Counted from the stretch's first letter, positions 1-64,000 are shown. The stretch: 64,000 bases of DNA from Candidatus Brocadiia bacterium (GCA_046538485.1 JBKHIT010000020.1:1-64000), one strand, 5' to 3'. A program made the numbers and translations. Notes: generated by a model from the letters alone, not told the origin.

Positions 1-17
1 CATTGCGACAACGGGGA

Positions 18-42
18 GGGGCTGGGAGAATCCCAGCCCTTT
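18..42 (+). terminator. GC-rich hairpin, possible intrinsic terminator
   Basis: GGGCTGGGA-GAA-TCCCAGCCC followed by TTT; upstream gene lies outside the window. Confidence 0.3.
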
Positions 43-329
43 ACCCGCTTCTGAGTCGCCCGCTTCGCGGGCTCTTTCCGGCGAAGGGGGCCCGGTATGT
101 TTGGGTGCGTGAACGGCGATTTTTTCTGCAAATATGAATAGAAGCCCATCTACTCCTGTGACCAACCGTCCTGGAATCTCCCGCAAAAATGTGGCCAATC
201 AATACCCCTATCCCGTCCCTGATCAACGCACCCTTTTTGATTTGCCAAAAATGCTGAAAACCCTATACTTCTCTCAAGTACAAGAAGTCTTCGTTAATCT
301 CGCCTTGCGTAAGAGACAGGGGACAAATT

Positions 330-1061
330 ATGGCACAAGAAACTTTCGATAAACTTTTGGATGGCGACTGGGAACTGGTTTTTGAAGATTCCGGAACGCA
401 AAATTGGCAGGACAATTGGTTCGTCGATGGCGAGCGCGCGGATATACGCAACACACCCGAGGGGATGGTTTTTTCCGCCGGACCGGTTGCCTACGATAAC
501 GGCTCCCATTCCGTGCTGTGGACGCGGGAATCATTCGCCGGCAACATCCGTATCGAGTTCGATTTTACCCGGCTGGATACCATCACGCGTTTTGTAAACA
601 TACTCTACATCCAGGCCACCGGTATCGGCGAAGAACCGTATACCGAAGATATCGCGGAATGGGCCGATCTGCGGCAGGTGCCGTTCATGTCGTCGTACTT
701 CAACAACATGAACCTGCTGCACATCAGCTACGCGGCATTCGGGAACCAGGACGATAAAGATGAAGATTACGTCCGGGCGCGGCGCTACCCGGCCCGCCCT
801 GATCGACCATTTGGAGAGACGGATCTTTCGCCCGACAATTTTGAAACCGGCCTGTTCCGCCCCGGAAAAACCTATCATATTTGCGCCATCAAAACCGACG
901 ATCACCTGTTTTTCGACGTACAGGGCGAAGAACAAGGAGACCTGTTCCACTGGCCTCTTAACGACGTGGAACCCATCGACCATGGACGCGTCGGCATTCG
1001 CCACATGTGGACGCGTTGTTCGCGGTATGCAAACGTCCAGGTCTGGACGGAAGAAAACTAA
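330..1061 (+). CDS. YesU/DUF1961 family protein (concanavalin-like fold)
   Basis: 243-aa ORF; HSVLWTRESF-x-GNIRIEFDF, NILYIQATG, LLHISYAA and GRVGIRHM resemble the YesU family; AGGGA upstream of the ATG. Confidence 0.7.
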   Translation: MAQETFDKLLDGDWELVFEDSGTQNWQDNWFVDGERADIRNTPEGMVFSAGPVAYDNGSHSVLWTRESFAGNIRIEFDFTRLDTITRFVNILYIQATGIGEEPYTEDIAEWADLRQVPFMSSYFNNMNLLHISYAAFGNQDDKDEDYVRARRYPARPDRPFGETDLSPDNFETGLFRPGKTYHICAIKTDDHLFFDVQGEEQGDLFHWPLNDVEPIDHGRVGIRHMWTRCSRYANVQVWTEEN

Positions 1062-1809
1062 GCGCCCTGGCGAAGGGGGACCGCTGCTGGGCCAGCCAAT
1101 CTACCAGGCCCTGAGCGGACTGGACTTCAGCCGGAGTACCTGTTCAGCCCAGAGATGCCGCTTCATGGGTCATTGCGAGTCCATCGCGAGATGGGCGAAG
1201 CAATCTCGTCGTTTTTTTCAGCCCGACAGCGAGATTGCCACCGACTCCCGAACAGAGCCGGGCGCAAATTCCTCCAGTTTCCTTCGGAAAAGTCTTTAAA
1301 GGTTATTGTGACATAAACCTCATGTCTGGTGTCAATCATTCTGTAAGCTTGCAACCCCGCTTCTCGACCGCGTATCCTGCAGACTCGAGTTCAGCTGAGT
1401 CCGCTCAGGCGGGCGAACACTAAAGGCGATGGGGTGAAAAACCGCTTCTTCAGGCTAAACCGCTTTCTCAACGGCTCTCAGAGCCGGATTTTAGGGTAAA
1501 AATTCTTTTCTGGCTATGCTAAGTCCCAACTGTGCCAATATTTCTGATCAACGCAAATGGCTCCAATACCTGAGTCAAAAAACTCGCGCAATTAGCGTGC
1601 CGAACAGTATTGATGATGTCCCCGGATATTGGTTCCCGTTCCGCAAGTCGTGGTTTTGATCCCTTTTCCTTCACACGACGGCTCCGCTTCGTGTTCTCAA
1701 CCGACCCTCCAGAATGCCTCTGGCACCATGCTGAACGAACATGCACCGTACATGAAACAGCCGGTTCCGCCCCTGTTGGCGAAACCGGCTGTTGGGACGG
1801 GACGACCGA

Positions 1810-2301
1810 TCAGCGTTGCCGCGGGACGGTTCTGGGTTTTTCTTCTTCACCGCCTCCGATTGCTTCCATCACCGCTGTGGTGACGTCCTTGGTCTCCACA
1901 TTATCGGCGGTGTACACCACTTCCGTGGCCACCAGTTTCAATTCTTCTTTCCTGGCGATGGTCGGAAGAGCTTTCTCCACCTTGTTCTCGAACTCCTCGA
2001 TCACCTCCTCCTGCTTCTGCTGAAGCTGCTGCTGGAGTTGCTGGGTTTTCTGCTGATCCCCCTCTTCTCTGGCCTTGGCCATGTCCTTCTGGACGGATTG
2101 GTAGGCTTTCATCAGCTTGGCCCGACCCGGATACTGCTGAAATGCCCTTTGGGGCTCGTAGATGCCCACAACGGTTTTTGCGTTGTCAGCCCCCTCAGCC
2201 CGGACGTGGGTTGCCCCTGCGATGGCAAGGACGGCCAGCGTGAGAGTGGCAAAAATGCTCAGTCGAAAGGTACTCATTGCAGTATTAGCATGATGGTCCA
2301 T
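1810..2301 (-). CDS. OmpH/Skp-like periplasmic chaperone
   Basis: Start placed at ATG 2301 (GAGGAG RBS); signal peptide, VVGIY strand, long Q/E/K coiled coil, C-terminal VVY...DVTTAV typical of OmpH. Confidence 0.7.
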   Translation of the reverse strand: MDHHANTAMSTFRLSIFATLTLAVLAIAGATHVRAEGADNAKTVVGIYEPQRAFQQYPGRAKLMKAYQSVQKDMAKAREEGDQQKTQQLQQQLQQKQEEVIEEFENKVEKALPTIARKEELKLVATEVVYTADNVETKDVTTAVMEAIGGGEEEKPRTVPRQR

Positions 2302-2439
2302 GTTTTGTTCTCCTCTGAAAACGTGAGATTGGTAGTTCGTGAGAAGTTCAGACCCCCGGTCTGCGCACAAGCACAGGCCCGAAGCCGCACAATTAGAGAA
2401 TCGAGGGACACTTAGTGCACGGAAAAATGGGCCAGCTGA

Positions 2440-2655
2440 TCATTCGGCCGGCACGGGGAGCGGCTGGGGCTCATCCTGGTCCTGTTCCTGTTCCTCCTTG
2501 GCAGGAGGCTGCTCGGACTCTTCCGGTTCAGGCAGAGCTTCGCGCTCCTCGTATTGCTCCGGCACTGCCGGTGATTCCTCTTCGCTGCATCCGAGGAACA
2601 CACCTGCCATGCCGAGCAACACCAAAACGAGGGCGGCACTTACTAGTTTTCGCAT
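2440..2655 (-). CDS. small acidic lipoprotein
   Basis: MRKLVSAALVLVLLGMAGVFLGC signal with lipobox-like FLGC, then an E/P/Q-rich tail; AAGGGG upstream. Confidence 0.6.
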   Translation of the reverse strand: MRKLVSAALVLVLLGMAGVFLGCSEEESPAVPEQYEEREALPEPEESEQPPAKEEQEQDQDEPQPLPVPAE

Positions 2656-2969
2656 CTGCGGCCCCTTTCTTTCGCGTGAAGAAAACGAAGATCTTCGTTT
2701 GCTCATAATCATGTGCTGTCGCGCAGCTTTACTTACATCCACACCTCCTCCCCCCCCATTCCAACGGCTCTGTGCTCTGGAGGGCCTTTTGTCGAACATA
2801 CCCTCCATAAATTTTAGTAACTTTTCAGCGAACTGAGCGAAATCCCCTTTCCAGAAACTCTTTTCCCGGTTTAATTCTATAGTATAAGGTAACCCTCCTT
2901 CAGTGTCAAAGCCAAAATCCTTGCTCGATCTCCATCTACAGGGCCCGCCAGAGCAGGAGATGGCCTTGA

Positions 2970-3251
2970 TTTTCCCTTCTGCGGGACGGGATAGATACTG
3001 CCAGCGAGGGAAGTCTCTCCAGGCAGGAGCTTACCTCCCGGAGAAAATCCCTTGAGGCTCGGCTGGATAAGTTGACCGAGAAGGACTGACAGCAGGAAGA
3101 CGCGGTGCGGCTCACCAAGCGGCTGAAGCACTATCGGGACGCCTTGTTCACCTTTGTCAATCACCCGCAGGTCCCCACCGATAACAACTACGCCGAAAGG
3201 GAGATATGGCCCGCCATGCTCCTGCGTTTGGCTTCCGCGCAGCTGCAGCTG
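2970..3251 (+). pseudogene. IS66-family transposase (TnpC) C-terminal remnant
   Basis: Frame reads ...RLTKRLKHYRDALFTFVNHPQVPTDNNYAEREI, matching the IS66 LFTF..P.VP.DNN.AER motif; in-frame TGA at 3087-3089; no N-terminus. Confidence 0.75.
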
Positions 3252-3275
3252 GTGCCGCTTGAAAAAAGCGGGTTA
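3252..3275 (+). repeat. IS/MITE-like terminal sequence (inverted copy at 55416-55439)
   Basis: GTGCCGCTTGAAAAAAGCGGGTTA matches the reverse complement of 55416-55439 at 23/24 nt. Confidence 0.55.
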
Positions 3276-3893
3276 CGTTGCGGGGCCACGCCCCCCCGAA
3301 AAGCATCGAAATGCCCTGATCAGCCTCCGGAGTTGCCACTTTAGATCGCAAAAAACGCTTTTTCCCAAAACGCCGCCCCGCACTCTCTCTGGCGGATGTG
3401 CAAGGGGATTCCGTATTGTGGTACACCGCGGGTGGGTACTATGTCCTGGCAAAGTTACTTTTTTGCCTTGAATCAAATTGGGGCGTCAATTATCCTAATC
3501 GAAGTTTGGCAGTTCGGCGCGTCGCGCGCACGCAACACCTTGAGTTTAGTCGATGCTTCCCGTGCTACCCGCCCTCCAGGCACTCTATTCCCTGTGAGAA
3601 ATCGAAATGTTTTCTGGGCAGTCGAAAATCCAGTTGAAAGACGCTGAGGCGTCACGGACCTCTGGAGAGCGTTCAGTCTGTGAGCATTTTGAGGCCCCAC
3701 GGACCATCGGAAGCAGCCGACTTGATTCACTTGCTGACACAACACATCTATGCCGACTTGGTATTGCAAGGAGGATGGGCCACGGGAATCGGGGTGTGGG
3801 GCCGCCCCTTGTTCGAACAGGATGTCATGCGCCTACTGGAGGGCATGCGGGCCGTTGTATTTTTATCGAGGCTGCCAGTAATGGAGAACAGCA

Positions 3894-5060
3894 GTGAAAC
3901 CGGGCCCCACACATGAAGAGAAGGTTCCGTACTGGACCCTTATATCGACGTATTTCCGGATTGGCCTGATGACGTTTGGAGGCGGTTTTGCAATGGCGAC
4001 CGTCGTGAGGCATGAGTTGGTGCTGAAACGGAAGTGGCTCAGCGAAAAGGAATTTGTTAATACCTTATCCCTGGCCACGGCCGTGCCCGGTTCCATAGCG
4101 GTGAATCTCGCCTTCATCGAGGGGAGACGTATGCGGGGGATGTTGGGGGGGGTAGGCGCCGCCATCGGCACGATTTCTCCCTCTGTCCTGGTTATTTTGA
4201 TCATCGCCCGTTTTGGGGCTCCATATTTTGACCATCCGGTGGTGGGGGCGTTCCTGAAAGGATGCGCTGTGGCTGTGGTCGGACAGATTGGTTTCGCCAC
4301 TTTCACCTTCGCCCGAAAGCTTCGGCCCCATTGGAAAAATGGCTTTATCTGTGGTCTGGGGCTGCTGGTGGTTGTTCTGGGCGCTCACCCCGTTCTGGCC
4401 GTTGTGATTGCGGGCAGCGCCGGTTACCTGTTGATGCATGAACACATGACCCCGCGGGAGAAAGCGGCCGAAATGGAAATCCTGAAAGTGATCGAAGGGA
4501 TCCCGGCCCAGGAACTCGTTGGCAGCGAATTCCAGACGGACATGGAGGATGTTGTCCGGGATGCGGATGATGGAATCACAGAAGAACTTGACGACATCAT
4601 CCGTCAGTGTCCCGTGCTGGATATCGAGCGGACAATGGGGGTAGAGAAGCTTCTTGACCTGGCGGCCGATAAACTGGCCGAAGATGTGTCGATCAGTGCC
4701 GAGGAGATTGCTGGAGCGCTGAAAAAGCGGGAGGCGAAAAGTCCCACCGTAATGACCCAGTACGCGGCAGTGCCACATGCGATTGTGGAGGACGGAGCGG
4801 GCTTTGAGATAATGATAATTCGCTCCCGCGAGGGCGTCGCCTTCTCTGACGACGCATCCGAGGTGAAGGCCGTGTTCGTAATAGTTGGTTCGCTGGAGGA
4901 CCGGGACATTTACGTGTCGGCTCTGGCATACGTGGCCACGGCGGTGGCGCAGGAGAGGTTCTATGAACGCTGGATGCTGGCGGAGGATACCGAAGAACTG
5001 AGGGTCACCGTCCTCTCGGCTGGCCCAGAGGTCCCAGATGATTCCGGTCCTTCTGAGTAA
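3894..5060 (+). CDS. chrA: chromate transporter (short-chain CHR) fused to a C-terminal PTS EIIA type-2 domain
   Basis: N-half: FRIGLMTFGGG, LATAVPG, GGVGAAIG (CHR motifs); C-half: LKKREAKSPT, AAVPHA, GVAFS...VKAVFVIVG (PTS_EIIA_2 pattern); GTG start. Confidence 0.8.
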   Translation: MKPGPTHEEKVPYWTLISTYFRIGLMTFGGGFAMATVVRHELVLKRKWLSEKEFVNTLSLATAVPGSIAVNLAFIEGRRMRGMLGGVGAAIGTISPSVLVILIIARFGAPYFDHPVVGAFLKGCAVAVVGQIGFATFTFARKLRPHWKNGFICGLGLLVVVLGAHPVLAVVIAGSAGYLLMHEHMTPREKAAEMEILKVIEGIPAQELVGSEFQTDMEDVVRDADDGITEELDDIIRQCPVLDIERTMGVEKLLDLAADKLAEDVSISAEEIAGALKKREAKSPTVMTQYAAVPHAIVEDGAGFEIMIIRSREGVAFSDDASEVKAVFVIVGSLEDRDIYVSALAYVATAVAQERFYERWMLAEDTEELRVTVLSAGPEVPDDSGPSE

Positions 5061-5075
5061 GGGAGCACAATTGCC

Positions 5076-5603
5076 ATGCACAAACTGTGGTTGCTCGCGG
5101 TAAGCTTTGCAATCATAGGCGTCGGCGCCTATGGAGGCGGACTGGTAACCGTTCCCCTCATGAACCACGAGTTGGTCAAGAGCCGACATTTGCTGCAGAG
5201 CGATGAAATGTCGGAGGTCGTGGCCATTGCCCAGATGACACCGGGCCCCATAGCGGTCAACGCGGCCACTTTCGTCGGATTCCAGGTGATGGGGATTGGG
5301 GGGGCACTCCTGGCCACTACCATTGTCGTCCTACCGGCCATTCTCGTTCTCATTCCGGTCGGTTACTTGCGGGAAACGATGGAGCCCAACTATCATTTCG
5401 TGCGCCTCCGGCGTGGACTACGGGCGGCCGTGTTGAGCCTGCTAGTTTTTGCCATCTGGTCCTACGGTAACCTCGTGGTCACCGGTTCTTGGGAATTCGG
5501 GATTGCCCTGGGGGCTTTTGTGGTCCTGACCATGTTCGAGGGGAAGGTCCACCCACTTGCCGTCATCGGGGCGGGCGGCGTAATCGGCCTTTTGATCTTT
5601 TGA
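5076..5603 (+). CDS. chrA: chromate transporter, second short-chain subunit
   Basis: IGVGAYGGG and AIAQMTPGPIAVNAATFVGF, classic CHR motifs; GGGAG RBS. Confidence 0.9.
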   Translation: MHKLWLLAVSFAIIGVGAYGGGLVTVPLMNHELVKSRHLLQSDEMSEVVAIAQMTPGPIAVNAATFVGFQVMGIGGALLATTIVVLPAILVLIPVGYLRETMEPNYHFVRLRRGLRAAVLSLLVFAIWSYGNLVVTGSWEFGIALGAFVVLTMFEGKVHPLAVIGAGGVIGLLIF

Positions 5604-5640
5604 GGGGCAGGCAGAAGGCCCGATCTACGGAGAAATCATA

Positions 5641-5790
5641 ATGAATGAGCGCAAACCGGTTGTTTTGTTCCTGTGCTCGCAAAATTCCTCCCGTAGCCAG
5701 ATGGCGAAGGCGTTTCTACAGAAATACGGATCCCTCCCGGCCGTAGCATCCGGGGCGGAGCCGGCCACGCAAGCTGAAGCCGAACCAGAT
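5641..5790 (+). pseudogene. arsC: truncated arsenate reductase / LMW-PTP family fragment
   Basis: VLFLCSQNSSRSQMAKAF P-loop then ASGAEPA; similarity is lost after about 45 aa (ORF stop at 5886) and the later V/ITMC and DP motifs are missing. Confidence 0.65.
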
Positions 5791-5972
5791 AAAGTAAGCG
5801 GCAACCTCTCTTATCAATCATCAACAATCTCCCGGACCGCAAAAAGATTCGAAGACTCATGCAACGCCATCAGCCCTGTACCTTGATTCCACACCCGGTT
5901 TCCCCTTTACTAACCATAGTGCTCTTATCTTCACGAAACTTTCCCGCCGCCCAATAAAATCCATCCAAAAGC

Positions 5973-8186
5973 ATGATCCGTGTCAGCAAAATTCTCGCTT
6001 CCATCATCACCACACTCCTTCTGGCAATCCCCTTTCCATGGAGCTGTTCCGCTATGGCAGCAGAAACCGGCAGACGAATTGTGCCCGAAAATGACCAGTG
6101 GCAATCTCTTACCTCTGTCGAAGAGCTGTGCGAATCGCATCCCGAATGCATCGCACTGCTGATGAACAACCTCGATCTCGAGCAGGCGGAGCTCAGCGCC
6201 GTCGCTAAAGCCTGGCAGCAAAAAGATGGCCCCGCGGCCTGCAGAGCGCTGATCAAGTACTACCGAAACCCCGAAGTGCAGTCCTGGTTGAGACCGGACG
6301 ACACAAAGAACGCCCCGGAAAAAATCATCGAGCGGGCCGACAAAATACGAAGACGCCGGATCGACCTGCGCGGTGGTCCCAGCACCATCCCCGCCACCCA
6401 CGGCGCGTGGGATTGGAACCACGCCGGACCTCGCAACTACAGGGAATGGGCCTTCGCACTCAACCGCCACCCGTTCTTCCGCTGGCTGCTAAAAGCTTAC
6501 CGGTCCACAGGTGACGAAAAGTACGCCGCCGCTTTCGATCGGATCCTGCGCGACTGGATACTTCACGTGCCTTGCCCCGGGGAAGAACACCATTACACAT
6601 ACACCTGGCGAGTCCTGGAAGCCGGCCTCCGGATGCGATCGTGGGTGCCAGCTTTCTATGCGTTTCAGGACAGCGACTCTTTCACGCCGGCCGCTCGAAT
6701 CCTCATGCTCAGTTCTTTCGTGGAGCACGGCTACTACATCCGGCAACACCACTGGGATCACCACAACCATGCCCTGATGGAACTGGACGGACTCAATCTG
6801 CTGGCGCTGGCGTTTCCGGAACTCCAAAAGTCCACCGAGTGGCACCGCCATGCCATCAAACAGATGGTCGAAGAGATGGACCATCAGGTCTACCCGGACG
6901 GCGCGCACGATGAACTCTCAAGCGGGTACCATTGGGTCTCGCTCTCGAGTTTCGAACGGCTCGCCGAGACCTGTCGTCGGGCGGACGTGAAACTGCGGAA
7001 GGAATACAGACAGGGTCTCATCGACATGTACGATTACTGGACGTGGCTGGTGCGACCGGACGGGACGCTTCCGATGAACAATCGCTCGGACCGGTCCGAC
7101 GCGACCCGACGGGTTCTCAAAGCCGATTCACACTACAACCGCCCCGATTGGACTTATGTCGTCACAAACGGGGAAAAAGGCGAAAAACCCGAGGGGCTCC
7201 CTTCGCGGTTCATGCCATGGGCCGGACAGCTTATCTCGCGCAGCGACTGGGACGAAAACGCCCACTGGAGTTTCTTCGATGTCGGTCCGGCCGGACACGG
7301 CTGGGTCCACGCCGATAAACTCCACCTGTCGGTCCACGCATTCGGACGCGATTTCCTCGTCGATGCGGGGCGTTTCTGGTATGAGCGCGATAAATGGAGC
7401 CGATTCGCCGGCCATTCCCGCGCCCATAACGTAATTCTCGTCGATGGGAAAGGACAGGAACTCGGTCCCCGTCGGGCTGAAAAACCACATAGTCTCCACA
7501 GCGTCACGTCATCCTTCGATTTCGCCATGGGTTCAGTCGATCATTTTGAAGATCTTGAAGGCGACGTTGAGCACACACGATGCCTGGTGTATCTGCGTGG
7601 AACAGGTTGGCTTGTCGTGGATCACATCCAGACGGATCGCGCCCGCGATCTTTCCCCTCTCTGGCATTTTAATCCCGACTGCGAGGTCGAGACCGACGGA
7701 GCAGACATCGTGACCGCCGACCCCGGAAATCCGAATCTGCGCGTGACACCGGTCGGTCCGGTTGACTGGGACGTTGAATTCATCCGGGGACAGGAAGAGC
7801 CGCAGGTTCAGGGCTGGTATTGTGAACAGACCCCCGACTGGGAACCGAACACGGTGGCCCGTTTTCAGGGTCGCATCGAAAACAGTGCCAGTTTTGCCTG
7901 GGTGCTGACACCCGACGATGCCGCACCGGCCGCCCCGGAGATTGAATGGCTCAAATCTCCCGAAACTGCGGCCAGAGTCAGGGTACAGTGGCCCGGCGGG
8001 CCCGAATATACTTTCACAATTGTCATGAACGGCTCCGCCTTCCCCGTTGAGCTCACCGATGGCCGTCGGCTCGCCGCCCGGATGCTGCTCGAACAACCCG
8101 GTGCAAAATCGCGGGTCGCCTGCGGCCGTCTGGAAAATGCTCAGGGCGCGATCCTGGCCTCCGACGCACCTGAGAAACGCGAATGA
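5973..8186 (+). CDS. secreted heparinase II/III-like polysaccharide lyase
   Basis: 737 aa; signal peptide; LNRH, NHALME, DGAHDELSSGYH, HADKLH, LVDAG, HSRAHNVILVDG motifs. Confidence 0.85.
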   Translation: MIRVSKILASIITTLLLAIPFPWSCSAMAAETGRRIVPENDQWQSLTSVEELCESHPECIALLMNNLDLEQAELSAVAKAWQQKDGPAACRALIKYYRNPEVQSWLRPDDTKNAPEKIIERADKIRRRRIDLRGGPSTIPATHGAWDWNHAGPRNYREWAFALNRHPFFRWLLKAYRSTGDEKYAAAFDRILRDWILHVPCPGEEHHYTYTWRVLEAGLRMRSWVPAFYAFQDSDSFTPAARILMLSSFVEHGYYIRQHHWDHHNHALMELDGLNLLALAFPELQKSTEWHRHAIKQMVEEMDHQVYPDGAHDELSSGYHWVSLSSFERLAETCRRADVKLRKEYRQGLIDMYDYWTWLVRPDGTLPMNNRSDRSDATRRVLKADSHYNRPDWTYVVTNGEKGEKPEGLPSRFMPWAGQLISRSDWDENAHWSFFDVGPAGHGWVHADKLHLSVHAFGRDFLVDAGRFWYERDKWSRFAGHSRAHNVILVDGKGQELGPRRAEKPHSLHSVTSSFDFAMGSVDHFEDLEGDVEHTRCLVYLRGTGWLVVDHIQTDRARDLSPLWHFNPDCEVETDGADIVTADPGNPNLRVTPVGPVDWDVEFIRGQEEPQVQGWYCEQTPDWEPNTVARFQGRIENSASFAWVLTPDDAAPAAPEIEWLKSPETAARVRVQWPGGPEYTFTIVMNGSAFPVELTDGRRLAARMLLEQPGAKSRVACGRLENAQGAILASDAPEKRE

Positions 8187-8600
8187 GTGGGAGGGACTGA
8201 AGAACCAGCGGGTTGCCCCCGGCCTTTGGCCTGCCTTCGGCAACCCTAAACCGGTGCTTACTCCGGATCAGGCAAAGTGGTGCAAAAACCAGTCCGTCGC
8301 TTCGTAGCGGTTGAACTGTCCTGGTCCCTTAATGAAAGTCTCTTTGCTGTGGGTTTCGGCGCGGCCATCGGCGAAAGTTTGATCGACTTTGGTTTCCTGT
8401 GCAGGAGACCAGGTACAGGTAGGCGCTCTTCCGCGCGAACTCGAGCGCGTTCTGAACTCCAGTCCGCTCGAGATCCGGTTCCTTGTTGGCCCAACGGCGA
8501 GATTGCCGCGGCGGCTACGCCGGCTCGCAATGTGACGTTTCAAACAGCTAACCTGGGACCGAGAAGAAATGCTTCCCCCCGGCACCGACAAAAATTGGCC

Positions 8601-8631
8601 TTGACAAACTGCCCCCTCGCGAGGGTACACT
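8601..8631 (+). promoter_or_regulatory. sigma70-like promoter with palindrome in the spacer
   Basis: TTGACA (8601) and TACACT (8626), spacer 19 nt (long); spacer contains the perfect palindrome CCCTCGCGAGGG (8614-8625). Confidence 0.4.
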
Positions 8632-8717
8632 GTTGTAAAGAAAGCAATCTTTTTGTATCGTGCTGCCAACCGCAATATGCCTGAGGCGAGGCATAAATTC
8701 TGCAAAAGGAAATTACT

Positions 8718-9521
8718 ATGCGTGATGGTGACAACGGCATGAAAAACCGTAAAGGGCGAGAATCATGGCCCGTCGGTTTTACCCTTATCGAACTCCTCGT
8801 TGTCATAGCTATTATCTCCATTCTGGCCGCTATGCTCATGCCGGCTCTCGAAAGTGCCCGGAAATCAGCGTGGCGTATCACCTGCGCAAACAACTTCCAC
8901 AACTTCGGCCTGGCACTCCGGTTGTATTCTCACGACTACGATGACTGGATGCCGATGGGAAAATATAACATTCCTTCCGCAATGCTCGCCGGCGGCGCCC
9001 ACGCCCTTCAACCGTACGGCGCCCGACGTAGCATAATGATCTGCCCCGCGCATTCCGACGCCGTGCCCGGCAAACGTTACAACCCCGACACCTACCCTGG
9101 CGATTCGGACGACGAGATATTCATCCCGTATTTTTACTACGGCGGCGCCGGAGCATTCGGCTACGGCAACCCGCTCTACGACGACGGAAGCGGCGCCTAC
9201 ACCGCTGACGATGGGTGTCCATGGTATGGCTGGCGCGTCGGCCTGGCGTTCCCACGACGCTCCGAAGGGCTCAGACCGACCCCGCGCTTCCGCATGAGCA
9301 AGAAACGACCCTGCTGGATCCCCCTTTCCTGGGATATCAGCTGGTTGCCCGGGGCCACCCCGCATTCTTTCCATGTCTCCTCGGATCGAAGCAATCATCC
9401 AGACGATGACGGTTTCTCGGCCACAGGACTGAACATGCTGCATGTGGGTTTGAATGTTCAATGGTATGACCTCGATCATGGCATCGGACCGGACCGCTGG
9501 GCACGTTACTACTACCGTTGA
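8718..9521 (+). CDS. prepilin-type N-terminal cleavage/methylation protein, DUF1559-like (copy 1)
   Basis: [32 protein letters not shown]...C..N; internal CP; C-terminal NH...GLNML variant; start may be 8739. Confidence 0.9.
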
Positions 9522-9630
9522 CCGCCCAAATGGACCTGCCCCTTAATCCCTTTCGCCGTTTTGCAGCACTGCTTTCGAAGCAGTAGACTTGCCCTGAGCC
9601 ATTTGACCCACAACTGAAGCGAATGAACCC

Positions 9631-12600
9631 ATGAAGAGAACGATTCTCCTGACCCTGTCGTTTCTTGTGCCGGCGACATTCTTTTTTGGCCCGGTCCAAA
9701 CCGTCGGCTTGCCTGGTGAAGAGCTGGACGACGGTCTGGGCGATGTCGCGGCGGAACTGGAAGAGGAACTCGGGGACAGTTGGTGGAACAAGAACTGGAA
9801 GTTCCGTCGCAAGGTCTGGATTGAAGACCCACGCACAAAGGTTATGGGCAAAAAAATCCGTCTGGCCCGGCCCGATCCTCTGCTTCTCTTTAACACGCGG
9901 CCCTGCGCCAGCCGGCTCGCGGACCTCCGGGCGCTTTCGCCACTCGGTAAACAAATAGAATGCGGGGTCGATAATTTCGGTCAGGACGACGGCACCTCGG
10001 CCATCTGGGTCAAACTGTCGGCGCACAAAAGAAAAAGCACACCGCTGATCTACCTCTACTACGCCAATTCGAAAATCAAGCCGCCCCCTGCGGAAACAGA
10101 TCCGCCCGAAAAGATTCCAGGCCGACCGGGCGACGTGAGACTCGGACCGGAAGAAACGGCCCCGGGATACACGCATCGCACTCCCAAAATGGGACGTTTT
10201 TACCGGAATCTCGTGGTGGTCGAGGCCGAACAGTGCCGCAGTTCTTACGGTAAACCCACATTCACCTACGGCGATCGGCCCCCGCAGATGCTGTGGCGAA
10301 TCGGCGATAGGGGAAAAATCCAGTTTCCAAATTATATCAGCGCCGGAGCCTACCTGGCCTCCACCTGTCCCTGGCGCCCTCATGAATTGAAAGAACCCAT
10401 CCGCGCCCGGACAACCACAGATCTCCCGGCGGGCGGGAAATGGCACGTGCATGTGCGCTACAAAACCTCGCGACCCAACCATCCGCACCGGCGGCGACGC
10501 CATCGTTTCGTGCCGTTTGAACTGCGATTAAATGACAAAAAATATCGCTGCGGAGTCAAACAAAAAGGCGGAGCCCGCTTCCGATGGGATAGCTTCGAAA
10601 CGGAACTCGAAGCCGGTAAAACGGAAATCGGATTCCGTCTGACCGGTATGTCGGGACCGGATTGCGTGCTTTTTACAAAAGATGAAGAATACCTGCCCGA
10701 TCGACGCGACGTAAACGGACCTGTCTGGATGCGGTTCAAGGTGCTGAGCGAAAAGACAAAACCGTTTTACATCAACGTCTTTTGCGTCATCCAGCCCTGG
10801 TCCACACATGGGCCCCAGGGCAAAAGCGCGGGGCTGGTTTTCCGTGATAGAGTCATTCCGGGTGGCCAAGGCGCACGACCCCGCGAGCGGGACCCCGAAA
10901 CGTTGCTTCAGCCCGGCGAGTGGAGCCCCTGGGTCCGGACTCTTCACTCAAGCATGCCGACCTGGTGGACGCACGTCTCGTTTCTTCCCGGCGATAAACC
11001 ACCTATCGGCCGCTACGGGCAGACGGACGTTGAAGTGACTTTTCAATTCGCATCGAGACCCCACCACGACAGGGTTTTCCGGCATGGGACCGAACGCACC
11101 GGCAAAAAACGCGGCACAAAGGGCCTGCACGTGCTGATGCCGCGTCGTCTCGACCTGAACTCGATGCTCGATAGAACCCTTACCTTTACCCAGTGGGCGC
11201 GCCAGCGCTACCAGAGGGCGCAGGAACTTATCGGGGGAAAAACTGAGGGGCCGGAGAAGATAATGGTCACGACAATGGCCACGGCCCAGAGCGCCGAAGC
11301 CACACGCTACGTGCTCAAGACGTGCAGCGCGCTCGGCTTCAACGGTATCGGGATAAGATGTCCTCTCGAACGGGAAGAGTTCGCACGAATCGCCGGCGAG
11401 CACGGTTACCGCTGGACACAGTCCCACCACTGGGCACCGAAAATGGACCTTGCCTCACTCCCACTGGAACCTCCCGAACAGCGCAGCTGCACCGAAGTGC
11501 TGCGTTCCGCCATCGAAGAGGCTGCCGCCAAAACGTATGTGCCGGAAGCAAGTCGCTGGCACGTCCCCGGTCTGCGTCCCCGCCTCATCATCATGGGCGA
11601 TGAAATTGGACCCGCCACCTCAGCAGCGTACATCAACCTGGTACCGTTGCTCAAAGGTGCGTTTCACGAATATCTCCGGCGACATAGTCTCACGCCCGAT
11701 TTCTTCGGCAAGAAAAACTGGGGCGAAGTTGAGGCGATCGGATATCAGGAGATAAGCCGGATTTCGCGAACGGGAGAAAACCTCCTGCGGATCCAGGCGG
11801 CTCTGCGCGAAGAGGCTGGCGAAAGCACAAAATATGAATTTAAGCTGCCCATTCCCGCCCGCGAAGAACCTCCGGAAGGCGTGGCTACGAAGGTCCAGGA
11901 AACAGAAGACCTGCCGGGCCTCGAGGAAGACGGAAATGACGAAGAGGAATCAGCGGCACCCGAAGAGCGTGTTAAACGCGCTTCACTGGAAGAAAAACGC
12001 CTCTACCACTGGACGCAACGTTTTCGATCCTTCTACACCTCCGTTTTCTACGGCATCGCCCACCGGGAAATCCAGCGGGTGGCTGAAGAGGAAATGGATC
12101 TGCCCTTCAAACCCCTGTGCAGCCCGAACTTCCAGGCCAGCCCCACGATGACGGGCCAGATGTGGGACGGCGCGCTGAATCTTTTCGAATGGGCCCGCAA
12201 CGACACGACAAATCTCCTCTTCCATGAGGATTGGATCAACGGACCGTACCGGGTGGCCTTCGGACAACGTCTGCTCCACGCGGCCGCACGTAAGGAAGGT
12301 CAGCTGAACGGCCACCTGATCGTCGCCGATCGCGGGTTCCCTCAACGGTTTATGATGGGTCTGGCCGGCGGATCACGCGTTTTCCTTTCGTATTTGTACG
12401 GTCCGCGACGCGTCATAGGCCCTCCCTGGGCGGAAGATGAACCCACAGTCCGCGCCTGGGGCCGACTCCTCTCGTGGACCGGCCGGCTGGAAGACCAGAT
12501 ATTGAGTGCCGGGATGCGCCCGGCCGATGCCGCATTGCTGGTCGCAAACACTTCCGAAATCAACACCCGTTATCTTCGGGCGTCCATCCGACCCGGTCGG

Positions 12601-13452
12601 CCACTCAGCGCACGGCATGACATGTTCGCCGCCCTGATGGATGCCCACGTGCCCGTGGAAATCGTGGGCGAGGAGGAAATTCTTGACGACGACGCTCTCA
12701 AACGCTACCGCGTGCTCTACGTCTCCGACCCACACGTTCGTCGTGAAGTCCAGCAGAAGATCGTTTCCTGGGTCAGGGACGGCGGGGTTCTCTGGGCTTC
12801 CCACGCGGGTCTCGCCCGTCGGGAGTACGACGTGCCTTCCAATCTGCTCGATCCCGTTTTTGGTCTTGCGGATCGAGGTGATATTGTCGAAATCAAAGAA
12901 GAACCATCCTGGAACGAGACAATTGATATCGGCGGCCATAAAGTGCTGGGCAAGTCCCAAATTAAGGCCCCGAATATCCATCCAAACTGGGAATTGGACG
13001 GCGCGGAAGTCTTCGGCCGTTTTCAAGATGGATCCCCCGCGTTCATACACAATCGTTTTGGCAAAGGGCATGCGTTCCTGTTCGGCAACGCCCCGCGGGC
13101 GTGCACCGACGCCTACGGCTACAAGGTCGAGGTGGATGAAGCCAGGACCGCCGGCAGGAAATTACTTTTGGTGGCCGCCCAGACCGCCGGTGTCCGTCCC
13201 CATCTGCAATTCCCGAAGTCTCACGTGCTCTGGTCGGTCCATGACGGGAGACGCCACACGGTGGCCTACCTGGCGAACTGCCGCGGTGAAAAGATCGAGG
13301 ATATGCCCTTTGAGGTATTCCTTCCGCGCGAACCAGCTTCAGCAGTGGAAGGCAGCGGCAAGAAACTCAGTTTCAAGTGGCTGGAGAATCGGGTCAAACT
13401 ACAGATAGATCTGCCGGAAGGCGATGGCAAGATAATCGTCCTTGAGTACTGA
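9631..13452 (+). CDS. large secreted protein: DUF2341-like N-terminus, putative GH TIM barrel, GH42-type trimerisation domain
   Basis: 1273 aa; signal peptide; WWNKNWKFRRK...IWVKL...IYLYY (DUF2341-like); LKRYRVLYV...WVRDGG...NRFGKGHA (trimerisation-domain pattern). Confidence 0.7.
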   Translation: MKRTILLTLSFLVPATFFFGPVQTVGLPGEELDDGLGDVAAELEEELGDSWWNKNWKFRRKVWIEDPRTKVMGKKIRLARPDPLLLFNTRPCASRLADLRALSPLGKQIECGVDNFGQDDGTSAIWVKLSAHKRKSTPLIYLYYANSKIKPPPAETDPPEKIPGRPGDVRLGPEETAPGYTHRTPKMGRFYRNLVVVEAEQCRSSYGKPTFTYGDRPPQMLWRIGDRGKIQFPNYISAGAYLASTCPWRPHELKEPIRARTTTDLPAGGKWHVHVRYKTSRPNHPHRRRRHRFVPFELRLNDKKYRCGVKQKGGARFRWDSFETELEAGKTEIGFRLTGMSGPDCVLFTKDEEYLPDRRDVNGPVWMRFKVLSEKTKPFYINVFCVIQPWSTHGPQGKSAGLVFRDRVIPGGQGARPRERDPETLLQPGEWSPWVRTLHSSMPTWWTHVSFLPGDKPPIGRYGQTDVEVTFQFASRPHHDRVFRHGTERTGKKRGTKGLHVLMPRRLDLNSMLDRTLTFTQWARQRYQRAQELIGGKTEGPEKIMVTTMATAQSAEATRYVLKTCSALGFNGIGIRCPLEREEFARIAGEHGYRWTQSHHWAPKMDLASLPLEPPEQRSCTEVLRSAIEEAAAKTYVPEASRWHVPGLRPRLIIMGDEIGPATSAAYINLVPLLKGAFHEYLRRHSLTPDFFGKKNWGEVEAIGYQEISRISRTGENLLRIQAALREEAGESTKYEFKLPIPAREEPPEGVATKVQETEDLPGLEEDGNDEEESAAPEERVKRASLEEKRLYHWTQRFRSFYTSVFYGIAHREIQRVAEEEMDLPFKPLCSPNFQASPTMTGQMWDGALNLFEWARNDTTNLLFHEDWINGPYRVAFGQRLLHAAARKEGQLNGHLIVADRGFPQRFMMGLAGGSRVFLSYLYGPRRVIGPPWAEDEPTVRAWGRLLSWTGRLEDQILSAGMRPADAALLVANTSEINTRYLRASIRPGRPLSARHDMFAALMDAHVPVEIVGEEEILDDDALKRYRVLYVSDPHVRREVQQKIVSWVRDGGVLWASHAGLARREYDVPSNLLDPVFGLADRGDIVEIKEEPSWNETIDIGGHKVLGKSQIKAPNIHPNWELDGAEVFGRFQDGSPAFIHNRFGKGHAFLFGNAPRACTDAYGYKVEVDEARTAGRKLLLVAAQTAGVRPHLQFPKSHVLWSVHDGRRHTVAYLANCRGEKIEDMPFEVFLPREPASAVEGSGKKLSFKWLENRVKLQIDLPEGDGKIIVLEY

Positions 13453-13586
13453 CCTGGCCAGAAGATGTCGTCTGCATCGCTTCAGGAACCGATTCTGCAA
13501 CCAAACATATCAGGTTTTTACCCCTATAAAGATAAAAAGACAAGGCAGGGATTTCGCCAGAAGAGAGACACCGTTGAGAAACTCAC

Positions 13587-13633
13587 GTAGCACAGGCTCC
13601 TCAGCCTTTGGACCGGGTCTCGGGAGACCCGGA
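13587..13633 (+). repeat. GTAG-type REP double hairpin (family A, degenerate copy)
   Basis: GTAGCACAGGCTCCTCAGCCTTTGGACCGGGTCTCGGGAGACCCGGA, similar to 14610-14654. Confidence 0.7.
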
Positions 13634-14173
13634 TCGTTCCAGCCTGACCCGCCGATCCCGCAAAATGGGACGGCGTGCTTAAGGTTCCAGACGATACAAG
13701 GGTGCGGTGGAAGCCCTCGAATCCGCCGGGTTTACCCCAGCGTGTGTAAGGATTCAGCCTACAAAAAGGTGGACTTGACCTCAGGAATCCGCCGCGGCTT
13801 GCCCCGGCGATTGTTAGGTTTTTGCGGGAATAACGAGCGTAGCGTAAAGGTCGCAGGCAAGATGCCCGCGGTACTATCACAGTGTGCTGTGCGCGGTCCC
13901 CGGGCTGCGAGGATATCCAGCGTGCGGAAGTTGAAGGAGAAACGTGAAATCTCCCCGCCGCGAGGGAGGGGCATCATGCGGGAGTATAGCAGCTGTTGTG
14001 TAGGTCGAAACATAACGACCCCCATCGCGAGGATGGGGTATTTTGTGCCCAAGTGTGTTCCTCGAACTCAGCTGAGTCCTTGGTCTGGCGGATCTTAGGG
14101 AACACGTTTGGGCCGCGTTCTGAACTCCAGCCCCGCGGGAGCGTTTCTGAAGTCCAGCCCGCTCAGGGGTCGG

Positions 14174-14342
14174 GGAGACTCGAGTTCAGCTGAGTGCGCC
14201 GCACGGCGCACGAAGCGGGACTTGAGGCAGGCCAATTTGGAAAATGGCTACTCGGACGAAACAGCCCGCGTTCTGAACTCCAGTCCCGCGGGAGCGGTTC
14301 TGAAGTCCAGTCCGCTCACGGGTCACAATCTTCTTCACCCAC
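14174..14342 (+). repeat. about 169-bp dispersed repeat (family B), near-identical to 58526-58693
   Basis: Shared GGAGACTCGAGTTCAGCTGAG...GGCCAATTTGGAAAATGGCTA...GTTCTGAACTCCAGTCCCGCGGGAGCGGTTCTGAAGTCCAGTCCGCTCACGGGTCACAATCTTCTTCACCCAC. Confidence 0.9.
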
Positions 14343-14609
14343 CGGGCCGAACACACAAAATCAAGTGGAACGGACCACTAACCGGGAAGAAATAAGTCCA
14401 TGAAGGTTTTAGTAATACCGGGTGGCACGGACAAAGCGGCTCATTCGTTTGAGCCGGTTTGTCCGTGAATCGGGTTGAGACTGTAATATATGTCCACCCG
14501 AAAACAAAACATATTTTCTTCCGGTCGCTTAGCCGGTGAATCTTTCTCACCCGCCGCACAAGACCGCGTGGGTAGGAAACCCAAAAGGGAGAACGGTTCA
14601 AAAACGTAC

Positions 14610-14654
14610 GTAGCACAGGCTCTCCAGCCTGTGGACCGGGTCGTCAGACCCGGA
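14610..14654 (+). repeat. GTAG-type REP double hairpin (family A)
   Basis: GTAGCACAGGCTCTCCAGCCTGTGGACCGGGTCGTCAGACCCGGA; exact reverse complement at 18863-18907. Confidence 0.85.
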
Positions 14655-14664
14655 TTGGTTTTCC

Positions 14665-14912
14665 TAACCCGGATATTTCAAGCGCCGCCAGTGCCGCAGA
14701 TGCAAGGAAGACAAGCGCCGGTGTGTTTTCACACTCCAACCGCAGGCCGACGCAGCAGATGTGGTGCTGGCGGCGCTCCCGCAGGGCGAATCCCATTTGT
14801 TCGCCCGAAAGGTACACACTGTAATAGGCTCTGTCCAGAAATAGCGCTTAAGTTGTTGCCAAAAATGCCGTTATAATAATTTTCGCCTTGGATTCATGAA
14901 CTATTCGGGCTA
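14665..14912. mobile_element. candidate MITE (about 250 bp)
   Basis: Imperfect terminal inverted repeats TAACCCGGATATTTCA / TGAACTATTCGGGCTA (13/16); no convincing coding interior. Confidence 0.35.
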
Positions 14913-14959
14913 ACTGTGTCACATGTCACCCAAGCCAAAATATAGCTTTCAAAACGACA

Positions 14960-15716
14960 TTACGGCTCAGACGCATAGTATTGCCCGGTTGTAGAAGCCA
15001 TATTATCGCCCCATCGGGTCTGCCGCCACTCGACGTGAGCATCCAACATGCCGTAGTTGCCCCCCTCAGGTTCCAGGTTCATAGCCACCCCGGTGATGAT
15101 TATTGACCGATACGTACCACGGATTGAATCCATAACGACTCGATCCCGCCGGCCGTAGGGCATCCCACCATACGATACGCTCGGCAATATTCTTCACGTC
15201 CGATAACCTTTGCACCGGCGAGTGGCCCACCTGAGAGGGACCGGGGCGGATCCTCGCTCCCCCCACGAGATAACCGTAACTGGTGAGAGACGCGTTATTA
15301 CTCCAGTATGACGTATTCCCCGTGCACACACAGTTCAGGTGAACGTATCCGGCACCATGAGCTCGCCAAAGAGAGTGCCGGGATACATCTCGTCCCGATG
15401 GGCACAGCCAGAGATCAACCGTCCCGAGATCATATTGCCGCGCCAGGTAACAACGCCTCTGATTATTGAAGCAATAACGACCATAATACCACTGCGGCGG
15501 GTTACCGTAGTAGCATGCGCCTGTCGGCAAAGCATCCCCGGAATCGCCTGCGTAATGATAACAGGCCAACAAAAACTGGCGTATGTTCGAGCGACAGACC
15601 GTCCGGCGTGCAGACTCACGTGCCCGCTCCAGAGCGGGCATCAGCATCGCCGCCAGAATCGCAATAATCGCGATAACGACGAGCAATTCGATAAGCGTGA
15701 ATGCTTTCTTCCACAT
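14960..15716 (-). pseudogene. DUF1559-like prepilin protein (copy 2), frameshifted near the 3' end
   Basis: [12 protein letters not shown]... frame stops at 15066 after [12 protein letters not shown]; the conserved tail GGNYGMLDAHVEW lies in another frame ending at 14960; 7-bp tandem duplication at 15067-15080. Confidence 0.85.
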
Positions 15717-15985
15717 TCAATCTTCCCCCCCGAAAAGGCCCCGCAGTCAAAAGGCGGGCGGGAATAGGTTCTCCGGCTATATAGTTTTTGCCCTACCCGT
15801 CCGCGCAGCGTGCAAATTTCAGCTGCTAACTTCCTGTACAACGTCCGGGCAAGGTAAGTTTCAGCATTTATATGCTCCGCTGATTCAAAAAAAGTTTACC
15901 ATTATTTTCCATGCAAGGCAATACCTTCGGCCAGAAGATCGCCGTTTACGGAGCGGCCCTTTCCTTAACCCAAGCACGTCTGGTT

Positions 15986-18328
15986 TCATTCTTTCTCGAG
16001 ACAAATCGCAACGGGTGCAAGGAGTCCGCCCGTGCCGAGCTCATTCAGTCCCGTGCGTTCACACCTGACGGCGAGTTCGTTCTTACCCGCGTTCAACGCA
16101 TCGCTGACGTCCCATGAGGCAGGCCGACAATAGCCGGAAAATAGCTCTTTTTCCTCGCCTTTTTTCGTGCGATAAGGCACGTGCTGGCCGTTCACAAAGA
16201 CTTTGGCGGTTCCATCCGTCGCACCGATCCACAGGTAAACTTTTTGGCCAGCCGGCGGTTTTTCCAGTTCGACCTCACCCCGATACCACATAACGCCCTG
16301 GTAATTGTGAAAGCCAAGCGAGGACCACGTCTGACGGCAGACGTCGGTCGTCTTCCACAATGAATCGTCGAAATTCGCCTTCTGCCAGCCCTCCTTTTCG
16401 CCGACCTTTTTCCGGTCAACGTGATACTTCCACTGGCGCAGGGGCGACTCAGTGAGCAGTTCATACTCGGCAGCAATGCGCGTGGCATCCCGGTAGGTCC
16501 GCTGGTAAAAGGAACCAAAATACCTCCCATACAGTGAATCTCCACGGGTCCAGCGCATCATGCCGAACGCACGTTGAGGCTTGTATTTTTTTGCCAGTTC
16601 CACCAGCCGTTCCCGGTAACGTTTCGCTTTCGGCGCAAGCTTCTCAAACCGCCCTTCCGCCAGATCATGGCGCATTTCCATGAACGACTCGAAGAGTCGA
16701 AGGCTATCATCCGCCATCTTTACGCGGAACTTCTCGGCTTTCGTCTCGCAGGCTGCCACCGCTGCATCCATCAGAGCCCGGGCCTTTTTCATTCGTTCCG
16801 GTGTGAACCTCCGCATGTGGCCGAACCCACACCCGGAGTATTCCGGCGTGTCGACCCAGATATGATCGATGTAATCCCAATAAGCGGACATTTGTTCGGC
16901 GGCATGGCCGTAGAAGTTTCGATTCAGTTCATCGACGATCTCGCGCGGCGTCTGTTCCGTATCCCAGGCGGTCCGTATCCCCATGTAGAGACCGTGCATT
17001 GTCGTCTCAAAATTGGCCGTGGTTTCCGGCTGCCAGAACCGGCACGCGCCTTCTTTGTAAATAATCGGAATGTTCTCTCCCCATTTGGTAATGAAAGGAT
17101 TGGGGGCGGCCGGAGCGGCCAGAAACCAACCGTAGAAATAGTATGCCGTCATGCGAGCCGCCTCGCCCCATCCCCAAACGATATGGCGAAGGTGTTTATT
17201 ATTGGGTTCCCCATCATCGGTCATGGGATGCGCCCTCGAATAGGTTATGGGCGCCACCTCGGGCACAATATTTGGATGAACTTGTTCCCGAACAGGCGGC
17301 CGGTTGTAGTTCACGTAAGCCAGCAGGCCAAACAGCACTTTGGGATGCTTCTCTGTCACCCGGCGTGCAATCTTGTTGCAGAACCAGATAAGCCTGTCGG
17401 TAATGCTGTTGGCCCCAAAGACCGGATCGTAGTCACCCGCGTCCAGCGCTTTATCCTCCGATGAGTTATCAAATCCCAGCCCATCTCCCGGAGAGAGTGA
17501 AATGGAACGTGTCTCTGGGTTTTCATCCAGGCGTTCGATGATGTTCTCGGCGATTCTTTCCGCCAGACCCGGCGCACTCCATTTAAGCCGACGGGGATTC
17601 TTCTTCCCATCGACCGTCGCTATCCATTCCGGGTGGTTCTCCTTCTCCTTTTTTGAAAGGTAACGCCGCTCCAGTGCATGCCCCGCATGCAACAACAAGC
17701 CCCCCAGCCTGTTGCGCCGGCCGTAATCCTCGGTGCAATACCAGATACCGCGATAAAGGGTCCGTGGCACTTTTGAATAATCCTTCTGGGTCAGGCGGAT
17801 TGTCTTTTTCTTTGGAATTACTTCCCCCATTTCGGTCGGCATGTACCACCTGCAACCCAGGTCGTCCAGCAGTTCGTATATTGCGTAACTCGTGCCGAGC
17901 CGCGATTCGCCCACAAGCCCGATGCCTTCTGGCAAGACAGTCACGCGGAATCCCTGTCCCAACCGCATATGCTTCCGCGGCGCTCCGAATCGCTCCCGGG
18001 CAAGTTTACCGATGAAGATTGGCAGACGGTTATCATCTTTGGTTGGCGGCCCCTCAACCACTTCCACTCTGGCGGACGACATTTTCTCCAGGTAATTTGC
18101 GAGATCGAGCACCGACGCCCTGAGACGTCGGCGAAAAGCCGCAGTATCCATTTTTTTCCAGTCGGGCCCCCGCGTCTTCCCGGGTTTTTTCATGACCTCT
18201 GGCGCAATGTGTATCGCACACAAAGCATTACCGTTCTCAATCAACGTCACCGATTTCTCACCGCCAGCAGCAGCGGAACCGGAAATCATCACAAACAGCA
18301 TGAAAAGAAATACGTGACGAGTTTTCAT
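15986..18328 (-). CDS. secreted DUF4838-domain protein with C-terminal galactose-binding-like domain
   Basis: 780 aa; signal peptide; GTSYAIYELL..LGCRWYMP, SLSPGDG, TDRLIWFCN, LAYVNY..PP; C-terminal GVMWYR...GATDGTAKVFVNG...N.LAVR. Confidence 0.8.
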   Translation of the reverse strand: MKTRHVFLFMLFVMISGSAAAGGEKSVTLIENGNALCAIHIAPEVMKKPGKTRGPDWKKMDTAAFRRRLRASVLDLANYLEKMSSARVEVVEGPPTKDDNRLPIFIGKLARERFGAPRKHMRLGQGFRVTVLPEGIGLVGESRLGTSYAIYELLDDLGCRWYMPTEMGEVIPKKKTIRLTQKDYSKVPRTLYRGIWYCTEDYGRRNRLGGLLLHAGHALERRYLSKKEKENHPEWIATVDGKKNPRRLKWSAPGLAERIAENIIERLDENPETRSISLSPGDGLGFDNSSEDKALDAGDYDPVFGANSITDRLIWFCNKIARRVTEKHPKVLFGLLAYVNYNRPPVREQVHPNIVPEVAPITYSRAHPMTDDGEPNNKHLRHIVWGWGEAARMTAYYFYGWFLAAPAAPNPFITKWGENIPIIYKEGACRFWQPETTANFETTMHGLYMGIRTAWDTEQTPREIVDELNRNFYGHAAEQMSAYWDYIDHIWVDTPEYSGCGFGHMRRFTPERMKKARALMDAAVAACETKAEKFRVKMADDSLRLFESFMEMRHDLAEGRFEKLAPKAKRYRERLVELAKKYKPQRAFGMMRWTRGDSLYGRYFGSFYQRTYRDATRIAAEYELLTESPLRQWKYHVDRKKVGEKEGWQKANFDDSLWKTTDVCRQTWSSLGFHNYQGVMWYRGEVELEKPPAGQKVYLWIGATDGTAKVFVNGQHVPYRTKKGEEKELFSGYCRPASWDVSDALNAGKNELAVRCERTGLNELGTGGLLAPVAICLEKE

Positions 18329-18862
18329 GTTACTGGAAAATGTTAGAGAAAACGCGAATCTGTCAAAAACAGCCTTATTAACGAAAAACTACCCCGCCTG
18401 CCGAAGGAATTCAAGTGCTGCAATGTTTTCGGAAACCGGACAAGCGGGTTGAAACTTTAAAAATGGTATGGACGTAAGAGGGTTTTCAAACATAAGATTG
18501 TCGTTGCTGGCCCCGTATCCTGTCGCCTGGCGGTCATTACTAAGCGGTTTCGTGTAAGTATCCCAATGTTTTGAGAGAGAAATTTATCGGTCCCGAAATT
18601 CATTATCGTGGGCTGAAGGCCCACCACAAAACGACGGAAGACAAACGGTAAAGCGGTGCCCCCCGTCGGGGATTCGATGGGCAGACGTGCCTGCCATTTT
18701 AAATATCATTGGCATTGGCATACCCCCTTCCAGGTAGTCCACCGCGACTCGCGGCCGCCGCACTCCATAGCCGGCTCGCGCCGGCGGGGTTCATGCACGA
18801 ACCGGTGCTGATACGATTGTCCGGCACGCAGCACATTCCGTTCCGCAGCAAACGATAACGGC

Positions 18863-18907
18863 TCCGGGTCTGACGACCCGGTCCACAGGCTGGAGAGCCT
18901 GTGCTAC
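18863..18907 (-). repeat. GTAG-type REP double hairpin (family A)
   Basis: Exact 45-bp reverse complement of 14610-14654. Confidence 0.85.
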
Positions 18908-19059
18908 ATGACAATGCAACATTCTCTCGCAGCTCGGGGGAATCCCCGCAACGCGGCATCTGCAGCCTGCAGGAAGTGGTTCCTTCGATTTGCCAGTAAA
19001 ATCGGCCATCGAACAATGACTATATCAACGCCGCCTGGGATATCTGTTTCTCCACAAAC

Positions 19060-22000
19060 TTACCGCTTCCTGGCGGTCAGTTTCACCTTGGACATGCCCT
19101 CGGGGACCGTAAGTTTCAGCCCGCCTTCCATCTCCTTTATCACGACATCTGCCGCGCCCTGAACCTTCCAGGCTCCAGGCGCGCTGACCATCAAACTGCC
19201 CGCGGGGCTATCCGCAGGTAGGTCGATTGTCATGGAATCGGCTCCGACTGTTAAGGTCGCGGATAACTCCGTTTTCAAACCGTACTGGCCAGCTTTGACT
19301 TCACCGGGAGCGCCTAAAGTCAGGTTGGTGCTTCGTTTGCGTCGCTGCACAACACCCACCGTTCCCGTAAAGGAAACTTTCCCCGCCTTCGCTTCTGCCG
19401 TATCCCTCGACAGGTAAACATAATCCGTGCCATCAGGTTTCTCCACTACGATTATCCTGTCCTGATCCGCGGTTTCAAACTTCGGAGCCGACTCGTCTCG
19501 CGGCCGAGGATAAACCACAACATAATACGCCCCATCGTCCGGACGTTGCAGATGCAGGAGGTCCTGATATTCGGGAACCCGGCGGTAAGTCCCACCGTAT
19601 CGAAGCGTATGTCGAGGGGTTCCGGTCGGTTCTGCGATAAAATAATCAACGTCCATGCCGAACTGCCCGAGCGCGGTGTAACGATTGCCGGCGGTGAGCT
19701 GACGGGCCGGAAGGATAGTTTTACCGGGCTTGTCTGCAAGAAAAGCTTCAACGTCCCGGACCTGGGCCGGCGTACCGATTTTCTCCGAGAGTGTCCAGAA
19801 CTGCCAGGCCGTCGGCTCGCCTCCCCGAACGCTATCCCGAAGCACCAGATACGCCGGTCCTGACGTATCATCGCTCTTGACGAAGAGCAGCTGACGGGTC
19901 CAATCCAGCTCGCCGCTCTTCGCCGCTGTCACGCGTGGATAGGCCGGCAGTTTCGGAGGGCTCCATTCCCGCTCATCAGGATGCGTGTGGACGATCCGGG
20001 TGCGCACGTAATCGGTCGTGGGTAAAGGCGCGAAGGTGCCAAAATGGGTTTTGCTGTAGTATCCGAACGGTGTGAGGGAATCCCCCGGAGAGTAGTTGCG
20101 CGCGAGCCGCACGCCGTCGCGAAGCAGTTCATGCCGCGTTTTGTAACCGGTGTCGAACGTGAAACACGTACTGAGAGGTTTCCCCCGTCCGTACCACTGC
20201 GCAATCCCTCCGATGCCCGGCGCCCAGATATCGAGATTCCGCAAAGAATCGACGCACGCCAGCACATTCACGTAACTCTCGTGCTCTGTATTGAACGCGG
20301 CGCGCAGAAGCACGCCCAGTTCAGGAAAAAGCTCACTCCCCCAATCCGGAGCAGACATCGGAAGACGATGGTCGAGGTAATACGATTCATATCCCCCGAG
20401 TCGATAATCGCCCCAACGGTCTGGGGCGCCTGCTTCAGACCACATCCATTGCATCGTGCGGGAGAAAGTCGAGTCGCTTTCCGCAGTCATACGCGCCGCC
20501 ACACCGCAGAACGCCAGTCGGTTGCCCGACGTGCCGCGCCCGTATGCGCCGGTAACGCGGTAACCGCCGCGCTGTGGATCGGGAGGCGTATGCATTCTGG
20601 CGAAATAAAGGACCAGCTTCTTGAGACGGGAATCAGTTGTGAAATCGTGATACCCCGCCCGCCGCGCAGCAATCGCAAAGGAAAGCATGGGCTCAAGGCT
20701 CACGATGCCGTAGTGGGAACCTTCCGGGAGCCACTCGCCGTTGGCACCGACCTCATCCTCCAACCACTCATCCATCCAGGCCGTCGCGTAAGATGTCCAT
20801 TCCCGTGACATTGGATGGTCGCGGAGCGCACATGCAATCACGCCCAGCGAAAGTATGTAGGAACAGTGCATGTTTGGGTTTCCCGAACCGTATCCCCGTT
20901 CCGTCGACCAGCACCTGGGATCGGCCATAAGGTATCCCAGGTAGGCCATTTGAGCCCGGAACAACGCGCGCTCGCGCTCGCTCAATAAACCACTATCAAT
21001 CAGCGCGTCGTAAAGCGAAACCGTCGCGATTGCCCCTCTCATGACATCGAAATGGCCCATTTCGCCAAGACGGCGACGCAGGTTTTTGATGACTTTTCCC
21101 TTCTCTTTTTTTGTTCGCTGTTCCGCCGGTTTCCTCAGCAATCCCAGCGCCGCACTGGCCCATCGACCTTTCAGGCGACGAGCGAGTTTCGCATCATCGG
21201 CCGCCCGCTGCCAGAGTTCTTTGATCCGGGGCATATCGACGAAAAGATGCGGGTGTGCGTGCTTTGAATCCCAGCTCAGCACCATTTTGTTGATCTTATC
21301 GAGCTGTCGGCCAACCCGCGGTGCGCCCACGCTCACCGACCACGCCCGTTTTCCGTCAGCAAGATCTACGGTCAGCACGACTTCACCGTTCGCCGCCATG
21401 CTGACCGGCATCGACTTCTGTTTCCACCCCTCCCACATTTTTGGAACCATCTCCAGATCCCAGTGGTCGTAGCCCCTGTAGGTCTGAGGCTCCGCGGGTT
21501 CGACCCAGATCCCCGGTTTACGCGAAACCAGCTCAAGCGAGACATCTTCGCCTTTGAGCTGCACGTGATGCGGATGCTCTGCGAAAATATTGATCAAGCT
21601 TGAATTGGGGCTGAGAAAACAAAAGTTATTCGCAGGAATTGTCACGGTTTTTTTGCGATCCCGCGCCCACTGTCCATAACCGGCCGGCATAAGCGCTTCC
21701 TCCACCCCGTTCACGCCGGGCAAGTGAAGTTCCGCTACGGTCTCCGGCTGATTGCCTTCAACCGACAACTCCCAGCGAACCGCACGATCACCTTCAATAA
21801 CCGTCGCGGCGAATTTTGCCTTCACAGCTCCCTGAAGCACGTACTCTGTCACGACCCTTGCAAAAACCGGTCCCGAGTCGATAAGCCGCGAAGACCAGCT
21901 TTGCACCTTGTCCTCTCCCGTCCACCGGCCGGCCGACGACCAATCCCCTTTTTTCGCGCGCATCCCAAGCAACGGCGGCGGCACATTTTGCGGACCTTCC

Positions 22001-22467
22001 CCTTCGCCGATGGGAAGACGCACGCTTATGTGCGATGTCGATATTTCAGCGGTATCTTTCGCTTTTTTCACCCGCAAGTCTAATTCCGGTACTTTTGCCT
22101 TTCTGCCGCCCCACATGAGCTCGTAATCCCTGGCCTCCAGCGGTTTCAGCTCTTCCACCACAAAAAAGAGCCGGGCCGACTTCACGAATTTCCGCTTCTT
22201 CGAATAGTATTCTACCTCCGAAAGCTGAGCCGGAACGGTTCCGTCGGGACCAGTAGCCCGGACTGATCCTTTGCGGCATTCACCCCGCCCTGCCTTGAAA
22301 TCGCAGGATAGCAGCTCGCGTCCGTACGTCTGGTTCAATTTCTCCCGCACCGTTATTTTTCTCGATCCTCCGCGCGCGACACAACCGCTGGCGAAGAGGA
22401 GAATCAGAATAATGCCTGACGTCGCACAACAATTCTTTTTTGCGAACAAATGCGATGATTCACACAT
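19060..22467 (-). CDS. large secreted/lipoprotein, polysaccharide-lyase-like (alpha-toroid + beta-sandwich)
   Basis: 1135 aa; hydrophobic N-terminus with FASGC; HPHLF, NPNMH, GEWLPEGSHYG, WTRQLLFVK...YLVLRDSV resemble heparinase II/III or oligo-alginate lyase architecture. Confidence 0.6.
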   Translation of the reverse strand: MCESSHLFAKKNCCATSGIILILLFASGCVARGGSRKITVREKLNQTYGRELLSCDFKAGRGECRKGSVRATGPDGTVPAQLSEVEYYSKKRKFVKSARLFFVVEELKPLEARDYELMWGGRKAKVPELDLRVKKAKDTAEISTSHISVRLPIGEGEGPQNVPPPLLGMRAKKGDWSSAGRWTGEDKVQSWSSRLIDSGPVFARVVTEYVLQGAVKAKFAATVIEGDRAVRWELSVEGNQPETVAELHLPGVNGVEEALMPAGYGQWARDRKKTVTIPANNFCFLSPNSSLINIFAEHPHHVQLKGEDVSLELVSRKPGIWVEPAEPQTYRGYDHWDLEMVPKMWEGWKQKSMPVSMAANGEVVLTVDLADGKRAWSVSVGAPRVGRQLDKINKMVLSWDSKHAHPHLFVDMPRIKELWQRAADDAKLARRLKGRWASAALGLLRKPAEQRTKKEKGKVIKNLRRRLGEMGHFDVMRGAIATVSLYDALIDSGLLSERERALFRAQMAYLGYLMADPRCWSTERGYGSGNPNMHCSYILSLGVIACALRDHPMSREWTSYATAWMDEWLEDEVGANGEWLPEGSHYGIVSLEPMLSFAIAARRAGYHDFTTDSRLKKLVLYFARMHTPPDPQRGGYRVTGAYGRGTSGNRLAFCGVAARMTAESDSTFSRTMQWMWSEAGAPDRWGDYRLGGYESYYLDHRLPMSAPDWGSELFPELGVLLRAAFNTEHESYVNVLACVDSLRNLDIWAPGIGGIAQWYGRGKPLSTCFTFDTGYKTRHELLRDGVRLARNYSPGDSLTPFGYYSKTHFGTFAPLPTTDYVRTRIVHTHPDEREWSPPKLPAYPRVTAAKSGELDWTRQLLFVKSDDTSGPAYLVLRDSVRGGEPTAWQFWTLSEKIGTPAQVRDVEAFLADKPGKTILPARQLTAGNRYTALGQFGMDVDYFIAEPTGTPRHTLRYGGTYRRVPEYQDLLHLQRPDDGAYYVVVYPRPRDESAPKFETADQDRIIVVEKPDGTDYVYLSRDTAEAKAGKVSFTGTVGVVQRRKRSTNLTLGAPGEVKAGQYGLKTELSATLTVGADSMTIDLPADSPAGSLMVSAPGAWKVQGAADVVIKEMEGGLKLTVPEGMSKVKLTARKR

Positions 22468-22510
22468 TGAGACATTTCTCCCTTAGTGGCCTGGTGGCCC
22501 GCAAATAGGG

Positions 22511-23587
22511 TCACATCTGAAATGCCCGCGGCAGCTGGATTTCGCGCTCCACCGGCGGATACCATCCCTGATCCGCGTATTCCGACGTATGGAGATAACA
22601 TTGCACGCGGACCTGCCTCTGGCCCTCCCGAAAGGTCAGAAGACGGCTCATCGGCATCGAGTGGGCGCAACCGTGGTAACGAGTCAGCGCGCAGGCATTC
22701 ACGAAGGTCACATCCCATTTGCGTTCGACGTGAGAACGGCCTCCGCACCGGTCGTCCGGGTTCGTGTGCGTATGACCTCCCAGCCAGAAATCAATCGCGC
22801 CCGGATTTTCCTTAAGATAACCCTCAAATGCTCCGGCATCGGGTTCTCCATCGACAAAATAGAGATACGACGCTCCTTCCGGCGCTCCTTCCTCAAAATA
22901 TCCGTGGTAGCGGGATGTCCACTGCCCGTCTCTCCCTTTTTCAAAACCCTCCCAGGGCCCTGACGCAACGGTGGTTTCTTTCAACATGTGATGGTGGGAG
23001 GTGACGATGATGCTGTCGGGATTATCCTCGACCTTCTTTTTCCACCACTGAAACGTCTCCCCCGTAACAGCTCCCGCGGGGAATCCTCCGCGCTCTCCGC
23101 GCCCGACGGGCGGATCGAGGTCGTTGCGGTCGCTCATGACCAAAAAAAGGATGTTGCCAACACGGAACGAATACCGTTCCCACGTCCCTTCAACGATGAA
23201 CGGACGGCGGGCGGGATCAACGCCGCTCGTTTCGGTGTTTTCGCCGGTAGGATCGACCCATTTCCGGAACCACCACTGAGCGAGTTCACCGTGACCGCTG
23301 GCGTCATGGTTACCGGCGAGGTTGTAGAAATCCTCCCGTCGGTGTTTCTGTGCCGCCCCGAACTGTCGCACAGCTTCGCGCCCTTCTTCATCATCGGGAG
23401 ACTCCTGGGTCCCCGACAGATCACCGAGGTGGATGGCGATATCCCACTCGAACGGCGGGCCGCCTTCTTCTCCTCCGTTTTCCGACTGTCGGATGGCATC
23501 GCCAAGACTGTCGCGGTTGCCGGCACGTCGATCGGTGCCGACATGAGAACATCCCATTGCCCAGAGTTTGAACGTTGAATCATTCAT
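22511..23587 (-). CDS. calcineurin-like metallophosphoesterase
   Basis: IHLGD, AGNHD, TSHH and GGHTH motifs; motif I atypical (GCSH). Confidence 0.75.
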   Translation of the reverse strand: MNDSTFKLWAMGCSHVGTDRRAGNRDSLGDAIRQSENGGEEGGPPFEWDIAIHLGDLSGTQESPDDEEGREAVRQFGAAQKHRREDFYNLAGNHDASGHGELAQWWFRKWVDPTGENTETSGVDPARRPFIVEGTWERYSFRVGNILFLVMSDRNDLDPPVGRGERGGFPAGAVTGETFQWWKKKVEDNPDSIIVTSHHHMLKETTVASGPWEGFEKGRDGQWTSRYHGYFEEGAPEGASYLYFVDGEPDAGAFEGYLKENPGAIDFWLGGHTHTNPDDRCGGRSHVERKWDVTFVNACALTRYHGCAHSMPMSRLLTFREGQRQVRVQCYLHTSEYADQGWYPPVEREIQLPRAFQM

Positions 23588-23610
23588 AGGGAAAGATCAC
23601 CTTGGCAATT

Positions 23611-24126
23611 TCAGAACGGCGCGGGTTGGGTGCGTTTAAACTCAAATTCCTCATCTCCGCTGCTCCGGCGAGGTTGACGTGGTTGACGTTCAGGAGAATC
23701 TTCCTGGGGCTGCCGCACCCGCCTTTCCTTGCGCTCCCATTTCTCCAGCTTGTTGTTCAAAAATGTCAGCACCAGCCCGTCCGGATACCGCCACATCTCA
23801 AACTTCGTGCCACCAGAGGCCCCTTTGAGCTTGTTCTTGGGTTTCCCAAGGTGCTTAAGAACCACTTCCATCGTCATCTTTTTTTTCAACCTTTCGGCAG
23901 GCTTCTTTTTTTCCGCCAAGGTCTCCCTTTCTGGACCTTCTTCCGATTGCCCGCCCGCAGAAACTTGCTCCTCATTACCATTGCTTTTCTCTGCGGGCTC
24001 TTCCTTCCCAATTATTGATTCTGGCGAAAAGCCCTGCTCGTCACACGAAATCAGAAAAACCGTCCAGGTTACAATAACGATACAACTGAGCATCATCCCA
24101 GACCCACAACGCTCAAAAATCTTCAC
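23611..24126 (-). CDS. hypothetical lipoprotein with SmpA/BamE-like domain
   Basis: GTG start after GGAGG; VFLISC lipobox-like; MTMEVVLKHLGKP...EMWRY...LTFLNNKL pattern. Confidence 0.55.
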   Translation of the reverse strand: MKIFERCGSGMMLSCIVIVTWTVFLISCDEQGFSPESIIGKEEPAEKSNGNEEQVSAGGQSEEGPERETLAEKKKPAERLKKKMTMEVVLKHLGKPKNKLKGASGGTKFEMWRYPDGLVLTFLNNKLEKWERKERRVRQPQEDSPERQPRQPRRSSGDEEFEFKRTQPAPF

Positions 24127-24275
24127 GTTTTCCTCCCATTTCCAACTGCAAACGAACACCAGAGTCATAATACTTTCTGCACACCAATTCCGCAAGGCTG
24201 GACTCCGGGGACGCAATGCGGGTATTGAATACCCCCGACTGGGTAACCATGGCTCTCAATCTCTGGCCGTTCTCC

Positions 24276-26324
24276 TCACTCCTCGGCCAGGGTCTCGGGG
24301 AGTTCGTCCGCGACAACTGAATAAACGTGACACCGTTTCAACTCGCAGGTCTCTCCCCCACGTAACTTTTCCCCGGTTGTCACGTCTGTCACGTCACCTG
24401 AGAACCGGACCTCTCGGTCCGCAAAATTCCAGATGGTGGCCCGCTCACCTACAGCATCGTGCCAGATTACAGCCTGACCGTCCTCCTGCAAAAAACGCCT
24501 GTGCATGAACGGACGTTGCTCGTAGTAAGTATTCAGAAGACGTTTGTGTTCCTCACTGAAGAGCTCGTCGATCCGAAACTCATCGTAGAACAACCGATGC
24601 CCGGGCTTGGTCATGTGACCCAGGATCCTGGCGTACTGTTCCGCCGGCCAGGGCCTTGACCGCCGTTTCTCCTGCCCGGTCGGAATGGTCGTATAACCGG
24701 TCCCCATGCAGATTTTGTAGCACGCAAAAAGGTTCTCCATGTTGTAGCTCTCCGGACAACCATGCTGGGGTTCACCGAACGGACCGAGCGATTCAATCAT
24801 AAAATGCACGTCCGCATCCTGCAGCTCTTTCAGCGCCGCCAGCGTTCCTTTCCACTGCGTGGTAGGACGACACTCGCTGTAATCGACGGGCATGAAACCG
24901 AGGTTGTAGAAACTGTCGAACAGGTAGGCTTTCAATCCGGTCTCACGGCGAATTCGCTTGAGACTTTCGACCCAGTATTCTCGTGGTCCTTTTTTGCTGA
25001 AGTTTAGAATGCTCATGACGTTTGTGTAGGCGCCACCGTATTTCAGGCGCGAATCCTCCATCCGCACGAACCACCCCCTGTCATCACGCTCACTGTCATT
25101 GATCGGGCTCGACAGCGCCTGATCGTTGTTGGTCCATGAGAACGGTGTTATTCCGGCCTCCTCGCAGCGGTCGACGAACTCTTGGAGTTTGTCGCTGCCC
25201 CCCAGCGACGGCGCCGGCTCGTATTCATGTCCGCAGCACATGTTCCAGTGAAACTCGCCGGGATTCGGACAATCTTCGGTGTATGCGGACTTGTTGACGT
25301 TATCGATGAACAGCGTCCGCGCACCTATATTCTTTGCCGCCGGGAGGAGGTCTTCGTAATAGGTATCGATCGTAAAATCTTCCCAGTAATTCATATTGAG
25401 CCGCGGGAGAATCGGCTCTTCTTCAAGTCCGAACTGTTCCCTCGCCTCATCTGCCACAATATCAAAGGTCCAGGTCCAGAGATTCCGCTGATCGGTCTCC
25501 GTCTTCGGTTCGGTATTCAGAAGTATCTTTTTAGGAGACGTCGAATAGCGGCAGGTTTCGTCGAAAATGTGTTTGTCGAAAGTCTTCAGTTCCGCCTTCT
25601 CTGGCTCCCGTTTGAGCAGCGACCGAATCAGGTCGACCCTTTCGTAAACCCCCAGCAAAGTAGCATCCCCTTTGAACTGAAAATCGAACGCCTGATGGGA
25701 GGCCCATCGCGGCAGATTGTGCGTCATGACGGGATTCGTTTTGCTGTTTTCATCGTCCCAGTGGATGATTCCTTCCGTGGTCCAGGCGGTGTCGTCCTCA
25801 AACTCGACCACTGGATCCGAGCACGACGACTGGTTGTAGACCGTCGCCCCACAAATTTGTCCACCCAGCTCCCAGCTGCTCCTGTCCATCAGCCAGAAGA
25901 GCCCGACGTCGTCGCTGCGGTATTCGTAGTGGTAACGAAAACCCCCGAACCCGGTCCCGTAGACGTCTTGCGCTGCCGGCTGAAGCACGAGTGCCAGATT
26001 GCCCACCCCGGCGATCGACTCCACGTCCCAGTCGTCCGTATCGTGGATCGGATCGAAACTGTGATCTCGCATCAGTTTCGTCATAAGCGGTCGGAACCGC
26101 ACTGTGGTTTGCACCCGGACCTCATCATCCTCGATCTGCACCTCATCGAGATCCAAGCGACACAGTTCCAGGCCGCTGAAAGTCTGCGAATAGACGTCCA
26201 TGGGAAGACGCCCGGACCGCACTTTCCGGCCATCGATGGTAATCTCCCCGAGACCGAGGTAACGATCTTTTTCGGAAAGGATTTCAATCCGAGAGTTCCC
26301 GACATTCACAACCTGCGAATTCAT
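24276..26324 (-). CDS. hypothetical cytoplasmic protein, possible glycoside hydrolase
   Basis: 682 aa acidic ORF, no signal peptide; TIM-barrel-like segment LFID...FVDRC..AGI.PFSW...YLFDSF; AAGGA upstream. Confidence 0.55.
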   Translation of the reverse strand: MNSQVVNVGNSRIEILSEKDRYLGLGEITIDGRKVRSGRLPMDVYSQTFSGLELCRLDLDEVQIEDDEVRVQTTVRFRPLMTKLMRDHSFDPIHDTDDWDVESIAGVGNLALVLQPAAQDVYGTGFGGFRYHYEYRSDDVGLFWLMDRSSWELGGQICGATVYNQSSCSDPVVEFEDDTAWTTEGIIHWDDENSKTNPVMTHNLPRWASHQAFDFQFKGDATLLGVYERVDLIRSLLKREPEKAELKTFDKHIFDETCRYSTSPKKILLNTEPKTETDQRNLWTWTFDIVADEAREQFGLEEEPILPRLNMNYWEDFTIDTYYEDLLPAAKNIGARTLFIDNVNKSAYTEDCPNPGEFHWNMCCGHEYEPAPSLGGSDKLQEFVDRCEEAGITPFSWTNNDQALSSPINDSERDDRGWFVRMEDSRLKYGGAYTNVMSILNFSKKGPREYWVESLKRIRRETGLKAYLFDSFYNLGFMPVDYSECRPTTQWKGTLAALKELQDADVHFMIESLGPFGEPQHGCPESYNMENLFACYKICMGTGYTTIPTGQEKRRSRPWPAEQYARILGHMTKPGHRLFYDEFRIDELFSEEHKRLLNTYYEQRPFMHRRFLQEDGQAVIWHDAVGERATIWNFADREVRFSGDVTDVTTGEKLRGGETCELKRCHVYSVVADELPETLAEE

Positions 26325-26413
26325 TGTCTGGTCCTTCTGTCTCGCTGTTGGGTTTAAGGCAAGATTACGTCTCGTCCGTTCAGAGATCGGTCGTCTGGTC
26401 AGATCTTATTCCG

Positions 26414-26458
26414 TCCGGGTCTTTCAACCCGGTTCACAGGCTGGAGAGCCTGTGCCAC
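26414..26458 (-). repeat. REP family A copy
   Basis: TCCGGGTCTTTCAACCCGGTTCACAGGCTGGAGAGCCTGTGCCAC. Confidence 0.75.
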
Positions 26459-26479
26459 ATGCGTACTTCACATCATTTA

Positions 26480-29400
26480 TCAATCGTACAACTCGATTTC
26501 CGACAGGCCATGAGGATTTCCCTGGCCGCCGAAAACGAAAACCGCGAGTTCTTCTATCGGTCTCTCATTCAGTTCAAAAACACGGAAAAACTGGTCGTTC
26601 GGATACACTCCCGCCAGAGCACAGCGACCGCGGGTCGTCCATTCGGCGGCATGCCGTCGTCCCTGTTTGAACTGATTTTTCAGCCGCCCGATCACGGCAA
26701 TCCCACGCATCACTTTCGATTGCGTGAGCGTCCGCCCGTAGGTCACACAGATCTTCGGTTCGGCCCGGTAGCTGAGATCAATGACAATCCGCGATCCCAT
26801 CTTCGTGATGAACCGATCCACCCGGCCCGCTGTCCACGGCTCCGGACGTCCTTCCAGAAAATGTTTGCCATCGAAAGTATGGAGAGGATTCCCGGCCGCG
26901 GTGAAATACGGGCCCTGCACTCTATCAGGATCTATGTTGTTGCTGTAGATATTGACTTCTTTCATCTTCCCTCTTACCCCATCGGCAACGGAACTTGAAT
27001 CATCCACATCCAGCACGGTCAGGTCCCGGTCGAGGTTGCCTTCGGCCCCGGGTCCGACAAAACCGCCCTCTTTGCCCATATCCGTGCTGGGCGGCTGGAC
27101 GTACGCGCTGTTCACCCCGGGAAAACGCAGCGTGTAGACGTCCAATAGGGCAATCTTCAGTTTCCCGCCCGGCTTAACATTTACTTCCAGAGGTTCCGCG
27201 AGAAGAGCAGGCAAACAGACCTCCCGGTATTCCCAGGTGGGCAAATCCAGCACAAATGTCCTCGCCTTGTCCCCCTGTCTGAGCGTAACTTTCGTTGTCC
27301 CTTCGTGGCGATAGCGCAATCGCACGACAAACGGTCCCCTCTTTTCAACTTGCAGTTTCACCGTGTGGTCCACCGGATGAAACGTCTGGCCATAAATTTT
27401 CTCACCGTCGGCTTCAGCAGTCCACGAAGAAATGCGTTTGGAACCGTATTTTTTCAAAATGTCGATCGTCTGAGGCGGTCGGTACCGTTCGGGTCCTGAA
27501 AATGTCATTTTTCCACTCGACAAATCTTTGGGCGGCAGTTCGCGGGAATTCACCCGCCGGGTTTTGTCTCCTTCGGGATTGACAAACAAAAGATCTCCCG
27601 CCCCTTCACCAACAACAAATCCGTCTGCCACGCGACCGACCCGGCCGTCAGCACCATCAGTCTCGAGCTCCCAGAGCTGCTCGCCACCGGTCGAATAACA
27701 TTGCACGATACCATCCACATCGCAGATACAGAAACGATCGCCGCTCCATCCCAGAGTCGCGTCCGAGAGGTCCGGCACATCCAGTCGGTATTTCTCGTTC
27801 CCATCGGCATCGGTAACGAGAACCGTTTTTCTGCCGGCGAAGAGAACCGTCGACTCGTCCCGCGAAACTTCCAGTGCCACGGGATCCGGCAGACGGTCCC
27901 GCGTGGTAAGCTCTCGCCCGCGCAACTGGATTTGTTCCAGTTTCTGGCCTTTTGCGCCAAAAACCAGGACATCGTGGTTGAAATTAAACAGGAAGACTCG
28001 CCGACCACTGTCTGTCACACGCAATTTGCCCTGAGCCGCAATGGAATAATCGTCAAGAACTTCCGCGTCCACACGCCACAGCGTCTTCCCCTCCTTCAGG
28101 TCGACCATTTGCAGGGCCGAGGCATAGGGGATGTCCCAGGCCTGGCCCATATTGCCGTGTCCGACGGGAAAAGTGGCGGACGAATACGCCAGATATCGGC
28201 TGTCCGGGCTGAATCCGACGCCGGTGGCACAAAGGGGCGCGCGGACACGTTCGGAGAACAGCGAAGTATCCCTGCGGTCGCGAAATATCCTGTAACGTCG
28301 CGCAGCAAAATCGTAGAGGAAAAAGCCGCCTCCCATCTCGGCTGCGAAATAACGTTTCCCGTCCGGAGAAGGCGCGAAAGCGTATTCCCACGCATGGATC
28401 ACGTTGTCCTGTCCGGCAAATTTCTGGGGCGGTTCGAATCCATTCATCGTCCCGTTTTTCACATCAACCGTTCGGATCCGTGCTCCCCAGGCTGTCGGGA
28501 AATGCCATGCCGCGTGGCGAGATAGAATCTCTTTGGAGCCGCAGAAGAATTTCCCTCCATTCACGATATTCAGGCCGACATCGCCGCCGGGGCGCTCGAA
28601 AGCCGTGGTTTTCCCGTCGGGCGACACCGCCACAACCCGGTCCTCCACAACAGCCGCCGTCCAGCCGTCGCGCGACGTCAGCAGCTCTTTGCACCTGGAG
28701 GGCGGAACGAATTCGGCCAGCGGCCTGACAAACTGAACGGGTTCTGTCCCCTTTGTCTGGCCATCGGCTCTGGCCGTTGCCAGATCGGAAGGTTGCGCCT
28801 GAGGCAAGTCTTTCCTTTTTGATTTGATCTCGTCCAGAAGTCGGCTGACGCCTTTACGCGCACCTTCGGCATCGCGGGCAACAACCGTGAGCGCATCGCA
28901 ACCGGCCCAGAACGGACTCATGGTCACCTCAATGAGAGCCTGGCCGCTCCCGGGGGTATTGCGGGTTCTCATGTAGCGCGAGACGGGACTGAGACTTTCC
29001 GAAATACGTCCACCGGAGAACATTACCACGTGAGTGCGTAGAATGTAGTTGGGCCGGATATCGCGCCACCCCCCTCGTTCGACAATGTGGCGTCGATGTT
29101 TTTCGTCGATGTACGGTTCCATGTGCCCCCGGTAGCCCACCACTTCACCCGCATCAATTTCCTCCAGCAGTTCTTTATCTTCGCTCCGCGGCAGCCAGCG
29201 CAGAGGCAGTGTGTCGTACATGCTAGCCCGCACCCGCTGAATTTCCGCTTCTCGTCCTATCGCTTCGAACGCCTCCACTATCTTCCGTGCCTCCGGCCAA
29301 TAATCGGTCTGCGTATTCTCCACCACAACACGGATTTTGCCCTCACCATTGATAAATTCCGGGACGCGTTGAGGATGCGGCAAGAAGACATCGTCTCCCG

Positions 29401-32400
29401 GTTTCGCCGCGGCCACATTCTCTGTTGGCGTCAATTTAACTTTCGCTTCGGCTTTTAATCCGCCGATCAGTTCCGTCGCGACCACTCTGTAAGTTCCGGC
29501 CGGATCGTTTTCGGCGCTCCGGTAGCGGAGCGGTTTACCGGAAAGGCGGTAGAAGATTGCACGCTGCTCGCCGCGACTGTCCGTAACCTCGTATCGAATG
29601 GGAATGCGGACCGGTTTTTTGTCACCGGGAAAGGGATTTTTCGCCGCAAATTCGATTTCTTCTCCGGCCCGCGCTCCGTGAGGATGTTCCAGCACAATTT
29701 CGTCAATTTCCTCGGGCAGCAAAGCAAGCAATGCGGCCGGCGTGCGAACAAGATCCACCGTCACGGCCTCATCGCGCACCGGTATCTCCTGCCCCGTGAC
29801 CAGATCAACGACGTGCGCGGCCTGATTCACCTCCACTTTGACGTCTTCAACGGGTTCAAAACGAACATCGGGAGCCGTCAAAGGTGATGAAATGACCGCA
29901 ACATAGTTCAGACCTCCGGAATCGACGGGAATTATGAGGGCTTTTTCAGGAGCCGCTCCGTTCCGGGGTTTAAGCCCGAAGGCTCTCATTGTTTTTTCCA
30001 GTGCGGAGCGAACCTTTTTAAACTCCTTCCAGAAATCCAGACGCGCGCGAAAACCGCCGATATCCCAGAGTTGTTTTAGAGAAACGTCCGCCCGCAAACA
30101 GCCTATTCCCTCGAGCAGCAACGTATCTTTGCCGACAACTGCAATCTTACCCCCGCGACGGCGGAACGCGGCGAGTTCTTTCTCGCATTCCGCACTGAAA
30201 GGCAGACGGAGATTGGGGATAAGAATGGCTTTGACTCCATCTGGGACGCCGGACTCCTCAATCGTTTTCTCCGAGACAACTACCGGTGCGTAGCCGAGTC
30301 GCATCAGATGACTGTGCAGTGCATGCGTGTGATAAAGCACTCGGCTTTGCAGTTCGTTGAACAGGACAGCCACCGTACGGTCGGGCTGGAAATTCGTCGC
30401 GATCGACCCGTATTGCTGGAGAAAATGGCAGATGGCCGAGCGTCTGGCATTGTCGCGCCGTGCTGCCGGTCCGCGCATCGGTATCCCGATCCCTTCCGCG
30501 CCACGCGAGAGCGCGTAAATCGCATCTGCGCACTGCGCTGGCTCGGGTTGCCAGCCTTCCACTGTAAGCCAAACTGGTTTCCCGGTGATATTTCCGTGAC
30601 ACCAGTCGACGGTGAACCCCGAACTCATCGGCCAGTCGCCGAAATCCGTGTAAGACTCGAACGACATCGCATCGTGTGCGCCGCCCAGATGGCGCAGGAG
30701 TTTGCCCCCGTCGTGACCGGCGTTCTCGTGGGTGGTCGCAATGAAATCACTGTCGACCTGCCAGAGCTCGCGGTTGTAATGTTCGAAACTCTCGCGCCAG
30801 CCGATACGCTGCTCGGCTCGTCGGTACTCTCGCCACCTGCGGACAAGTTTCTCATCTTGCAAAGTCCGCTGTTGCAACGATCGAATTTCTTTCCGAGAAA
30901 GGGGAGTGAGCCCGGTGCGCTCACGGATCTTTTTCCGCAAAGCGCGCATCCGATCGTCGAAATACGGATCCGTCACGATCACGGTTCCTTCCGCGTATCC
31001 CCCCAGACGCGGGAACCAGGTATAGGTCAGGCCCAGCTGGGCGGGAAAATCTTCGAACTCCTGGGCGAAAATCTGCGTGCGACGCACCATCCGATCGACG
31101 CTGGGCTGATAACTGTGATGAAATGCCAATCCCTCGAAAGAAAAACCATATCGACGGTTCTGATAGTCCACGGTGCCCACCCCGTGACGGAGCATGTTTT
31201 CCAGCATTCGCTCGTCCTCCCCGAGCCCCAGACTCAGTTCCGTCGGCGCACCGTCGGCAACGTCGCGCTTCTCACGCCCCCGATGGGGACGACTGAGCAC
31301 CCCATGGTGACCGAGTTGTGTCACGGACTCGATACCGGCATTCTGCAGCACTTCCAGACCGGCCGGGTCAAGGGTAAAATCGGCTTTGTTGCAACACGCC
31401 GTTGAGTGCAAAAAAAGCGGGGTCGTTTTCGGATTTTCGACAATTTCGATCCGCAGGCCGCGACACTCTGGATGGTCGAGTTTAATGGTGTATTGCGCAG
31501 GACGAAGCCGTCCGGTATCGAGCAGAATTCGGCGCGCGTCATTTTTCTCCGATGGCGTAAGCTTGAGCGTTCCGACAGTGATTTTTTGACCACCGGACTG
31601 TGCGAGGACATTCAACTTGCCAGTCTCTTCCATCTTGCCATAGATGACATTCAGGAGGACGGTTTCTCCGCGCTGGAACACCCGGCGTCCCGTCCGCGAT
31701 ACCACCCACATTCCCTGCACCGGTTTGGGTTTCTGGGATTCAGCCGGTTGAACCGTTTTGTAGAACGTCCCCTTTTCGAACCGTTCTTTCCCCGTCAGGG
31801 GCTGGACTTTCCCGGTTGCCGTAATCTCGAAGTTGCCCAGACTCGACTCGTATTTGAAGCCACGTGGAAGGTACATCGTCAGCGGCACGTATGCCGCACT
31901 GCGGTGGCGTCCCTGTCGATCGGTCACCAATTTATGGAGCAGATTCGTACCTTTGCGTCGGAGGGTCAGCCCGCGGAGCGGGACGAGCCGTTTGGTACCT
32001 TTCACTCTCGCAGCGAACGTCACGGGAACGGTATGAATTTTGAGTTTCGAGCCTCCTACGGTGGTGGCCGGGTGGCGGGTGGAAGCCTTCCCGTTGATAC
32101 GGAATTCGATACCGAAAGGCTGGATGGCGTAGTTTCCCGGCGGGAGGTCCGCCGAGCATGATGCCTGATAGTGAGCGTGAGGTGCTTTATGCTCGTTTTC
32201 CCCGCAGTAGATCTTCACGGCATCGTCGCCCACGTCGGGGCCCTGTTCGATCCCCCCGCCCGCGGTGAAGAGTTTTTTCCCGGCCAGTGTGAAAACGCGG
32301 GGAAACTCTCGGGCACTCACCTGTCCGGGGATGGATCGCAGGAACCTGTCACCTTCGATCGATTCTCCGTCGGGCCCCACGAGCACAAATTCATAATCCC

Positions 32401-32575
32401 CTTTGCCCGTGGCCTCCTGCAACTCCTCGTCCAAAAGATCCCCGAATGGATCTTCCTGGCAGATAGCGCTACCGGCCGACAGGGATAAACACAGCAGGAC
32501 GGTCAGAAATATCCTCCGGGCGTGAGAGCACGTTTCCACGCGCGCAGAAAGAATATTGGATATGCAATTCCGCAT
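26480..32575 (-). CDS. giant secreted multidomain protein (putative GH barrel, trimerisation domain, Ig/MG-like domain, PQQ/WD40 beta-propeller)
   Basis: 2031 aa; signal-like segment ending AIC-Q; AAFRRRGGKI; ENDPAGTYRVVATEL; repeated FSPDG/FSPDS and GKTLW/GEQLW propeller blades; AAGGAG RBS. Confidence 0.7.
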   Translation of the reverse strand: MRNCISNILSARVETCSHARRIFLTVLLCLSLSAGSAICQEDPFGDLLDEELQEATGKGDYEFVLVGPDGESIEGDRFLRSIPGQVSAREFPRVFTLAGKKLFTAGGGIEQGPDVGDDAVKIYCGENEHKAPHAHYQASCSADLPPGNYAIQPFGIEFRINGKASTRHPATTVGGSKLKIHTVPVTFAARVKGTKRLVPLRGLTLRRKGTNLLHKLVTDRQGRHRSAAYVPLTMYLPRGFKYESSLGNFEITATGKVQPLTGKERFEKGTFYKTVQPAESQKPKPVQGMWVVSRTGRRVFQRGETVLLNVIYGKMEETGKLNVLAQSGGQKITVGTLKLTPSEKNDARRILLDTGRLRPAQYTIKLDHPECRGLRIEIVENPKTTPLFLHSTACCNKADFTLDPAGLEVLQNAGIESVTQLGHHGVLSRPHRGREKRDVADGAPTELSLGLGEDERMLENMLRHGVGTVDYQNRRYGFSFEGLAFHHSYQPSVDRMVRRTQIFAQEFEDFPAQLGLTYTWFPRLGGYAEGTVIVTDPYFDDRMRALRKKIRERTGLTPLSRKEIRSLQQRTLQDEKLVRRWREYRRAEQRIGWRESFEHYNRELWQVDSDFIATTHENAGHDGGKLLRHLGGAHDAMSFESYTDFGDWPMSSGFTVDWCHGNITGKPVWLTVEGWQPEPAQCADAIYALSRGAEGIGIPMRGPAARRDNARRSAICHFLQQYGSIATNFQPDRTVAVLFNELQSRVLYHTHALHSHLMRLGYAPVVVSEKTIEESGVPDGVKAILIPNLRLPFSAECEKELAAFRRRGGKIAVVGKDTLLLEGIGCLRADVSLKQLWDIGGFRARLDFWKEFKKVRSALEKTMRAFGLKPRNGAAPEKALIIPVDSGGLNYVAVISSPLTAPDVRFEPVEDVKVEVNQAAHVVDLVTGQEIPVRDEAVTVDLVRTPAALLALLPEEIDEIVLEHPHGARAGEEIEFAAKNPFPGDKKPVRIPIRYEVTDSRGEQRAIFYRLSGKPLRYRSAENDPAGTYRVVATELIGGLKAEAKVKLTPTENVAAAKPGDDVFLPHPQRVPEFINGEGKIRVVVENTQTDYWPEARKIVEAFEAIGREAEIQRVRASMYDTLPLRWLPRSEDKELLEEIDAGEVVGYRGHMEPYIDEKHRRHIVERGGWRDIRPNYILRTHVVMFSGGRISESLSPVSRYMRTRNTPGSGQALIEVTMSPFWAGCDALTVVARDAEGARKGVSRLLDEIKSKRKDLPQAQPSDLATARADGQTKGTEPVQFVRPLAEFVPPSRCKELLTSRDGWTAAVVEDRVVAVSPDGKTTAFERPGGDVGLNIVNGGKFFCGSKEILSRHAAWHFPTAWGARIRTVDVKNGTMNGFEPPQKFAGQDNVIHAWEYAFAPSPDGKRYFAAEMGGGFFLYDFAARRYRIFRDRRDTSLFSERVRAPLCATGVGFSPDSRYLAYSSATFPVGHGNMGQAWDIPYASALQMVDLKEGKTLWRVDAEVLDDYSIAAQGKLRVTDSGRRVFLFNFNHDVLVFGAKGQKLEQIQLRGRELTTRDRLPDPVALEVSRDESTVLFAGRKTVLVTDADGNEKYRLDVPDLSDATLGWSGDRFCICDVDGIVQCYSTGGEQLWELETDGADGRVGRVADGFVVGEGAGDLLFVNPEGDKTRRVNSRELPPKDLSSGKMTFSGPERYRPPQTIDILKKYGSKRISSWTAEADGEKIYGQTFHPVDHTVKLQVEKRGPFVVRLRYRHEGTTKVTLRQGDKARTFVLDLPTWEYREVCLPALLAEPLEVNVKPGGKLKIALLDVYTLRFPGVNSAYVQPPSTDMGKEGGFVGPGAEGNLDRDLTVLDVDDSSSVADGVRGKMKEVNIYSNNIDPDRVQGPYFTAAGNPLHTFDGKHFLEGRPEPWTAGRVDRFITKMGSRIVIDLSYRAEPKICVTYGRTLTQSKVMRGIAVIGRLKNQFKQGRRHAAEWTTRGRCALAGVYPNDQFFRVFELNERPIEELAVFVFGGQGNPHGLSEIELYD

Positions 32576-32714
32576 TGGTTACTCCTTCGCCTTTCTAATT
32601 TCAGGCCTACCAGTGGTGTTTTGCCAGCGCCGTTTTTATTTAGTGCCGAGCCACTGCAACTCTCACAAGCCTTATGCCTCAAAATACTTCTCGTATAACT
32701 GCTCAGCTTCCGCA

Positions 32715-33503
32715 TCACTCCTGGATGCACCCGAAGTCTATCGGGGCCGCGACCCCACGCGCACTGTAGTCGACGCACAGAACATTGGCTCTGTTGTTGT
32801 GTCGATACCGCGCACCGGTCGACACTCCCCACCAGTAGTATGTGCAGTCACCGGTAATGGCAAAGTCATGAGATGAGACGGATGTGCCATCCGACCGTTT
32901 GACAGGTGCAGAGCTGAAAAAAGGCCGCGACATGTACCACTCCCCGCTCGCCCCCGAACTGGCATCAGGAAGAAAAGGATCCAGATCTTCAAACTGGTTC
33001 AAATCCTCACGGGCGGGACTTCTGAAACCGTAATAATAGGTCGTCCACATGCCGATCCCATAGTCCATGTGCTTGCTGTTCGCTCCCAAAAGCCCCAGGC
33101 TGTCCCGGCGTCTGAGACCTGACGACGTATTCACAAGAGCCACCGAAGGACACTTAAAAAAAGGACAATAGGATATCGAACTCGTCTCATATTGCTGCCC
33201 GGCCCCTCCGGATCCGGTGTATCCGTTAGCCGGAGCCCCCCGGACCAATTTTTTATACGGTTCCCAAATGTAGCGTCCAAGACCTTCTGGAAATGGATAG
33301 GTAAAGCATGTCGGCACAAATTCAGCGTGGTCGGAAGCGAACGAATTAAAACCGTACCCTTGCTGATGCAGCCGATTGATACAAAGAACCGCTCGGGCTG
33401 ATTCTCTCGCCTTTTCCAGCGCCGGCATCAGCATCGCCGCCAGAATGGCAATGATCGCTACGACAACCAGCAATTCAATAAGTGTGAAACCTTTTCTCGA
33501 CAT
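32715..33503 (-). CDS. DUF1559-like prepilin protein (copy 3)
   Basis: [36 protein letters not shown]...C; FKCPS; RHNNRANVLCVDY tail; GGAGG RBS. Confidence 0.9.
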   Translation of the reverse strand: MSRKGFTLIELLVVVAIIAILAAMLMPALEKARESARAVLCINRLHQQGYGFNSFASDHAEFVPTCFTYPFPEGLGRYIWEPYKKLVRGAPANGYTGSGGAGQQYETSSISYCPFFKCPSVALVNTSSGLRRRDSLGLLGANSKHMDYGIGMWTTYYYGFRSPAREDLNQFEDLDPFLPDASSGASGEWYMSRPFFSSAPVKRSDGTSVSSHDFAITGDCTYYWWGVSTGARYRHNNRANVLCVDYSARGVAAPIDFGCIQE

Positions 33504-33540
33504 CTGATCCTCCCCAAAAAAGAATAGAATCGAAGGATTT

Positions 33541-36500
33541 TTATTTTCGCGGTGGTGGATACAGATAACGCGCCTGAACGCGACGGCGTTCGAGTGTAAA
33601 GCTTTCCCAGTTCAGGCTGAAGAACGGTTGCTTCAGTTTCGAGTTCCGGAATTCAACCACGACGGGATACCGTTTGCCCGCCTCCAGAACAATGGGGGCA
33701 CTATCCACTTCATACGCTTTGGGCCCCGGAAACTTGCCCACACCGCGGAGTGTGTACGGACCGAAAAGCTTTCCTTTTGCAATTTTCTTGCCCCGGATCC
33801 TCCACGCATCGATGATATCTTTTCCCGCCACCTTCATGCGCACGCCGGACCCTTGATGCGGTAGATAGACACTGAAGACGTAACGTTCACTCAGCGGCGC
33901 TTCCAGTTGCCCTACCCACCGAACTGAAAATCCTTCCGAGGGAGCCCAGCCGCCGGCAACTCGGCCGACTTTTGTCTCCTCGTTCCACCAGTAATACGGA
34001 GCATCCCCCGGCCGATGATGAGCATAAGGCTTATATTGATCGAACCAAAGCTGACGGTCGATCCGGGTTACTGGACCTTGCTTGAATTCCTTTCCGCCGG
34101 CTCCCTGCATGGCTGTTTTCCCTTTCTCGTCCTCCCCGCTCGCCGGATTCATCATATCATCAAGTGTCTTCTTTTTCGGTTCCTGCAGATTGGGATTGTC
34201 AAAATACGTCGCTCTAAGCCCCTTGCCTTTCTGCTTCGCTCCGGGGATGCGTTTCTTCAGTTCAACAGTTCCCGTCTGCCGGTTCATCTCGTCCCAGCCG
34301 TTCACACGGTAGACCTGGAAACAGTTGCGTCCTGGCGTATACCAGATAATCTCCCCCTCATCGGTCTCCATCACCGCACCACCGGTTCCGTTATCGGAAG
34401 CGATGATCGAAGGTTCGACAACCCAGCCGTTCTTTCCGCGATCAGGATCGGCGCCACGTTCCCCCCCGAAAAACGTATACGCCGCTTTCGGCAGACCATC
34501 AGCCGCCCGTCTGTCTAAGAACGTCCCAGCATACAGCCCGTCGGTGGTCCAGACTTTGGCCGGCGTTCCCCAGCGTTCGGCTGTGACAACGGTATCTTTC
34601 AAGACGCTCAGGATGGCTTTCGGTTCGTGGAAATGTCCCGGTGGAGCCCCCTTGCCTCGCCAGACATAATTTATTGCATGCTGAGCCGCGGTCCATTCCA
34701 GCGCTCCGTCTTTGCGCCATTTGTGGAGATTCACCGGGCCAATCCGGCCCGTCACCCACCAGCGTCCATGAGAATCTCCGGTGTAGCGGGCCAGCGCGTA
34801 GACATTACCCTCCTTGTCACTGTAAGCAGAAGGCGGACTGTGTCCCCCGCCGGAGGCCATCCCCACATCGAACAAAGCCTCCCCACCTTTGTGCATCTTC
34901 GAATACAGGGGAACGCCGTTCCGCCAGATCGGATCACCACTGTATGCCACGGTCTTTGAATTAACACCATATTCACGTCCCAACGCCTTCGAAATATCGT
35001 CGCTGGCCGGCACACCCCAGACACTCACGATGGTAAAACCATGCCCGATTCGTATTCGCCCCCCGATCCTCCCGCCATCGGAGCGATGGATGGGATCCGC
35101 GATCTCACTCTTTTGGACTTCTCCATCGTGATTCAGGTCGGACCAGAATCCTCTGCTTTTGCCAGCAAATTTTTTCAACCTTTCCGTCTGGTTCTTACCA
35201 CCCAGCGAGAGCGCAACGGCTCGTAAATGCCCATCGGTATGTTCAAAGACCTGGAACTGTCCGTCAGACAGCAGGTAGCGGGTGCCATCGTGATATCGCA
35301 CGTAAAACTGATGCGATACTTGGTGAGTCCAGGTCTTCGGGTCGGAAGGGTCCTCACCCCCGGTATACTCATAGGCCTCGAGAACATTCCAGGTTCCCCC
35401 GGCAAAATTCATCCGGGCCAGGACGATGCGTCCATAGTTGTTGTACCAGACAAGCGCAGGATCTCGGGGGTCGGGGGCCACTGAGGCGTAGAACTCAACG
35501 CCGCCGTACCATTCTTTCAAAACTCTTCCGTTCTTGCCGAAATGAGCCACCCGCCGCGGCACCCAGTCTTCGGCCACAAAAAACCCGCCTTCCCCGTCTG
35601 CAGTCAGATCGGTAACGTTGCGGAAATCCCGGGGATTATACTGTCCTCCTTTCCGCCCACCTTCCCGACCGTACCTCTGGAGCTGTTTCCCTTCGAGGTT
35701 GTAACGCTTGACCTGATTGCCCGGTTCTTTTTCGGCAATCAGCAGGTGGTCGTTCGCTATATCATAGGCGATTCGGAAAGGGCTTTTCAGGCCGGTCACG
35801 ACCGACTGTTTGGCCCCCCCATCTTCCACCCGAAATACCTGCGAATCGCACGCCACGTACACTGCCTCATCCGAATCGAGAGCAAGCCCGCGTGGCGAAT
35901 CAATCGTCAACCTTTTTGCAATAGAGCCGTCTTTCGGGTCGAGCCATCTGACTTCGTTTTGTCGGCTGTAACTGACGACAATTGTTGTGCCACGGGCGGC
36001 CATATCAACTTTGTGGCGGTTATAGATAAACTGGCGTTTTTCTTTAACTTTGGTTTTCTCGTGCAGGACGTCCCAGGATGCCACCTGGCGGCCCGTTTCC
36101 GGGTCGATGGTCTTAATTTTCCCATTTTGTTGAAGCAGGTAGAGCTTGTCTTTGCCGCCGACTCCCAGGGCGATAGCGCCCTGCCAGGGACCGTACCCAT
36201 GGTGGGCCCAGAACCGTTTTTTCCCATCCAGGGACTGTTTGATGAGGGCCGGAACGTTTTCGGCCGTCCCCGACGCCACATACATCGCGTCTCCATGGAC
36301 GGTCACGCCACGTGGCCCCGCGTGATTTCCGATCCAAAAATCGTACGGTTTGCTACCCGGATTGGTTCCCAGGGTGGCCAAATATTGCACGGTGAACCCG
36401 GGAATCCGAAGCAGTTTCCAGATGTATTTTCCCGGTTCAACGGCACGTCCGAGGCTGCCGAGCCCATCCCAACCGAGCCTGTGGTCTCCGGGGGGCTGGT

Positions 36501-36795
36501 ATTTGCCGCGCAGAAGCGTCCGGACGAGGCGTCCATCCTTATCATAAACTCCCACTGAAATCTGACCGGCTTTTTGCAATGTGTAATGCACTCTGACCGC
36601 AGCGTTTTCGGGCGGAACCCCTTGATCAATCGCCGCTCTGCCCGTTGCCCCCGAGACAGGTTTATCTGCGCGAGGTTCGTCGGGCAGCGGGACAGACCTG
36701 GGTCGAGCTAAACCATCTGTTGTCAGCCCACCGGCCGCGGTTAATGCGACAAGTAAAAGCTGAACCGCAAAAAAAAGCTTGTTCAGTGTTTCCAT
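33541..36795 (-). CDS. secreted FlgD-Ig / NHL-type beta-propeller / PA14 protein
   Basis: 1084 aa; VYDKDGRLVRTL...WDG...PGKY (FlgD_ig); PRGLALD and PFRIAYD repeats; GLRATYFDN...FSVRW.GQLEAP.S.RY.F (PA14). Confidence 0.8.
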   Translation of the reverse strand: METLNKLFFAVQLLLVALTAAGGLTTDGLARPRSVPLPDEPRADKPVSGATGRAAIDQGVPPENAAVRVHYTLQKAGQISVGVYDKDGRLVRTLLRGKYQPPGDHRLGWDGLGSLGRAVEPGKYIWKLLRIPGFTVQYLATLGTNPGSKPYDFWIGNHAGPRGVTVHGDAMYVASGTAENVPALIKQSLDGKKRFWAHHGYGPWQGAIALGVGGKDKLYLLQQNGKIKTIDPETGRQVASWDVLHEKTKVKEKRQFIYNRHKVDMAARGTTIVVSYSRQNEVRWLDPKDGSIAKRLTIDSPRGLALDSDEAVYVACDSQVFRVEDGGAKQSVVTGLKSPFRIAYDIANDHLLIAEKEPGNQVKRYNLEGKQLQRYGREGGRKGGQYNPRDFRNVTDLTADGEGGFFVAEDWVPRRVAHFGKNGRVLKEWYGGVEFYASVAPDPRDPALVWYNNYGRIVLARMNFAGGTWNVLEAYEYTGGEDPSDPKTWTHQVSHQFYVRYHDGTRYLLSDGQFQVFEHTDGHLRAVALSLGGKNQTERLKKFAGKSRGFWSDLNHDGEVQKSEIADPIHRSDGGRIGGRIRIGHGFTIVSVWGVPASDDISKALGREYGVNSKTVAYSGDPIWRNGVPLYSKMHKGGEALFDVGMASGGGHSPPSAYSDKEGNVYALARYTGDSHGRWWVTGRIGPVNLHKWRKDGALEWTAAQHAINYVWRGKGAPPGHFHEPKAILSVLKDTVVTAERWGTPAKVWTTDGLYAGTFLDRRAADGLPKAAYTFFGGERGADPDRGKNGWVVEPSIIASDNGTGGAVMETDEGEIIWYTPGRNCFQVYRVNGWDEMNRQTGTVELKKRIPGAKQKGKGLRATYFDNPNLQEPKKKTLDDMMNPASGEDEKGKTAMQGAGGKEFKQGPVTRIDRQLWFDQYKPYAHHRPGDAPYYWWNEETKVGRVAGGWAPSEGFSVRWVGQLEAPLSERYVFSVYLPHQGSGVRMKVAGKDIIDAWRIRGKKIAKGKLFGPYTLRGVGKFPGPKAYEVDSAPIVLEAGKRYPVVVEFRNSKLKQPFFSLNWESFTLERRRVQARYLYPPPRK

Positions 36796-36827
36796 ATCGC
36801 GTTTGATTTGATTTAAGTTCCAGGGCT

Positions 36828-37756
36828 TTATTGGACCGGTTCCGTGCCGTCATGGAAGAGGTTCAGGAACTCGCCACCTCCGCCGCCCGTACTGATTACG
36901 GTTCCGTCGACGAGTTCGTAGCTCCGACCTGCGTAGTAACTGAGGAGATGCGGTGGTTTTTTGTGCCTGTGTACATGCCCGTCGAAATACAGGTAATTTA
37001 CAGTGTAATTTTGATGAAACCAGGTTACGTCACCTATGGCATCTCCGTACTGGGGTTTGACCGAGGAGAGAATATTCTCATGCACGGACCATGCCGCGTA
37101 ATAGTTATTCGTAGCTGTAAGGAACACTTCCTGCCCAGGGCTCCCGATTCTGTTGAAGGACCACAGGGGAGGCGTCCCATCCCACACGTTAACATTGCGG
37201 TAATACGCGGTTACATTGGCAGGCACCCCGTAGGAGGAGTGGCGGTACCACCAGTTCCCATATTTCTCTACCGTACCCGTGGCATCAGCGGGGCAGAAAA
37301 GCTGTCGCACAGCCGCCCTCCACACTCTCGCGTTGCCGTTTGCATTCCGGTCATTACTGTTCATCGCAAACTCTCCCCGGCAAGACAATGCCCCAGCGCA
37401 TCCCACCAGCATGTGTAACCATTCCATGAATTCCAACCTCCGGGCGGGCTATAGCAATCTGGTGTCTGATAGAGCGGAAACAAAAAGGAGGATGAATCAC
37501 TAATGTACATCGCCTTCGCGTATCCGAGCTGTTTGAATCGGTTCGCACAGGTCACCGCTCTCGCCGCCTCCCGGGCACTCTGCAGAGCCAGCATCAACAT
37601 TGCCGCCAGGATGGCGATGATAGCTATCACAACCAGAAGCTCGATCAGAGTAAACGCTTTACTGATCAAAAGCTCAAGGTGATAACCCGTCCGCACTCGC
37701 GTGGACCGCTTTTTCTGGAGCAAAATGGCCTGTTCCCGCTTCTCTATCGTTTCCAT
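36828..37756 (-). pseudogene. DUF1559-like prepilin protein (copy 4), frameshifted mid-gene
   Basis: ATG 37756 after [13 protein letters not shown] frame stops at 37361; another frame continues EFAMN...LFCPAD...FHQNYTVNYLYFDGHV to 36828; shift near 37371-37378. Confidence 0.85.
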
Positions 37757-37797
37757 TTCTCGTCTTCTCCAGCTTGCGAAATAGCGTGACAGAATTC

Positions 37798-38679
37798 TCA
37801 TCGAACCAGCGAAAGGGCATCCCCGGTGTTGAACAGATAGTTCCGCGCATCGGTGCTCGGATCGGTGCTCACACGCGGGTGCCAGGGTTTGTCCATATGC
37901 GGGGCGATCCAGTTGTGCCACCACGTGTAGGGACTTCCCCCGTCAACCTGATTCATGTTGGGGCAATAAGCAATAACTTTTCGTTCATGCTCACGTAAGA
38001 AACAGGAACTATTGCGGGGATTCTTTCTCTTGATGGGTGAATCGGGGCTGAGAGAGCTGTTCCAGGCCCAGCCATCACCCCAACAGTCCCAGGCATTATG
38101 TCCGACATCCCATTCGGTGCATGCCACGTTCCCCCCTTCCTCGTAACATCGAAGCGGGCCCTGATACATGTAGTAGCCTCGCTGGCCATTCGGCACTTCG
38201 TTGGGATCAAATTCATTCGCGTGCTGGCTGGTCTGCCGTGCAGCCCAGACCCAATTCTCTCCGTCGCGGGTCACCGCCCCCTCCATCCCGTTGTCGTCGG
38301 GCAAACGCGCATTGCATCTGAAGGTTGCATTTTCATACCCTTCAGCACCATCCATCTGATAAATCCACAGGCAACCGTTCGCCCCCCGAGTCCGGTAACG
38401 GTAGTACCACCAACTGGGCGTTACGGGTTCATTTGTGGGCCATGAATCCCAATTGTTAGCATACATCTGTAACCGGAGACCGGTCTGGTGCAGGCGGCTG
38501 AGACACGCCGTCAGACTTGCCCGCTGTCGAGCATTTTCCAGCGCCGGCATCAGCATCGCCGCGAGGATCGCTATGATCGCTATGACCACCAGAAGCTCGA
38601 TCAGAGTGAAACCTACGCTATCGCGCGGCTCTGGCTCTTCAGGGCTCTGTGGTGTGTTCAATATTCGACCGTTTAACAT
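37798..38679 (-). CDS. DUF1559-like prepilin protein (copy 5)
   Basis: [32 protein letters not shown]...C; tail PH...RNYLFNTG. Confidence 0.9.
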
Positions 38680-38753
38680 AATGTTTCCCCCTGACTTGCG
38701 TCTTCCAGCCAGCAGCTTATCAAAAACTATATTGTTAACTGCTCAAATCCGAC

Positions 38754-41700
38754 CTATTCACCCGGTGCGACGATTTCACTCTTCGCAGGCAAAATCCAAC
38801 GGGTCAACGGATCGAAACCGATCGCCGCCTCGTACACCGTCCCGACGGCTTCCTCCATACCTTCCGCATCGTGGGCAATCAGGGTGATGGATTCCTGGCC
38901 GCGCCCTATCCCACCCAGTTGCCAGGCCATCATTCCGCGGCCGCGTCCCGGAATCTCACCGGCTTCAGGTTTGTACGGCAGGTACCCTTCTTTATCGAGA
39001 AAAGCGATCAACGGGTTATTGTCGGGATTACCCAGTAGAATGGCGGGCCCGCGGAGGGCAAAACCGACCAGTTTGATGGGGTTCTTCTGGCCGGGCTTGA
39101 TAGTTCCGCTGCCAGCATAATGCAACCCGCACCACGTTTTGGCCTCTTCTTCGGTCAGTTTTCGGGGTTTATTAACCTCGGATGCGGCAACGATACGGGC
39201 TTCCACACCCCATGGTTCAAGCGTCTTCGCAAGACGCATCGCCGCGCTCGAGATCCCGTCGCCTTCTCCTTTGACAACGGTTATGTCCTTGTGAACACGG
39301 AAGAACCGGTAGATGTGCTCCCGGTCCCGGCCGAAATAGATCGCTCGCCTCTCCATTCCGCACATGGCCCCGCAGCGGTCGGGCGGATTCCAGGCAAACT
39401 CCGCCGTATCCTGCGTCTCAGCCAGGAGATCCGTTACTATCACTTTCCATTTCCCGGCCGGTTCGTTCACACCGAATTGAAGCTGGCTGCTGAAGAGACC
39501 GTTCTCCGTGGCCCGGAAAAGATCGTAGCGGACTTCTCCATTGGGACCGATCACCCGGACCCGGAGCGGTATGGAGCCATTGATCACCTCCCCCTCGTCG
39601 TCGAGGACGGTGGCGGCGACATTGAGGACAGAGGGGTCGCGTCTCCGTGTGTAGTGACTTTCGAGAACCGGGGCGTGCGCTTTCACGCTTCCGATGGGGC
39701 GAGCCGTCCGGGCGAATACACGCATACCACCCGGCTGGAACTCGAATTTCCCCGCTGCCACATTTCCTTTGTGCTTCAAATCCTTCATCTCGCCCCCGTA
39801 CACTGCATCGTAGAAGGGACCGCGGCGAGGCAAGACGATGCGTGCAGTAGTGGCGACCGGATTGTTCTTTCCGCCTTCCTCAAAATCGTACGCGGCATTC
39901 ACGCCAAAATAGTATTCAACGTCGCCGTGGGCCTGGTAACCCGCAACGATCTGATCCTCGCTCGATTCGAAAGCGGGCCTGGTTCCGGCTTCTTCGAGGT
40001 GCGGTTTGAGCGCACGGACGATCCTACGGGCCGACTTGATGAGATTGCCGGTGGTGTTAAGTTTCTCCAGCGCCGCCTTCTTCTTTTTCTTGTCCTTTAT
40101 TTTGAATGCCGCCTCCAGTTCGTCGGCCTTTATGTGACGGGGCACGATGTCCACCTTTTTCGCCCCTTCAATATCGACGGAACAATCGCCCGTCATCACC
40201 ACGCTCCCGCCGTCATCAATAAATCGCTCAAGCGAGGCGTTCACCGCCGGGTCCAGATGGTTGACCGCAGTGAGCACAACCGCCCTGTGGTGCCGGGCCA
40301 GAGTCCCATCCAGTATGTCCTCTTCAACAACCGTCGTCATCGGGGTCTGCATGATCTTGCTGGCCAGATAGACGAGTCCCCGTTTCATACCTTTGTCCTG
40401 AGCGTGAGCATACATGAATTTCATGTCCCGTGCCTGGGTCTCGATATTGTCGGACATGGAATAGAGGAAGGCCAGGGGCTGGCGCGTTTTAGGCATGTGG
40501 TTAAAGACGGGGCCGAGACGGGCCATGGTTTTGTTGGTTTCTTCAACCGCCGGCGCAGCGGGAGGGTTTTTGGCAAGGTTTATGGGCGGCGGCGTCATCA
40601 AACCTTCAATACCGGCGATAAACGAGAAGTATTGTTCCAGGCGAAAACACGCGGGCGTGGTGTTGGCCCACCAGCACGGCAGATACCAGCACGGCCGGTC
40701 CATATCGCGGGCCAGCGACATCTCGAGATAGAACGAAGGGTTGAACGTCAGCATCATATAGCTGTCATATCCCCCGTGCCCGCTCGCGACGGGCAGGCTG
40801 CTGGTCACGTTGAAGTAATATCCGTCTGTGAAAGCGCTCCATCCGTACTGGCTCTGGGTCGCGCTGAGGAAATCGCGGCGGACCCAATCCACACCGAATC
40901 TTGCGTGTTTCCACGCGGCATCCATGAAAGAAAGTTTCCACCGGGCCCACTTTTTCCAGCGTTCGACATCCCGCGGGTCGTCCAGATCGACTTCGTGATA
41001 CGGGATCGGATCGTTTCCCCACGCGCCGCGGTACGCGTTTTTTTGTGGAGGAACGCCATGCGCCGTCATCTCCCCGGTTTCGGGATGTTTATGCCATGTC
41101 AGCCCCGGTTCGTCGTAAAAATGCACACCCATGCAGGTCGGGGCCGTGCGATCCTGCATGGCCCGGTGCGTCACGCGCCGCGTTCCGCCGCGTACGACAT
41201 ACGGGTCCGACCAGTCACATTCCATTCTCAGATCCATCTGGTGTCCGCCGCTCATGGTGCAGACTTTCATGAAATCGACACCTGCCCGAACGCTGTATTC
41301 GGCGCTGGGACGCTGGGCGTAAACCATTGTGAAACCGTAGCCGTCGCGCCCGAGTTTCAGATATTGCTTCCCTTTCACGCCGGACCACGCGATCAACTTG
41401 TAGCTGGAATATCTTTCGTGACTGAAAACATCAATCCCGACCTCAGCCGTCGCACCGTCGACCGACACTGAGACATCATAGTGTCCCGGGCGGAGCAGCC
41501 ATCCGTTGAGGCGTACGTGTTCGGTTGTGCGGGCCTGACCATCGACGGCCGCCACACTCTCAACAGGAAATGTAAAACTTATCTGGCCACTCCCCTCGTC
41601 GCGAAGCCGGACCATCAGTTCACCTTCTGGCAGATTTTCCCTGGAGGTCCGCACGACGGCAAGATCAATCCTTTCATTGGTCTGGTAAGCTTTCCGATTC

Positions 41701-41801
41701 TCGGGAAGGACAATCTGAACTTCTGCGGCCCGTGCCGGAGGCGAGATTATGAGAGCGAAAATGACAAGCAAAAGTCCTGCACCGATTCGTTTCCGGTTCA
41801 T
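38754..41801 (-). CDS. large secreted putative glycoside hydrolase with trimerisation and Ig/MG-like domains
   Basis: 1015 aa; signal peptide ending ARA-A; GVHFYDEPG; LERFIDDGG; VNEPAGKWKVIVTDLL; AAGGAG upstream. Confidence 0.7.
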   Translation of the reverse strand: MNRKRIGAGLLLVIFALIISPPARAAEVQIVLPENRKAYQTNERIDLAVVRTSRENLPEGELMVRLRDEGSGQISFTFPVESVAAVDGQARTTEHVRLNGWLLRPGHYDVSVSVDGATAEVGIDVFSHERYSSYKLIAWSGVKGKQYLKLGRDGYGFTMVYAQRPSAEYSVRAGVDFMKVCTMSGGHQMDLRMECDWSDPYVVRGGTRRVTHRAMQDRTAPTCMGVHFYDEPGLTWHKHPETGEMTAHGVPPQKNAYRGAWGNDPIPYHEVDLDDPRDVERWKKWARWKLSFMDAAWKHARFGVDWVRRDFLSATQSQYGWSAFTDGYYFNVTSSLPVASGHGGYDSYMMLTFNPSFYLEMSLARDMDRPCWYLPCWWANTTPACFRLEQYFSFIAGIEGLMTPPPINLAKNPPAAPAVEETNKTMARLGPVFNHMPKTRQPLAFLYSMSDNIETQARDMKFMYAHAQDKGMKRGLVYLASKIMQTPMTTVVEEDILDGTLARHHRAVVLTAVNHLDPAVNASLERFIDDGGSVVMTGDCSVDIEGAKKVDIVPRHIKADELEAAFKIKDKKKKKAALEKLNTTGNLIKSARRIVRALKPHLEEAGTRPAFESSEDQIVAGYQAHGDVEYYFGVNAAYDFEEGGKNNPVATTARIVLPRRGPFYDAVYGGEMKDLKHKGNVAAGKFEFQPGGMRVFARTARPIGSVKAHAPVLESHYTRRRDPSVLNVAATVLDDEGEVINGSIPLRVRVIGPNGEVRYDLFRATENGLFSSQLQFGVNEPAGKWKVIVTDLLAETQDTAEFAWNPPDRCGAMCGMERRAIYFGRDREHIYRFFRVHKDITVVKGEGDGISSAAMRLAKTLEPWGVEARIVAASEVNKPRKLTEEEAKTWCGLHYAGSGTIKPGQKNPIKLVGFALRGPAILLGNPDNNPLIAFLDKEGYLPYKPEAGEIPGRGRGMMAWQLGGIGRGQESITLIAHDAEGMEEAVGTVYEAAIGFDPLTRWILPAKSEIVAPGE

Positions 41802-41887
41802 CTATTCACTCCTTTGCGTAACAGGTTCTGTCAGCTTTCTTCGGTATATTTCGTTTTGTATTCCGCGGTCCTGCGTCGTGAGAAAGG

Positions 41888-42958
41888 TCAAGATTTCGGC
41901 GGGGCAACAGTGGACCCCCGTGCCACGAGTTCGGGTTTCACATAAATCCCGTCCTCTGCAAATTCTCCCTCCCCGCGATGTGCAGTTCGTAGCCCTTCGG
42001 CCATCGACTCCGCGACGGCTTTTGGATTAAGAGAAACTGACGTCAGGCTGATGCCATGTCCTTCCGCGAGACTAGTATTGTTCATTCCGATCACGGACAC
42101 TTCTTCTGGCACACTTATACCTGCTTTCAGCAACTCATTTACGGCTCCGAGCGCCGCGTCATCGGTCATCGTCCAGTACGCCGTGGCCCCCCGTTCCCGA
42201 ATGAACTCGCTTTCCTTCTGGCCCAGGGAACCGTAGAAAATATGGCATTCCGCTCCGGCGACTTCAGCGAGGTGTCGGAGGGTCAGGGCGCGTCGTTCGG
42301 CACTGGAACCTTCGCCTGGAAACCGTCCGCCGTGGGCGGCAATGCGGCGATGCCCGAGTTCCAGCAGGTGGTCAACCACACAGCGCGACGCGTGAACCGG
42401 ATCACAAAGAACCCGGAAAGCCGGCGGCGCGATGACGTTGGGCTCATATTGGAAAAAGACCCGGGCCGGAAACTTCATGGCGTAGCGCTTGAAGGCAGCC
42501 TTTTCATCGTCGCCATACCCCTCTGGGGCAATACAGACGAGGGCGTCGGGACGTTCGCCGCCGTTCTCCACAGCCTCTTCCAATCGCCTTTCCACCGAGC
42601 GGTTACTGAAACTGGCAGCATAGATATCGACGTCAAAACCCGCCTCGTAGAGGGCGTGGGAGACCGGGAACTGAAAAATCGTGTTGGAATCCGCGTCACG
42701 CGAAAGCAACATCACAACATTCCCGAGATAAGGTTTGCGCAGCACGGTGGTACCTCTCCCGCGCACGCTCTTGAGAAGCCCTTCATCGGCGAGAGTTCTA
42801 ACCGCGCGCCGCACCGCGTGCACACTGCACTCGGCGTCACGGGCTATGGTTTCTGCCGACGGCAAGAGCGAATCAACATCAAAGTCACCTCGCTGGATGC
42901 TGTCGGTAATAAAATCCGTCGCTTGCTCAACCTGCGGTTTAGAAGTCGTCGTATCCAT
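41888..42958 (-). CDS. GntR-HTH / LacI-type sugar-binding transcriptional regulator (AraR-like architecture)
   Basis: LLPSAETIA...SVHAVRRAV..L..EGLL....GRGT (GntR); HLLELGHRRI, GISVPEEVSVIG.NN, LTSV (LacI effector domain). Confidence 0.9.
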   Translation of the reverse strand: MDTTTSKPQVEQATDFITDSIQRGDFDVDSLLPSAETIARDAECSVHAVRRAVRTLADEGLLKSVRGRGTTVLRKPYLGNVVMLLSRDADSNTIFQFPVSHALYEAGFDVDIYAASFSNRSVERRLEEAVENGGERPDALVCIAPEGYGDDEKAAFKRYAMKFPARVFFQYEPNVIAPPAFRVLCDPVHASRCVVDHLLELGHRRIAAHGGRFPGEGSSAERRALTLRHLAEVAGAECHIFYGSLGQKESEFIRERGATAYWTMTDDAALGAVNELLKAGISVPEEVSVIGMNNTSLAEGHGISLTSVSLNPKAVAESMAEGLRTAHRGEGEFAEDGIYVKPELVARGSTVAPPKS

Positions 42959-43304
42959 AAAAACTATCCTTCCCGCTGAATCCCTCTAATATGTCTGCAT
43001 TATACCACATTATATGCATATTGCAAGTTGCTTTTGCAGTTTTTCTGCAAATGTTTCGGGCAGCCGGGGATCCCGGCTGTTTGTGCCCGTCACAATAGCG
43101 GTCTGCCCCTCGAAATTTTTTTTCTTCTCGTCCGCAGGGTTGAACCGTAACATTCGTTGAATGGCATAAAAAGCCCGGCCCCTCTTTTCGGCATGGCCTT
43201 GTGTTTCAGGAGCCATGCAGATAATATATTCGTCTGTTGAATTGCAGGGCAGAAGTCTTTTAGCTGGAAAGAACTTCAACACAAGTTCTTCGCGGTAACG
43301 ACCG

Positions 43305-45245
43305 ATGAGCAAATCGCAAATCAACCCGGATGAAATCTTCGCTGAAGTCGCGAAGGAATGCGGCTATTTGTCGGAAGAGGAACTTCAGGAATGCCGAAAA
43401 ATCCGCGATGAACTCGGGCAGATGGGCCTGACAGTTCGCCCGCTCGCCCAGATCGCCGTTGAACGGAATTTTATTACCGGCGAAGAGCGTAAAGAAATTC
43501 GCCAGGCTATGGTGCAACGGGGCGTCTATCCTCGTCTCGGTGGATACGAACTCATAGCAAAAGCCGGCTCAGGCGGCATGGGAACGGTTTACAAGGCACG
43601 CCAGATGTCCCTCGACCGGACGGTAGCAATCAAAGTTCTGGCTCCCGAAATGGCACGTGATGAATCTTTTGTGAAACGCTTTCAGCGGGAGGCAAAACTC
43701 GCCGGAAAACTCTCTCACCCCAACGCGGTACACGTCTACGACGTGGGCTACGAAAAAGGAAAATATTTCATCGCCATGGAGTTTATCTCGGGTGTGACGC
43801 TCGAAGATGTTGTGGCGAAAGGACCGCTCGAGGAAGAGCGGGCGCTCAAAATCATGCGCCAGGTCGCCAGCGCCCTCCAGGAAGCCCATAATCGCAACAT
43901 CATCCACCGCGATATAAAGCCCGGCAATATAATGCTGACGCGCGACGGTGTTGCTAAGCTCAGCGACCTGGGTCTCGCGAAAGATATCGCCAGCAGCACA
44001 GCCATCTCTCTGACGCAGACCGGTATCGTCTCCGGCACGCCCGATTACATGTCGCCCGAACAATGTCGAGGCGAAAAAGATATCGATCACCGGTCTGATA
44101 TCTATTCCCTCGGAATAACTTTGTTCAGATTTGTCACCGGAGAGGCACCTTTCCAAGCCAGCACACCGATGACAGTCATGACCAAACATCTGGAGGAACC
44201 GATGCCGAATCCCTGCTTAATTCGCGATTCGGTCTCCAGAGGTACGGCCAAACTGATCGATGATATGACCGCAAAGGACCCCGAAAGGCGTATCCAAAGC
44301 TGCGAGGAAATCATCGAACGAATCGATCAAATTCTGCTATCCCCCTCCGGAAGCCCCTCACCTGAGCCGACCCCGACACACAGGTTCTCCAGAAGCTCCT
44401 CCGGGAAAAGATTTAACCTGTGGTTTATCTTCGTACCTGTTTTGGCCGCCCTGATCATCGGAGCTGCCACTCTGGGCATTTTGTTCGGTCCGGATATCTT
44501 CGGGACAGAAACAGAAAATGGTGAGGATCGGTCACCAACCGCATCAAATAGCGGTAATAAGGATCCCGGGGACAAAGAGACGAGCCGTTCGGAAAAAGCC
44601 GCAAACAAAGCCATCCGGCGGGCGCAAGAGCTTGCCGACGAAAAAAAGTACAACGAAGCCATGCATACCCTGATGGCTGCCTGGCAGGAAGATCAGCAAA
44701 ACGAGAAGCTTATCAAAGCCGTGATGCACGCGCGGCAAAAACTCAAACCGCTTTTAATTGCCAGCAATATCAAAAAACCCCTGGAATTCAAAATCCGAGC
44801 CTATATCTCGGGAACAAGAATTCTGTCCTTGCGGGATGGATTTATGCTCTGGCGTACGCAAGAAAAAGTTCCAAAGAATAATAATAAACACGCCGTTTAT
44901 GTAAACAATCAGAAGTGGGCGATCACGTGGCAAAAACACGCGGGCGAGAATTATCACACCTCAAACGTTTTCCTCATGCCAAGGCTCTGCATTCCTCGAA
45001 AAGCAATGCGTGAGCAGGCCGACATTATTGACGAACAATTGCCTTCAGGCGCGCGGGTTGATGTCCGTGAAATCGACGGCAATACAGACATTATATTCGA
45101 CAGCGGCGGTAAAACCGGCCATTTCGAAGTCACAATCCGCGCCAGAGCCCCCCGTCGCATGAAACGCGACGGCCCCGTTCGCCGTCCGCCTGAAAAACGT
45201 GACTTTGAGTGGGAAGGCGACAAAAAAAAAGGGTTTAAATGGTAA
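43305..45245 (+). CDS. membrane-anchored Ser/Thr protein kinase
   Basis: GSGGMGTVY, VAIK, HRDIKPGN, DLG, GTPDYMSPEQ, SDIYSLG; TM helix LWFIFVPVLAALIIGAATLGILF. Confidence 0.95.
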   Translation: MSKSQINPDEIFAEVAKECGYLSEEELQECRKIRDELGQMGLTVRPLAQIAVERNFITGEERKEIRQAMVQRGVYPRLGGYELIAKAGSGGMGTVYKARQMSLDRTVAIKVLAPEMARDESFVKRFQREAKLAGKLSHPNAVHVYDVGYEKGKYFIAMEFISGVTLEDVVAKGPLEEERALKIMRQVASALQEAHNRNIIHRDIKPGNIMLTRDGVAKLSDLGLAKDIASSTAISLTQTGIVSGTPDYMSPEQCRGEKDIDHRSDIYSLGITLFRFVTGEAPFQASTPMTVMTKHLEEPMPNPCLIRDSVSRGTAKLIDDMTAKDPERRIQSCEEIIERIDQILLSPSGSPSPEPTPTHRFSRSSSGKRFNLWFIFVPVLAALIIGAATLGILFGPDIFGTETENGEDRSPTASNSGNKDPGDKETSRSEKAANKAIRRAQELADEKKYNEAMHTLMAAWQEDQQNEKLIKAVMHARQKLKPLLIASNIKKPLEFKIRAYISGTRILSLRDGFMLWRTQEKVPKNNNKHAVYVNNQKWAITWQKHAGENYHTSNVFLMPRLCIPRKAMREQADIIDEQLPSGARVDVREIDGNTDIIFDSGGKTGHFEVTIRARAPRRMKRDGPVRRPPEKRDFEWEGDKKKGFKW

Positions 45246-45254
45246 CTTTGAGTC

Positions 45255-46403
45255 TTATTCCTGATCGCCGCGTTCTCGGTGGGGAACAGGAACGGGAGTC
45301 GGAGGCAGCGGACGCGGATGCGGTGGCTCGGGGCGAATGATCACGAGCGAACGGGGAAACAATCCCGCATGAAGTGCCCTGTCCCCGGAAATAAGGGCTT
45401 TCCCCGTGATCCGCCGTCCCGTCACCGATAGCAATCGCCCATCCCCGGCTCCGGGCTCCCAGCTGAACTCGCCCGTGTAAACCCGTTGCAGAAACTTCTC
45501 GGCCAACGACTTTGAAGGCCGATGCCACCGCTCACCAGAATGATTGCGCCGATACGCAATACAATCCAGGGCGTACGATTCCAGCAGACGGTTCCGATGT
45601 TTCGAAAAGACCTTTGAATTGCAGAAAATATCCGCGCCAAGAACCCGCCCGTATCGCGCTACAACCATACCCACCGCGCTCGGTCGCCAGCAATGACGGG
45701 AAACGTGATCGCGATATTTTTTCAGATCTTTTTTGATCTCGGGAGAATCATGAACGGCCTGGAGATCCCGGGTGCCTGAGTCAACTTCCAGCTGTTTCTG
45801 ATAGCGTTTGACACCTTCCCAAACTTCGCCCTGCGATCGCCCGGCCTGCGCGGCCCCCCGTACCGCCGGGGGAGCAACAGATTGACGCGCCTTAAAGTTG
45901 CCTCTGGCCCGACTCCAGCGTCCTTGTTCGATACAGCGCACGGGCACCTCCACCGGCCCGCTGTGCGGAGGCAACAGAACATCCTGTCCGAGAACGCGAT
46001 TCTGTTTTCCCCCGAGGAGAAGTTCCCCGGATATCATTAAAATTTTACGATCACCCGCATTCTCCACGACCAGCTGCGGAACCGCTCCGTTGCCCTTCTC
46101 ACGCACTTTCAAAAGCCCACGCGTTATGGCTTCCTGAGTCGACAGGTAACTTGTTCTGTCCGTCGGCGACGAAAGCTCAAGCAGATATACCGAAAGACCC
46201 CGGTAGTGATACGGAGCGCGCACATCCACCCGTCGCACAAGTTCAACAAGGGGGTTGGCGGGCCTCGGAGGTATAACGCGTTCCGGCGGGGGTTTTTCCT
46301 TTTCGGTTTCCTCGTAGTCGCTGGTCAAATATGAGGCCCTAGCCATCACGGTCAGCAGAAAGATAACCATAAGGGCCGCCCAGACCTCTCGTTTTGATGT
46401 CAT
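45255..46403 (-). CDS. ARPP-1 (DUF6569)-like protein with signal peptide
   Basis: VPQLVVEN...ILMISGELLLGGKQNR....DVLL...VPVRCIEQGRW, SQGEVW, VGMVVA.....GADIF, LLESYALD; AGGAG RBS. Confidence 0.75.
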   Translation of the reverse strand: MTSKREVWAALMVIFLLTVMARASYLTSDYEETEKEKPPPERVIPPRPANPLVELVRRVDVRAPYHYRGLSVYLLELSSPTDRTSYLSTQEAITRGLLKVREKGNGAVPQLVVENAGDRKILMISGELLLGGKQNRVLGQDVLLPPHSGPVEVPVRCIEQGRWSRARGNFKARQSVAPPAVRGAAQAGRSQGEVWEGVKRYQKQLEVDSGTRDLQAVHDSPEIKKDLKKYRDHVSRHCWRPSAVGMVVARYGRVLGADIFCNSKVFSKHRNRLLESYALDCIAYRRNHSGERWHRPSKSLAEKFLQRVYTGEFSWEPGAGDGRLLSVTGRRITGKALISGDRALHAGLFPRSLVIIRPEPPHPRPLPPTPVPVPHRERGDQE

Positions 46404-46572
46404 TTTTCACTCCTCCTGGCCCGGATTTTACGGATAATTGGAAGCCATTCTTGCCAAATTAGGGTAGAATCTTTATTGAACACCGTTCATAACCCTTCTC
46501 AGCCAAAAATCCGGGCTTAACGGCATGCGCCGTTTTATATAGCCTGCATCTTGCGGATGCAGGTTAGCTCTA

Positions 46573-48846
46573 TCAATCAAAGAACGCGCGGATTTGCTTC
46601 TTAGACAGATCTTCTTTGCCACCCTCTCCGACGATCAGAGCTTTGCCGTCGATCACCACGATCACATACTGTCCGATCGCGAGATATTTTTTGAGTTCAG
46701 GGCGCGCCTCAACTGCGGCGAAATAGGCATCGCTGCCCCATTTCACCTTCAGCTCTTTCATCCCTTCCTTGAAGGTAGAGTCAACGAACACCCCGTGCAT
46801 CCGCACGAAAGTCTTCTCGCCCACCTTCTTGATCTGGGTCCTGACCCCGCCCAAACCGCCTTCGCCGGTGGTTGCTGATTCTTTCCAGCTGCGCATGGCC
46901 TTGCTCATCTGCACGGCTTTTTTCCCATCGCGGTCGGCGCCTTTGCCCCCGACCATTTCGCGCGCCTCATCAAGCGTGTTGTAGGCTTCTTCACGCTCTG
47001 CTTTACGATCGTCACGACGGGCACCTCCCCACCCCGCGTCCGTGGCACTGGCAGACGGGGCAGCCGCTTTCGCCGCTTCCATGCTTCGGCGGCGCACGAT
47101 ACCGTGTCTGACGTATTGTTTCTCGTTCTCGAGCACCAGATAGGACGTATAAGGTGTAGCGATCCCGTATTCCTTGCTCAGACGGACAACCGCGTCTTTC
47201 AATTCTTTGCTCTCGCCGTGGAGACGGATTTGATCCACCAGGTACGCGATTTTCCTCTGAGCCCACAGGTGAGCAATGAAACCATTATCCGTGCTGGTCT
47301 CCGGAAACTCGGCATCGTAGGCAAACTGCTTATCCTCACCTTTCATCACACCGCCCAGTTTCACGGCCACGTCGCCGCTGCCCTCATACCGACCGAACAC
47401 GAGGACCTGACTGCCTCGGAACAGGTCTGGCAGCCGTTGCGGATACATGTCCCGCACTTTAACTTTCCCGAAATCCAGAGTCAGATTTGCCAGAACCGGA
47501 TGGCTCACTTTGCGGAAGAACGCTGATATCTCCGTCTCAATCTCACGCCCGGGAGCAACGTATTCACTGTAACCACGGGTGGCCTCGGTGATCTGGTCGA
47601 GCAAAGGCACATCCAGGTTCTCGGCAATTCCAAAACTGAAAACGCGGACGTTCTTTTCGTTAGCCTCTTTAACCGAGGCAACGATTTTCTCGGGATCCAC
47701 AATGCCGATCGTCGGTTTGCCGTCGGTGATAAGAACAACAATGTAAGGGCGGTTTCCGTCAGGTGCCATCTCCAGAGCCCTGATCACAGCGCCGCAGAGC
47801 TTGGTTCCGCCCCGGGCCTCCATTCCTTTTGTATAGCCGAGCGCTCTTTCAACATTCTGGCGGGTGGCTTTCATTAAACCGTCCGAAAACGTATCAACGC
47901 CTGTGCTGAAAGGAATCAAACTAAAACGATCTTTCTCATTCAGTGATTTCAGGCAAAATTTTACAGCATCCTTTGCACTCTGCATCCGATTCTGCTGAAG
48001 CATGCTTCCGCTGGTATCCACGACAAAACAGACATCCTTGGGCATTACTTCGTCTCCTTTCAGCTCCACCCGCGGGGCCAGCATCAGCGCAAAATAGCCT
48101 TGTTTGCCATCGGGGCGATAGCTCAGGAGATTCAGCCCAAAATCCTTCTTCGCCACAGTAAAATACAACACAAAATCTTCGTCCAATAAGGCATCTTCTT
48201 TCTCAAAACCAACGATCGCCTTATGATCATTTTTACGGGTTATCCCGATGCGGTGACTCGGAGAGTAAATATTCGCCAGCGCATGTTTGCTGTTAATCTC
48301 AACTCCGAAAGTGGAATCTTCCAGCACACGCGAAGCTTTTTCACCTGTTTTCAAAGGAAACGTGTAACGGTAGACACCGTTATCAAATGGCACGGGATTG
48401 GTATACTGAACCTGAATTTTCTGCGTGCTCTCTGGTTGAATGGGGTATACGCGCAGTTTCAGCAGACGCCGTCCCATATATTCCAGAAGTCCTGGATCGC
48501 GCATACGGCGCACAATATTCTGGTAAATGCGCCGGGCCTTACTGGCTTCTACAACTTCCCCACTTTTTCTTTTGCCATTGATGTACATGGCGAAATCCGT
48601 CAACGCCGCATCGGCCGGAACAGGAAAGATATACGTCGCTTCCAACCGCCGTTTGGTGCTGTTCAAAAAAACTTCCGTAAGCTCTGTGGTCGCCACGCCG
48701 TCCTTGACTTCGACACGAACTCGATGCGATTTTATTCCCAGCGGTGGTAAATTCTCCTTTTTCGGGATCATCAAACCCGTCGCAAAAACCGCTCTACACA
48801 CAAAAAATGCGATTACTACGGCTGCAACCGACCGGTTTTTTATCAT
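46573..48846 (-). CDS. secreted VIT + von Willebrand A domain protein
   Basis: Start at ATG 48846 (AGGAG); EATYIFP...A..IY..IV..MRDPGLLE (VIT); DTSGSM, GGT, LITDG (MIDAS); LWAQRKI...TPYTSYLV. Confidence 0.9.
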   Translation of the reverse strand: MIKNRSVAAVVIAFFVCRAVFATGLMIPKKENLPPLGIKSHRVRVEVKDGVATTELTEVFLNSTKRRLEATYIFPVPADAALTDFAMYINGKRKSGEVVEASKARRIYQNIVRRMRDPGLLEYMGRRLLKLRVYPIQPESTQKIQVQYTNPVPFDNGVYRYTFPLKTGEKASRVLEDSTFGVEINSKHALANIYSPSHRIGITRKNDHKAIVGFEKEDALLDEDFVLYFTVAKKDFGLNLLSYRPDGKQGYFALMLAPRVELKGDEVMPKDVCFVVDTSGSMLQQNRMQSAKDAVKFCLKSLNEKDRFSLIPFSTGVDTFSDGLMKATRQNVERALGYTKGMEARGGTKLCGAVIRALEMAPDGNRPYIVVLITDGKPTIGIVDPEKIVASVKEANEKNVRVFSFGIAENLDVPLLDQITEATRGYSEYVAPGREIETEISAFFRKVSHPVLANLTLDFGKVKVRDMYPQRLPDLFRGSQVLVFGRYEGSGDVAVKLGGVMKGEDKQFAYDAEFPETSTDNGFIAHLWAQRKIAYLVDQIRLHGESKELKDAVVRLSKEYGIATPYTSYLVLENEKQYVRHGIVRRRSMEAAKAAAPSASATDAGWGGARRDDRKAEREEAYNTLDEAREMVGGKGADRDGKKAVQMSKAMRSWKESATTGEGGLGGVRTQIKKVGEKTFVRMHGVFVDSTFKEGMKELKVKWGSDAYFAAVEARPELKKYLAIGQYVIVVIDGKALIVGEGGKEDLSKKQIRAFFD

Positions 48847-48909
48847 CTCGCACTCTCCTGCCAGTTCGGGGAATATCTGTCCGGGACTAATCGACAATTT
48901 TACCATTCA

Positions 48910-48938
48910 TTGACATTAGACGTAAGCCCTAAAATAAT
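48910..48938 (+). promoter_or_regulatory. sigma70-like promoter for the ferritin-like gene
   Basis: TTGACA-N17-AATAAT. Confidence 0.5.
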
Positions 48939-49067
48939 GTTCCACTTTTTTCCTCGCCCGCCCCCTTTTGTCAGAATCAATGTCCCTGTTGGTTGAAAGT
49001 TAATCCGGTCAAAGTTACCATAATAAATTAAATCATGGATTTCTTTAACTTTGTTCAGGAGAGAATA

Positions 49068-49550
49068 ATGCCGGAATTGTTGTCTGCCAGTGAGCTTATC
49101 AACATCGCTATTCGAGAAGAAGTGACCGGGGCCACTTTTTACCGTGCCCTGGCCGAAAAGACCGACTCTCCCGAGCTGGAAGATTTTGCTCTGGATATCG
49201 CTGATATGGAAGACAAACACGCCCAGAAATTCCGCGATCTTCTCGCAGAGGTCGGCGACTATTCACCGACAGGCGAGCAGTACGAGGGAGAATATCAGGA
49301 GTATCTCGAATATCTGATCGGTGGACGAATCTTCCCGGTCGGAGAAGACGCCGAACAGATGGCTGCCAACCAGGAATCCGATCTCGACGCCGTCGAAACC
49401 GCCGCCGAAATGGAAAAAAACACCCTCCTGCTCTACCAGGAGCTCCTTAATTTCGTTCCCGAACGAAACCACGATGTGCTGCAGGGAATCATGGACGAAG
49501 AACGACAACACCTGATGCAGTTCACAAAATACAAGGAAGAGAACCTCTAA
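49068..49550 (+). CDS. ferritin-like / rubrerythrin family protein
   Basis: AIREE...FY, EDKH, EKNTLLLY, EERQH di-iron motifs; CAGGAG RBS before ATG 49068. Confidence 0.9.
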   Translation: MPELLSASELINIAIREEVTGATFYRALAEKTDSPELEDFALDIADMEDKHAQKFRDLLAEVGDYSPTGEQYEGEYQEYLEYLIGGRIFPVGEDAEQMAANQESDLDAVETAAEMEKNTLLLYQELLNFVPERNHDVLQGIMDEERQHLMQFTKYKEENL

Positions 49551-49568
49551 CTCATTTAATCCGGCACA

Positions 49569-49618
49569 AATAAGCCCCGGAACGCAGATCTCCAAATGCG
49601 TGCCGGGGCTATTTTATT
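49569..49618. terminator. probable bidirectional terminator
   Basis: AATAAGCCCCGG-AACGCA...TGCGT-GCCGGGGCTATTTTATT hairpin between convergent genes. Confidence 0.55.
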
Positions 49619-49633
49619 GTAAAACGTTAATGC

Positions 49634-49768
49634 TTACTTGTGGCACCCCTCATCAACGCAGGGATGTCCTTCCTCGTCTCCATGGCACTCTTCGACTTGC
49701 TCCGGGGAACACTCTTCCGGATTTTCAACCTTCTTTTCCTCATCCTGACATCCACATTCTTCGCACAT
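49634..49768 (-). CDS. 44-aa Cys/His/Glu-rich small protein (metallothionein-like)
   Basis: MCEECGCQDEEKKVENPEECSPEQVEECHGDEEGHPCVDEGCHK; AAAAGGAG RBS; followed by a terminator; below the ORF-track length cut-off. Confidence 0.75.
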   Translation of the reverse strand: MCEECGCQDEEKKVENPEECSPEQVEECHGDEEGHPCVDEGCHK

Positions 49769-49944
49769 TTTTGCACTCCTTTTTCAAAGAAACCAATTTC
49801 AACAACTCTGCCCTTATCTGCAATATAAAGCGGAATGCCATCTGAGACAAATGCTTTTGACTGGCCGAACTGCTGTAGACTGAATGGATAAAGTGGACTT
49901 TCCGGGTGTCCACGTTGGGCCCCCGCCCATTTTTCATAACTCCA

Positions 49945-51066
49945 TCACCCTAAATTCCCCTCGTCCCCAAAGACGGTCCCAACCGACCGGGCGGTCTTCA
50001 CCAGCTGGCCTTCGGGGTCAACTTTCCTCTGGCGGTCGGCCACTTCTTCCAGGGGGACGGTCACAATTTCTTCGCTCTGGAGCGCCACGGTGCAGCCAAA
50101 GTTGCTATCGGCGGCCAGGACCATCGCCTCCCGGCCAAATCGCGTCGCCAGCACGCGGTCGCGGGCCGTCGGGGTGCCGCCGCGCTGAAGATGGCCCAGA
50201 ACCGTCGCCCTCGACTCGATATCGGTCGCGTGCTCAATCGCATCCGCCAACCATACGCCAATGCCTCCCAGTCGGACCGGATCGTGGCTTTCTTCCACGT
50301 GATCCCGCATGACATATTCTCCGCCGCTGGCTTTGACACCTTCCGCGACCACCACAATGCTGAAGCGTCTTCCCATTTCGCCCCGCTGGTGAATCGCCTC
50401 ATAGACAGTCTCAAGATCGTATTCGATTTCCGGGATAAGAATGATGTCGCCACCACCCGCCATCCCTCCCACGAGCGCCAGCCAGCCCGTATATCGGCCC
50501 ATCGTCTCCACAACCATCACGCGGTGGTGGGACTGAGCGGTGGTATGAAGACGATCTACAGCGTCCGTTACGATTTGAACCGCGGTATCAAACCCGAACG
50601 TCACATCGGTCCCGCAGACATCGTTATCGATGGTCTTGGGCACACCAACGCAATCGAGACCCTTCTGCTGCAGATGCTCAGCGATACTCAGCGTGCCGTC
50701 CCCGCCGATGCACACGAGAACGTCAATTCCGGCTTTTCGCGCATTTTCCACGCACTCAGCCGAGCGATCGACCGGTTTGGCGTTTTCGTCTTCAGGTGGA
50801 TAATACCTGAACGGGTTTGCTGTATTAGATGATCCGAGTATGGTCCCACCAGTCGTCAGAATCCCGCTTACATCATCATAAGAGAGCGGTATCATGCGAT
50901 CGCGCACAAGCCCATCGTAGCCGTCGAGTATGCCAACCGCTTCAATATCGTATTCGCTAACCGCCGTTTTGACGACTGCGCGTATCACCGCGTTGAGGCC
51001 GGGACAGTCGCCCCCGCCTGTCAGAACACCTATCTTTGTCAGGTCTGTATTTTTCGGCATAATCAT
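49945..51066 (-). CDS. pfkA: 6-phosphofructokinase (group III type)
   Basis: TGGGDCPGLNA, GGTILGSS, IGGDGT, PKTIDND, VETMGR, LGHLQRGG. Confidence 0.95.
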   Translation of the reverse strand: MIMPKNTDLTKIGVLTGGGDCPGLNAVIRAVVKTAVSEYDIEAVGILDGYDGLVRDRMIPLSYDDVSGILTTGGTILGSSNTANPFRYYPPEDENAKPVDRSAECVENARKAGIDVLVCIGGDGTLSIAEHLQQKGLDCVGVPKTIDNDVCGTDVTFGFDTAVQIVTDAVDRLHTTAQSHHRVMVVETMGRYTGWLALVGGMAGGGDIILIPEIEYDLETVYEAIHQRGEMGRRFSIVVVAEGVKASGGEYVMRDHVEESHDPVRLGGIGVWLADAIEHATDIESRATVLGHLQRGGTPTARDRVLATRFGREAMVLAADSNFGCTVALQSEEIVTVPLEEVADRQRKVDPEGQLVKTARSVGTVFGDEGNLG

Positions 51067-51100
51067 TCCTCGGATCGACAGTCTCTTTGATTTTTATCTA

Positions 51101-52096
51101 TCAGTCGGCCAACAAATGCGCTCCCTGAGCAAGCAGGTCCACAACTTTCCGTTTGATCGCCTGATCTGCGGTCAAATCTTTAACATAAATGGGGACAGCG
51201 TCAGGACGTCCTTCCAGAGCTCTCGCCGGTGTCATCATATCCGTGAGGTATCGCACCCATTTGCGCAGATCGACGCGCGGTTCTTGCCCTCGAGTCAATA
51301 CCATAACAGGCCGCTCAGCCAGTATGGCGAGACAAAACTCGGCTCCGCGCTCCGCCCGCGCATACTCGCTGACTTCTTCCCAGAAAGCGTGATGTTCCCT
51401 CGGGATCTCAACAGTTACCAGCGTGTGATCTCGCATATAAATAAGTTCGCTGGCACGATCGCCCGCAAGATCCCGGTTTTTCCGCTGAGTCTGGCGTGCT
51501 TCCTCCTGAAGCTCCGGGTCAAGCTCCTCAGGGCGGTTCTCGATCAAAGGGCCAACGATGGTGTTGAGCCGGAAAGCATCCTTTTTCAGGCTGTTGATAA
51601 CCCGACGCCAATCGTTCCCCCACCGTTCGTCGTCTTCTTCCGAAAGTGTGTCAGCAGCAAAGTTCTTCAGAGCGTCCGCAAAATCATCCCCGGGGGCAGC
51701 AAAAGCTTCGTGGACCAATTCAGCCGTGGAATCGACTTCCGGTTGAAGGACCAAATTTTGCTCCCCGATAATATTCCGAACTGCCGCCACATCTTCGGAT
51801 CGCCACCCGCCCGTGCTGAACCACCGGACAGGGGCCGAGAAAGACCGCAGAACATCCATAAGATCCGGGCGGACAAGCTCGCCATCCCAGCTCATGTACA
51901 CCACGTTCAGTCCGCAGATGACAAGTGTATACATTCTCGGCAGCTTCAGTTGGATTGACGGTTCGAAAAATCCGGGCAACTCCTCCGATCCCATAAAAAA
52001 CGTCTCGAAAGAGCCCTCAATTCCCCGGGCCACGATCGCCGCGGAGGCCACGCCATCCACATCGGGAGACGCCACGATTACAGTCAGATCGCTCAT
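51101..52096 (-). CDS. DHH-like hypothetical protein
   Basis: PDVDGVASAAI and STAELV resemble DHH phosphoesterase motifs, but the DHH triad is not seen; GAGGA RBS. Confidence 0.55.
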   Translation of the reverse strand: MSDLTVIVASPDVDGVASAAIVARGIEGSFETFFMGSEELPGFFEPSIQLKLPRMYTLVICGLNVVYMSWDGELVRPDLMDVLRSFSAPVRWFSTGGWRSEDVAAVRNIIGEQNLVLQPEVDSTAELVHEAFAAPGDDFADALKNFAADTLSEEDDERWGNDWRRVINSLKKDAFRLNTIVGPLIENRPEELDPELQEEARQTQRKNRDLAGDRASELIYMRDHTLVTVEIPREHHAFWEEVSEYARAERGAEFCLAILAERPVMVLTRGQEPRVDLRKWVRYLTDMMTPARALEGRPDAVPIYVKDLTADQAIKRKVVDLLAQGAHLLAD

Positions 52097-52341
52097 CTTG
52101 TCATCCTCTGGAAAACACTCGTTATCCGCCCGGCATTATATTATCCCCCTCGTCGTCCATCAACACGGCAAAGGGCGAATAAAGAACGAAAGGCCCGCTT
52201 CCCGGGGCCATTGCGAGGGGCCTCTGGCCCTCGCAATGACACGTGAACCTGAATGGCTGAGTGTAACGGACCCTAACCGCGTATTCACGCTGGCAGGGTA
52301 CCAAAAATACGCGGATGAACGTGAGTGCGAATTGGAAGATT

Positions 52342-53004
52342 TCAACGTTTCTTTTCCGCCGCCTTCACAAACCGGTGGAGGTTGTTCTCCTCCCACTCCA
52401 TCGCCCGCTGATATTCCGGGAATTTCTCAAGCTGTTCCGTGAACTCAACCGAATGCACATTCCCCGGCGTCGGGGGGATCTCCCGATGCAGCATCTCGTG
52501 GAAAATCAGAAACCGGACAAAATATCCCGGCACAAACGACGCATCGAGTTTGGGATTGATCCGTATCAGATCTTTCCGCCCGTCGTAAGACGCAAACTGT
52601 ATGCTCGATTTATTCTTTCCCGGCGTCGTCCGTCCCCAGCTAATGTGCGGCCAGTCATCGTCGGGAAAATGTTCGCCCAGCACTTCGTCCCGAAGTTCCT
52701 CAAGATCAAAATGCCGCCCCCTCGGACGCAGATAGGTTCGCCGCGGTTGATAGTTGATCCGGTGTTCGTTCTCGCGGATGTATTCGCGAACGCAATCCAT
52801 CCCGCTCTCATCCCCGCCGATATAGTATCCCACTGCATTCAAAACGTCATCCGGCGCATCAAGAAACATGCGGTGCATACGGACTTCAGCCACACCGTCG
52901 CGGTGGCGAACCGAGATCATTGACCGGTAATTATCCGTGAGGGTCAGTCTTACGTCGCAGCCGCTGTGTCGCTCAAGCTGTCGGGCCAATTCACGTTTCG
53001 TCAT
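52342..53004 (-). CDS. SprT/YgjP-like zinc metallopeptidase
   Basis: IRINPKLD...FLIFHEMLH...HS.EF; GGAGG RBS. Confidence 0.8.
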   Translation of the reverse strand: MTKRELARQLERHSGCDVRLTLTDNYRSMISVRHRDGVAEVRMHRMFLDAPDDVLNAVGYYIGGDESGMDCVREYIRENEHRINYQPRRTYLRPRGRHFDLEELRDEVLGEHFPDDDWPHISWGRTTPGKNKSSIQFASYDGRKDLIRINPKLDASFVPGYFVRFLIFHEMLHREIPPTPGNVHSVEFTEQLEKFPEYQRAMEWEENNLHRFVKAAEKKR

Positions 53005-53036
53005 ATCAACACCTCCGGCTGAACTTCACATCAATG

Positions 53037-55100
53037 CTACTCTGTCGGAATCCGTTCCAGGACAAGAGATCCATAAGCCGGTATGCTGACAAGATCCTCA
53101 ACCTCCCGGCCGGTCAGCAGATCCCCGAACTTATCGTCACCGAGCGGAATATTCACACTTTCATCGTTGAAATTCAGCAGGAAAACGAACTCCCCCTCAC
53201 CATCTCTCCGCACCTGTGCGGTTATGCCCTCCGGCAATTCACTTCTGAGAGCGCGCTCCAGTTGAAGTTCCTCGCTGAGCGAACCGTAAAAATCGTCCAG
53301 AAATTCCCCGCCGTCCTGGAAAGCAACGTAGTAGACCTCACCTTCGCCAAACTGATTTACCGTCAGCGCCGGACGCCCCGCGTAAAAATCTTCAGTGTAT
53401 CTCGCAAGCACCTCCGCGTCTTCTTCGCGAATGAGATCGCAGAATATGCGCGTCCCGTAGCTTCCTTGCAGGCCGAGGGAGTTCCCTTCTTCCATCTCCA
53501 CGCGGTTTGATTCGTCATCATAAAGCACATCCATCTCTTCAGCCCAGATACCCGCCAGTTCCCGCAGAGGTCCCGGCCAACCGCCCAGAAAACACCGATC
53601 ATTTTCATCAACGATGCCGCTCCAGTACGTGATCACCAGCGTGCCTCCCTGCCGCACGAAATCTTCGAGTCGCTCCGAAACGCCGGGGCGGATCATGTAG
53701 AGCATCGGTGCCACCAGGAGCCGATACGACTCGAAGCTGCAGTCCATCTCAATAACGTCTACGGGAATTGACCGCTCCCAGAACGGACGATAATGGTCGT
53801 GGCAAATCCCTTCGTAATTCACCTCTTTGCGCGGTCCGGCGGCACCTTCGATGGCCCAGCGGTTCTCCCAATCGTAAATCAGCCCGACCTCGGGCCGAAC
53901 GCTTGTTCCGATCACCGGATCGAGCTGTTCAAGGATACTTCCTACTTCCGCAACTTCCCGGAAGACCCGGGTGTTTTCATGTCCTGCATGATCGACGACC
54001 GCGCCGTGGAACTTCTCAGCGCCCCCGCGGCTTTTGCGCCACTGGAAATACTGCACCGTATCGGCCCCATGAGCGACCGCCTGGAGGCTGCTCAGACGAT
54101 GCATGCCCGGGCGTTTCAACTTCATGACGGGCATCCAGTTCGTTGAGCTCGGGGTGCTCTCCATCAGCATAAACGCCCGGCCCCCTTTCATGCAGCGATT
54201 GATGTCGTGCCGGAAGGAAAACTCCACGGCCGTACGCCGATCCGAGGGACGGTCGTGATATTTCGGGTAGGCATCCCAGGAGATTACGTCAACTTCTTCG
54301 GCAAGCCGCCAGTAGTTCAGGCCGGGATACGTCCCCATAAAATTTGTGGTAATGGGGACTTCGGGCGTGTGTTCTCGTAGCACTTCCGCCTCATTACGGA
54401 TGAGCGATGCCGTCTGGTCGGTCACGAACCGTTTCCAGTCCAGCGTCTGCCCCATGATACTTCCCTCGCCGTACGGGCCGCCGGGAGCTTCGATCTGGCT
54501 CCAATCGGTATAAGTATGCCCCCAGAAAGCCGTCCACCATTTCTCATTCAGTTCATCCAGCGACTCATATTTTCCCTGGAGCCAATCGCGGAATGTCTGT
54601 TCGCAGGATTCGCAGTAACAGGCACCTCCGTATTCGTTGTGGATATGCCAGACGAGCAATGCCGGATGGTCCGCGTAACGTTCGGCGAGCTTGGAAGCAA
54701 TCTGGCGGCATTTTTCGCGGTAGATTGGGGACGACAGACAATAATTAACCCGCCCACGGTGACGTCGGCGGATTCGGTCCACGCCGGTTCGGAGAATTTC
54801 GGGGTATTTTTGCGACATCCAGGCCGGGTGCGCAGCGGTGGGGGTCGCCAGCACCGCCCACGAATCGTTGTCCGCCAGCCTGTCCATAATCTCATCCAGC
54901 CAGTCGAACTCGTAACGCCCCGCTTCCGGTTCCACTTTCACCCATGAAAAAATGCCCACCGACATCGCGTTGCAATGAGCTTCCCGCATCAGACGCATGT
55001 CTTCATCCCAGATCTCGGGGGACCACTGATCCGGGTTATAATCACCACCATAAAGAAAATGGGGGCATTTCGGGTTAATCGGCGGGTAGCTGTCGGCCAT
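53037..55100 (-). CDS. beta-galactosidase, GH42
   Basis: YGGDYNPDQW, GIFSW, LATPT, WHIHNEY, LMESTP, YFQWR, EKFHGAV. Confidence 0.95.
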   Translation of the reverse strand: MADSYPPINPKCPHFLYGGDYNPDQWSPEIWDEDMRLMREAHCNAMSVGIFSWVKVEPEAGRYEFDWLDEIMDRLADNDSWAVLATPTAAHPAWMSQKYPEILRTGVDRIRRRHRGRVNYCLSSPIYREKCRQIASKLAERYADHPALLVWHIHNEYGGACYCESCEQTFRDWLQGKYESLDELNEKWWTAFWGHTYTDWSQIEAPGGPYGEGSIMGQTLDWKRFVTDQTASLIRNEAEVLREHTPEVPITTNFMGTYPGLNYWRLAEEVDVISWDAYPKYHDRPSDRRTAVEFSFRHDINRCMKGGRAFMLMESTPSSTNWMPVMKLKRPGMHRLSSLQAVAHGADTVQYFQWRKSRGGAEKFHGAVVDHAGHENTRVFREVAEVGSILEQLDPVIGTSVRPEVGLIYDWENRWAIEGAAGPRKEVNYEGICHDHYRPFWERSIPVDVIEMDCSFESYRLLVAPMLYMIRPGVSERLEDFVRQGGTLVITYWSGIVDENDRCFLGGWPGPLRELAGIWAEEMDVLYDDESNRVEMEEGNSLGLQGSYGTRIFCDLIREEDAEVLARYTEDFYAGRPALTVNQFGEGEVYYVAFQDGGEFLDDFYGSLSEELQLERALRSELPEGITAQVRRDGEGEFVFLLNFNDESVNIPLGDDKFGDLLTGREVEDLVSIPAYGSLVLERIPTE

Positions 55101-55415
55101 AATTCATCCTTTCTGAAAGTTACGAAACGACATTTTTTTATTGCAGATTATGATAATGGCAAAGACCACCTCGCACAAAGAACGGTCATGTTGGCCGGTC
55201 TCTGAGCCGCATTCCGTTGTCGGTGGGCGGTGGTTAACGGAGGAACGAGCGCGAACTGGTTTTTGGGGTCAGCGGCATAACTTTCGGACTGCGGCGCTCC
55301 GGCGTCGCTTTCTTTGCTCTTCGCCGTATCGCCGTTGCTGATCTCTGTCCTCTGCGCCTCTGTCATCTGTCCGGTCGTCACCCCCTGCGGGGGTACTTTT
55401 TGGGGCTCGGGCCCC

Positions 55416-55439
55416 TAACCCGCTTTTCTCAAGCGGCAC
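55416..55439 (-). repeat. IS/MITE-like terminal sequence (inverted copy of 3252-3275)
   Basis: TAACCCGCTTTTCTCAAGCGGCAC. Confidence 0.55.
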
Positions 55440-55552
55440 TCCCGGAAGGCGAACCGCTGCCTTTAGACTCAGATTACAGACTGTGTACCGAGACCAGATG
55501 CGAAATATAGTGCCAAGTCGTACCTAAATCCTTCCGTTCTCCGTCGGATGAA

Positions 55553-56515
55553 TCACTGTTTGCGTTGATTCCTCATCATCTCCGCCCGCAGCAGACGGAA
55601 TGGGTAGAACCACAGCCGCATAGGGAACCGTTTGTTTGTTACTTCGTGATGCTTTCGAAGGCTCTGATATTTCCGAAGCCGCTGTTCGGGATCTTCCCCG
55701 AAACGCGGACATGCCTCGCCGAATTCTTTTCTCAAGATTTGCTGAAGTCTCTGGTTCCGGGGAGCGTAATCCTGCGGGTAGGCAGGCGTCCAGAGTATTG
55801 CATTTTTAAATTCCGGCCAGAACTTCTGGCTCTCAGGCCAGTTTTTCTTAATCAGCTCCGGTCGCGAGGCCAGCATGCGCACGCTGTATCCTTCAACAAG
55901 TCTGTTTTTGTAGGGATCAACGGTGTACACCCGGTGATCTTTGCGCACTTCAGCAATGGTATGATGAGAAACGCCGCTTTCCGGGTCTCGCAGATACACG
56001 ATCTGGGTTTCCCAACCTTTCTGATAGGCCAATTCGCAAAAAACCCATGCCTGCCGGTCGCACAGTCCAGTTCTTCCCTGCCAGATTCTAAGGGGCCACA
56101 GCGGGCGTTTGTCCTTGTTTTGACGGGACTCAAGGCGGTCTGCAGTCGCTTCAAAAAGCGCCTCAATGTCGTCTTTTTCCCCTCTGGTTATCTTTTCGGC
56201 GATCATTTTAAAAACGACAGCGGAACGCCATCGATGGAAATCCCGGTGGCAGAAAGGAGCCGACAGGAAGGCGGGGTCCAGTTTTTCGCGGGCGCTCAGT
56301 TTCTTGTAGGCCGCTTTGGGTTCGTCGGGGACTTCTCGGGCGATTTTCGACGCGAGCCGAACAGCTTTTTGCCCCTCGTTATTTTGCACCGCTTCGACCC
56401 AGCGGACGGCCAGAGCGGGCGTCGATGGGTTTTTCAGCAACCAGAGTCCCTCGATCACCCCTCCGATCAGCAGGACGAGTGCCAGGGCCATCAATAATTT
56501 CAGTCGTTTGGACAT
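55553..56515 (-). CDS. membrane-anchored transglutaminase-like hypothetical protein
   Basis: N-terminal TM helix; GLCDRQA...HHTIAEV...VDPY suggests a Cys-His-Asp/Glu fold; start placed at ATG 56515. Confidence 0.55.
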   Translation of the reverse strand: MSKRLKLLMALALVLLIGGVIEGLWLLKNPSTPALAVRWVEAVQNNEGQKAVRLASKIAREVPDEPKAAYKKLSAREKLDPAFLSAPFCHRDFHRWRSAVVFKMIAEKITRGEKDDIEALFEATADRLESRQNKDKRPLWPLRIWQGRTGLCDRQAWVFCELAYQKGWETQIVYLRDPESGVSHHTIAEVRKDHRVYTVDPYKNRLVEGYSVRMLASRPELIKKNWPESQKFWPEFKNAILWTPAYPQDYAPRNQRLQQILRKEFGEACPRFGEDPEQRLRKYQSLRKHHEVTNKRFPMRLWFYPFRLLRAEMMRNQRKQ

Positions 56516-56540
56516 GGAACCAGTTCCGAAACAAGCGTGT

Positions 56541-56600
56541 GCGCCCCTTCGGGACGCGTTTTCTTTATTCGCTCCTTTAACCCCGAACTCCGGCGGCTGA
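56541..56600 (+). repeat. REP/MITE-like palindromic repeat (family C), copy at 62018-62077
   Basis: GCGCCCCTTCGGGACGCGTT...ACCCCGAACTCCGGCGGCTGA shared. Confidence 0.75.
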
Positions 56601-56642
56601 GCAAGGGAAACGTCAAAATTACCGTTTTGTTGTGCCAACTCG

Positions 56643-56907
56643 AGTCCGTTATCCGTTCACCCGTCGTTGCTGGTTGCTGGTGAACGGATAACGAACTGGA
56701 GCTGGTTACTGGTGACCGATCCCCCCGGAGGGTGGCACAGCTTCTAAACTTCGTAGCTTCTCAACTTCCTCGACGCCACCGCCGTCGCTGTCCAACCGAT
56801 CACCGATGACAGATCACCGATCACCCGTCGTCCTCTGCGTCTCAGTGCCTCCGTGTGATAATTGCCGTATGCCTGTAACTTAGAACTTAGAACTCAGAAC
56901 TTTGAAC
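56643..56907. repeat. cluster of a hairpin and short tandem repeats
   Basis: 19-bp inverted repeat 56643-56661/56679-56697; CCGATCA-like x4 (56796-56823); AACTTAG-like x4 (56877-56904); GCTGGTT-like units. Confidence 0.8.
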
Positions 56908-58054
56908 TGTCGTTACTCATAACTGCCGTTCCACCGCTCACCCGCCGTATCAACATTTCCCATCTGTCCAGGAATGTCTCCAGGCCGAACCGTTCGAGCA
57001 CGTCCGGTGCCTTCCCGGCCATCCGTTGTCTCTGTTTTTCATCGCCCATGAGCCGACTCAGCGCCGAGGCCAGGCCTTCGACGTCACCCGGCGGGACCAG
57101 AAATCCGTCCACCCCATCGCGGATGATCTCCCCGGGGCCGCTGGGACAATCGAAAGAGACCGGCGGCAGCCCACAGGCCATCGCTTCGGTGAGCGCGTTG
57201 GGAAATCCCTCGTAGCGGGAGCTCATGACGAACATTTCACCCGCACACAGGATCGGATAGGGATTGCGGAACCGTCCGAGCAGCTGCGCTTCTCCCGCCA
57301 GATCCAGCTCGTCAATTTGTCTTTCCAGTTGCGATCGCAGTTCTCCTTCCCCGAGGATCCCGAGTTTCCAGTTCTCGCAGGTGTCGTCAGGGATACGGCT
57401 GAAAGCATCCAGCAGAAGATCGTATCCTTTCTGATCGGCGAGTCGTCCCATGGACAGGATCCATTTTTGCTGCGATATTGTCCCGGCGAGCTTCTCCGCA
57501 TCGGTATCCGCGGGTCGGTCATCGAGCACGACGGGGTTCTGTATTGGCACGACTTTTCCGGCAGGCAGCCATCGCCGGTACCAGGGCGCCATCCCGCGGC
57601 TGCAGGTCACCACGGCGTCCGCCAGCGGGAAAGTGATGACACGGGCGGTGCATGCCAGCGTCCGCAGATCGGTGAGAGCCGGATGAACACGTTCGTTGAC
57701 GATGACGGGGAACGGCATTCGATCGAGGACGCGCGTGGCGAGCACCGCGAGGACGTTACATTCGGTCATCACTCCCACAAACGCGTCGGGCTGGAGATGG
57801 CGGAGGGCGTTTCGTATCGCGTGGAGTCGTGTGACATTCTTCAGAAGAGTTTTCATCAGTTCGTCGGTGCCCCAGTGTACATCCAGAGGCAAGATCTCGA
57901 CCTCTGTGGGAAGTTTATAGAAGGGTTTTTCAGCCCCGGCAAGTGTCAGAATCGAAATCTTGTATCCCCGCCCGCCGAGTCCCCCTGCCAGCAGGGCCGT
58001 CACGCGTTCGGCCCCGCCGCAGTGCAGATTATGAATGAGGAAAGCGATATGCAT
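56894..58054 (-). CDS. glycosyltransferase family 4
   Basis: GGAERV, MGRLADQKG, SSRYEGFPNALTEAMACG, DCPSGPGEII; start placed at ATG 58054. Confidence 0.95.
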   Translation of the reverse strand: MHIAFLIHNLHCGGAERVTALLAGGLGGRGYKISILTLAGAEKPFYKLPTEVEILPLDVHWGTDELMKTLLKNVTRLHAIRNALRHLQPDAFVGVMTECNVLAVLATRVLDRMPFPVIVNERVHPALTDLRTLACTARVITFPLADAVVTCSRGMAPWYRRWLPAGKVVPIQNPVVLDDRPADTDAEKLAGTISQQKWILSMGRLADQKGYDLLLDAFSRIPDDTCENWKLGILGEGELRSQLERQIDELDLAGEAQLLGRFRNPYPILCAGEMFVMSSRYEGFPNALTEAMACGLPPVSFDCPSGPGEIIRDGVDGFLVPPGDVEGLASALSRLMGDEKQRQRMAGKAPDVLERFGLETFLDRWEMLIRRVSGGTAVMSNDSSKF

Positions 58055-58202
58055 GTCAGATTTGAACCTCAAGGCGGAGAACGCGGTCAAAACCACCAGA
58101 ATAGTAACACCAGGGTGGTGAGAGTTGCAATGGAAGGGGGGGAGGACTGGTGAACGGAGGAACGGATTGGAAAGAGAGAACGGGGTCTGCCCCGCTGCAG
58201 AA

Positions 58203-58238
58203 GTCCCTTACGTCCCTTCTGTCCCTTCGGTCCCTTGC
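58203..58238 (+). repeat. nonamer tandem repeat GTCCCTTNN x4
   Basis: GTCCCTTAC GTCCCTTCT GTCCCTTCG GTCCCTTGC; two-unit copy with a shared left flank at about 61043-61078. Confidence 0.8.
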
Positions 58239-58525
58239 CCTCGCGGGGCCAGCAAGCTGGCCATGCACTTTTGCGCCACCCCTTCGGGGTTTGCAAATTA
58301 TGTGACCTCGTGGAGTCCCGGGGCTTACCGCCCGGGTTATCTCTGCGATCGCCTCTTTTCAGAAGCTTAACTTGCCATAACGAAGACCACGAACTGCCGC
58401 GACTTTGGAAAATGCTGGAGAGCTGTAGGTCCGGATCGCCGAGCCGGAGCTGTCGTTTGTCGTTTCTGCGCGATACCAGCAGGTTTCCGGACCACGTTCT
58501 GAACTCCAGCCTGCTCACAGGGAAT

Positions 58526-58693
58526 GGAGACTCGAGTTCAGCTGAGCTCGCCAGAGGCGAGCGAAACTGGACTTGAGGCGGGCCAATTTGGAAAATGGCT
58601 ATTCGGACGAAACAGCCCGCGTTCTGAACTCCAGTCCCGCGGGAGCGGTTCTGAAGTCCAGTCCGCTCACGGGTCACAATCTTCTTCACCCAC
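58526..58693 (+). repeat. family B dispersed repeat (copy of 14174-14342)
   Basis: Near-identical direct copy 44 kb away. Confidence 0.9.
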
Positions 58694-58726
58694 GGCCCCA
58701 GCCCTCGAAGGTTGCGGCCACGAACG

Positions 58727-58837
58727 TCGTTCGTGCGATCCGCTCCATTACCAGGCCCTCAACCCCGAACTCCCCCGCTCCGCGGGGTCGCCCGGGGCTA
58801 CTTCTGAGGCGCCCGCGTTGCGGGCTCAACGACTACC
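58727..58837 (+). repeat. about 110-bp direct repeat, left of the MNT-HepT module
   Basis: TCGTTCGTGCGATCCGCTCCATTACC...GCTCCGCGGGGTCGCCCGGG...CTACTTCTGAG.CGCCCGCGTTGCGGGC shared with 60248-60363. Confidence 0.85.
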
Positions 58838-59073
58838 ACTACGGTATGGGGGCCGCCAGACCGGCAACGTGGTTCACTGAATACTTGCCCGAAAATCGCG
58901 CGTGAGGCCCTCCTTGAAGGGTTTTGTTGCCGTATCCGGTTGTCTGCAAAGTGCTTGCGATGGTACGTCCCCTTTCTGGAAGGATCCAGATAAGCGCGGC
59001 AGCCATCCCGTCGAAAAAAAACACCGTCCGGCAGCTGACGCCTGCATACGGGGCGTCCGGCCCGGCAACCTGC

Positions 59074-59505
59074 TTATTCTCCCCCACGTTCTCGCATGTA
59101 TTGCCCAACAGCTCTTTTAAAATCTTCCAGGTCAGAAAGTCGATCAAAATTCCCATACACTTCGTCCCAATCAACTTTCGCATATTCATGAACCAGCGCA
59201 TTTCGGAACCCGGCCAACGGTGCAAGGGTCCTCGCCAGGTCATCTGAAATCACGTCTAACTCGCCGAGCCGCAGGAAACTCTCATAGTAATCCTGAGGTT
59301 TCCTCGCCTCTTCCAACGAAATGATACGGTGGGCGATATCAATGCAACACTGCGCGGCAACCTCAAAATTGCGCTCGGCAATATCCCGCAAATCCCGAGT
59401 CGTGTCGAATTCCTCGCGCTCGTGTTGCGCAAGTTCCTGGAGTCTCGTCAGCCGTGTGTTAAGCTCGTCCAGGCGGTCTTCCAGTCCCTGAAATTCTGGA
59501 GTCAT
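59074..59505 (-). CDS. hepT: HepT / DUF86 HEPN ribonuclease toxin
   Basis: ERNFEVAAQCCIDIA and GFRNALVHEY (RX4HXY); ATGA overlap with the upstream MNT. Confidence 0.9.
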   Translation of the reverse strand: MTPEFQGLEDRLDELNTRLTRLQELAQHEREEFDTTRDLRDIAERNFEVAAQCCIDIAHRIISLEEARKPQDYYESFLRLGELDVISDDLARTLAPLAGFRNALVHEYAKVDWDEVYGNFDRLSDLEDFKRAVGQYMRERGGE

Positions 59506-59915
59506 CCCCGGGTCTCCTTCAAAATATCTTCTCTCTGTCGACGCAGGATCGGGAGGTAATCGCAGTATTTTGACATCAAATTGGCTTCAAAGTCGACCCG
59601 GGTAGCCCGGTCCTTTTCATAGACCAACTGGCCGCTGGCGATGACGTTATACGCAAGTGTCACCGGGGCTTCCCCGAGGACCACCACATCTACTTCCGTC
59701 GCATTCAGAACCTCAAGCAACTCATGCTGAATACGGTACCGGCAATCCGGCGCGGCGTCAGGAACCAACAATACCCCAAAATCATAGTCACTGGACGGAG
59801 CGGCATTTCCCTCTGCGCGGGACCCGAATAAATACGCCAGCGCGACCTCCGGGCAGTCGGCAAAATATCCACAAACTTCATTTTGCAACATCTGTTGATT
59901 TTTCTCACTCATCAT
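59502..59915 (-). CDS. mntA: MntA-type minimal nucleotidyltransferase antitoxin
   Basis: LAYLFGSRAEGNAAPSSDYDFGV (GSX10DXD), VDVVVL; start placed at MMSEK. Confidence 0.9.
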   Translation of the reverse strand: MMSEKNQQMLQNEVCGYFADCPEVALAYLFGSRAEGNAAPSSDYDFGVLLVPDAAPDCRYRIQHELLEVLNATEVDVVVLGEAPVTLAYNVIASGQLVYEKDRATRVDFEANLMSKYCDYLPILRRQREDILKETRG

Positions 59916-59954
59916 CGCACCAACGACGCAAAACCCTGATCTCACGTGAACATC

Positions 59955-60001
59955 ACGATACGTATCGTAAGTACCGTAACCCCGTGAAAGTGTAATGTCA
60001 A
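59955..60001 (-). promoter_or_regulatory. promoter and operator of the mntA-hepT operon
   Basis: Minus strand TTGACA (60001-59996)-N17-TACGGT; perfect 14-bp palindrome ACGATACGTATCGT at 59955-59968. Confidence 0.55.
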
Positions 60002-60247
60002 CGGCAGCCTCTCCGGAAGGAATTTGCGCTGTCGGTGTTTTCAGGGGCCGGCAGCCGGACATACCCCGAAAATCCCAACTCACTCTGCCCTCGGACGGGG
60101 CGCAAATTCCTTCATTTTCCTTTAGCCTGCCGACTGCCGTTCCAAAAGAGGCCCGTAGGGCCGAATGAGCGCTGGGATAACGGGACGTAAGAGAAAGAAT
60201 GCGGATCGCCTCGCCGCAGGCGAGCGCCGCAGAAGCGGCGACGGACT

Positions 60248-60363
60248 TCGTTCGTGCGATCCGCTCCATTACCGGCCCCTCGACCTCAACCCCGGACTCT
60301 CCTGCTCCGCGGGGTCGCCCGGGCTACTTCTGAGACGCCCGCGTTGCGGGCCCAACTACTACC
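60248..60363 (+). repeat. about 115-bp direct repeat, right of the MNT-HepT module
   Basis: Copy of 58727-58837 with a small insertion. Confidence 0.85.
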
Positions 60364-60524
60364 GGGCCGTTGGCGCCACTTGAAGGACTGAAAGCCTGGC
60401 ACATATTGGTACGTACGAGGGAGCCTGAACGGCTGAAATCTTCTTATTAATACCCTGGTTGGCGGTTGAACGACAATAACCAGCCCGGCATGAATCCCCC
60501 AAGGTCTGGTGTTCTGCGCAAAAC

Positions 60525-61025
60525 TTACGGCGCAATATACGATTCGATAGGAGAGGTCCCGCAGACCGTAATCTTCAGCCCGCCCTGCCGTATCGCATAG
60601 GGGCTTTCGACGAACGGGCATACCAGCAGATTGCGTCCATCGGGATAATGTTCGCGAAAGACGGAGAGGGATTGGGGGTTGAACGCGTCGGGATTGATTT
60701 TGGCTTCGATGGTATGTATCCCGTTCGCGCCTTGATCGACGACAAAATCTATTTCTCGCTGACTTTTGTCCCGCCAGTAATGTAACGATCGTCGCGGAGA
60801 GGCACCGCGCATTTCATCCAGAACGAGATGCTCCCACAAATGTCCTCTGTCGGTTTCGCGAACAGTTTCCCAGCCCCCCACGTGGGCGACGATTCCCGTA
60901 TCGAATGCGTAGACCCGGCGTTGTCGCGTAATTTCGCGGTGTCCTCCCCCATGGAAAGGGGCCAGTCTGAAGATAGCGTTGCTGATTTCCATCGCATCGA
61001 GGTAGGAATGGACGGTGGGGTGGCT
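60525..61025 (-). pseudogene. DUF4143 (AAA_14 ATPase C-terminal) fragment lacking its N-terminal ATPase domain
   Basis: PTVHSYLDAME, RVYAFDTG, GHLWEHLV, LHYWRDKSQREIDFV, IEAK; no Walker A region upstream. Confidence 0.8.
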
Positions 61026-61093
61026 GGTTTCTGGTGAACCGAGTCTGCTCCGCCGCAGAGGTCCCTTACGTCCCTTGCCGTTCGCCATTCCCA

Positions 61094-61435
61094 CTAACGC
61101 ATTTGTCGGTTCAATATCTCAACAACCCCCGAGATGACTTCGTTTGTCATTGGTTTGCTGAGTCGTCCAACGGTCCGGGCTACTATCGTTACATTCGCCG
61201 AGAACAGTTTTCCTGGTCGGACGTAGCTGGTTCTTCGGAGCGAGCCAGATTCAAAATCGTCATCTGTGATTTCTATAGCATTCGGGTCAGAGTACGGATT
61301 ACTGGTCACTTGAGACAGAATCCAATCTTGATGCCCGACCTCGGCAAGCACAATTGCGGGACGAAGTTTGCTATCCGAAAGATCCGAAAAAGGGAATTTG
61401 ACCAAAACGGCATTTCCTACTGAAGGTGAGCCCAT
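61094..61435 (-). CDS. PemK/MazF family toxin
   Basis: VLVKFPFSDLSDSKLRPAIVL...QVTS. Confidence 0.9.
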   Translation of the reverse strand: MGSPSVGNAVLVKFPFSDLSDSKLRPAIVLAEVGHQDWILSQVTSNPYSDPNAIEITDDDFESGSLRRTSYVRPGKLFSANVTIVARTVGRLSKPMTNEVISGVVEILNRQMR

Positions 61436-61629
61436 GCTTCTTCCTCCTCGGGTCGTTCCCAGTCACGCGCAAGCGTTTTCTCACTCAAGAGCGCCGTTTC
61501 GGGTATTTCGGGTCCATCCTCATCGATAATGGTAACAATGGCGTGACAGGGATGATCGAGCTTAAGCGGTTCCAGTAATTTCACGCGCCCGTTTGTATCG
61601 ATTTCAGCTTCTACTGTTTTTAACATCAT
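61417..61629 (-). CDS. cognate antitoxin candidate
   Basis: Small ORF overlapping the toxin start; ETALLSEKTLARDWERPEEEEAW tail typical of PemK-linked partners; AAGGA RBS. Confidence 0.75.
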   Translation of the reverse strand: MMLKTVEAEIDTNGRVKLLEPLKLDHPCHAIVTIIDEDGPEIPETALLSEKTLARDWERPEEEEAWAHLQ

Positions 61630-61869
61630 CACAATTCCTTTCATTACCCACTCGACAGGCGACAACCGCCTTAATTATCATCGATCCTGGACATAATTTT
61701 GTCAAGGATATCCCAGGCGCGCAAAGAATTTGTGCTATGAGGTCGATTGCTGGTTTCTGGTGGCTGGTGAACTCATAACAAACTGGAGCTGGTTACTGGA
61801 TGCTGGTGGCTTGATTTCGGAGTGCGGTGGCTTGTCACCGCCTTGCCGTTGTCCGTACCGCCGCGACGC

Positions 61870-62235
61870 AAACAGCCCCTGAAAGGGGCACCTGAGAGCA
61901 TAGCCCCCGGCGACCAACGGGAGTCGGGGGATTAGTAGGTCGCCAGCACATCCCCGCCCCCGGGGCGGCTCAGCGCGGGAATGCAAAAATATTATTTGCT
62001 CTACGAGATTCTCTCAAGCGCCCCTTCGGGACGCGTTCTCTTTGCTCCCATCCTCGACCCCGAACTCCGGCGGCTGACGCCGCCTCCGCACGGGGCTACA
62101 CTCTGAGACGCTCCCTCGGAGCGTCAAACAGCCCCTGGAAGGGGCACCTGAGAGCGTAGCCCCCGGCGATTCCGCGGGAGTCGGGGGATTGGTGGGGCAC
62201 TCTCAAATCTCCGCCCCGACGGGGGCGGCTGAGAT
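61870..62235. repeat. clustered REP/MITE-like palindromes (family C)
   Basis: AAACAGCCCCTG.AAGGGGCACCTGAGAGC.TAGCCCCCGGCGA direct copies at 61870 and 62126, with an opposite-orientation unit at about 62018-62125. Confidence 0.8.
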
Positions 62236-62514
62236 ATCATCTTGCGGCACCTGGACGTGTCGGCTGCTTCCCAACGGTAACCCGGGGCTCGTCCGGCCAA
62301 ACACCGGCCTCATTTCGCCCCGGGCTTACCGACTGCACCAGCGCTAAACGCACATACAGGCATCTTACCTGTCAACGGTTCAGTTGCGCGGGACTCCAGC
62401 GTTCCCAGGATAGGGAACGGGATCCGGGGTGGCTCAATCCAGCATTCTGTTCCGAAGGAAAATTAAGGACTTTGCGCCCGGTCCGAGGGCAGAGTCAGCC
62501 GGGATTTTTGGGGA

Positions 62515-62643
62515 ATGGTCGGTTTCCGTAATGTGCTTGTGCACGATTATGTCGACCTGAATCGCAGACGAGTTTATGAGGTGCTTCAGCACAATCTGGC
62601 CGATTTGATGGAGATAAAAAAAGCTCTGGCAGAGATGTTGTAG
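62515..62643 (+). pseudogene. C-terminal fragment of a second HepT/DUF86 toxin
   Basis: MVGFRNVLVHDYVDLNRRRVYEVLQHNLADLMEIKKALAEML*; no N-terminal half or MNT partner seen. Confidence 0.8.
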
Positions 62644-62815
62644 CCATTTCTCTCAGCGAGCGGAGGGACAAGCTGAAAGGTGTGTACGGAGCAGAAGACT
62701 TTTTTTGGTTTTTAGTGCTGGTGGTTTAAGTTTGGGGACCCGGTGGCTCGCCACCGCTTTCACTGCCGTTTGTCGTATTTGTCTTTTACCCTTGCCGTCG
62801 CTGCCCTCTGTACTT

Positions 62816-64000
62816 CTAATCTTTGTCCGTCTGCCGTTTCCGCCGTATCTTTTCTATCATGCACCACATGCCGTAGCCTGCAAAGACGGATATTAACGGT
62901 GCCACAGGCACCCGGAAACGGGGGTGCGCCGCCGCACCGGGGAGCACCAGAAAGTAGAACAACAAAAGACCGAGAAATACGATAAAAATTCGGTCAGATT
63001 CTCGGATCAGACCTGCAATCGCGCCTGTCAAGCCCAGAACATAGGACACTCCCAGCAGAATTATCAGGGGAAGCGCCAGCACGAGCCAGCCCCATTTGCC
63101 GCCGAAATAGTTCCTAATCGCTGCGAGCAATCCGCGGGTTCTCAGGACATGAAGCGTCCCGGATCCTCCGATCTCGACTCCCCATGCGCGGAACAGATCG
63201 CCCGCCGCCGGAAGCAGATTCGTCGGCACAGTTTTCAGATGCAACCAGGCATACTGGATCGGATACTGAAGGATAACCTTCCGCCCTTTTCGCATGGCAT
63301 ACCGGGCGGTCTGGGCCTGGGTTTCGCGAAGTGCAAGCTCCCGGTCAATCCCCTCTTGCACTTTTCCGAACGTCTCCTTTTTCCTGCGGGAGATCAGGGC
63401 TGCCGCATTATAACGGTACAGGTTAATCGCGCCCACGCTGCTGAAATGGAGATAATCCGCCCTCGTAGCGTTTCTCAGATACCACGGAAGGATCGTCAGG
63501 AGGGTTGCGGCGGCAAAAATTGCGGCCGTGCGCCATTGTTTCCTGGTGCACAACAGCAGGACCGGCAGGAAAGCAATTGGGAGAATGATCGCGCGCAGAT
63601 AGGCCAACGCCCCCATCAGAATGCCCCCCATCGTGGCGGGCGCGGCATTCTCTCCGGACATCCGTGAGTCATAAATATCGTAGAGAAGATTCAACTGCGC
63701 CAAAAATACCAGGGTGAACAGTGTCTCGGACAGCACGCGGCAACTGTAAACGATCGAAACGACACTGACGGATTGGAAGGCGGCCGCGGGGATTGCGTAT
63801 TTTCTCCCGAAAAGCCGGTGTGCCAGGCGCCACACCAGCGCGCAGACCGCAACCCCCATCACGACCTGCAGCAGACAGACAAAGGCCGGATTTTTGCTGA
63901 TCGCAAAGGTCAGGGACAAAAAGAGAGGGTAACCGGGGACGCGAAAGATTTCCGGCTGCTGTTCTGTTCCGTAACGACCCGTTTCCAGCAGGTTTTCCCC
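62816..64000 (-). CDS. GT-C fold (ArnT/PMT_2-like) membrane glycosyltransferase, 5' end outside the window
   Basis: Frame open to the window edge (…FRVPGYPLFL…); VLSETL, PWYLRN, PRFRVP motifs; many TM helices. Confidence 0.8.
   Translation of the reverse strand, partial: GENLLETGRYGTEQQPEIFRVPGYPLFLSLTFAISKNPAFVCLLQVVMGVAVCALVWRLAHRLFGRKYAIPAAAFQSVSVVSIVYSCRVLSETLFTLVFLAQLNLLYDIYDSRMSGENAAPATMGGILMGALAYLRAIILPIAFLPVLLLCTRKQWRTAAIFAAATLLTILPWYLRNATRADYLHFSSVGAINLYRYNAAALISRRKKETFGKVQEGIDRELALRETQAQTARYAMRKGRKVILQYPIQYAWLHLKTVPTNLLPAAGDLFRAWGVEIGGSGTLHVLRTRGLLAAIRNYFGGKWGWLVLALPLIILLGVSYVLGLTGAIAGLIRESDRIFIVFLGLLLFYFLVLPGAAAHPRFRVPVAPLISVFAGYGMWCMIEKIRRKRQTDKD

Follow-up and report, generated by a model that had tools for sequence, protein, structure and literature searches.

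The window is the whole 64,000-nucleotide stretch of DNA analysed here, and positions 5973-42958 of it hold two adjacent loci, a plus-strand unit and a 28-kb minus-strand run (Table 1). Both loci very probably serve glycan degradation, and the host is very probably a metagenome-assembled Planctomycetota genome. In the plus-strand unit a lyase is followed by pil1 and then by the 1273-aa GH42-related protein. The minus-strand run is headed by a GntR-LacI regulator, as had been claimed in the first-pass annotation, and continues with the GH42-like enzyme, pil4, pil4b, the propeller/PA14 protein, pil3, the 2031-aa giant, accessory genes, the second lyase, the DUF4838 enzyme and pil2; its genes are co-directional and tightly packed, with gaps of 23-155 bases separating 11 of the 13. 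The pilin genes were indeed found to be interleaved with seven large exported proteins (737, 1273, 780, 1135, 2031, 1084 and 1015 aa), all of which have a hydrophobic signal-like N-terminus when inspected by eye, and three of the pilin genes lie upstream of giants as described: pil1, pil3 and pil4b (copy 4 of that annotation) are 110, 139 and 32 bases before the 1273-, 2031- and 1084-aa genes. A promoter-like site upstream of the regulator matched the consensus at 10 of 12 positions with an extended -10, which is a consensus match only, and the overall count of such sites in the region was not above chance in the consensus scan.

Table 1 Genes and features of the island and the evidence for each
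Feature	Position	Strand	Evidence
737-aa exported heparinase II/III-type polysaccharide lyase (predicted)	5973..8186	+	Hepar_II_III_N 1.6e-56, Hepar_II_III_C 2.3e-20
pil1, prepilin-type, 267 aa	8718..9521	+	Motif scan; N_methyl 5.5e-6
1273-aa exported protein, GH42-related C-terminal part	9631..13452	+	Family profile, hhalign
pil2, prepilin-type, shortened	14960..15716	-	ORF 15066-15716; C-terminal motif out of frame to 14960
780-aa exported DUF4838 protein, GH2_N-like sugar-binding domain	15986..18328	-	DUF4838 3e-40, Glyco_hydro_2_N 8.1e-6
1135-aa probable lipoprotein, polysaccharide-lyase fold (alpha toroid + beta sandwich)	19060..22467	-	Model, Foldseek
358-aa metallophosphoesterase, without signal-like N-terminus	22511..23587	-	Metallophos 1.1e-6
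Small ORF without a family, perhaps a lipoprotein if read from an internal start	23611..24216	-	Pfam
682-aa protein, no family, without signal-like N-terminus	24276..26324	-	Pfam
2031-aa exported giant	26480..32575	-	Weak beta-propeller (PQQ-like) matches only
pil3, prepilin-type, 262 aa	32715..33503	-	Motif scan, Pfam, NCBIfam
1084-aa exported protein with FlgD-Ig, propeller-like and PA14 domains	33541..36795	-	Pfam; PDB PA14 6qdi 2.1e-10
pil4b, prepilin-type, frameshifted	36828..37756	-	N-part to 37361; C-part ORF 36828-37436 in other frame
pil4, prepilin-type, 293 aa	37798..38679	-	Motif scan, Pfam
1015-aa exported protein, GH42-like fold	38754..41801	-	Model, Foldseek
Sugar-sensor regulator, GntR winged helix + LacI-type periplasmic-binding-protein-like domain	41888..42958	-	GntR 1.8e-9, Peripla_BP_3 1.7e-24
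Promoter-like site	42999..43026	-	Consensus scan

The glycan-related reading of the large proteins held up, with a lyase, a second lyase fold, a GH42-like fold and DUF4838 among them. The 737-aa protein scored 192.5 bits against PF16889 and 73.6 bits against PF07940, both above the cut-offs, and is predicted to have the alpha toroid and beta sandwich domains of heparinase II/III-type lyases. For the model of the 1135-aa protein (pLDDT 92.3), Foldseek found alginate lyase Dp0100 (6jp4, E 4e-17) and also heparinase II, PL40, PL17 and chondroitin lyases; as modelled, it is the second lyase fold of the island, and PF16332 (DUF4962) was found in 10 of 55 other homologues. The model of the 1015-aa protein (pLDDT 91.9) was matched to a GH42 beta-galactosidase (5e9a, E 8.5e-16, TM 0.56 on target) and also to GH164 and GH167, while Pfam GH42 did not match the protein, so it is called GH42-like on its predicted structure and not filed as a GH42 member; it has 622 relatives at E<=0.001. 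Both of the orphan giants that were folded (2/2, the 1135- and 1015-aa proteins) thus show glycan-active folds in their models. The family profile of the 1273-aa protein, which has 20 full-length homologues, matched GH42 Gan42B (5dfa) over residues 406-598 at 2.7e-5, and hhalign aligned it with the 1015-aa family at a probability of 95% (E 3.4e-8). The 780-aa DUF4838 protein has 13 paralogues in the genome, the 1084-aa protein has 15, of which 9 are at most two genes from a pilin gene, and the 682-aa protein has 2, one adjoining a pilin gene. In the dbCAN sense, a CAZyme gene cluster needs one or more CAZymes and, no further than two genes away, a second CAZyme, a transporter or a transcription factor (PMC11131199), and the lyase, the DUF4838 protein, the lyase-fold and GH42-like-fold proteins and the regulator form such a cluster.

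Pfam and NCBIfam scans of 19 island ORFs found no transporter, TonB-receptor or SusD family, in line with the earlier claim that TonB receptor, SusD and ABC/MFS transporters are missing from it. Genome-wide, the TonB-receptor Plug (PF07715) and SusD (PF07980) had 0 matches, which in a genome 88% complete means not found and is not proof of absence. An adjacent pair of SusC-like and SusD-like genes, looked for as the mark of a Bacteroidota polysaccharide utilisation locus, was likewise not found in the island or in the 88%-complete genome.

Five pilin-like genes and their family in the genome

A six-frame motif scan of the window found five xFTLIELL prepilin N-termini and no more, every one of them within 5973-42958, and Pfam N_methyl (PF07963) and NCBIfam TIGR02532 matched all five. 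Each copy has a class III signal with Gly/Ala at -1, Phe at +1, Glu at +5 and a hydrophobic helix after it. When four copies were aligned, columns F6 to R33 were invariant and the remainder was not alignable, which bears out the description of near-identical N-termini joined to unrelated heads. The pil4 head keeps 40-60% identity in 23 other proteins, and the pil3 head has no similar paralogue anywhere in the genome. At 133 pilin ORFs per 5.19 Mb, 0.95 would be expected in 37 kb, and the Poisson P(>=5) is 0.003, a value that overstates the enrichment because the pilin family is clustered genome-wide.

Two of the five genes, pil2 and pil4b, are disrupted. A 7-base tandem duplication (two copies of GAACCTG) cuts pil2 short, and the C-terminal motif resumes after it in another frame, and the place of the pil4b frameshift is covered without gaps by contigs from two further runs (X2, X3) of the same study. 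Genome-wide, 29 of the 133 pilin ORFs are shorter than 200 aa, so together with the two local disruptions many pilin copies may be dispensable.

The DUF1559/H-X9-DG label of the first-pass annotation stood in part. Like that family (PF07596 'SBP_bac_10', TIGR04294), the window copies have a prepilin signal with a short conserved stretch after it and belong to a massive expansion (133 ORFs here) without assigned function, and source records label pil4 homologues as H-X9-DG or PulG-type. The PF07596 scores, against a cut-off of 23.3 bits, were above it for pil1 (25.3), pil2 (25.9) and pil4b (31.7) and below it for pil3 (20.5), and pil4 had no match; in these 4 of 5 copies the match is weak and covers about the first 40 of 268 positions (within 1-44, and 2-39 in pil1). 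Unlike the family, none of the window copies was matched at E<=0.01 by TIGR04294, a 22-position C-terminal motif with a cut-off of 19 bits, which has 15 matches genome-wide and none on the window's contig. By these profiles the window copies appear to fit DUF1559/H-X9-DG marginally. Strings like a degenerate H-X9-DG motif could be seen by eye in pil3, and also in the tails of pil2 and pil4b that lie out of frame.

Across 114 paralogues, 24 positions of the stem are at least 92% identical with synonymous codons scrambled, and F, T, L and E of the pilin signal, including Glu+5, are invariant in 114/114. The heads are diverse (74 of 116 were singletons at 50 bits) and enriched in Trp (2.4-fold), Tyr (2.25-fold) and Asn (1.9-fold); the Trp/Tyr enrichment does no more than hint at sugar binding. 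Assembly machinery is encoded elsewhere in the genome, with 10 T2SSE ATPases, of which 3 are PilT-family above cut-off, 12 T2SSF platform-protein stretches, 2 prepilin peptidases (Peptidase_A24) and 3 secretins. These include a PilB-PilT-PilB-PilC-pilin cluster outside the island, and its GspG-like pilin has a stem closely similar to that of the pilin family. By their signal and by this machinery, the window copies are predicted members of the type IV pilin / type II pseudopilin superfamily.

Pilin genes behind sugar-type regulators

The regulator at the head of the minus-strand run is one of 40 sugar-type regulators in the genome, and a pilin gene follows immediately after 21 of the 40 and within two genes downstream of 26. 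Among the 29 regulators that were left out of profile building, a pilin gene was immediately after 12 and within two genes of 15, and the background chance of a pilin gene coming next is 3.4%. The design, in which a sensor gene is followed by one or more pilin-like genes and these by genes for giant exported enzymes, is repeated about 26 times in the genome. The same was found when the comparison was started from the pilin genes, since GntR/LacI-type sensors were 16 of 62 upstream neighbours versus 0 of 124 control genes (p=5e-9), and giants of at least 1000 aa without a Pfam family were 18 of 126 neighbours versus 0 of 124 controls (p=4e-6). The downstream gene was at least 1000 aa long for 22 of 127 pilin genes versus 117 of 3263 other genes (p=4e-9); the genes in all these comparisons are those of a crude ORF caller. 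Glycan-related Pfam domains were found in 26 of 126 neighbours versus 11 of 124 controls (p=0.012), a modest difference for categories that were set after the matches were known. Placement of the family, as the first-pass reading presupposed, is thus far from random, strongly so relative to sugar-type regulators and giants and moderately so relative to glycan-active domains.

The position was also found in other genomes. In four relatives, the best regulator homologues likewise flank a pilin gene. In named PVC genomes chosen by the pilin N-terminus alone, Peripla_BP_3 sensors with GntR, LacI or AraC heads were 7 of 49 upstream genes, and glycan-related proteins (GH123, GH116, GH42, GH5, LamG, CBM9) were 13 of 43 downstream genes. 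It is very unlikely that there is no working link at all, that is, that the family works in general surface structure or adhesion and came to lie beside sugar operons through the duplication and insertion history of a fast-turnover family. Such a history would fit the copies that look truncated, about a fifth of the family, with two of five disrupted here, the many copies that adjoin housekeeping genes, and the lack of conservation of specific pilin-enzyme pairs, but it does not explain a pilin directly behind the sensor so far above background, nor why this position recurs in further families and phyla, where the sensors have DNA-binding heads of three different types. Recurrence behind sensors would be hard to obtain without selection for co-expression.

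The pairs themselves were not kept. At 19 loci that encode a homologue of the 1015-aa enzyme, spread over 10 other genomes of the phylum, no pilin gene was found within 1.5 kb, and pil4-type heads elsewhere had no relative of this enzyme adjoining at the three loci with readable flanks; pil4-type heads on three other contigs were in non-glycan contexts. A fixed pilin-enzyme partnership is disfavoured by these counts (0/19, 0/3), and they also bear on whether the pilin-like proteins are export adaptors: pseudopilins of a machine like type II secretion, each specific for its cargo, which would recruit or push the giant enzymes of its locus across the outer membrane. Type II secretion is a usual export route of glycan-degrading enzymes in other diderm bacteria, and the pilin genes most often precede giant exported proteins. 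Beside the machine lies a GspG-like major subunit, and GspE and PilB models give the ATPases nearly the same scores. Moreover, pilins with similar heads in the genome had homologous downstream genes in 3 of 13 pairs versus 57 of 3283 (p=0.0014), but this signal can be explained by whole-cassette duplication, and several different pilins and several enzymes share a locus without one-to-one order. With the pairs not kept in other genomes, we consider export adaptors rather unlikely.

A possible role in glycan capture

We tentatively favour a role in binding, which we regard as plausible though short of probable: pilin subunits induced by the substrate, each with a constant stem and a variable Trp/Tyr-rich head, would join a shared fibre and bind the glycan of their locus. 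An oligosaccharide of the target polymer would release the sensor, so that the run is transcribed. From their N-termini, the enzymes are predicted to carry Sec or lipoprotein-type signals and the pilin-like proteins the class III (prepilin) signal, and the latter would be trimmed by one of the two prepilin peptidases. The nearly invariant 30-residue stem could admit any of about 130 paralogues to the same fibre, which would be built by the PilB/PilC/secretin machine around the GspG-like major subunit. Trp-, Tyr- and Asn-rich heads would then bind the locus's own glycan, and the glycan would be held at the cell surface, or reeled in by PilT retraction, so that the exported lyases and hydrolases could act on it. 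In Bacteroidota the corresponding job is that of SusD-type binding proteins and TonB receptors.

The heads might also bind without any filament, with the prepilin signal serving only to anchor in the inner membrane a ligand-binding head, periplasmic or at the surface, which would hand oligosaccharides to transporters or signal their presence. Archaeal 'bindosome' sugar-binding proteins are a precedent for binders anchored in this way. The Pfam family name SBP_bac_10 is a solute-binding label, and Tuwongella family members were detected in detergent-soluble membrane fractions (PMC8567305). This arrangement seems improbable, for the 37-kb island has no transporter, only one oligopeptide-type ABC ATPase and one GntR-SBP_bac_8 fusion were seen among the 126 neighbours, and the stem, with Glu+5 in every paralogue, is kept far beyond what cleavage and anchoring need. 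A weak score was found in the genome with the NCBIfam 'bindosome assembly system ATPase' model. Archaeal bindosome-type proteins are encoded with their ABC transporter, and a look for a sugar ABC permease in the island and among the 126 pilin neighbours found none, so that the pilin-like proteins do not match that class.

The island and its pilin family resemble several known systems in part. As in a Bacteroidota SusC/SusD locus, a sugar-responsive regulator lies beside exported glycan-cleaving enzymes, and loci of this kind are numerous in the genome, presumably with one glycan to each, but the island has no SusC-like TonB receptor, SusD or any transporter, and pilin-like genes fill the accessory slot. 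The first-pass idea of an analogue of these loci stands as far as a sugar-regulated glycan-degradation island without SusC/D, with the pilus or secretion machine encoded elsewhere, and the counts in other genomes speak against specific pilin-enzyme pairs. With type IV pili carrying adhesive minor pilins and with type II pseudopili, the family shares the class III signal, Glu+5 and hydrophobic stem, and assembly ATPase, platform, peptidase, secretin and PilT are encoded in this genome; those systems have a handful of minor pilins beside the machine, whereas here more than 100 alternative subunits lie in substrate-specific operons far from it. AraR is a chimeric regulator in which a GntR DNA-binding head is joined to a LacI/GalR-type sugar-binding domain, and the window regulator has the same design, but it is only weakly similar to any named equivalog, and about 40 copies are present here, most of them leading pilin cassettes.

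Gold-labelled dextran was reported to bind pili-like fibres, 12 nm wide, at crateriform structures of Planctopirus and Gemmata (PMC5394234). These bacteria are of the same phylum, and there too the polysaccharide is bound before uptake, but it is our proposal that ties the fibres to the pilin gene family. A wider and more speculative extension, which we consider doubtful, is that in PVC bacteria without SusC/D and TonB receptors one retractile pilus-like fibre serves as a universal 'fishing rod', for which every sugar-sensing operon provides an interchangeable glycan-binding head of its own, so that the DUF1559-type expansion would be a glycan-recognition repertoire and the identity of the dextran-binding planctomycete fibres.

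Few paralogous families of Planctomycetes and their relatives are larger than that of the DUF1559-type pilin-like proteins, which numbers 74 genes in Rhodopirellula, 68 in Planctopirus and about 100 in Tuwongella (PMC8567305 for Tuwongella). In the literature that could be searched here the family was not placed in sugar-regulated enzyme operons, and no description of a regulator-pilin-glycanase cassette was found. The cassette rule joins two questions, the role of DUF1559-type proteins and the binding and uptake of polysaccharides without SusC/D, and the context puts the pilin family where a part in capturing or processing sugar polymers can be tested. A 2024 survey described the CAZyme clusters of these bacteria as functionally uncharacterised, with about a third of cluster genes unassigned (PMC11131199). 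A further consequence of the cassette rule is that CAZyme-cluster finders miss the recurrent accessory (pilin) gene and many fold-level enzymes. Many pilin genes in this genome were also seen to adjoin housekeeping genes. For the present locus, the two lyases make uronic-acid polymers the glycan class to try.

Gene content of the island and its large proteins

The source genome is a metagenome-assembled genome of 5.19 Mb in 143 contigs (88% complete), and the window is its contig C48. Window-matching DNA among public runs came from one microbial-mat study, with no RNA run listed, and the nearest source-named homologue of one window protein (88% identity) was labelled "Planctomycetes bacterium". 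A six-frame motif scan found five prepilin N-termini, all within the interval of the island, and all five matched both Pfam N_methyl and NCBIfam TIGR02532. The first-pass annotation had described the island as a pilin-paired polysaccharide utilisation locus without SusCD or ABC transporters, and its gene inventory held well: the sizes of the seven large secreted proteins (737, 1273, 780, 1135, 2031, 1084, and 1015 aa) were as claimed, with N-termini that looked signal-like by eye; Pfam showed the regulator to be a GntR head fused to a LacI-type sugar-binding domain; and among the island ORFs, Pfam and NCBIfam recognised no family of transporters, TonB receptors, or SusD proteins. In the minus-strand run headed by the regulator, 11 of 13 genes lie 23–155 bases from the upstream neighbour, with the remaining two gaps longer, at 731 and 269 bases. 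Promoter and terminator scans of the region did not exceed shuffled expectation (6 vs 9.8, 22 vs 22.0; 5 vs 8.2, 25 vs 22.1), a search of the window for Rfam families and tRNAs had no matches, and two stretches held no convincing gene, Rfam family, or tRNA.

Features located in the window and on one further contig of the genome
Feature	Location	Strand
Chromate-transporter/PTS EIIA-2 fusion ORF	window 3894-5060	
ORF after the fusion ORF	window 5076-5603	
Island	window 5973-42958	
pil1, prepilin-type gene	window 8718-9521	+
Stretch without convincing gene (1.6 kb)	window 13452-15066	
End of pil2 frame minus second GAACCTG	window 14960	
pil2, prepilin-type gene	window 15066-15716	-
pil2 tandem duplication	window 15066-15110	-
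Stretch without convincing gene (0.7 kb)	window 18328-19060	
pil3, prepilin-type gene	window 32715-33503	-
Contig breaks or branches	window 33415-33480; 37600-37655; 38537-38611	
pil4b, prepilin-type gene	window 36828-37756	-
pil4b frameshift	window 37361-37436	
pil4, prepilin-type gene	window 37798-38679	-
GntR-LacI regulator	window 41888-42958	-
Kinase/ARPP-1/VIT+VWA set	window 43305-48906	
GspK-like 1084-aa protein	C109:325-3579	

Pfam identified the 737-aa protein as a heparinase II/III-type lyase, found DUF4838 and a GH2_N-like domain in the 780-aa protein, and the 1084-aa protein of the island has a PA14 domain (2.1e-10). For four other large proteins, Pfam, NCBIfam, and PDB sequence searches gave no convincing match; of the PDB searches, those with the 1135-, 1015-, 682-, and 1273-aa proteins came back empty, and the one with the 2031-aa protein gave just a weak PQQ-type match. 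ESM Atlas gave leads to GH42 for the 1015-aa protein and to heparinase for the 1135-aa protein, which were afterwards tested by folding both with deep alignments. The 1135-aa model (pLDDT 92.3) was an alpha-toroid plus beta-sandwich, as in polysaccharide lyases; its best match was the alginate lyase Dp0100 (E 4e-17), ahead of heparinase II, PL40 ulvan lyase, and PL17 and PL8 enzymes, and DUF4962 was present in 10 of 55 other homologues. The 1015-aa model (pLDDT 91.9) matched GH42 beta-galactosidases (E 8.5e-16), GH164, and GH167. The 1273-aa family is kin to the 1015-aa family across about 285 columns (hhalign 95%), and its profile matched a GH42 enzyme within that enzyme's middle domain (2.7e-5). 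Thus, with lyase and GH42-like matches in hand, carbohydrate-active folds do occur among the large proteins, in line with the glycan-active role proposed for them; the first-pass annotation had named their absence as a refuting result. The locus has two lyases, so its target is probably a polymer containing uronic acid.

On the low-coordinate side of the island, one ORF combines a chromate-transporter domain (7e-35) with a PTS EIIA-2 domain (3.8e-16), an unusual fusion, and is followed by a further ORF. Just beyond the other end are genes for a 646-aa Ser/Thr kinase, a 382-aa protein with an ARPP-1 domain (1.4e-67), and a 777-aa VIT+VWA protein, possibly a conflict or signalling module.

Placement of pilin genes beside sugar sensors and enzymes

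The pilin-cassette pattern was examined with a control gene set. Genes were called with a simple codon-score ORF picker into which all 133 motif-bearing pilin ORFs were forced. The next co-directional gene encoded at least 1000 aa for 22 of 127 pilin genes, compared with 117 of 3263 others (p=4e-9), and 10 of 11 regulator paralogues were at most two genes from a pilin gene, compared with 336 of 3374 for all genes. Used as lone query at E<=1e-10, the window regulator recovered just 2 of the 40 relatives, and a profile of paralogues was used instead, which found 40 sugar-type regulators in the genome. A pilin gene came directly after 21 of these 40 and within two genes for 26 (background 3.4%); when the 11 profile-building regulators were left out, the counts were 12 and 15 of 29.

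For the neighbour scan (Pfam, E<=1e-5), we took the nearest same-strand non-pilin genes, 64 downstream (after one 63-aa gene had been dropped) and 62 upstream, and as control 124 genes in 20 stretches picked at random, each four or more genes away from any pilin gene. GntR/LacI-type sensors made up 16 of 62 upstream neighbours but 0 of 124 controls (p=5e-9), family-less giants 18 of 126 neighbours but 0 of 124 controls (p=4e-6), and glycan-related domains 26 of 126 but 11 of 124 (p=0.012), or 21 against 6 (p=0.004) without sulfatases, which are common genome-wide; these p-values are rough because the categories were set after the hits were known and the contiguous controls are not independent. 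Ordinary housekeeping genes also adjoin many pilin genes. The placement of the pilin genes is therefore non-random on these counts, with enrichment beside sugar-type regulators, family-less giants, and glycan-related domains.

Among 80 genomes of the same class, three had 27, 24, and 17 matches to the regulator profile and most had none. A pilin motif lay within 1.5 kb at five of seven regulator loci outside the source genome (E<=1e-50). The pilin N-terminus as query gave 80 loci in named genomes, labelled Sedimentisphaerales, Phycisphaerae, Pirellulales, Gemmataceae, Verrucomicrobiota, Kiritimatiellae, Lentisphaeria, Ratteibacteria, Omnitrophota, and Hydrogenedentes. Peripla_BP_3 sensors accounted for 7 of 49 upstream same-strand genes at these loci, with GntR, LacI, or AraC DNA-binding heads varying by lineage; judged from sequence, the sensor slot before the pilin gene is conserved across lineages, but the regulator family is not. 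Among downstream genes, 13 of 43 were glycan-related (full-length GH123, GH116, GH42, GH5, LamG, CBM9, and a pectate-lyase-like domain). The neighbour counts thus indicate a design that is widespread but far from universal. The pilin family and its expansion are already known, as are CAZyme clusters without SusC/D, but our full-text literature search found no paper placing the family in sugar-regulated enzyme operons, so pilin genes directly behind sugar sensors within glycanase operons are apparently undescribed.

Pilin stems and heads, and their possible function

In an alignment of four island copies, every column between Phe6 and Arg33 is invariant and the sequence beyond is unalignable, which bears out the near-identical N-termini (stem) and unrelated middles (head) reported earlier. 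Among 114 paralogues of at least 150 aa, 24 stem positions were at least 92% identical with every synonymous codon in use. As the origin of this identity, gene conversion is ruled out by the scrambled codons; the identity reflects purifying selection on the protein. Cleavage and anchoring in the membrane would demand less constraint than this, and we read it as a common fit to one machine or fibre core. A GspG-like pilin beside a PilB-PilT-PilB-PilC cluster has a stem very similar to that of the family, whereas the minor pilins of the cluster differ. The heads are highly diverse (74 of 116 were singletons at 50 bits), but they are not junk: 23 proteins elsewhere carry a relative of the pil4 head at 40–60% identity, and many Trp, Tyr, and Cys residues are invariant among them. 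Head composition is enriched in Trp (2.4-fold) and Tyr (2.25-fold), and also in Asn and His; such a composition is typical of sugar-binding surfaces. The DUF1559/H-X9-DG label fits marginally: PF07596 matched 71 times genome-wide, within its first 40 or so positions, and TIGR04294, with 15 matched places in the genome, had none in the window.

Over the cut-off, the genome has 10 T2SSE ATPases, three of which also passed the PilT-family cut-off, and it encodes T2SSF platform proteins, two prepilin peptidases, three secretins, and Tad-like sets; Plug and SusD had no match genome-wide (88% completeness). The last member of the PilB-PilT-PilB-PilC-pilin cluster, on contig C109, is a protein of 1084 aa whose pilin N-terminus is GspK-like; it may be a giant minor pilin located at the tip of the fibre.

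Gene order, folds, statistics, stem constraint, and the presence of the machine are established, and the mechanism we tentatively choose for them is glycan capture by substrate-induced pilin subunits. The substrate would induce the subunits, whose constant stems would let locus-specific heads enter one shared fibre, which PilT may retract; the heads would bind the target polymer and hold it or reel it in for the exported enzymes. Passages of two reports lend indirect backing: pili-like fibres of two planctomycetes bind dextran (PMC5394234), and members of the pilin family are produced and located in membrane fractions (PMC8567305).

The main rival, that the pilin-like proteins are cargo-specific export adaptors, seems unlikely to us. 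Within the genome, similar heads do share homologous downstream genes above chance (3/13 vs 57/3283), but cassette duplication would also yield such pairing. A fixed partnership of pilins with specific enzymes was sought in other genomes and not found, which weakens the adaptor reading: across 10 other genomes of the phylum, 0 of 19 loci encoding a relative of the 1015-aa enzyme had a pilin gene within 1.5 kb, and three contigs with readable flanks around pil4-type heads carried no relative of this enzyme, both being small and distant samples. The 15 ORFs flanking those heads included no glycan-active family.

Disrupted copies and turnover of the pilin family

The pil4b gene is split across two frames. 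Contigs of two other runs from the microbial-mat study reproduce its frameshift without gaps, which makes the frameshift probably real and not a mistake of one assembly. The stop of pil2 falls at a 7-base tandem duplication (GAACCTG GAACCTG); minus the second GAACCTG, the frame would extend through the C-terminal motif GGNYGMLDAHVEW, which lies in the other frame. The duplication marks either a recent disruption or a site that varies. Genome-wide, 29 of 133 pilin-motif ORFs (about a fifth) were below 200 aa when counted from the motif, only two of them at contig ends, a pattern that suggests fast birth and death of copies and thus rapid turnover in the family. Public-run contigs broke or branched exactly at the conserved N-terminal coding stretch at three places in the window; in assembly this stretch behaves like a repeat, and metagenome bins of organisms of this kind may contain mis-joins because of it. 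On contig C44 of the genome, the gene immediately downstream of a pilin pair encodes a group II intron reverse transcriptase/maturase.
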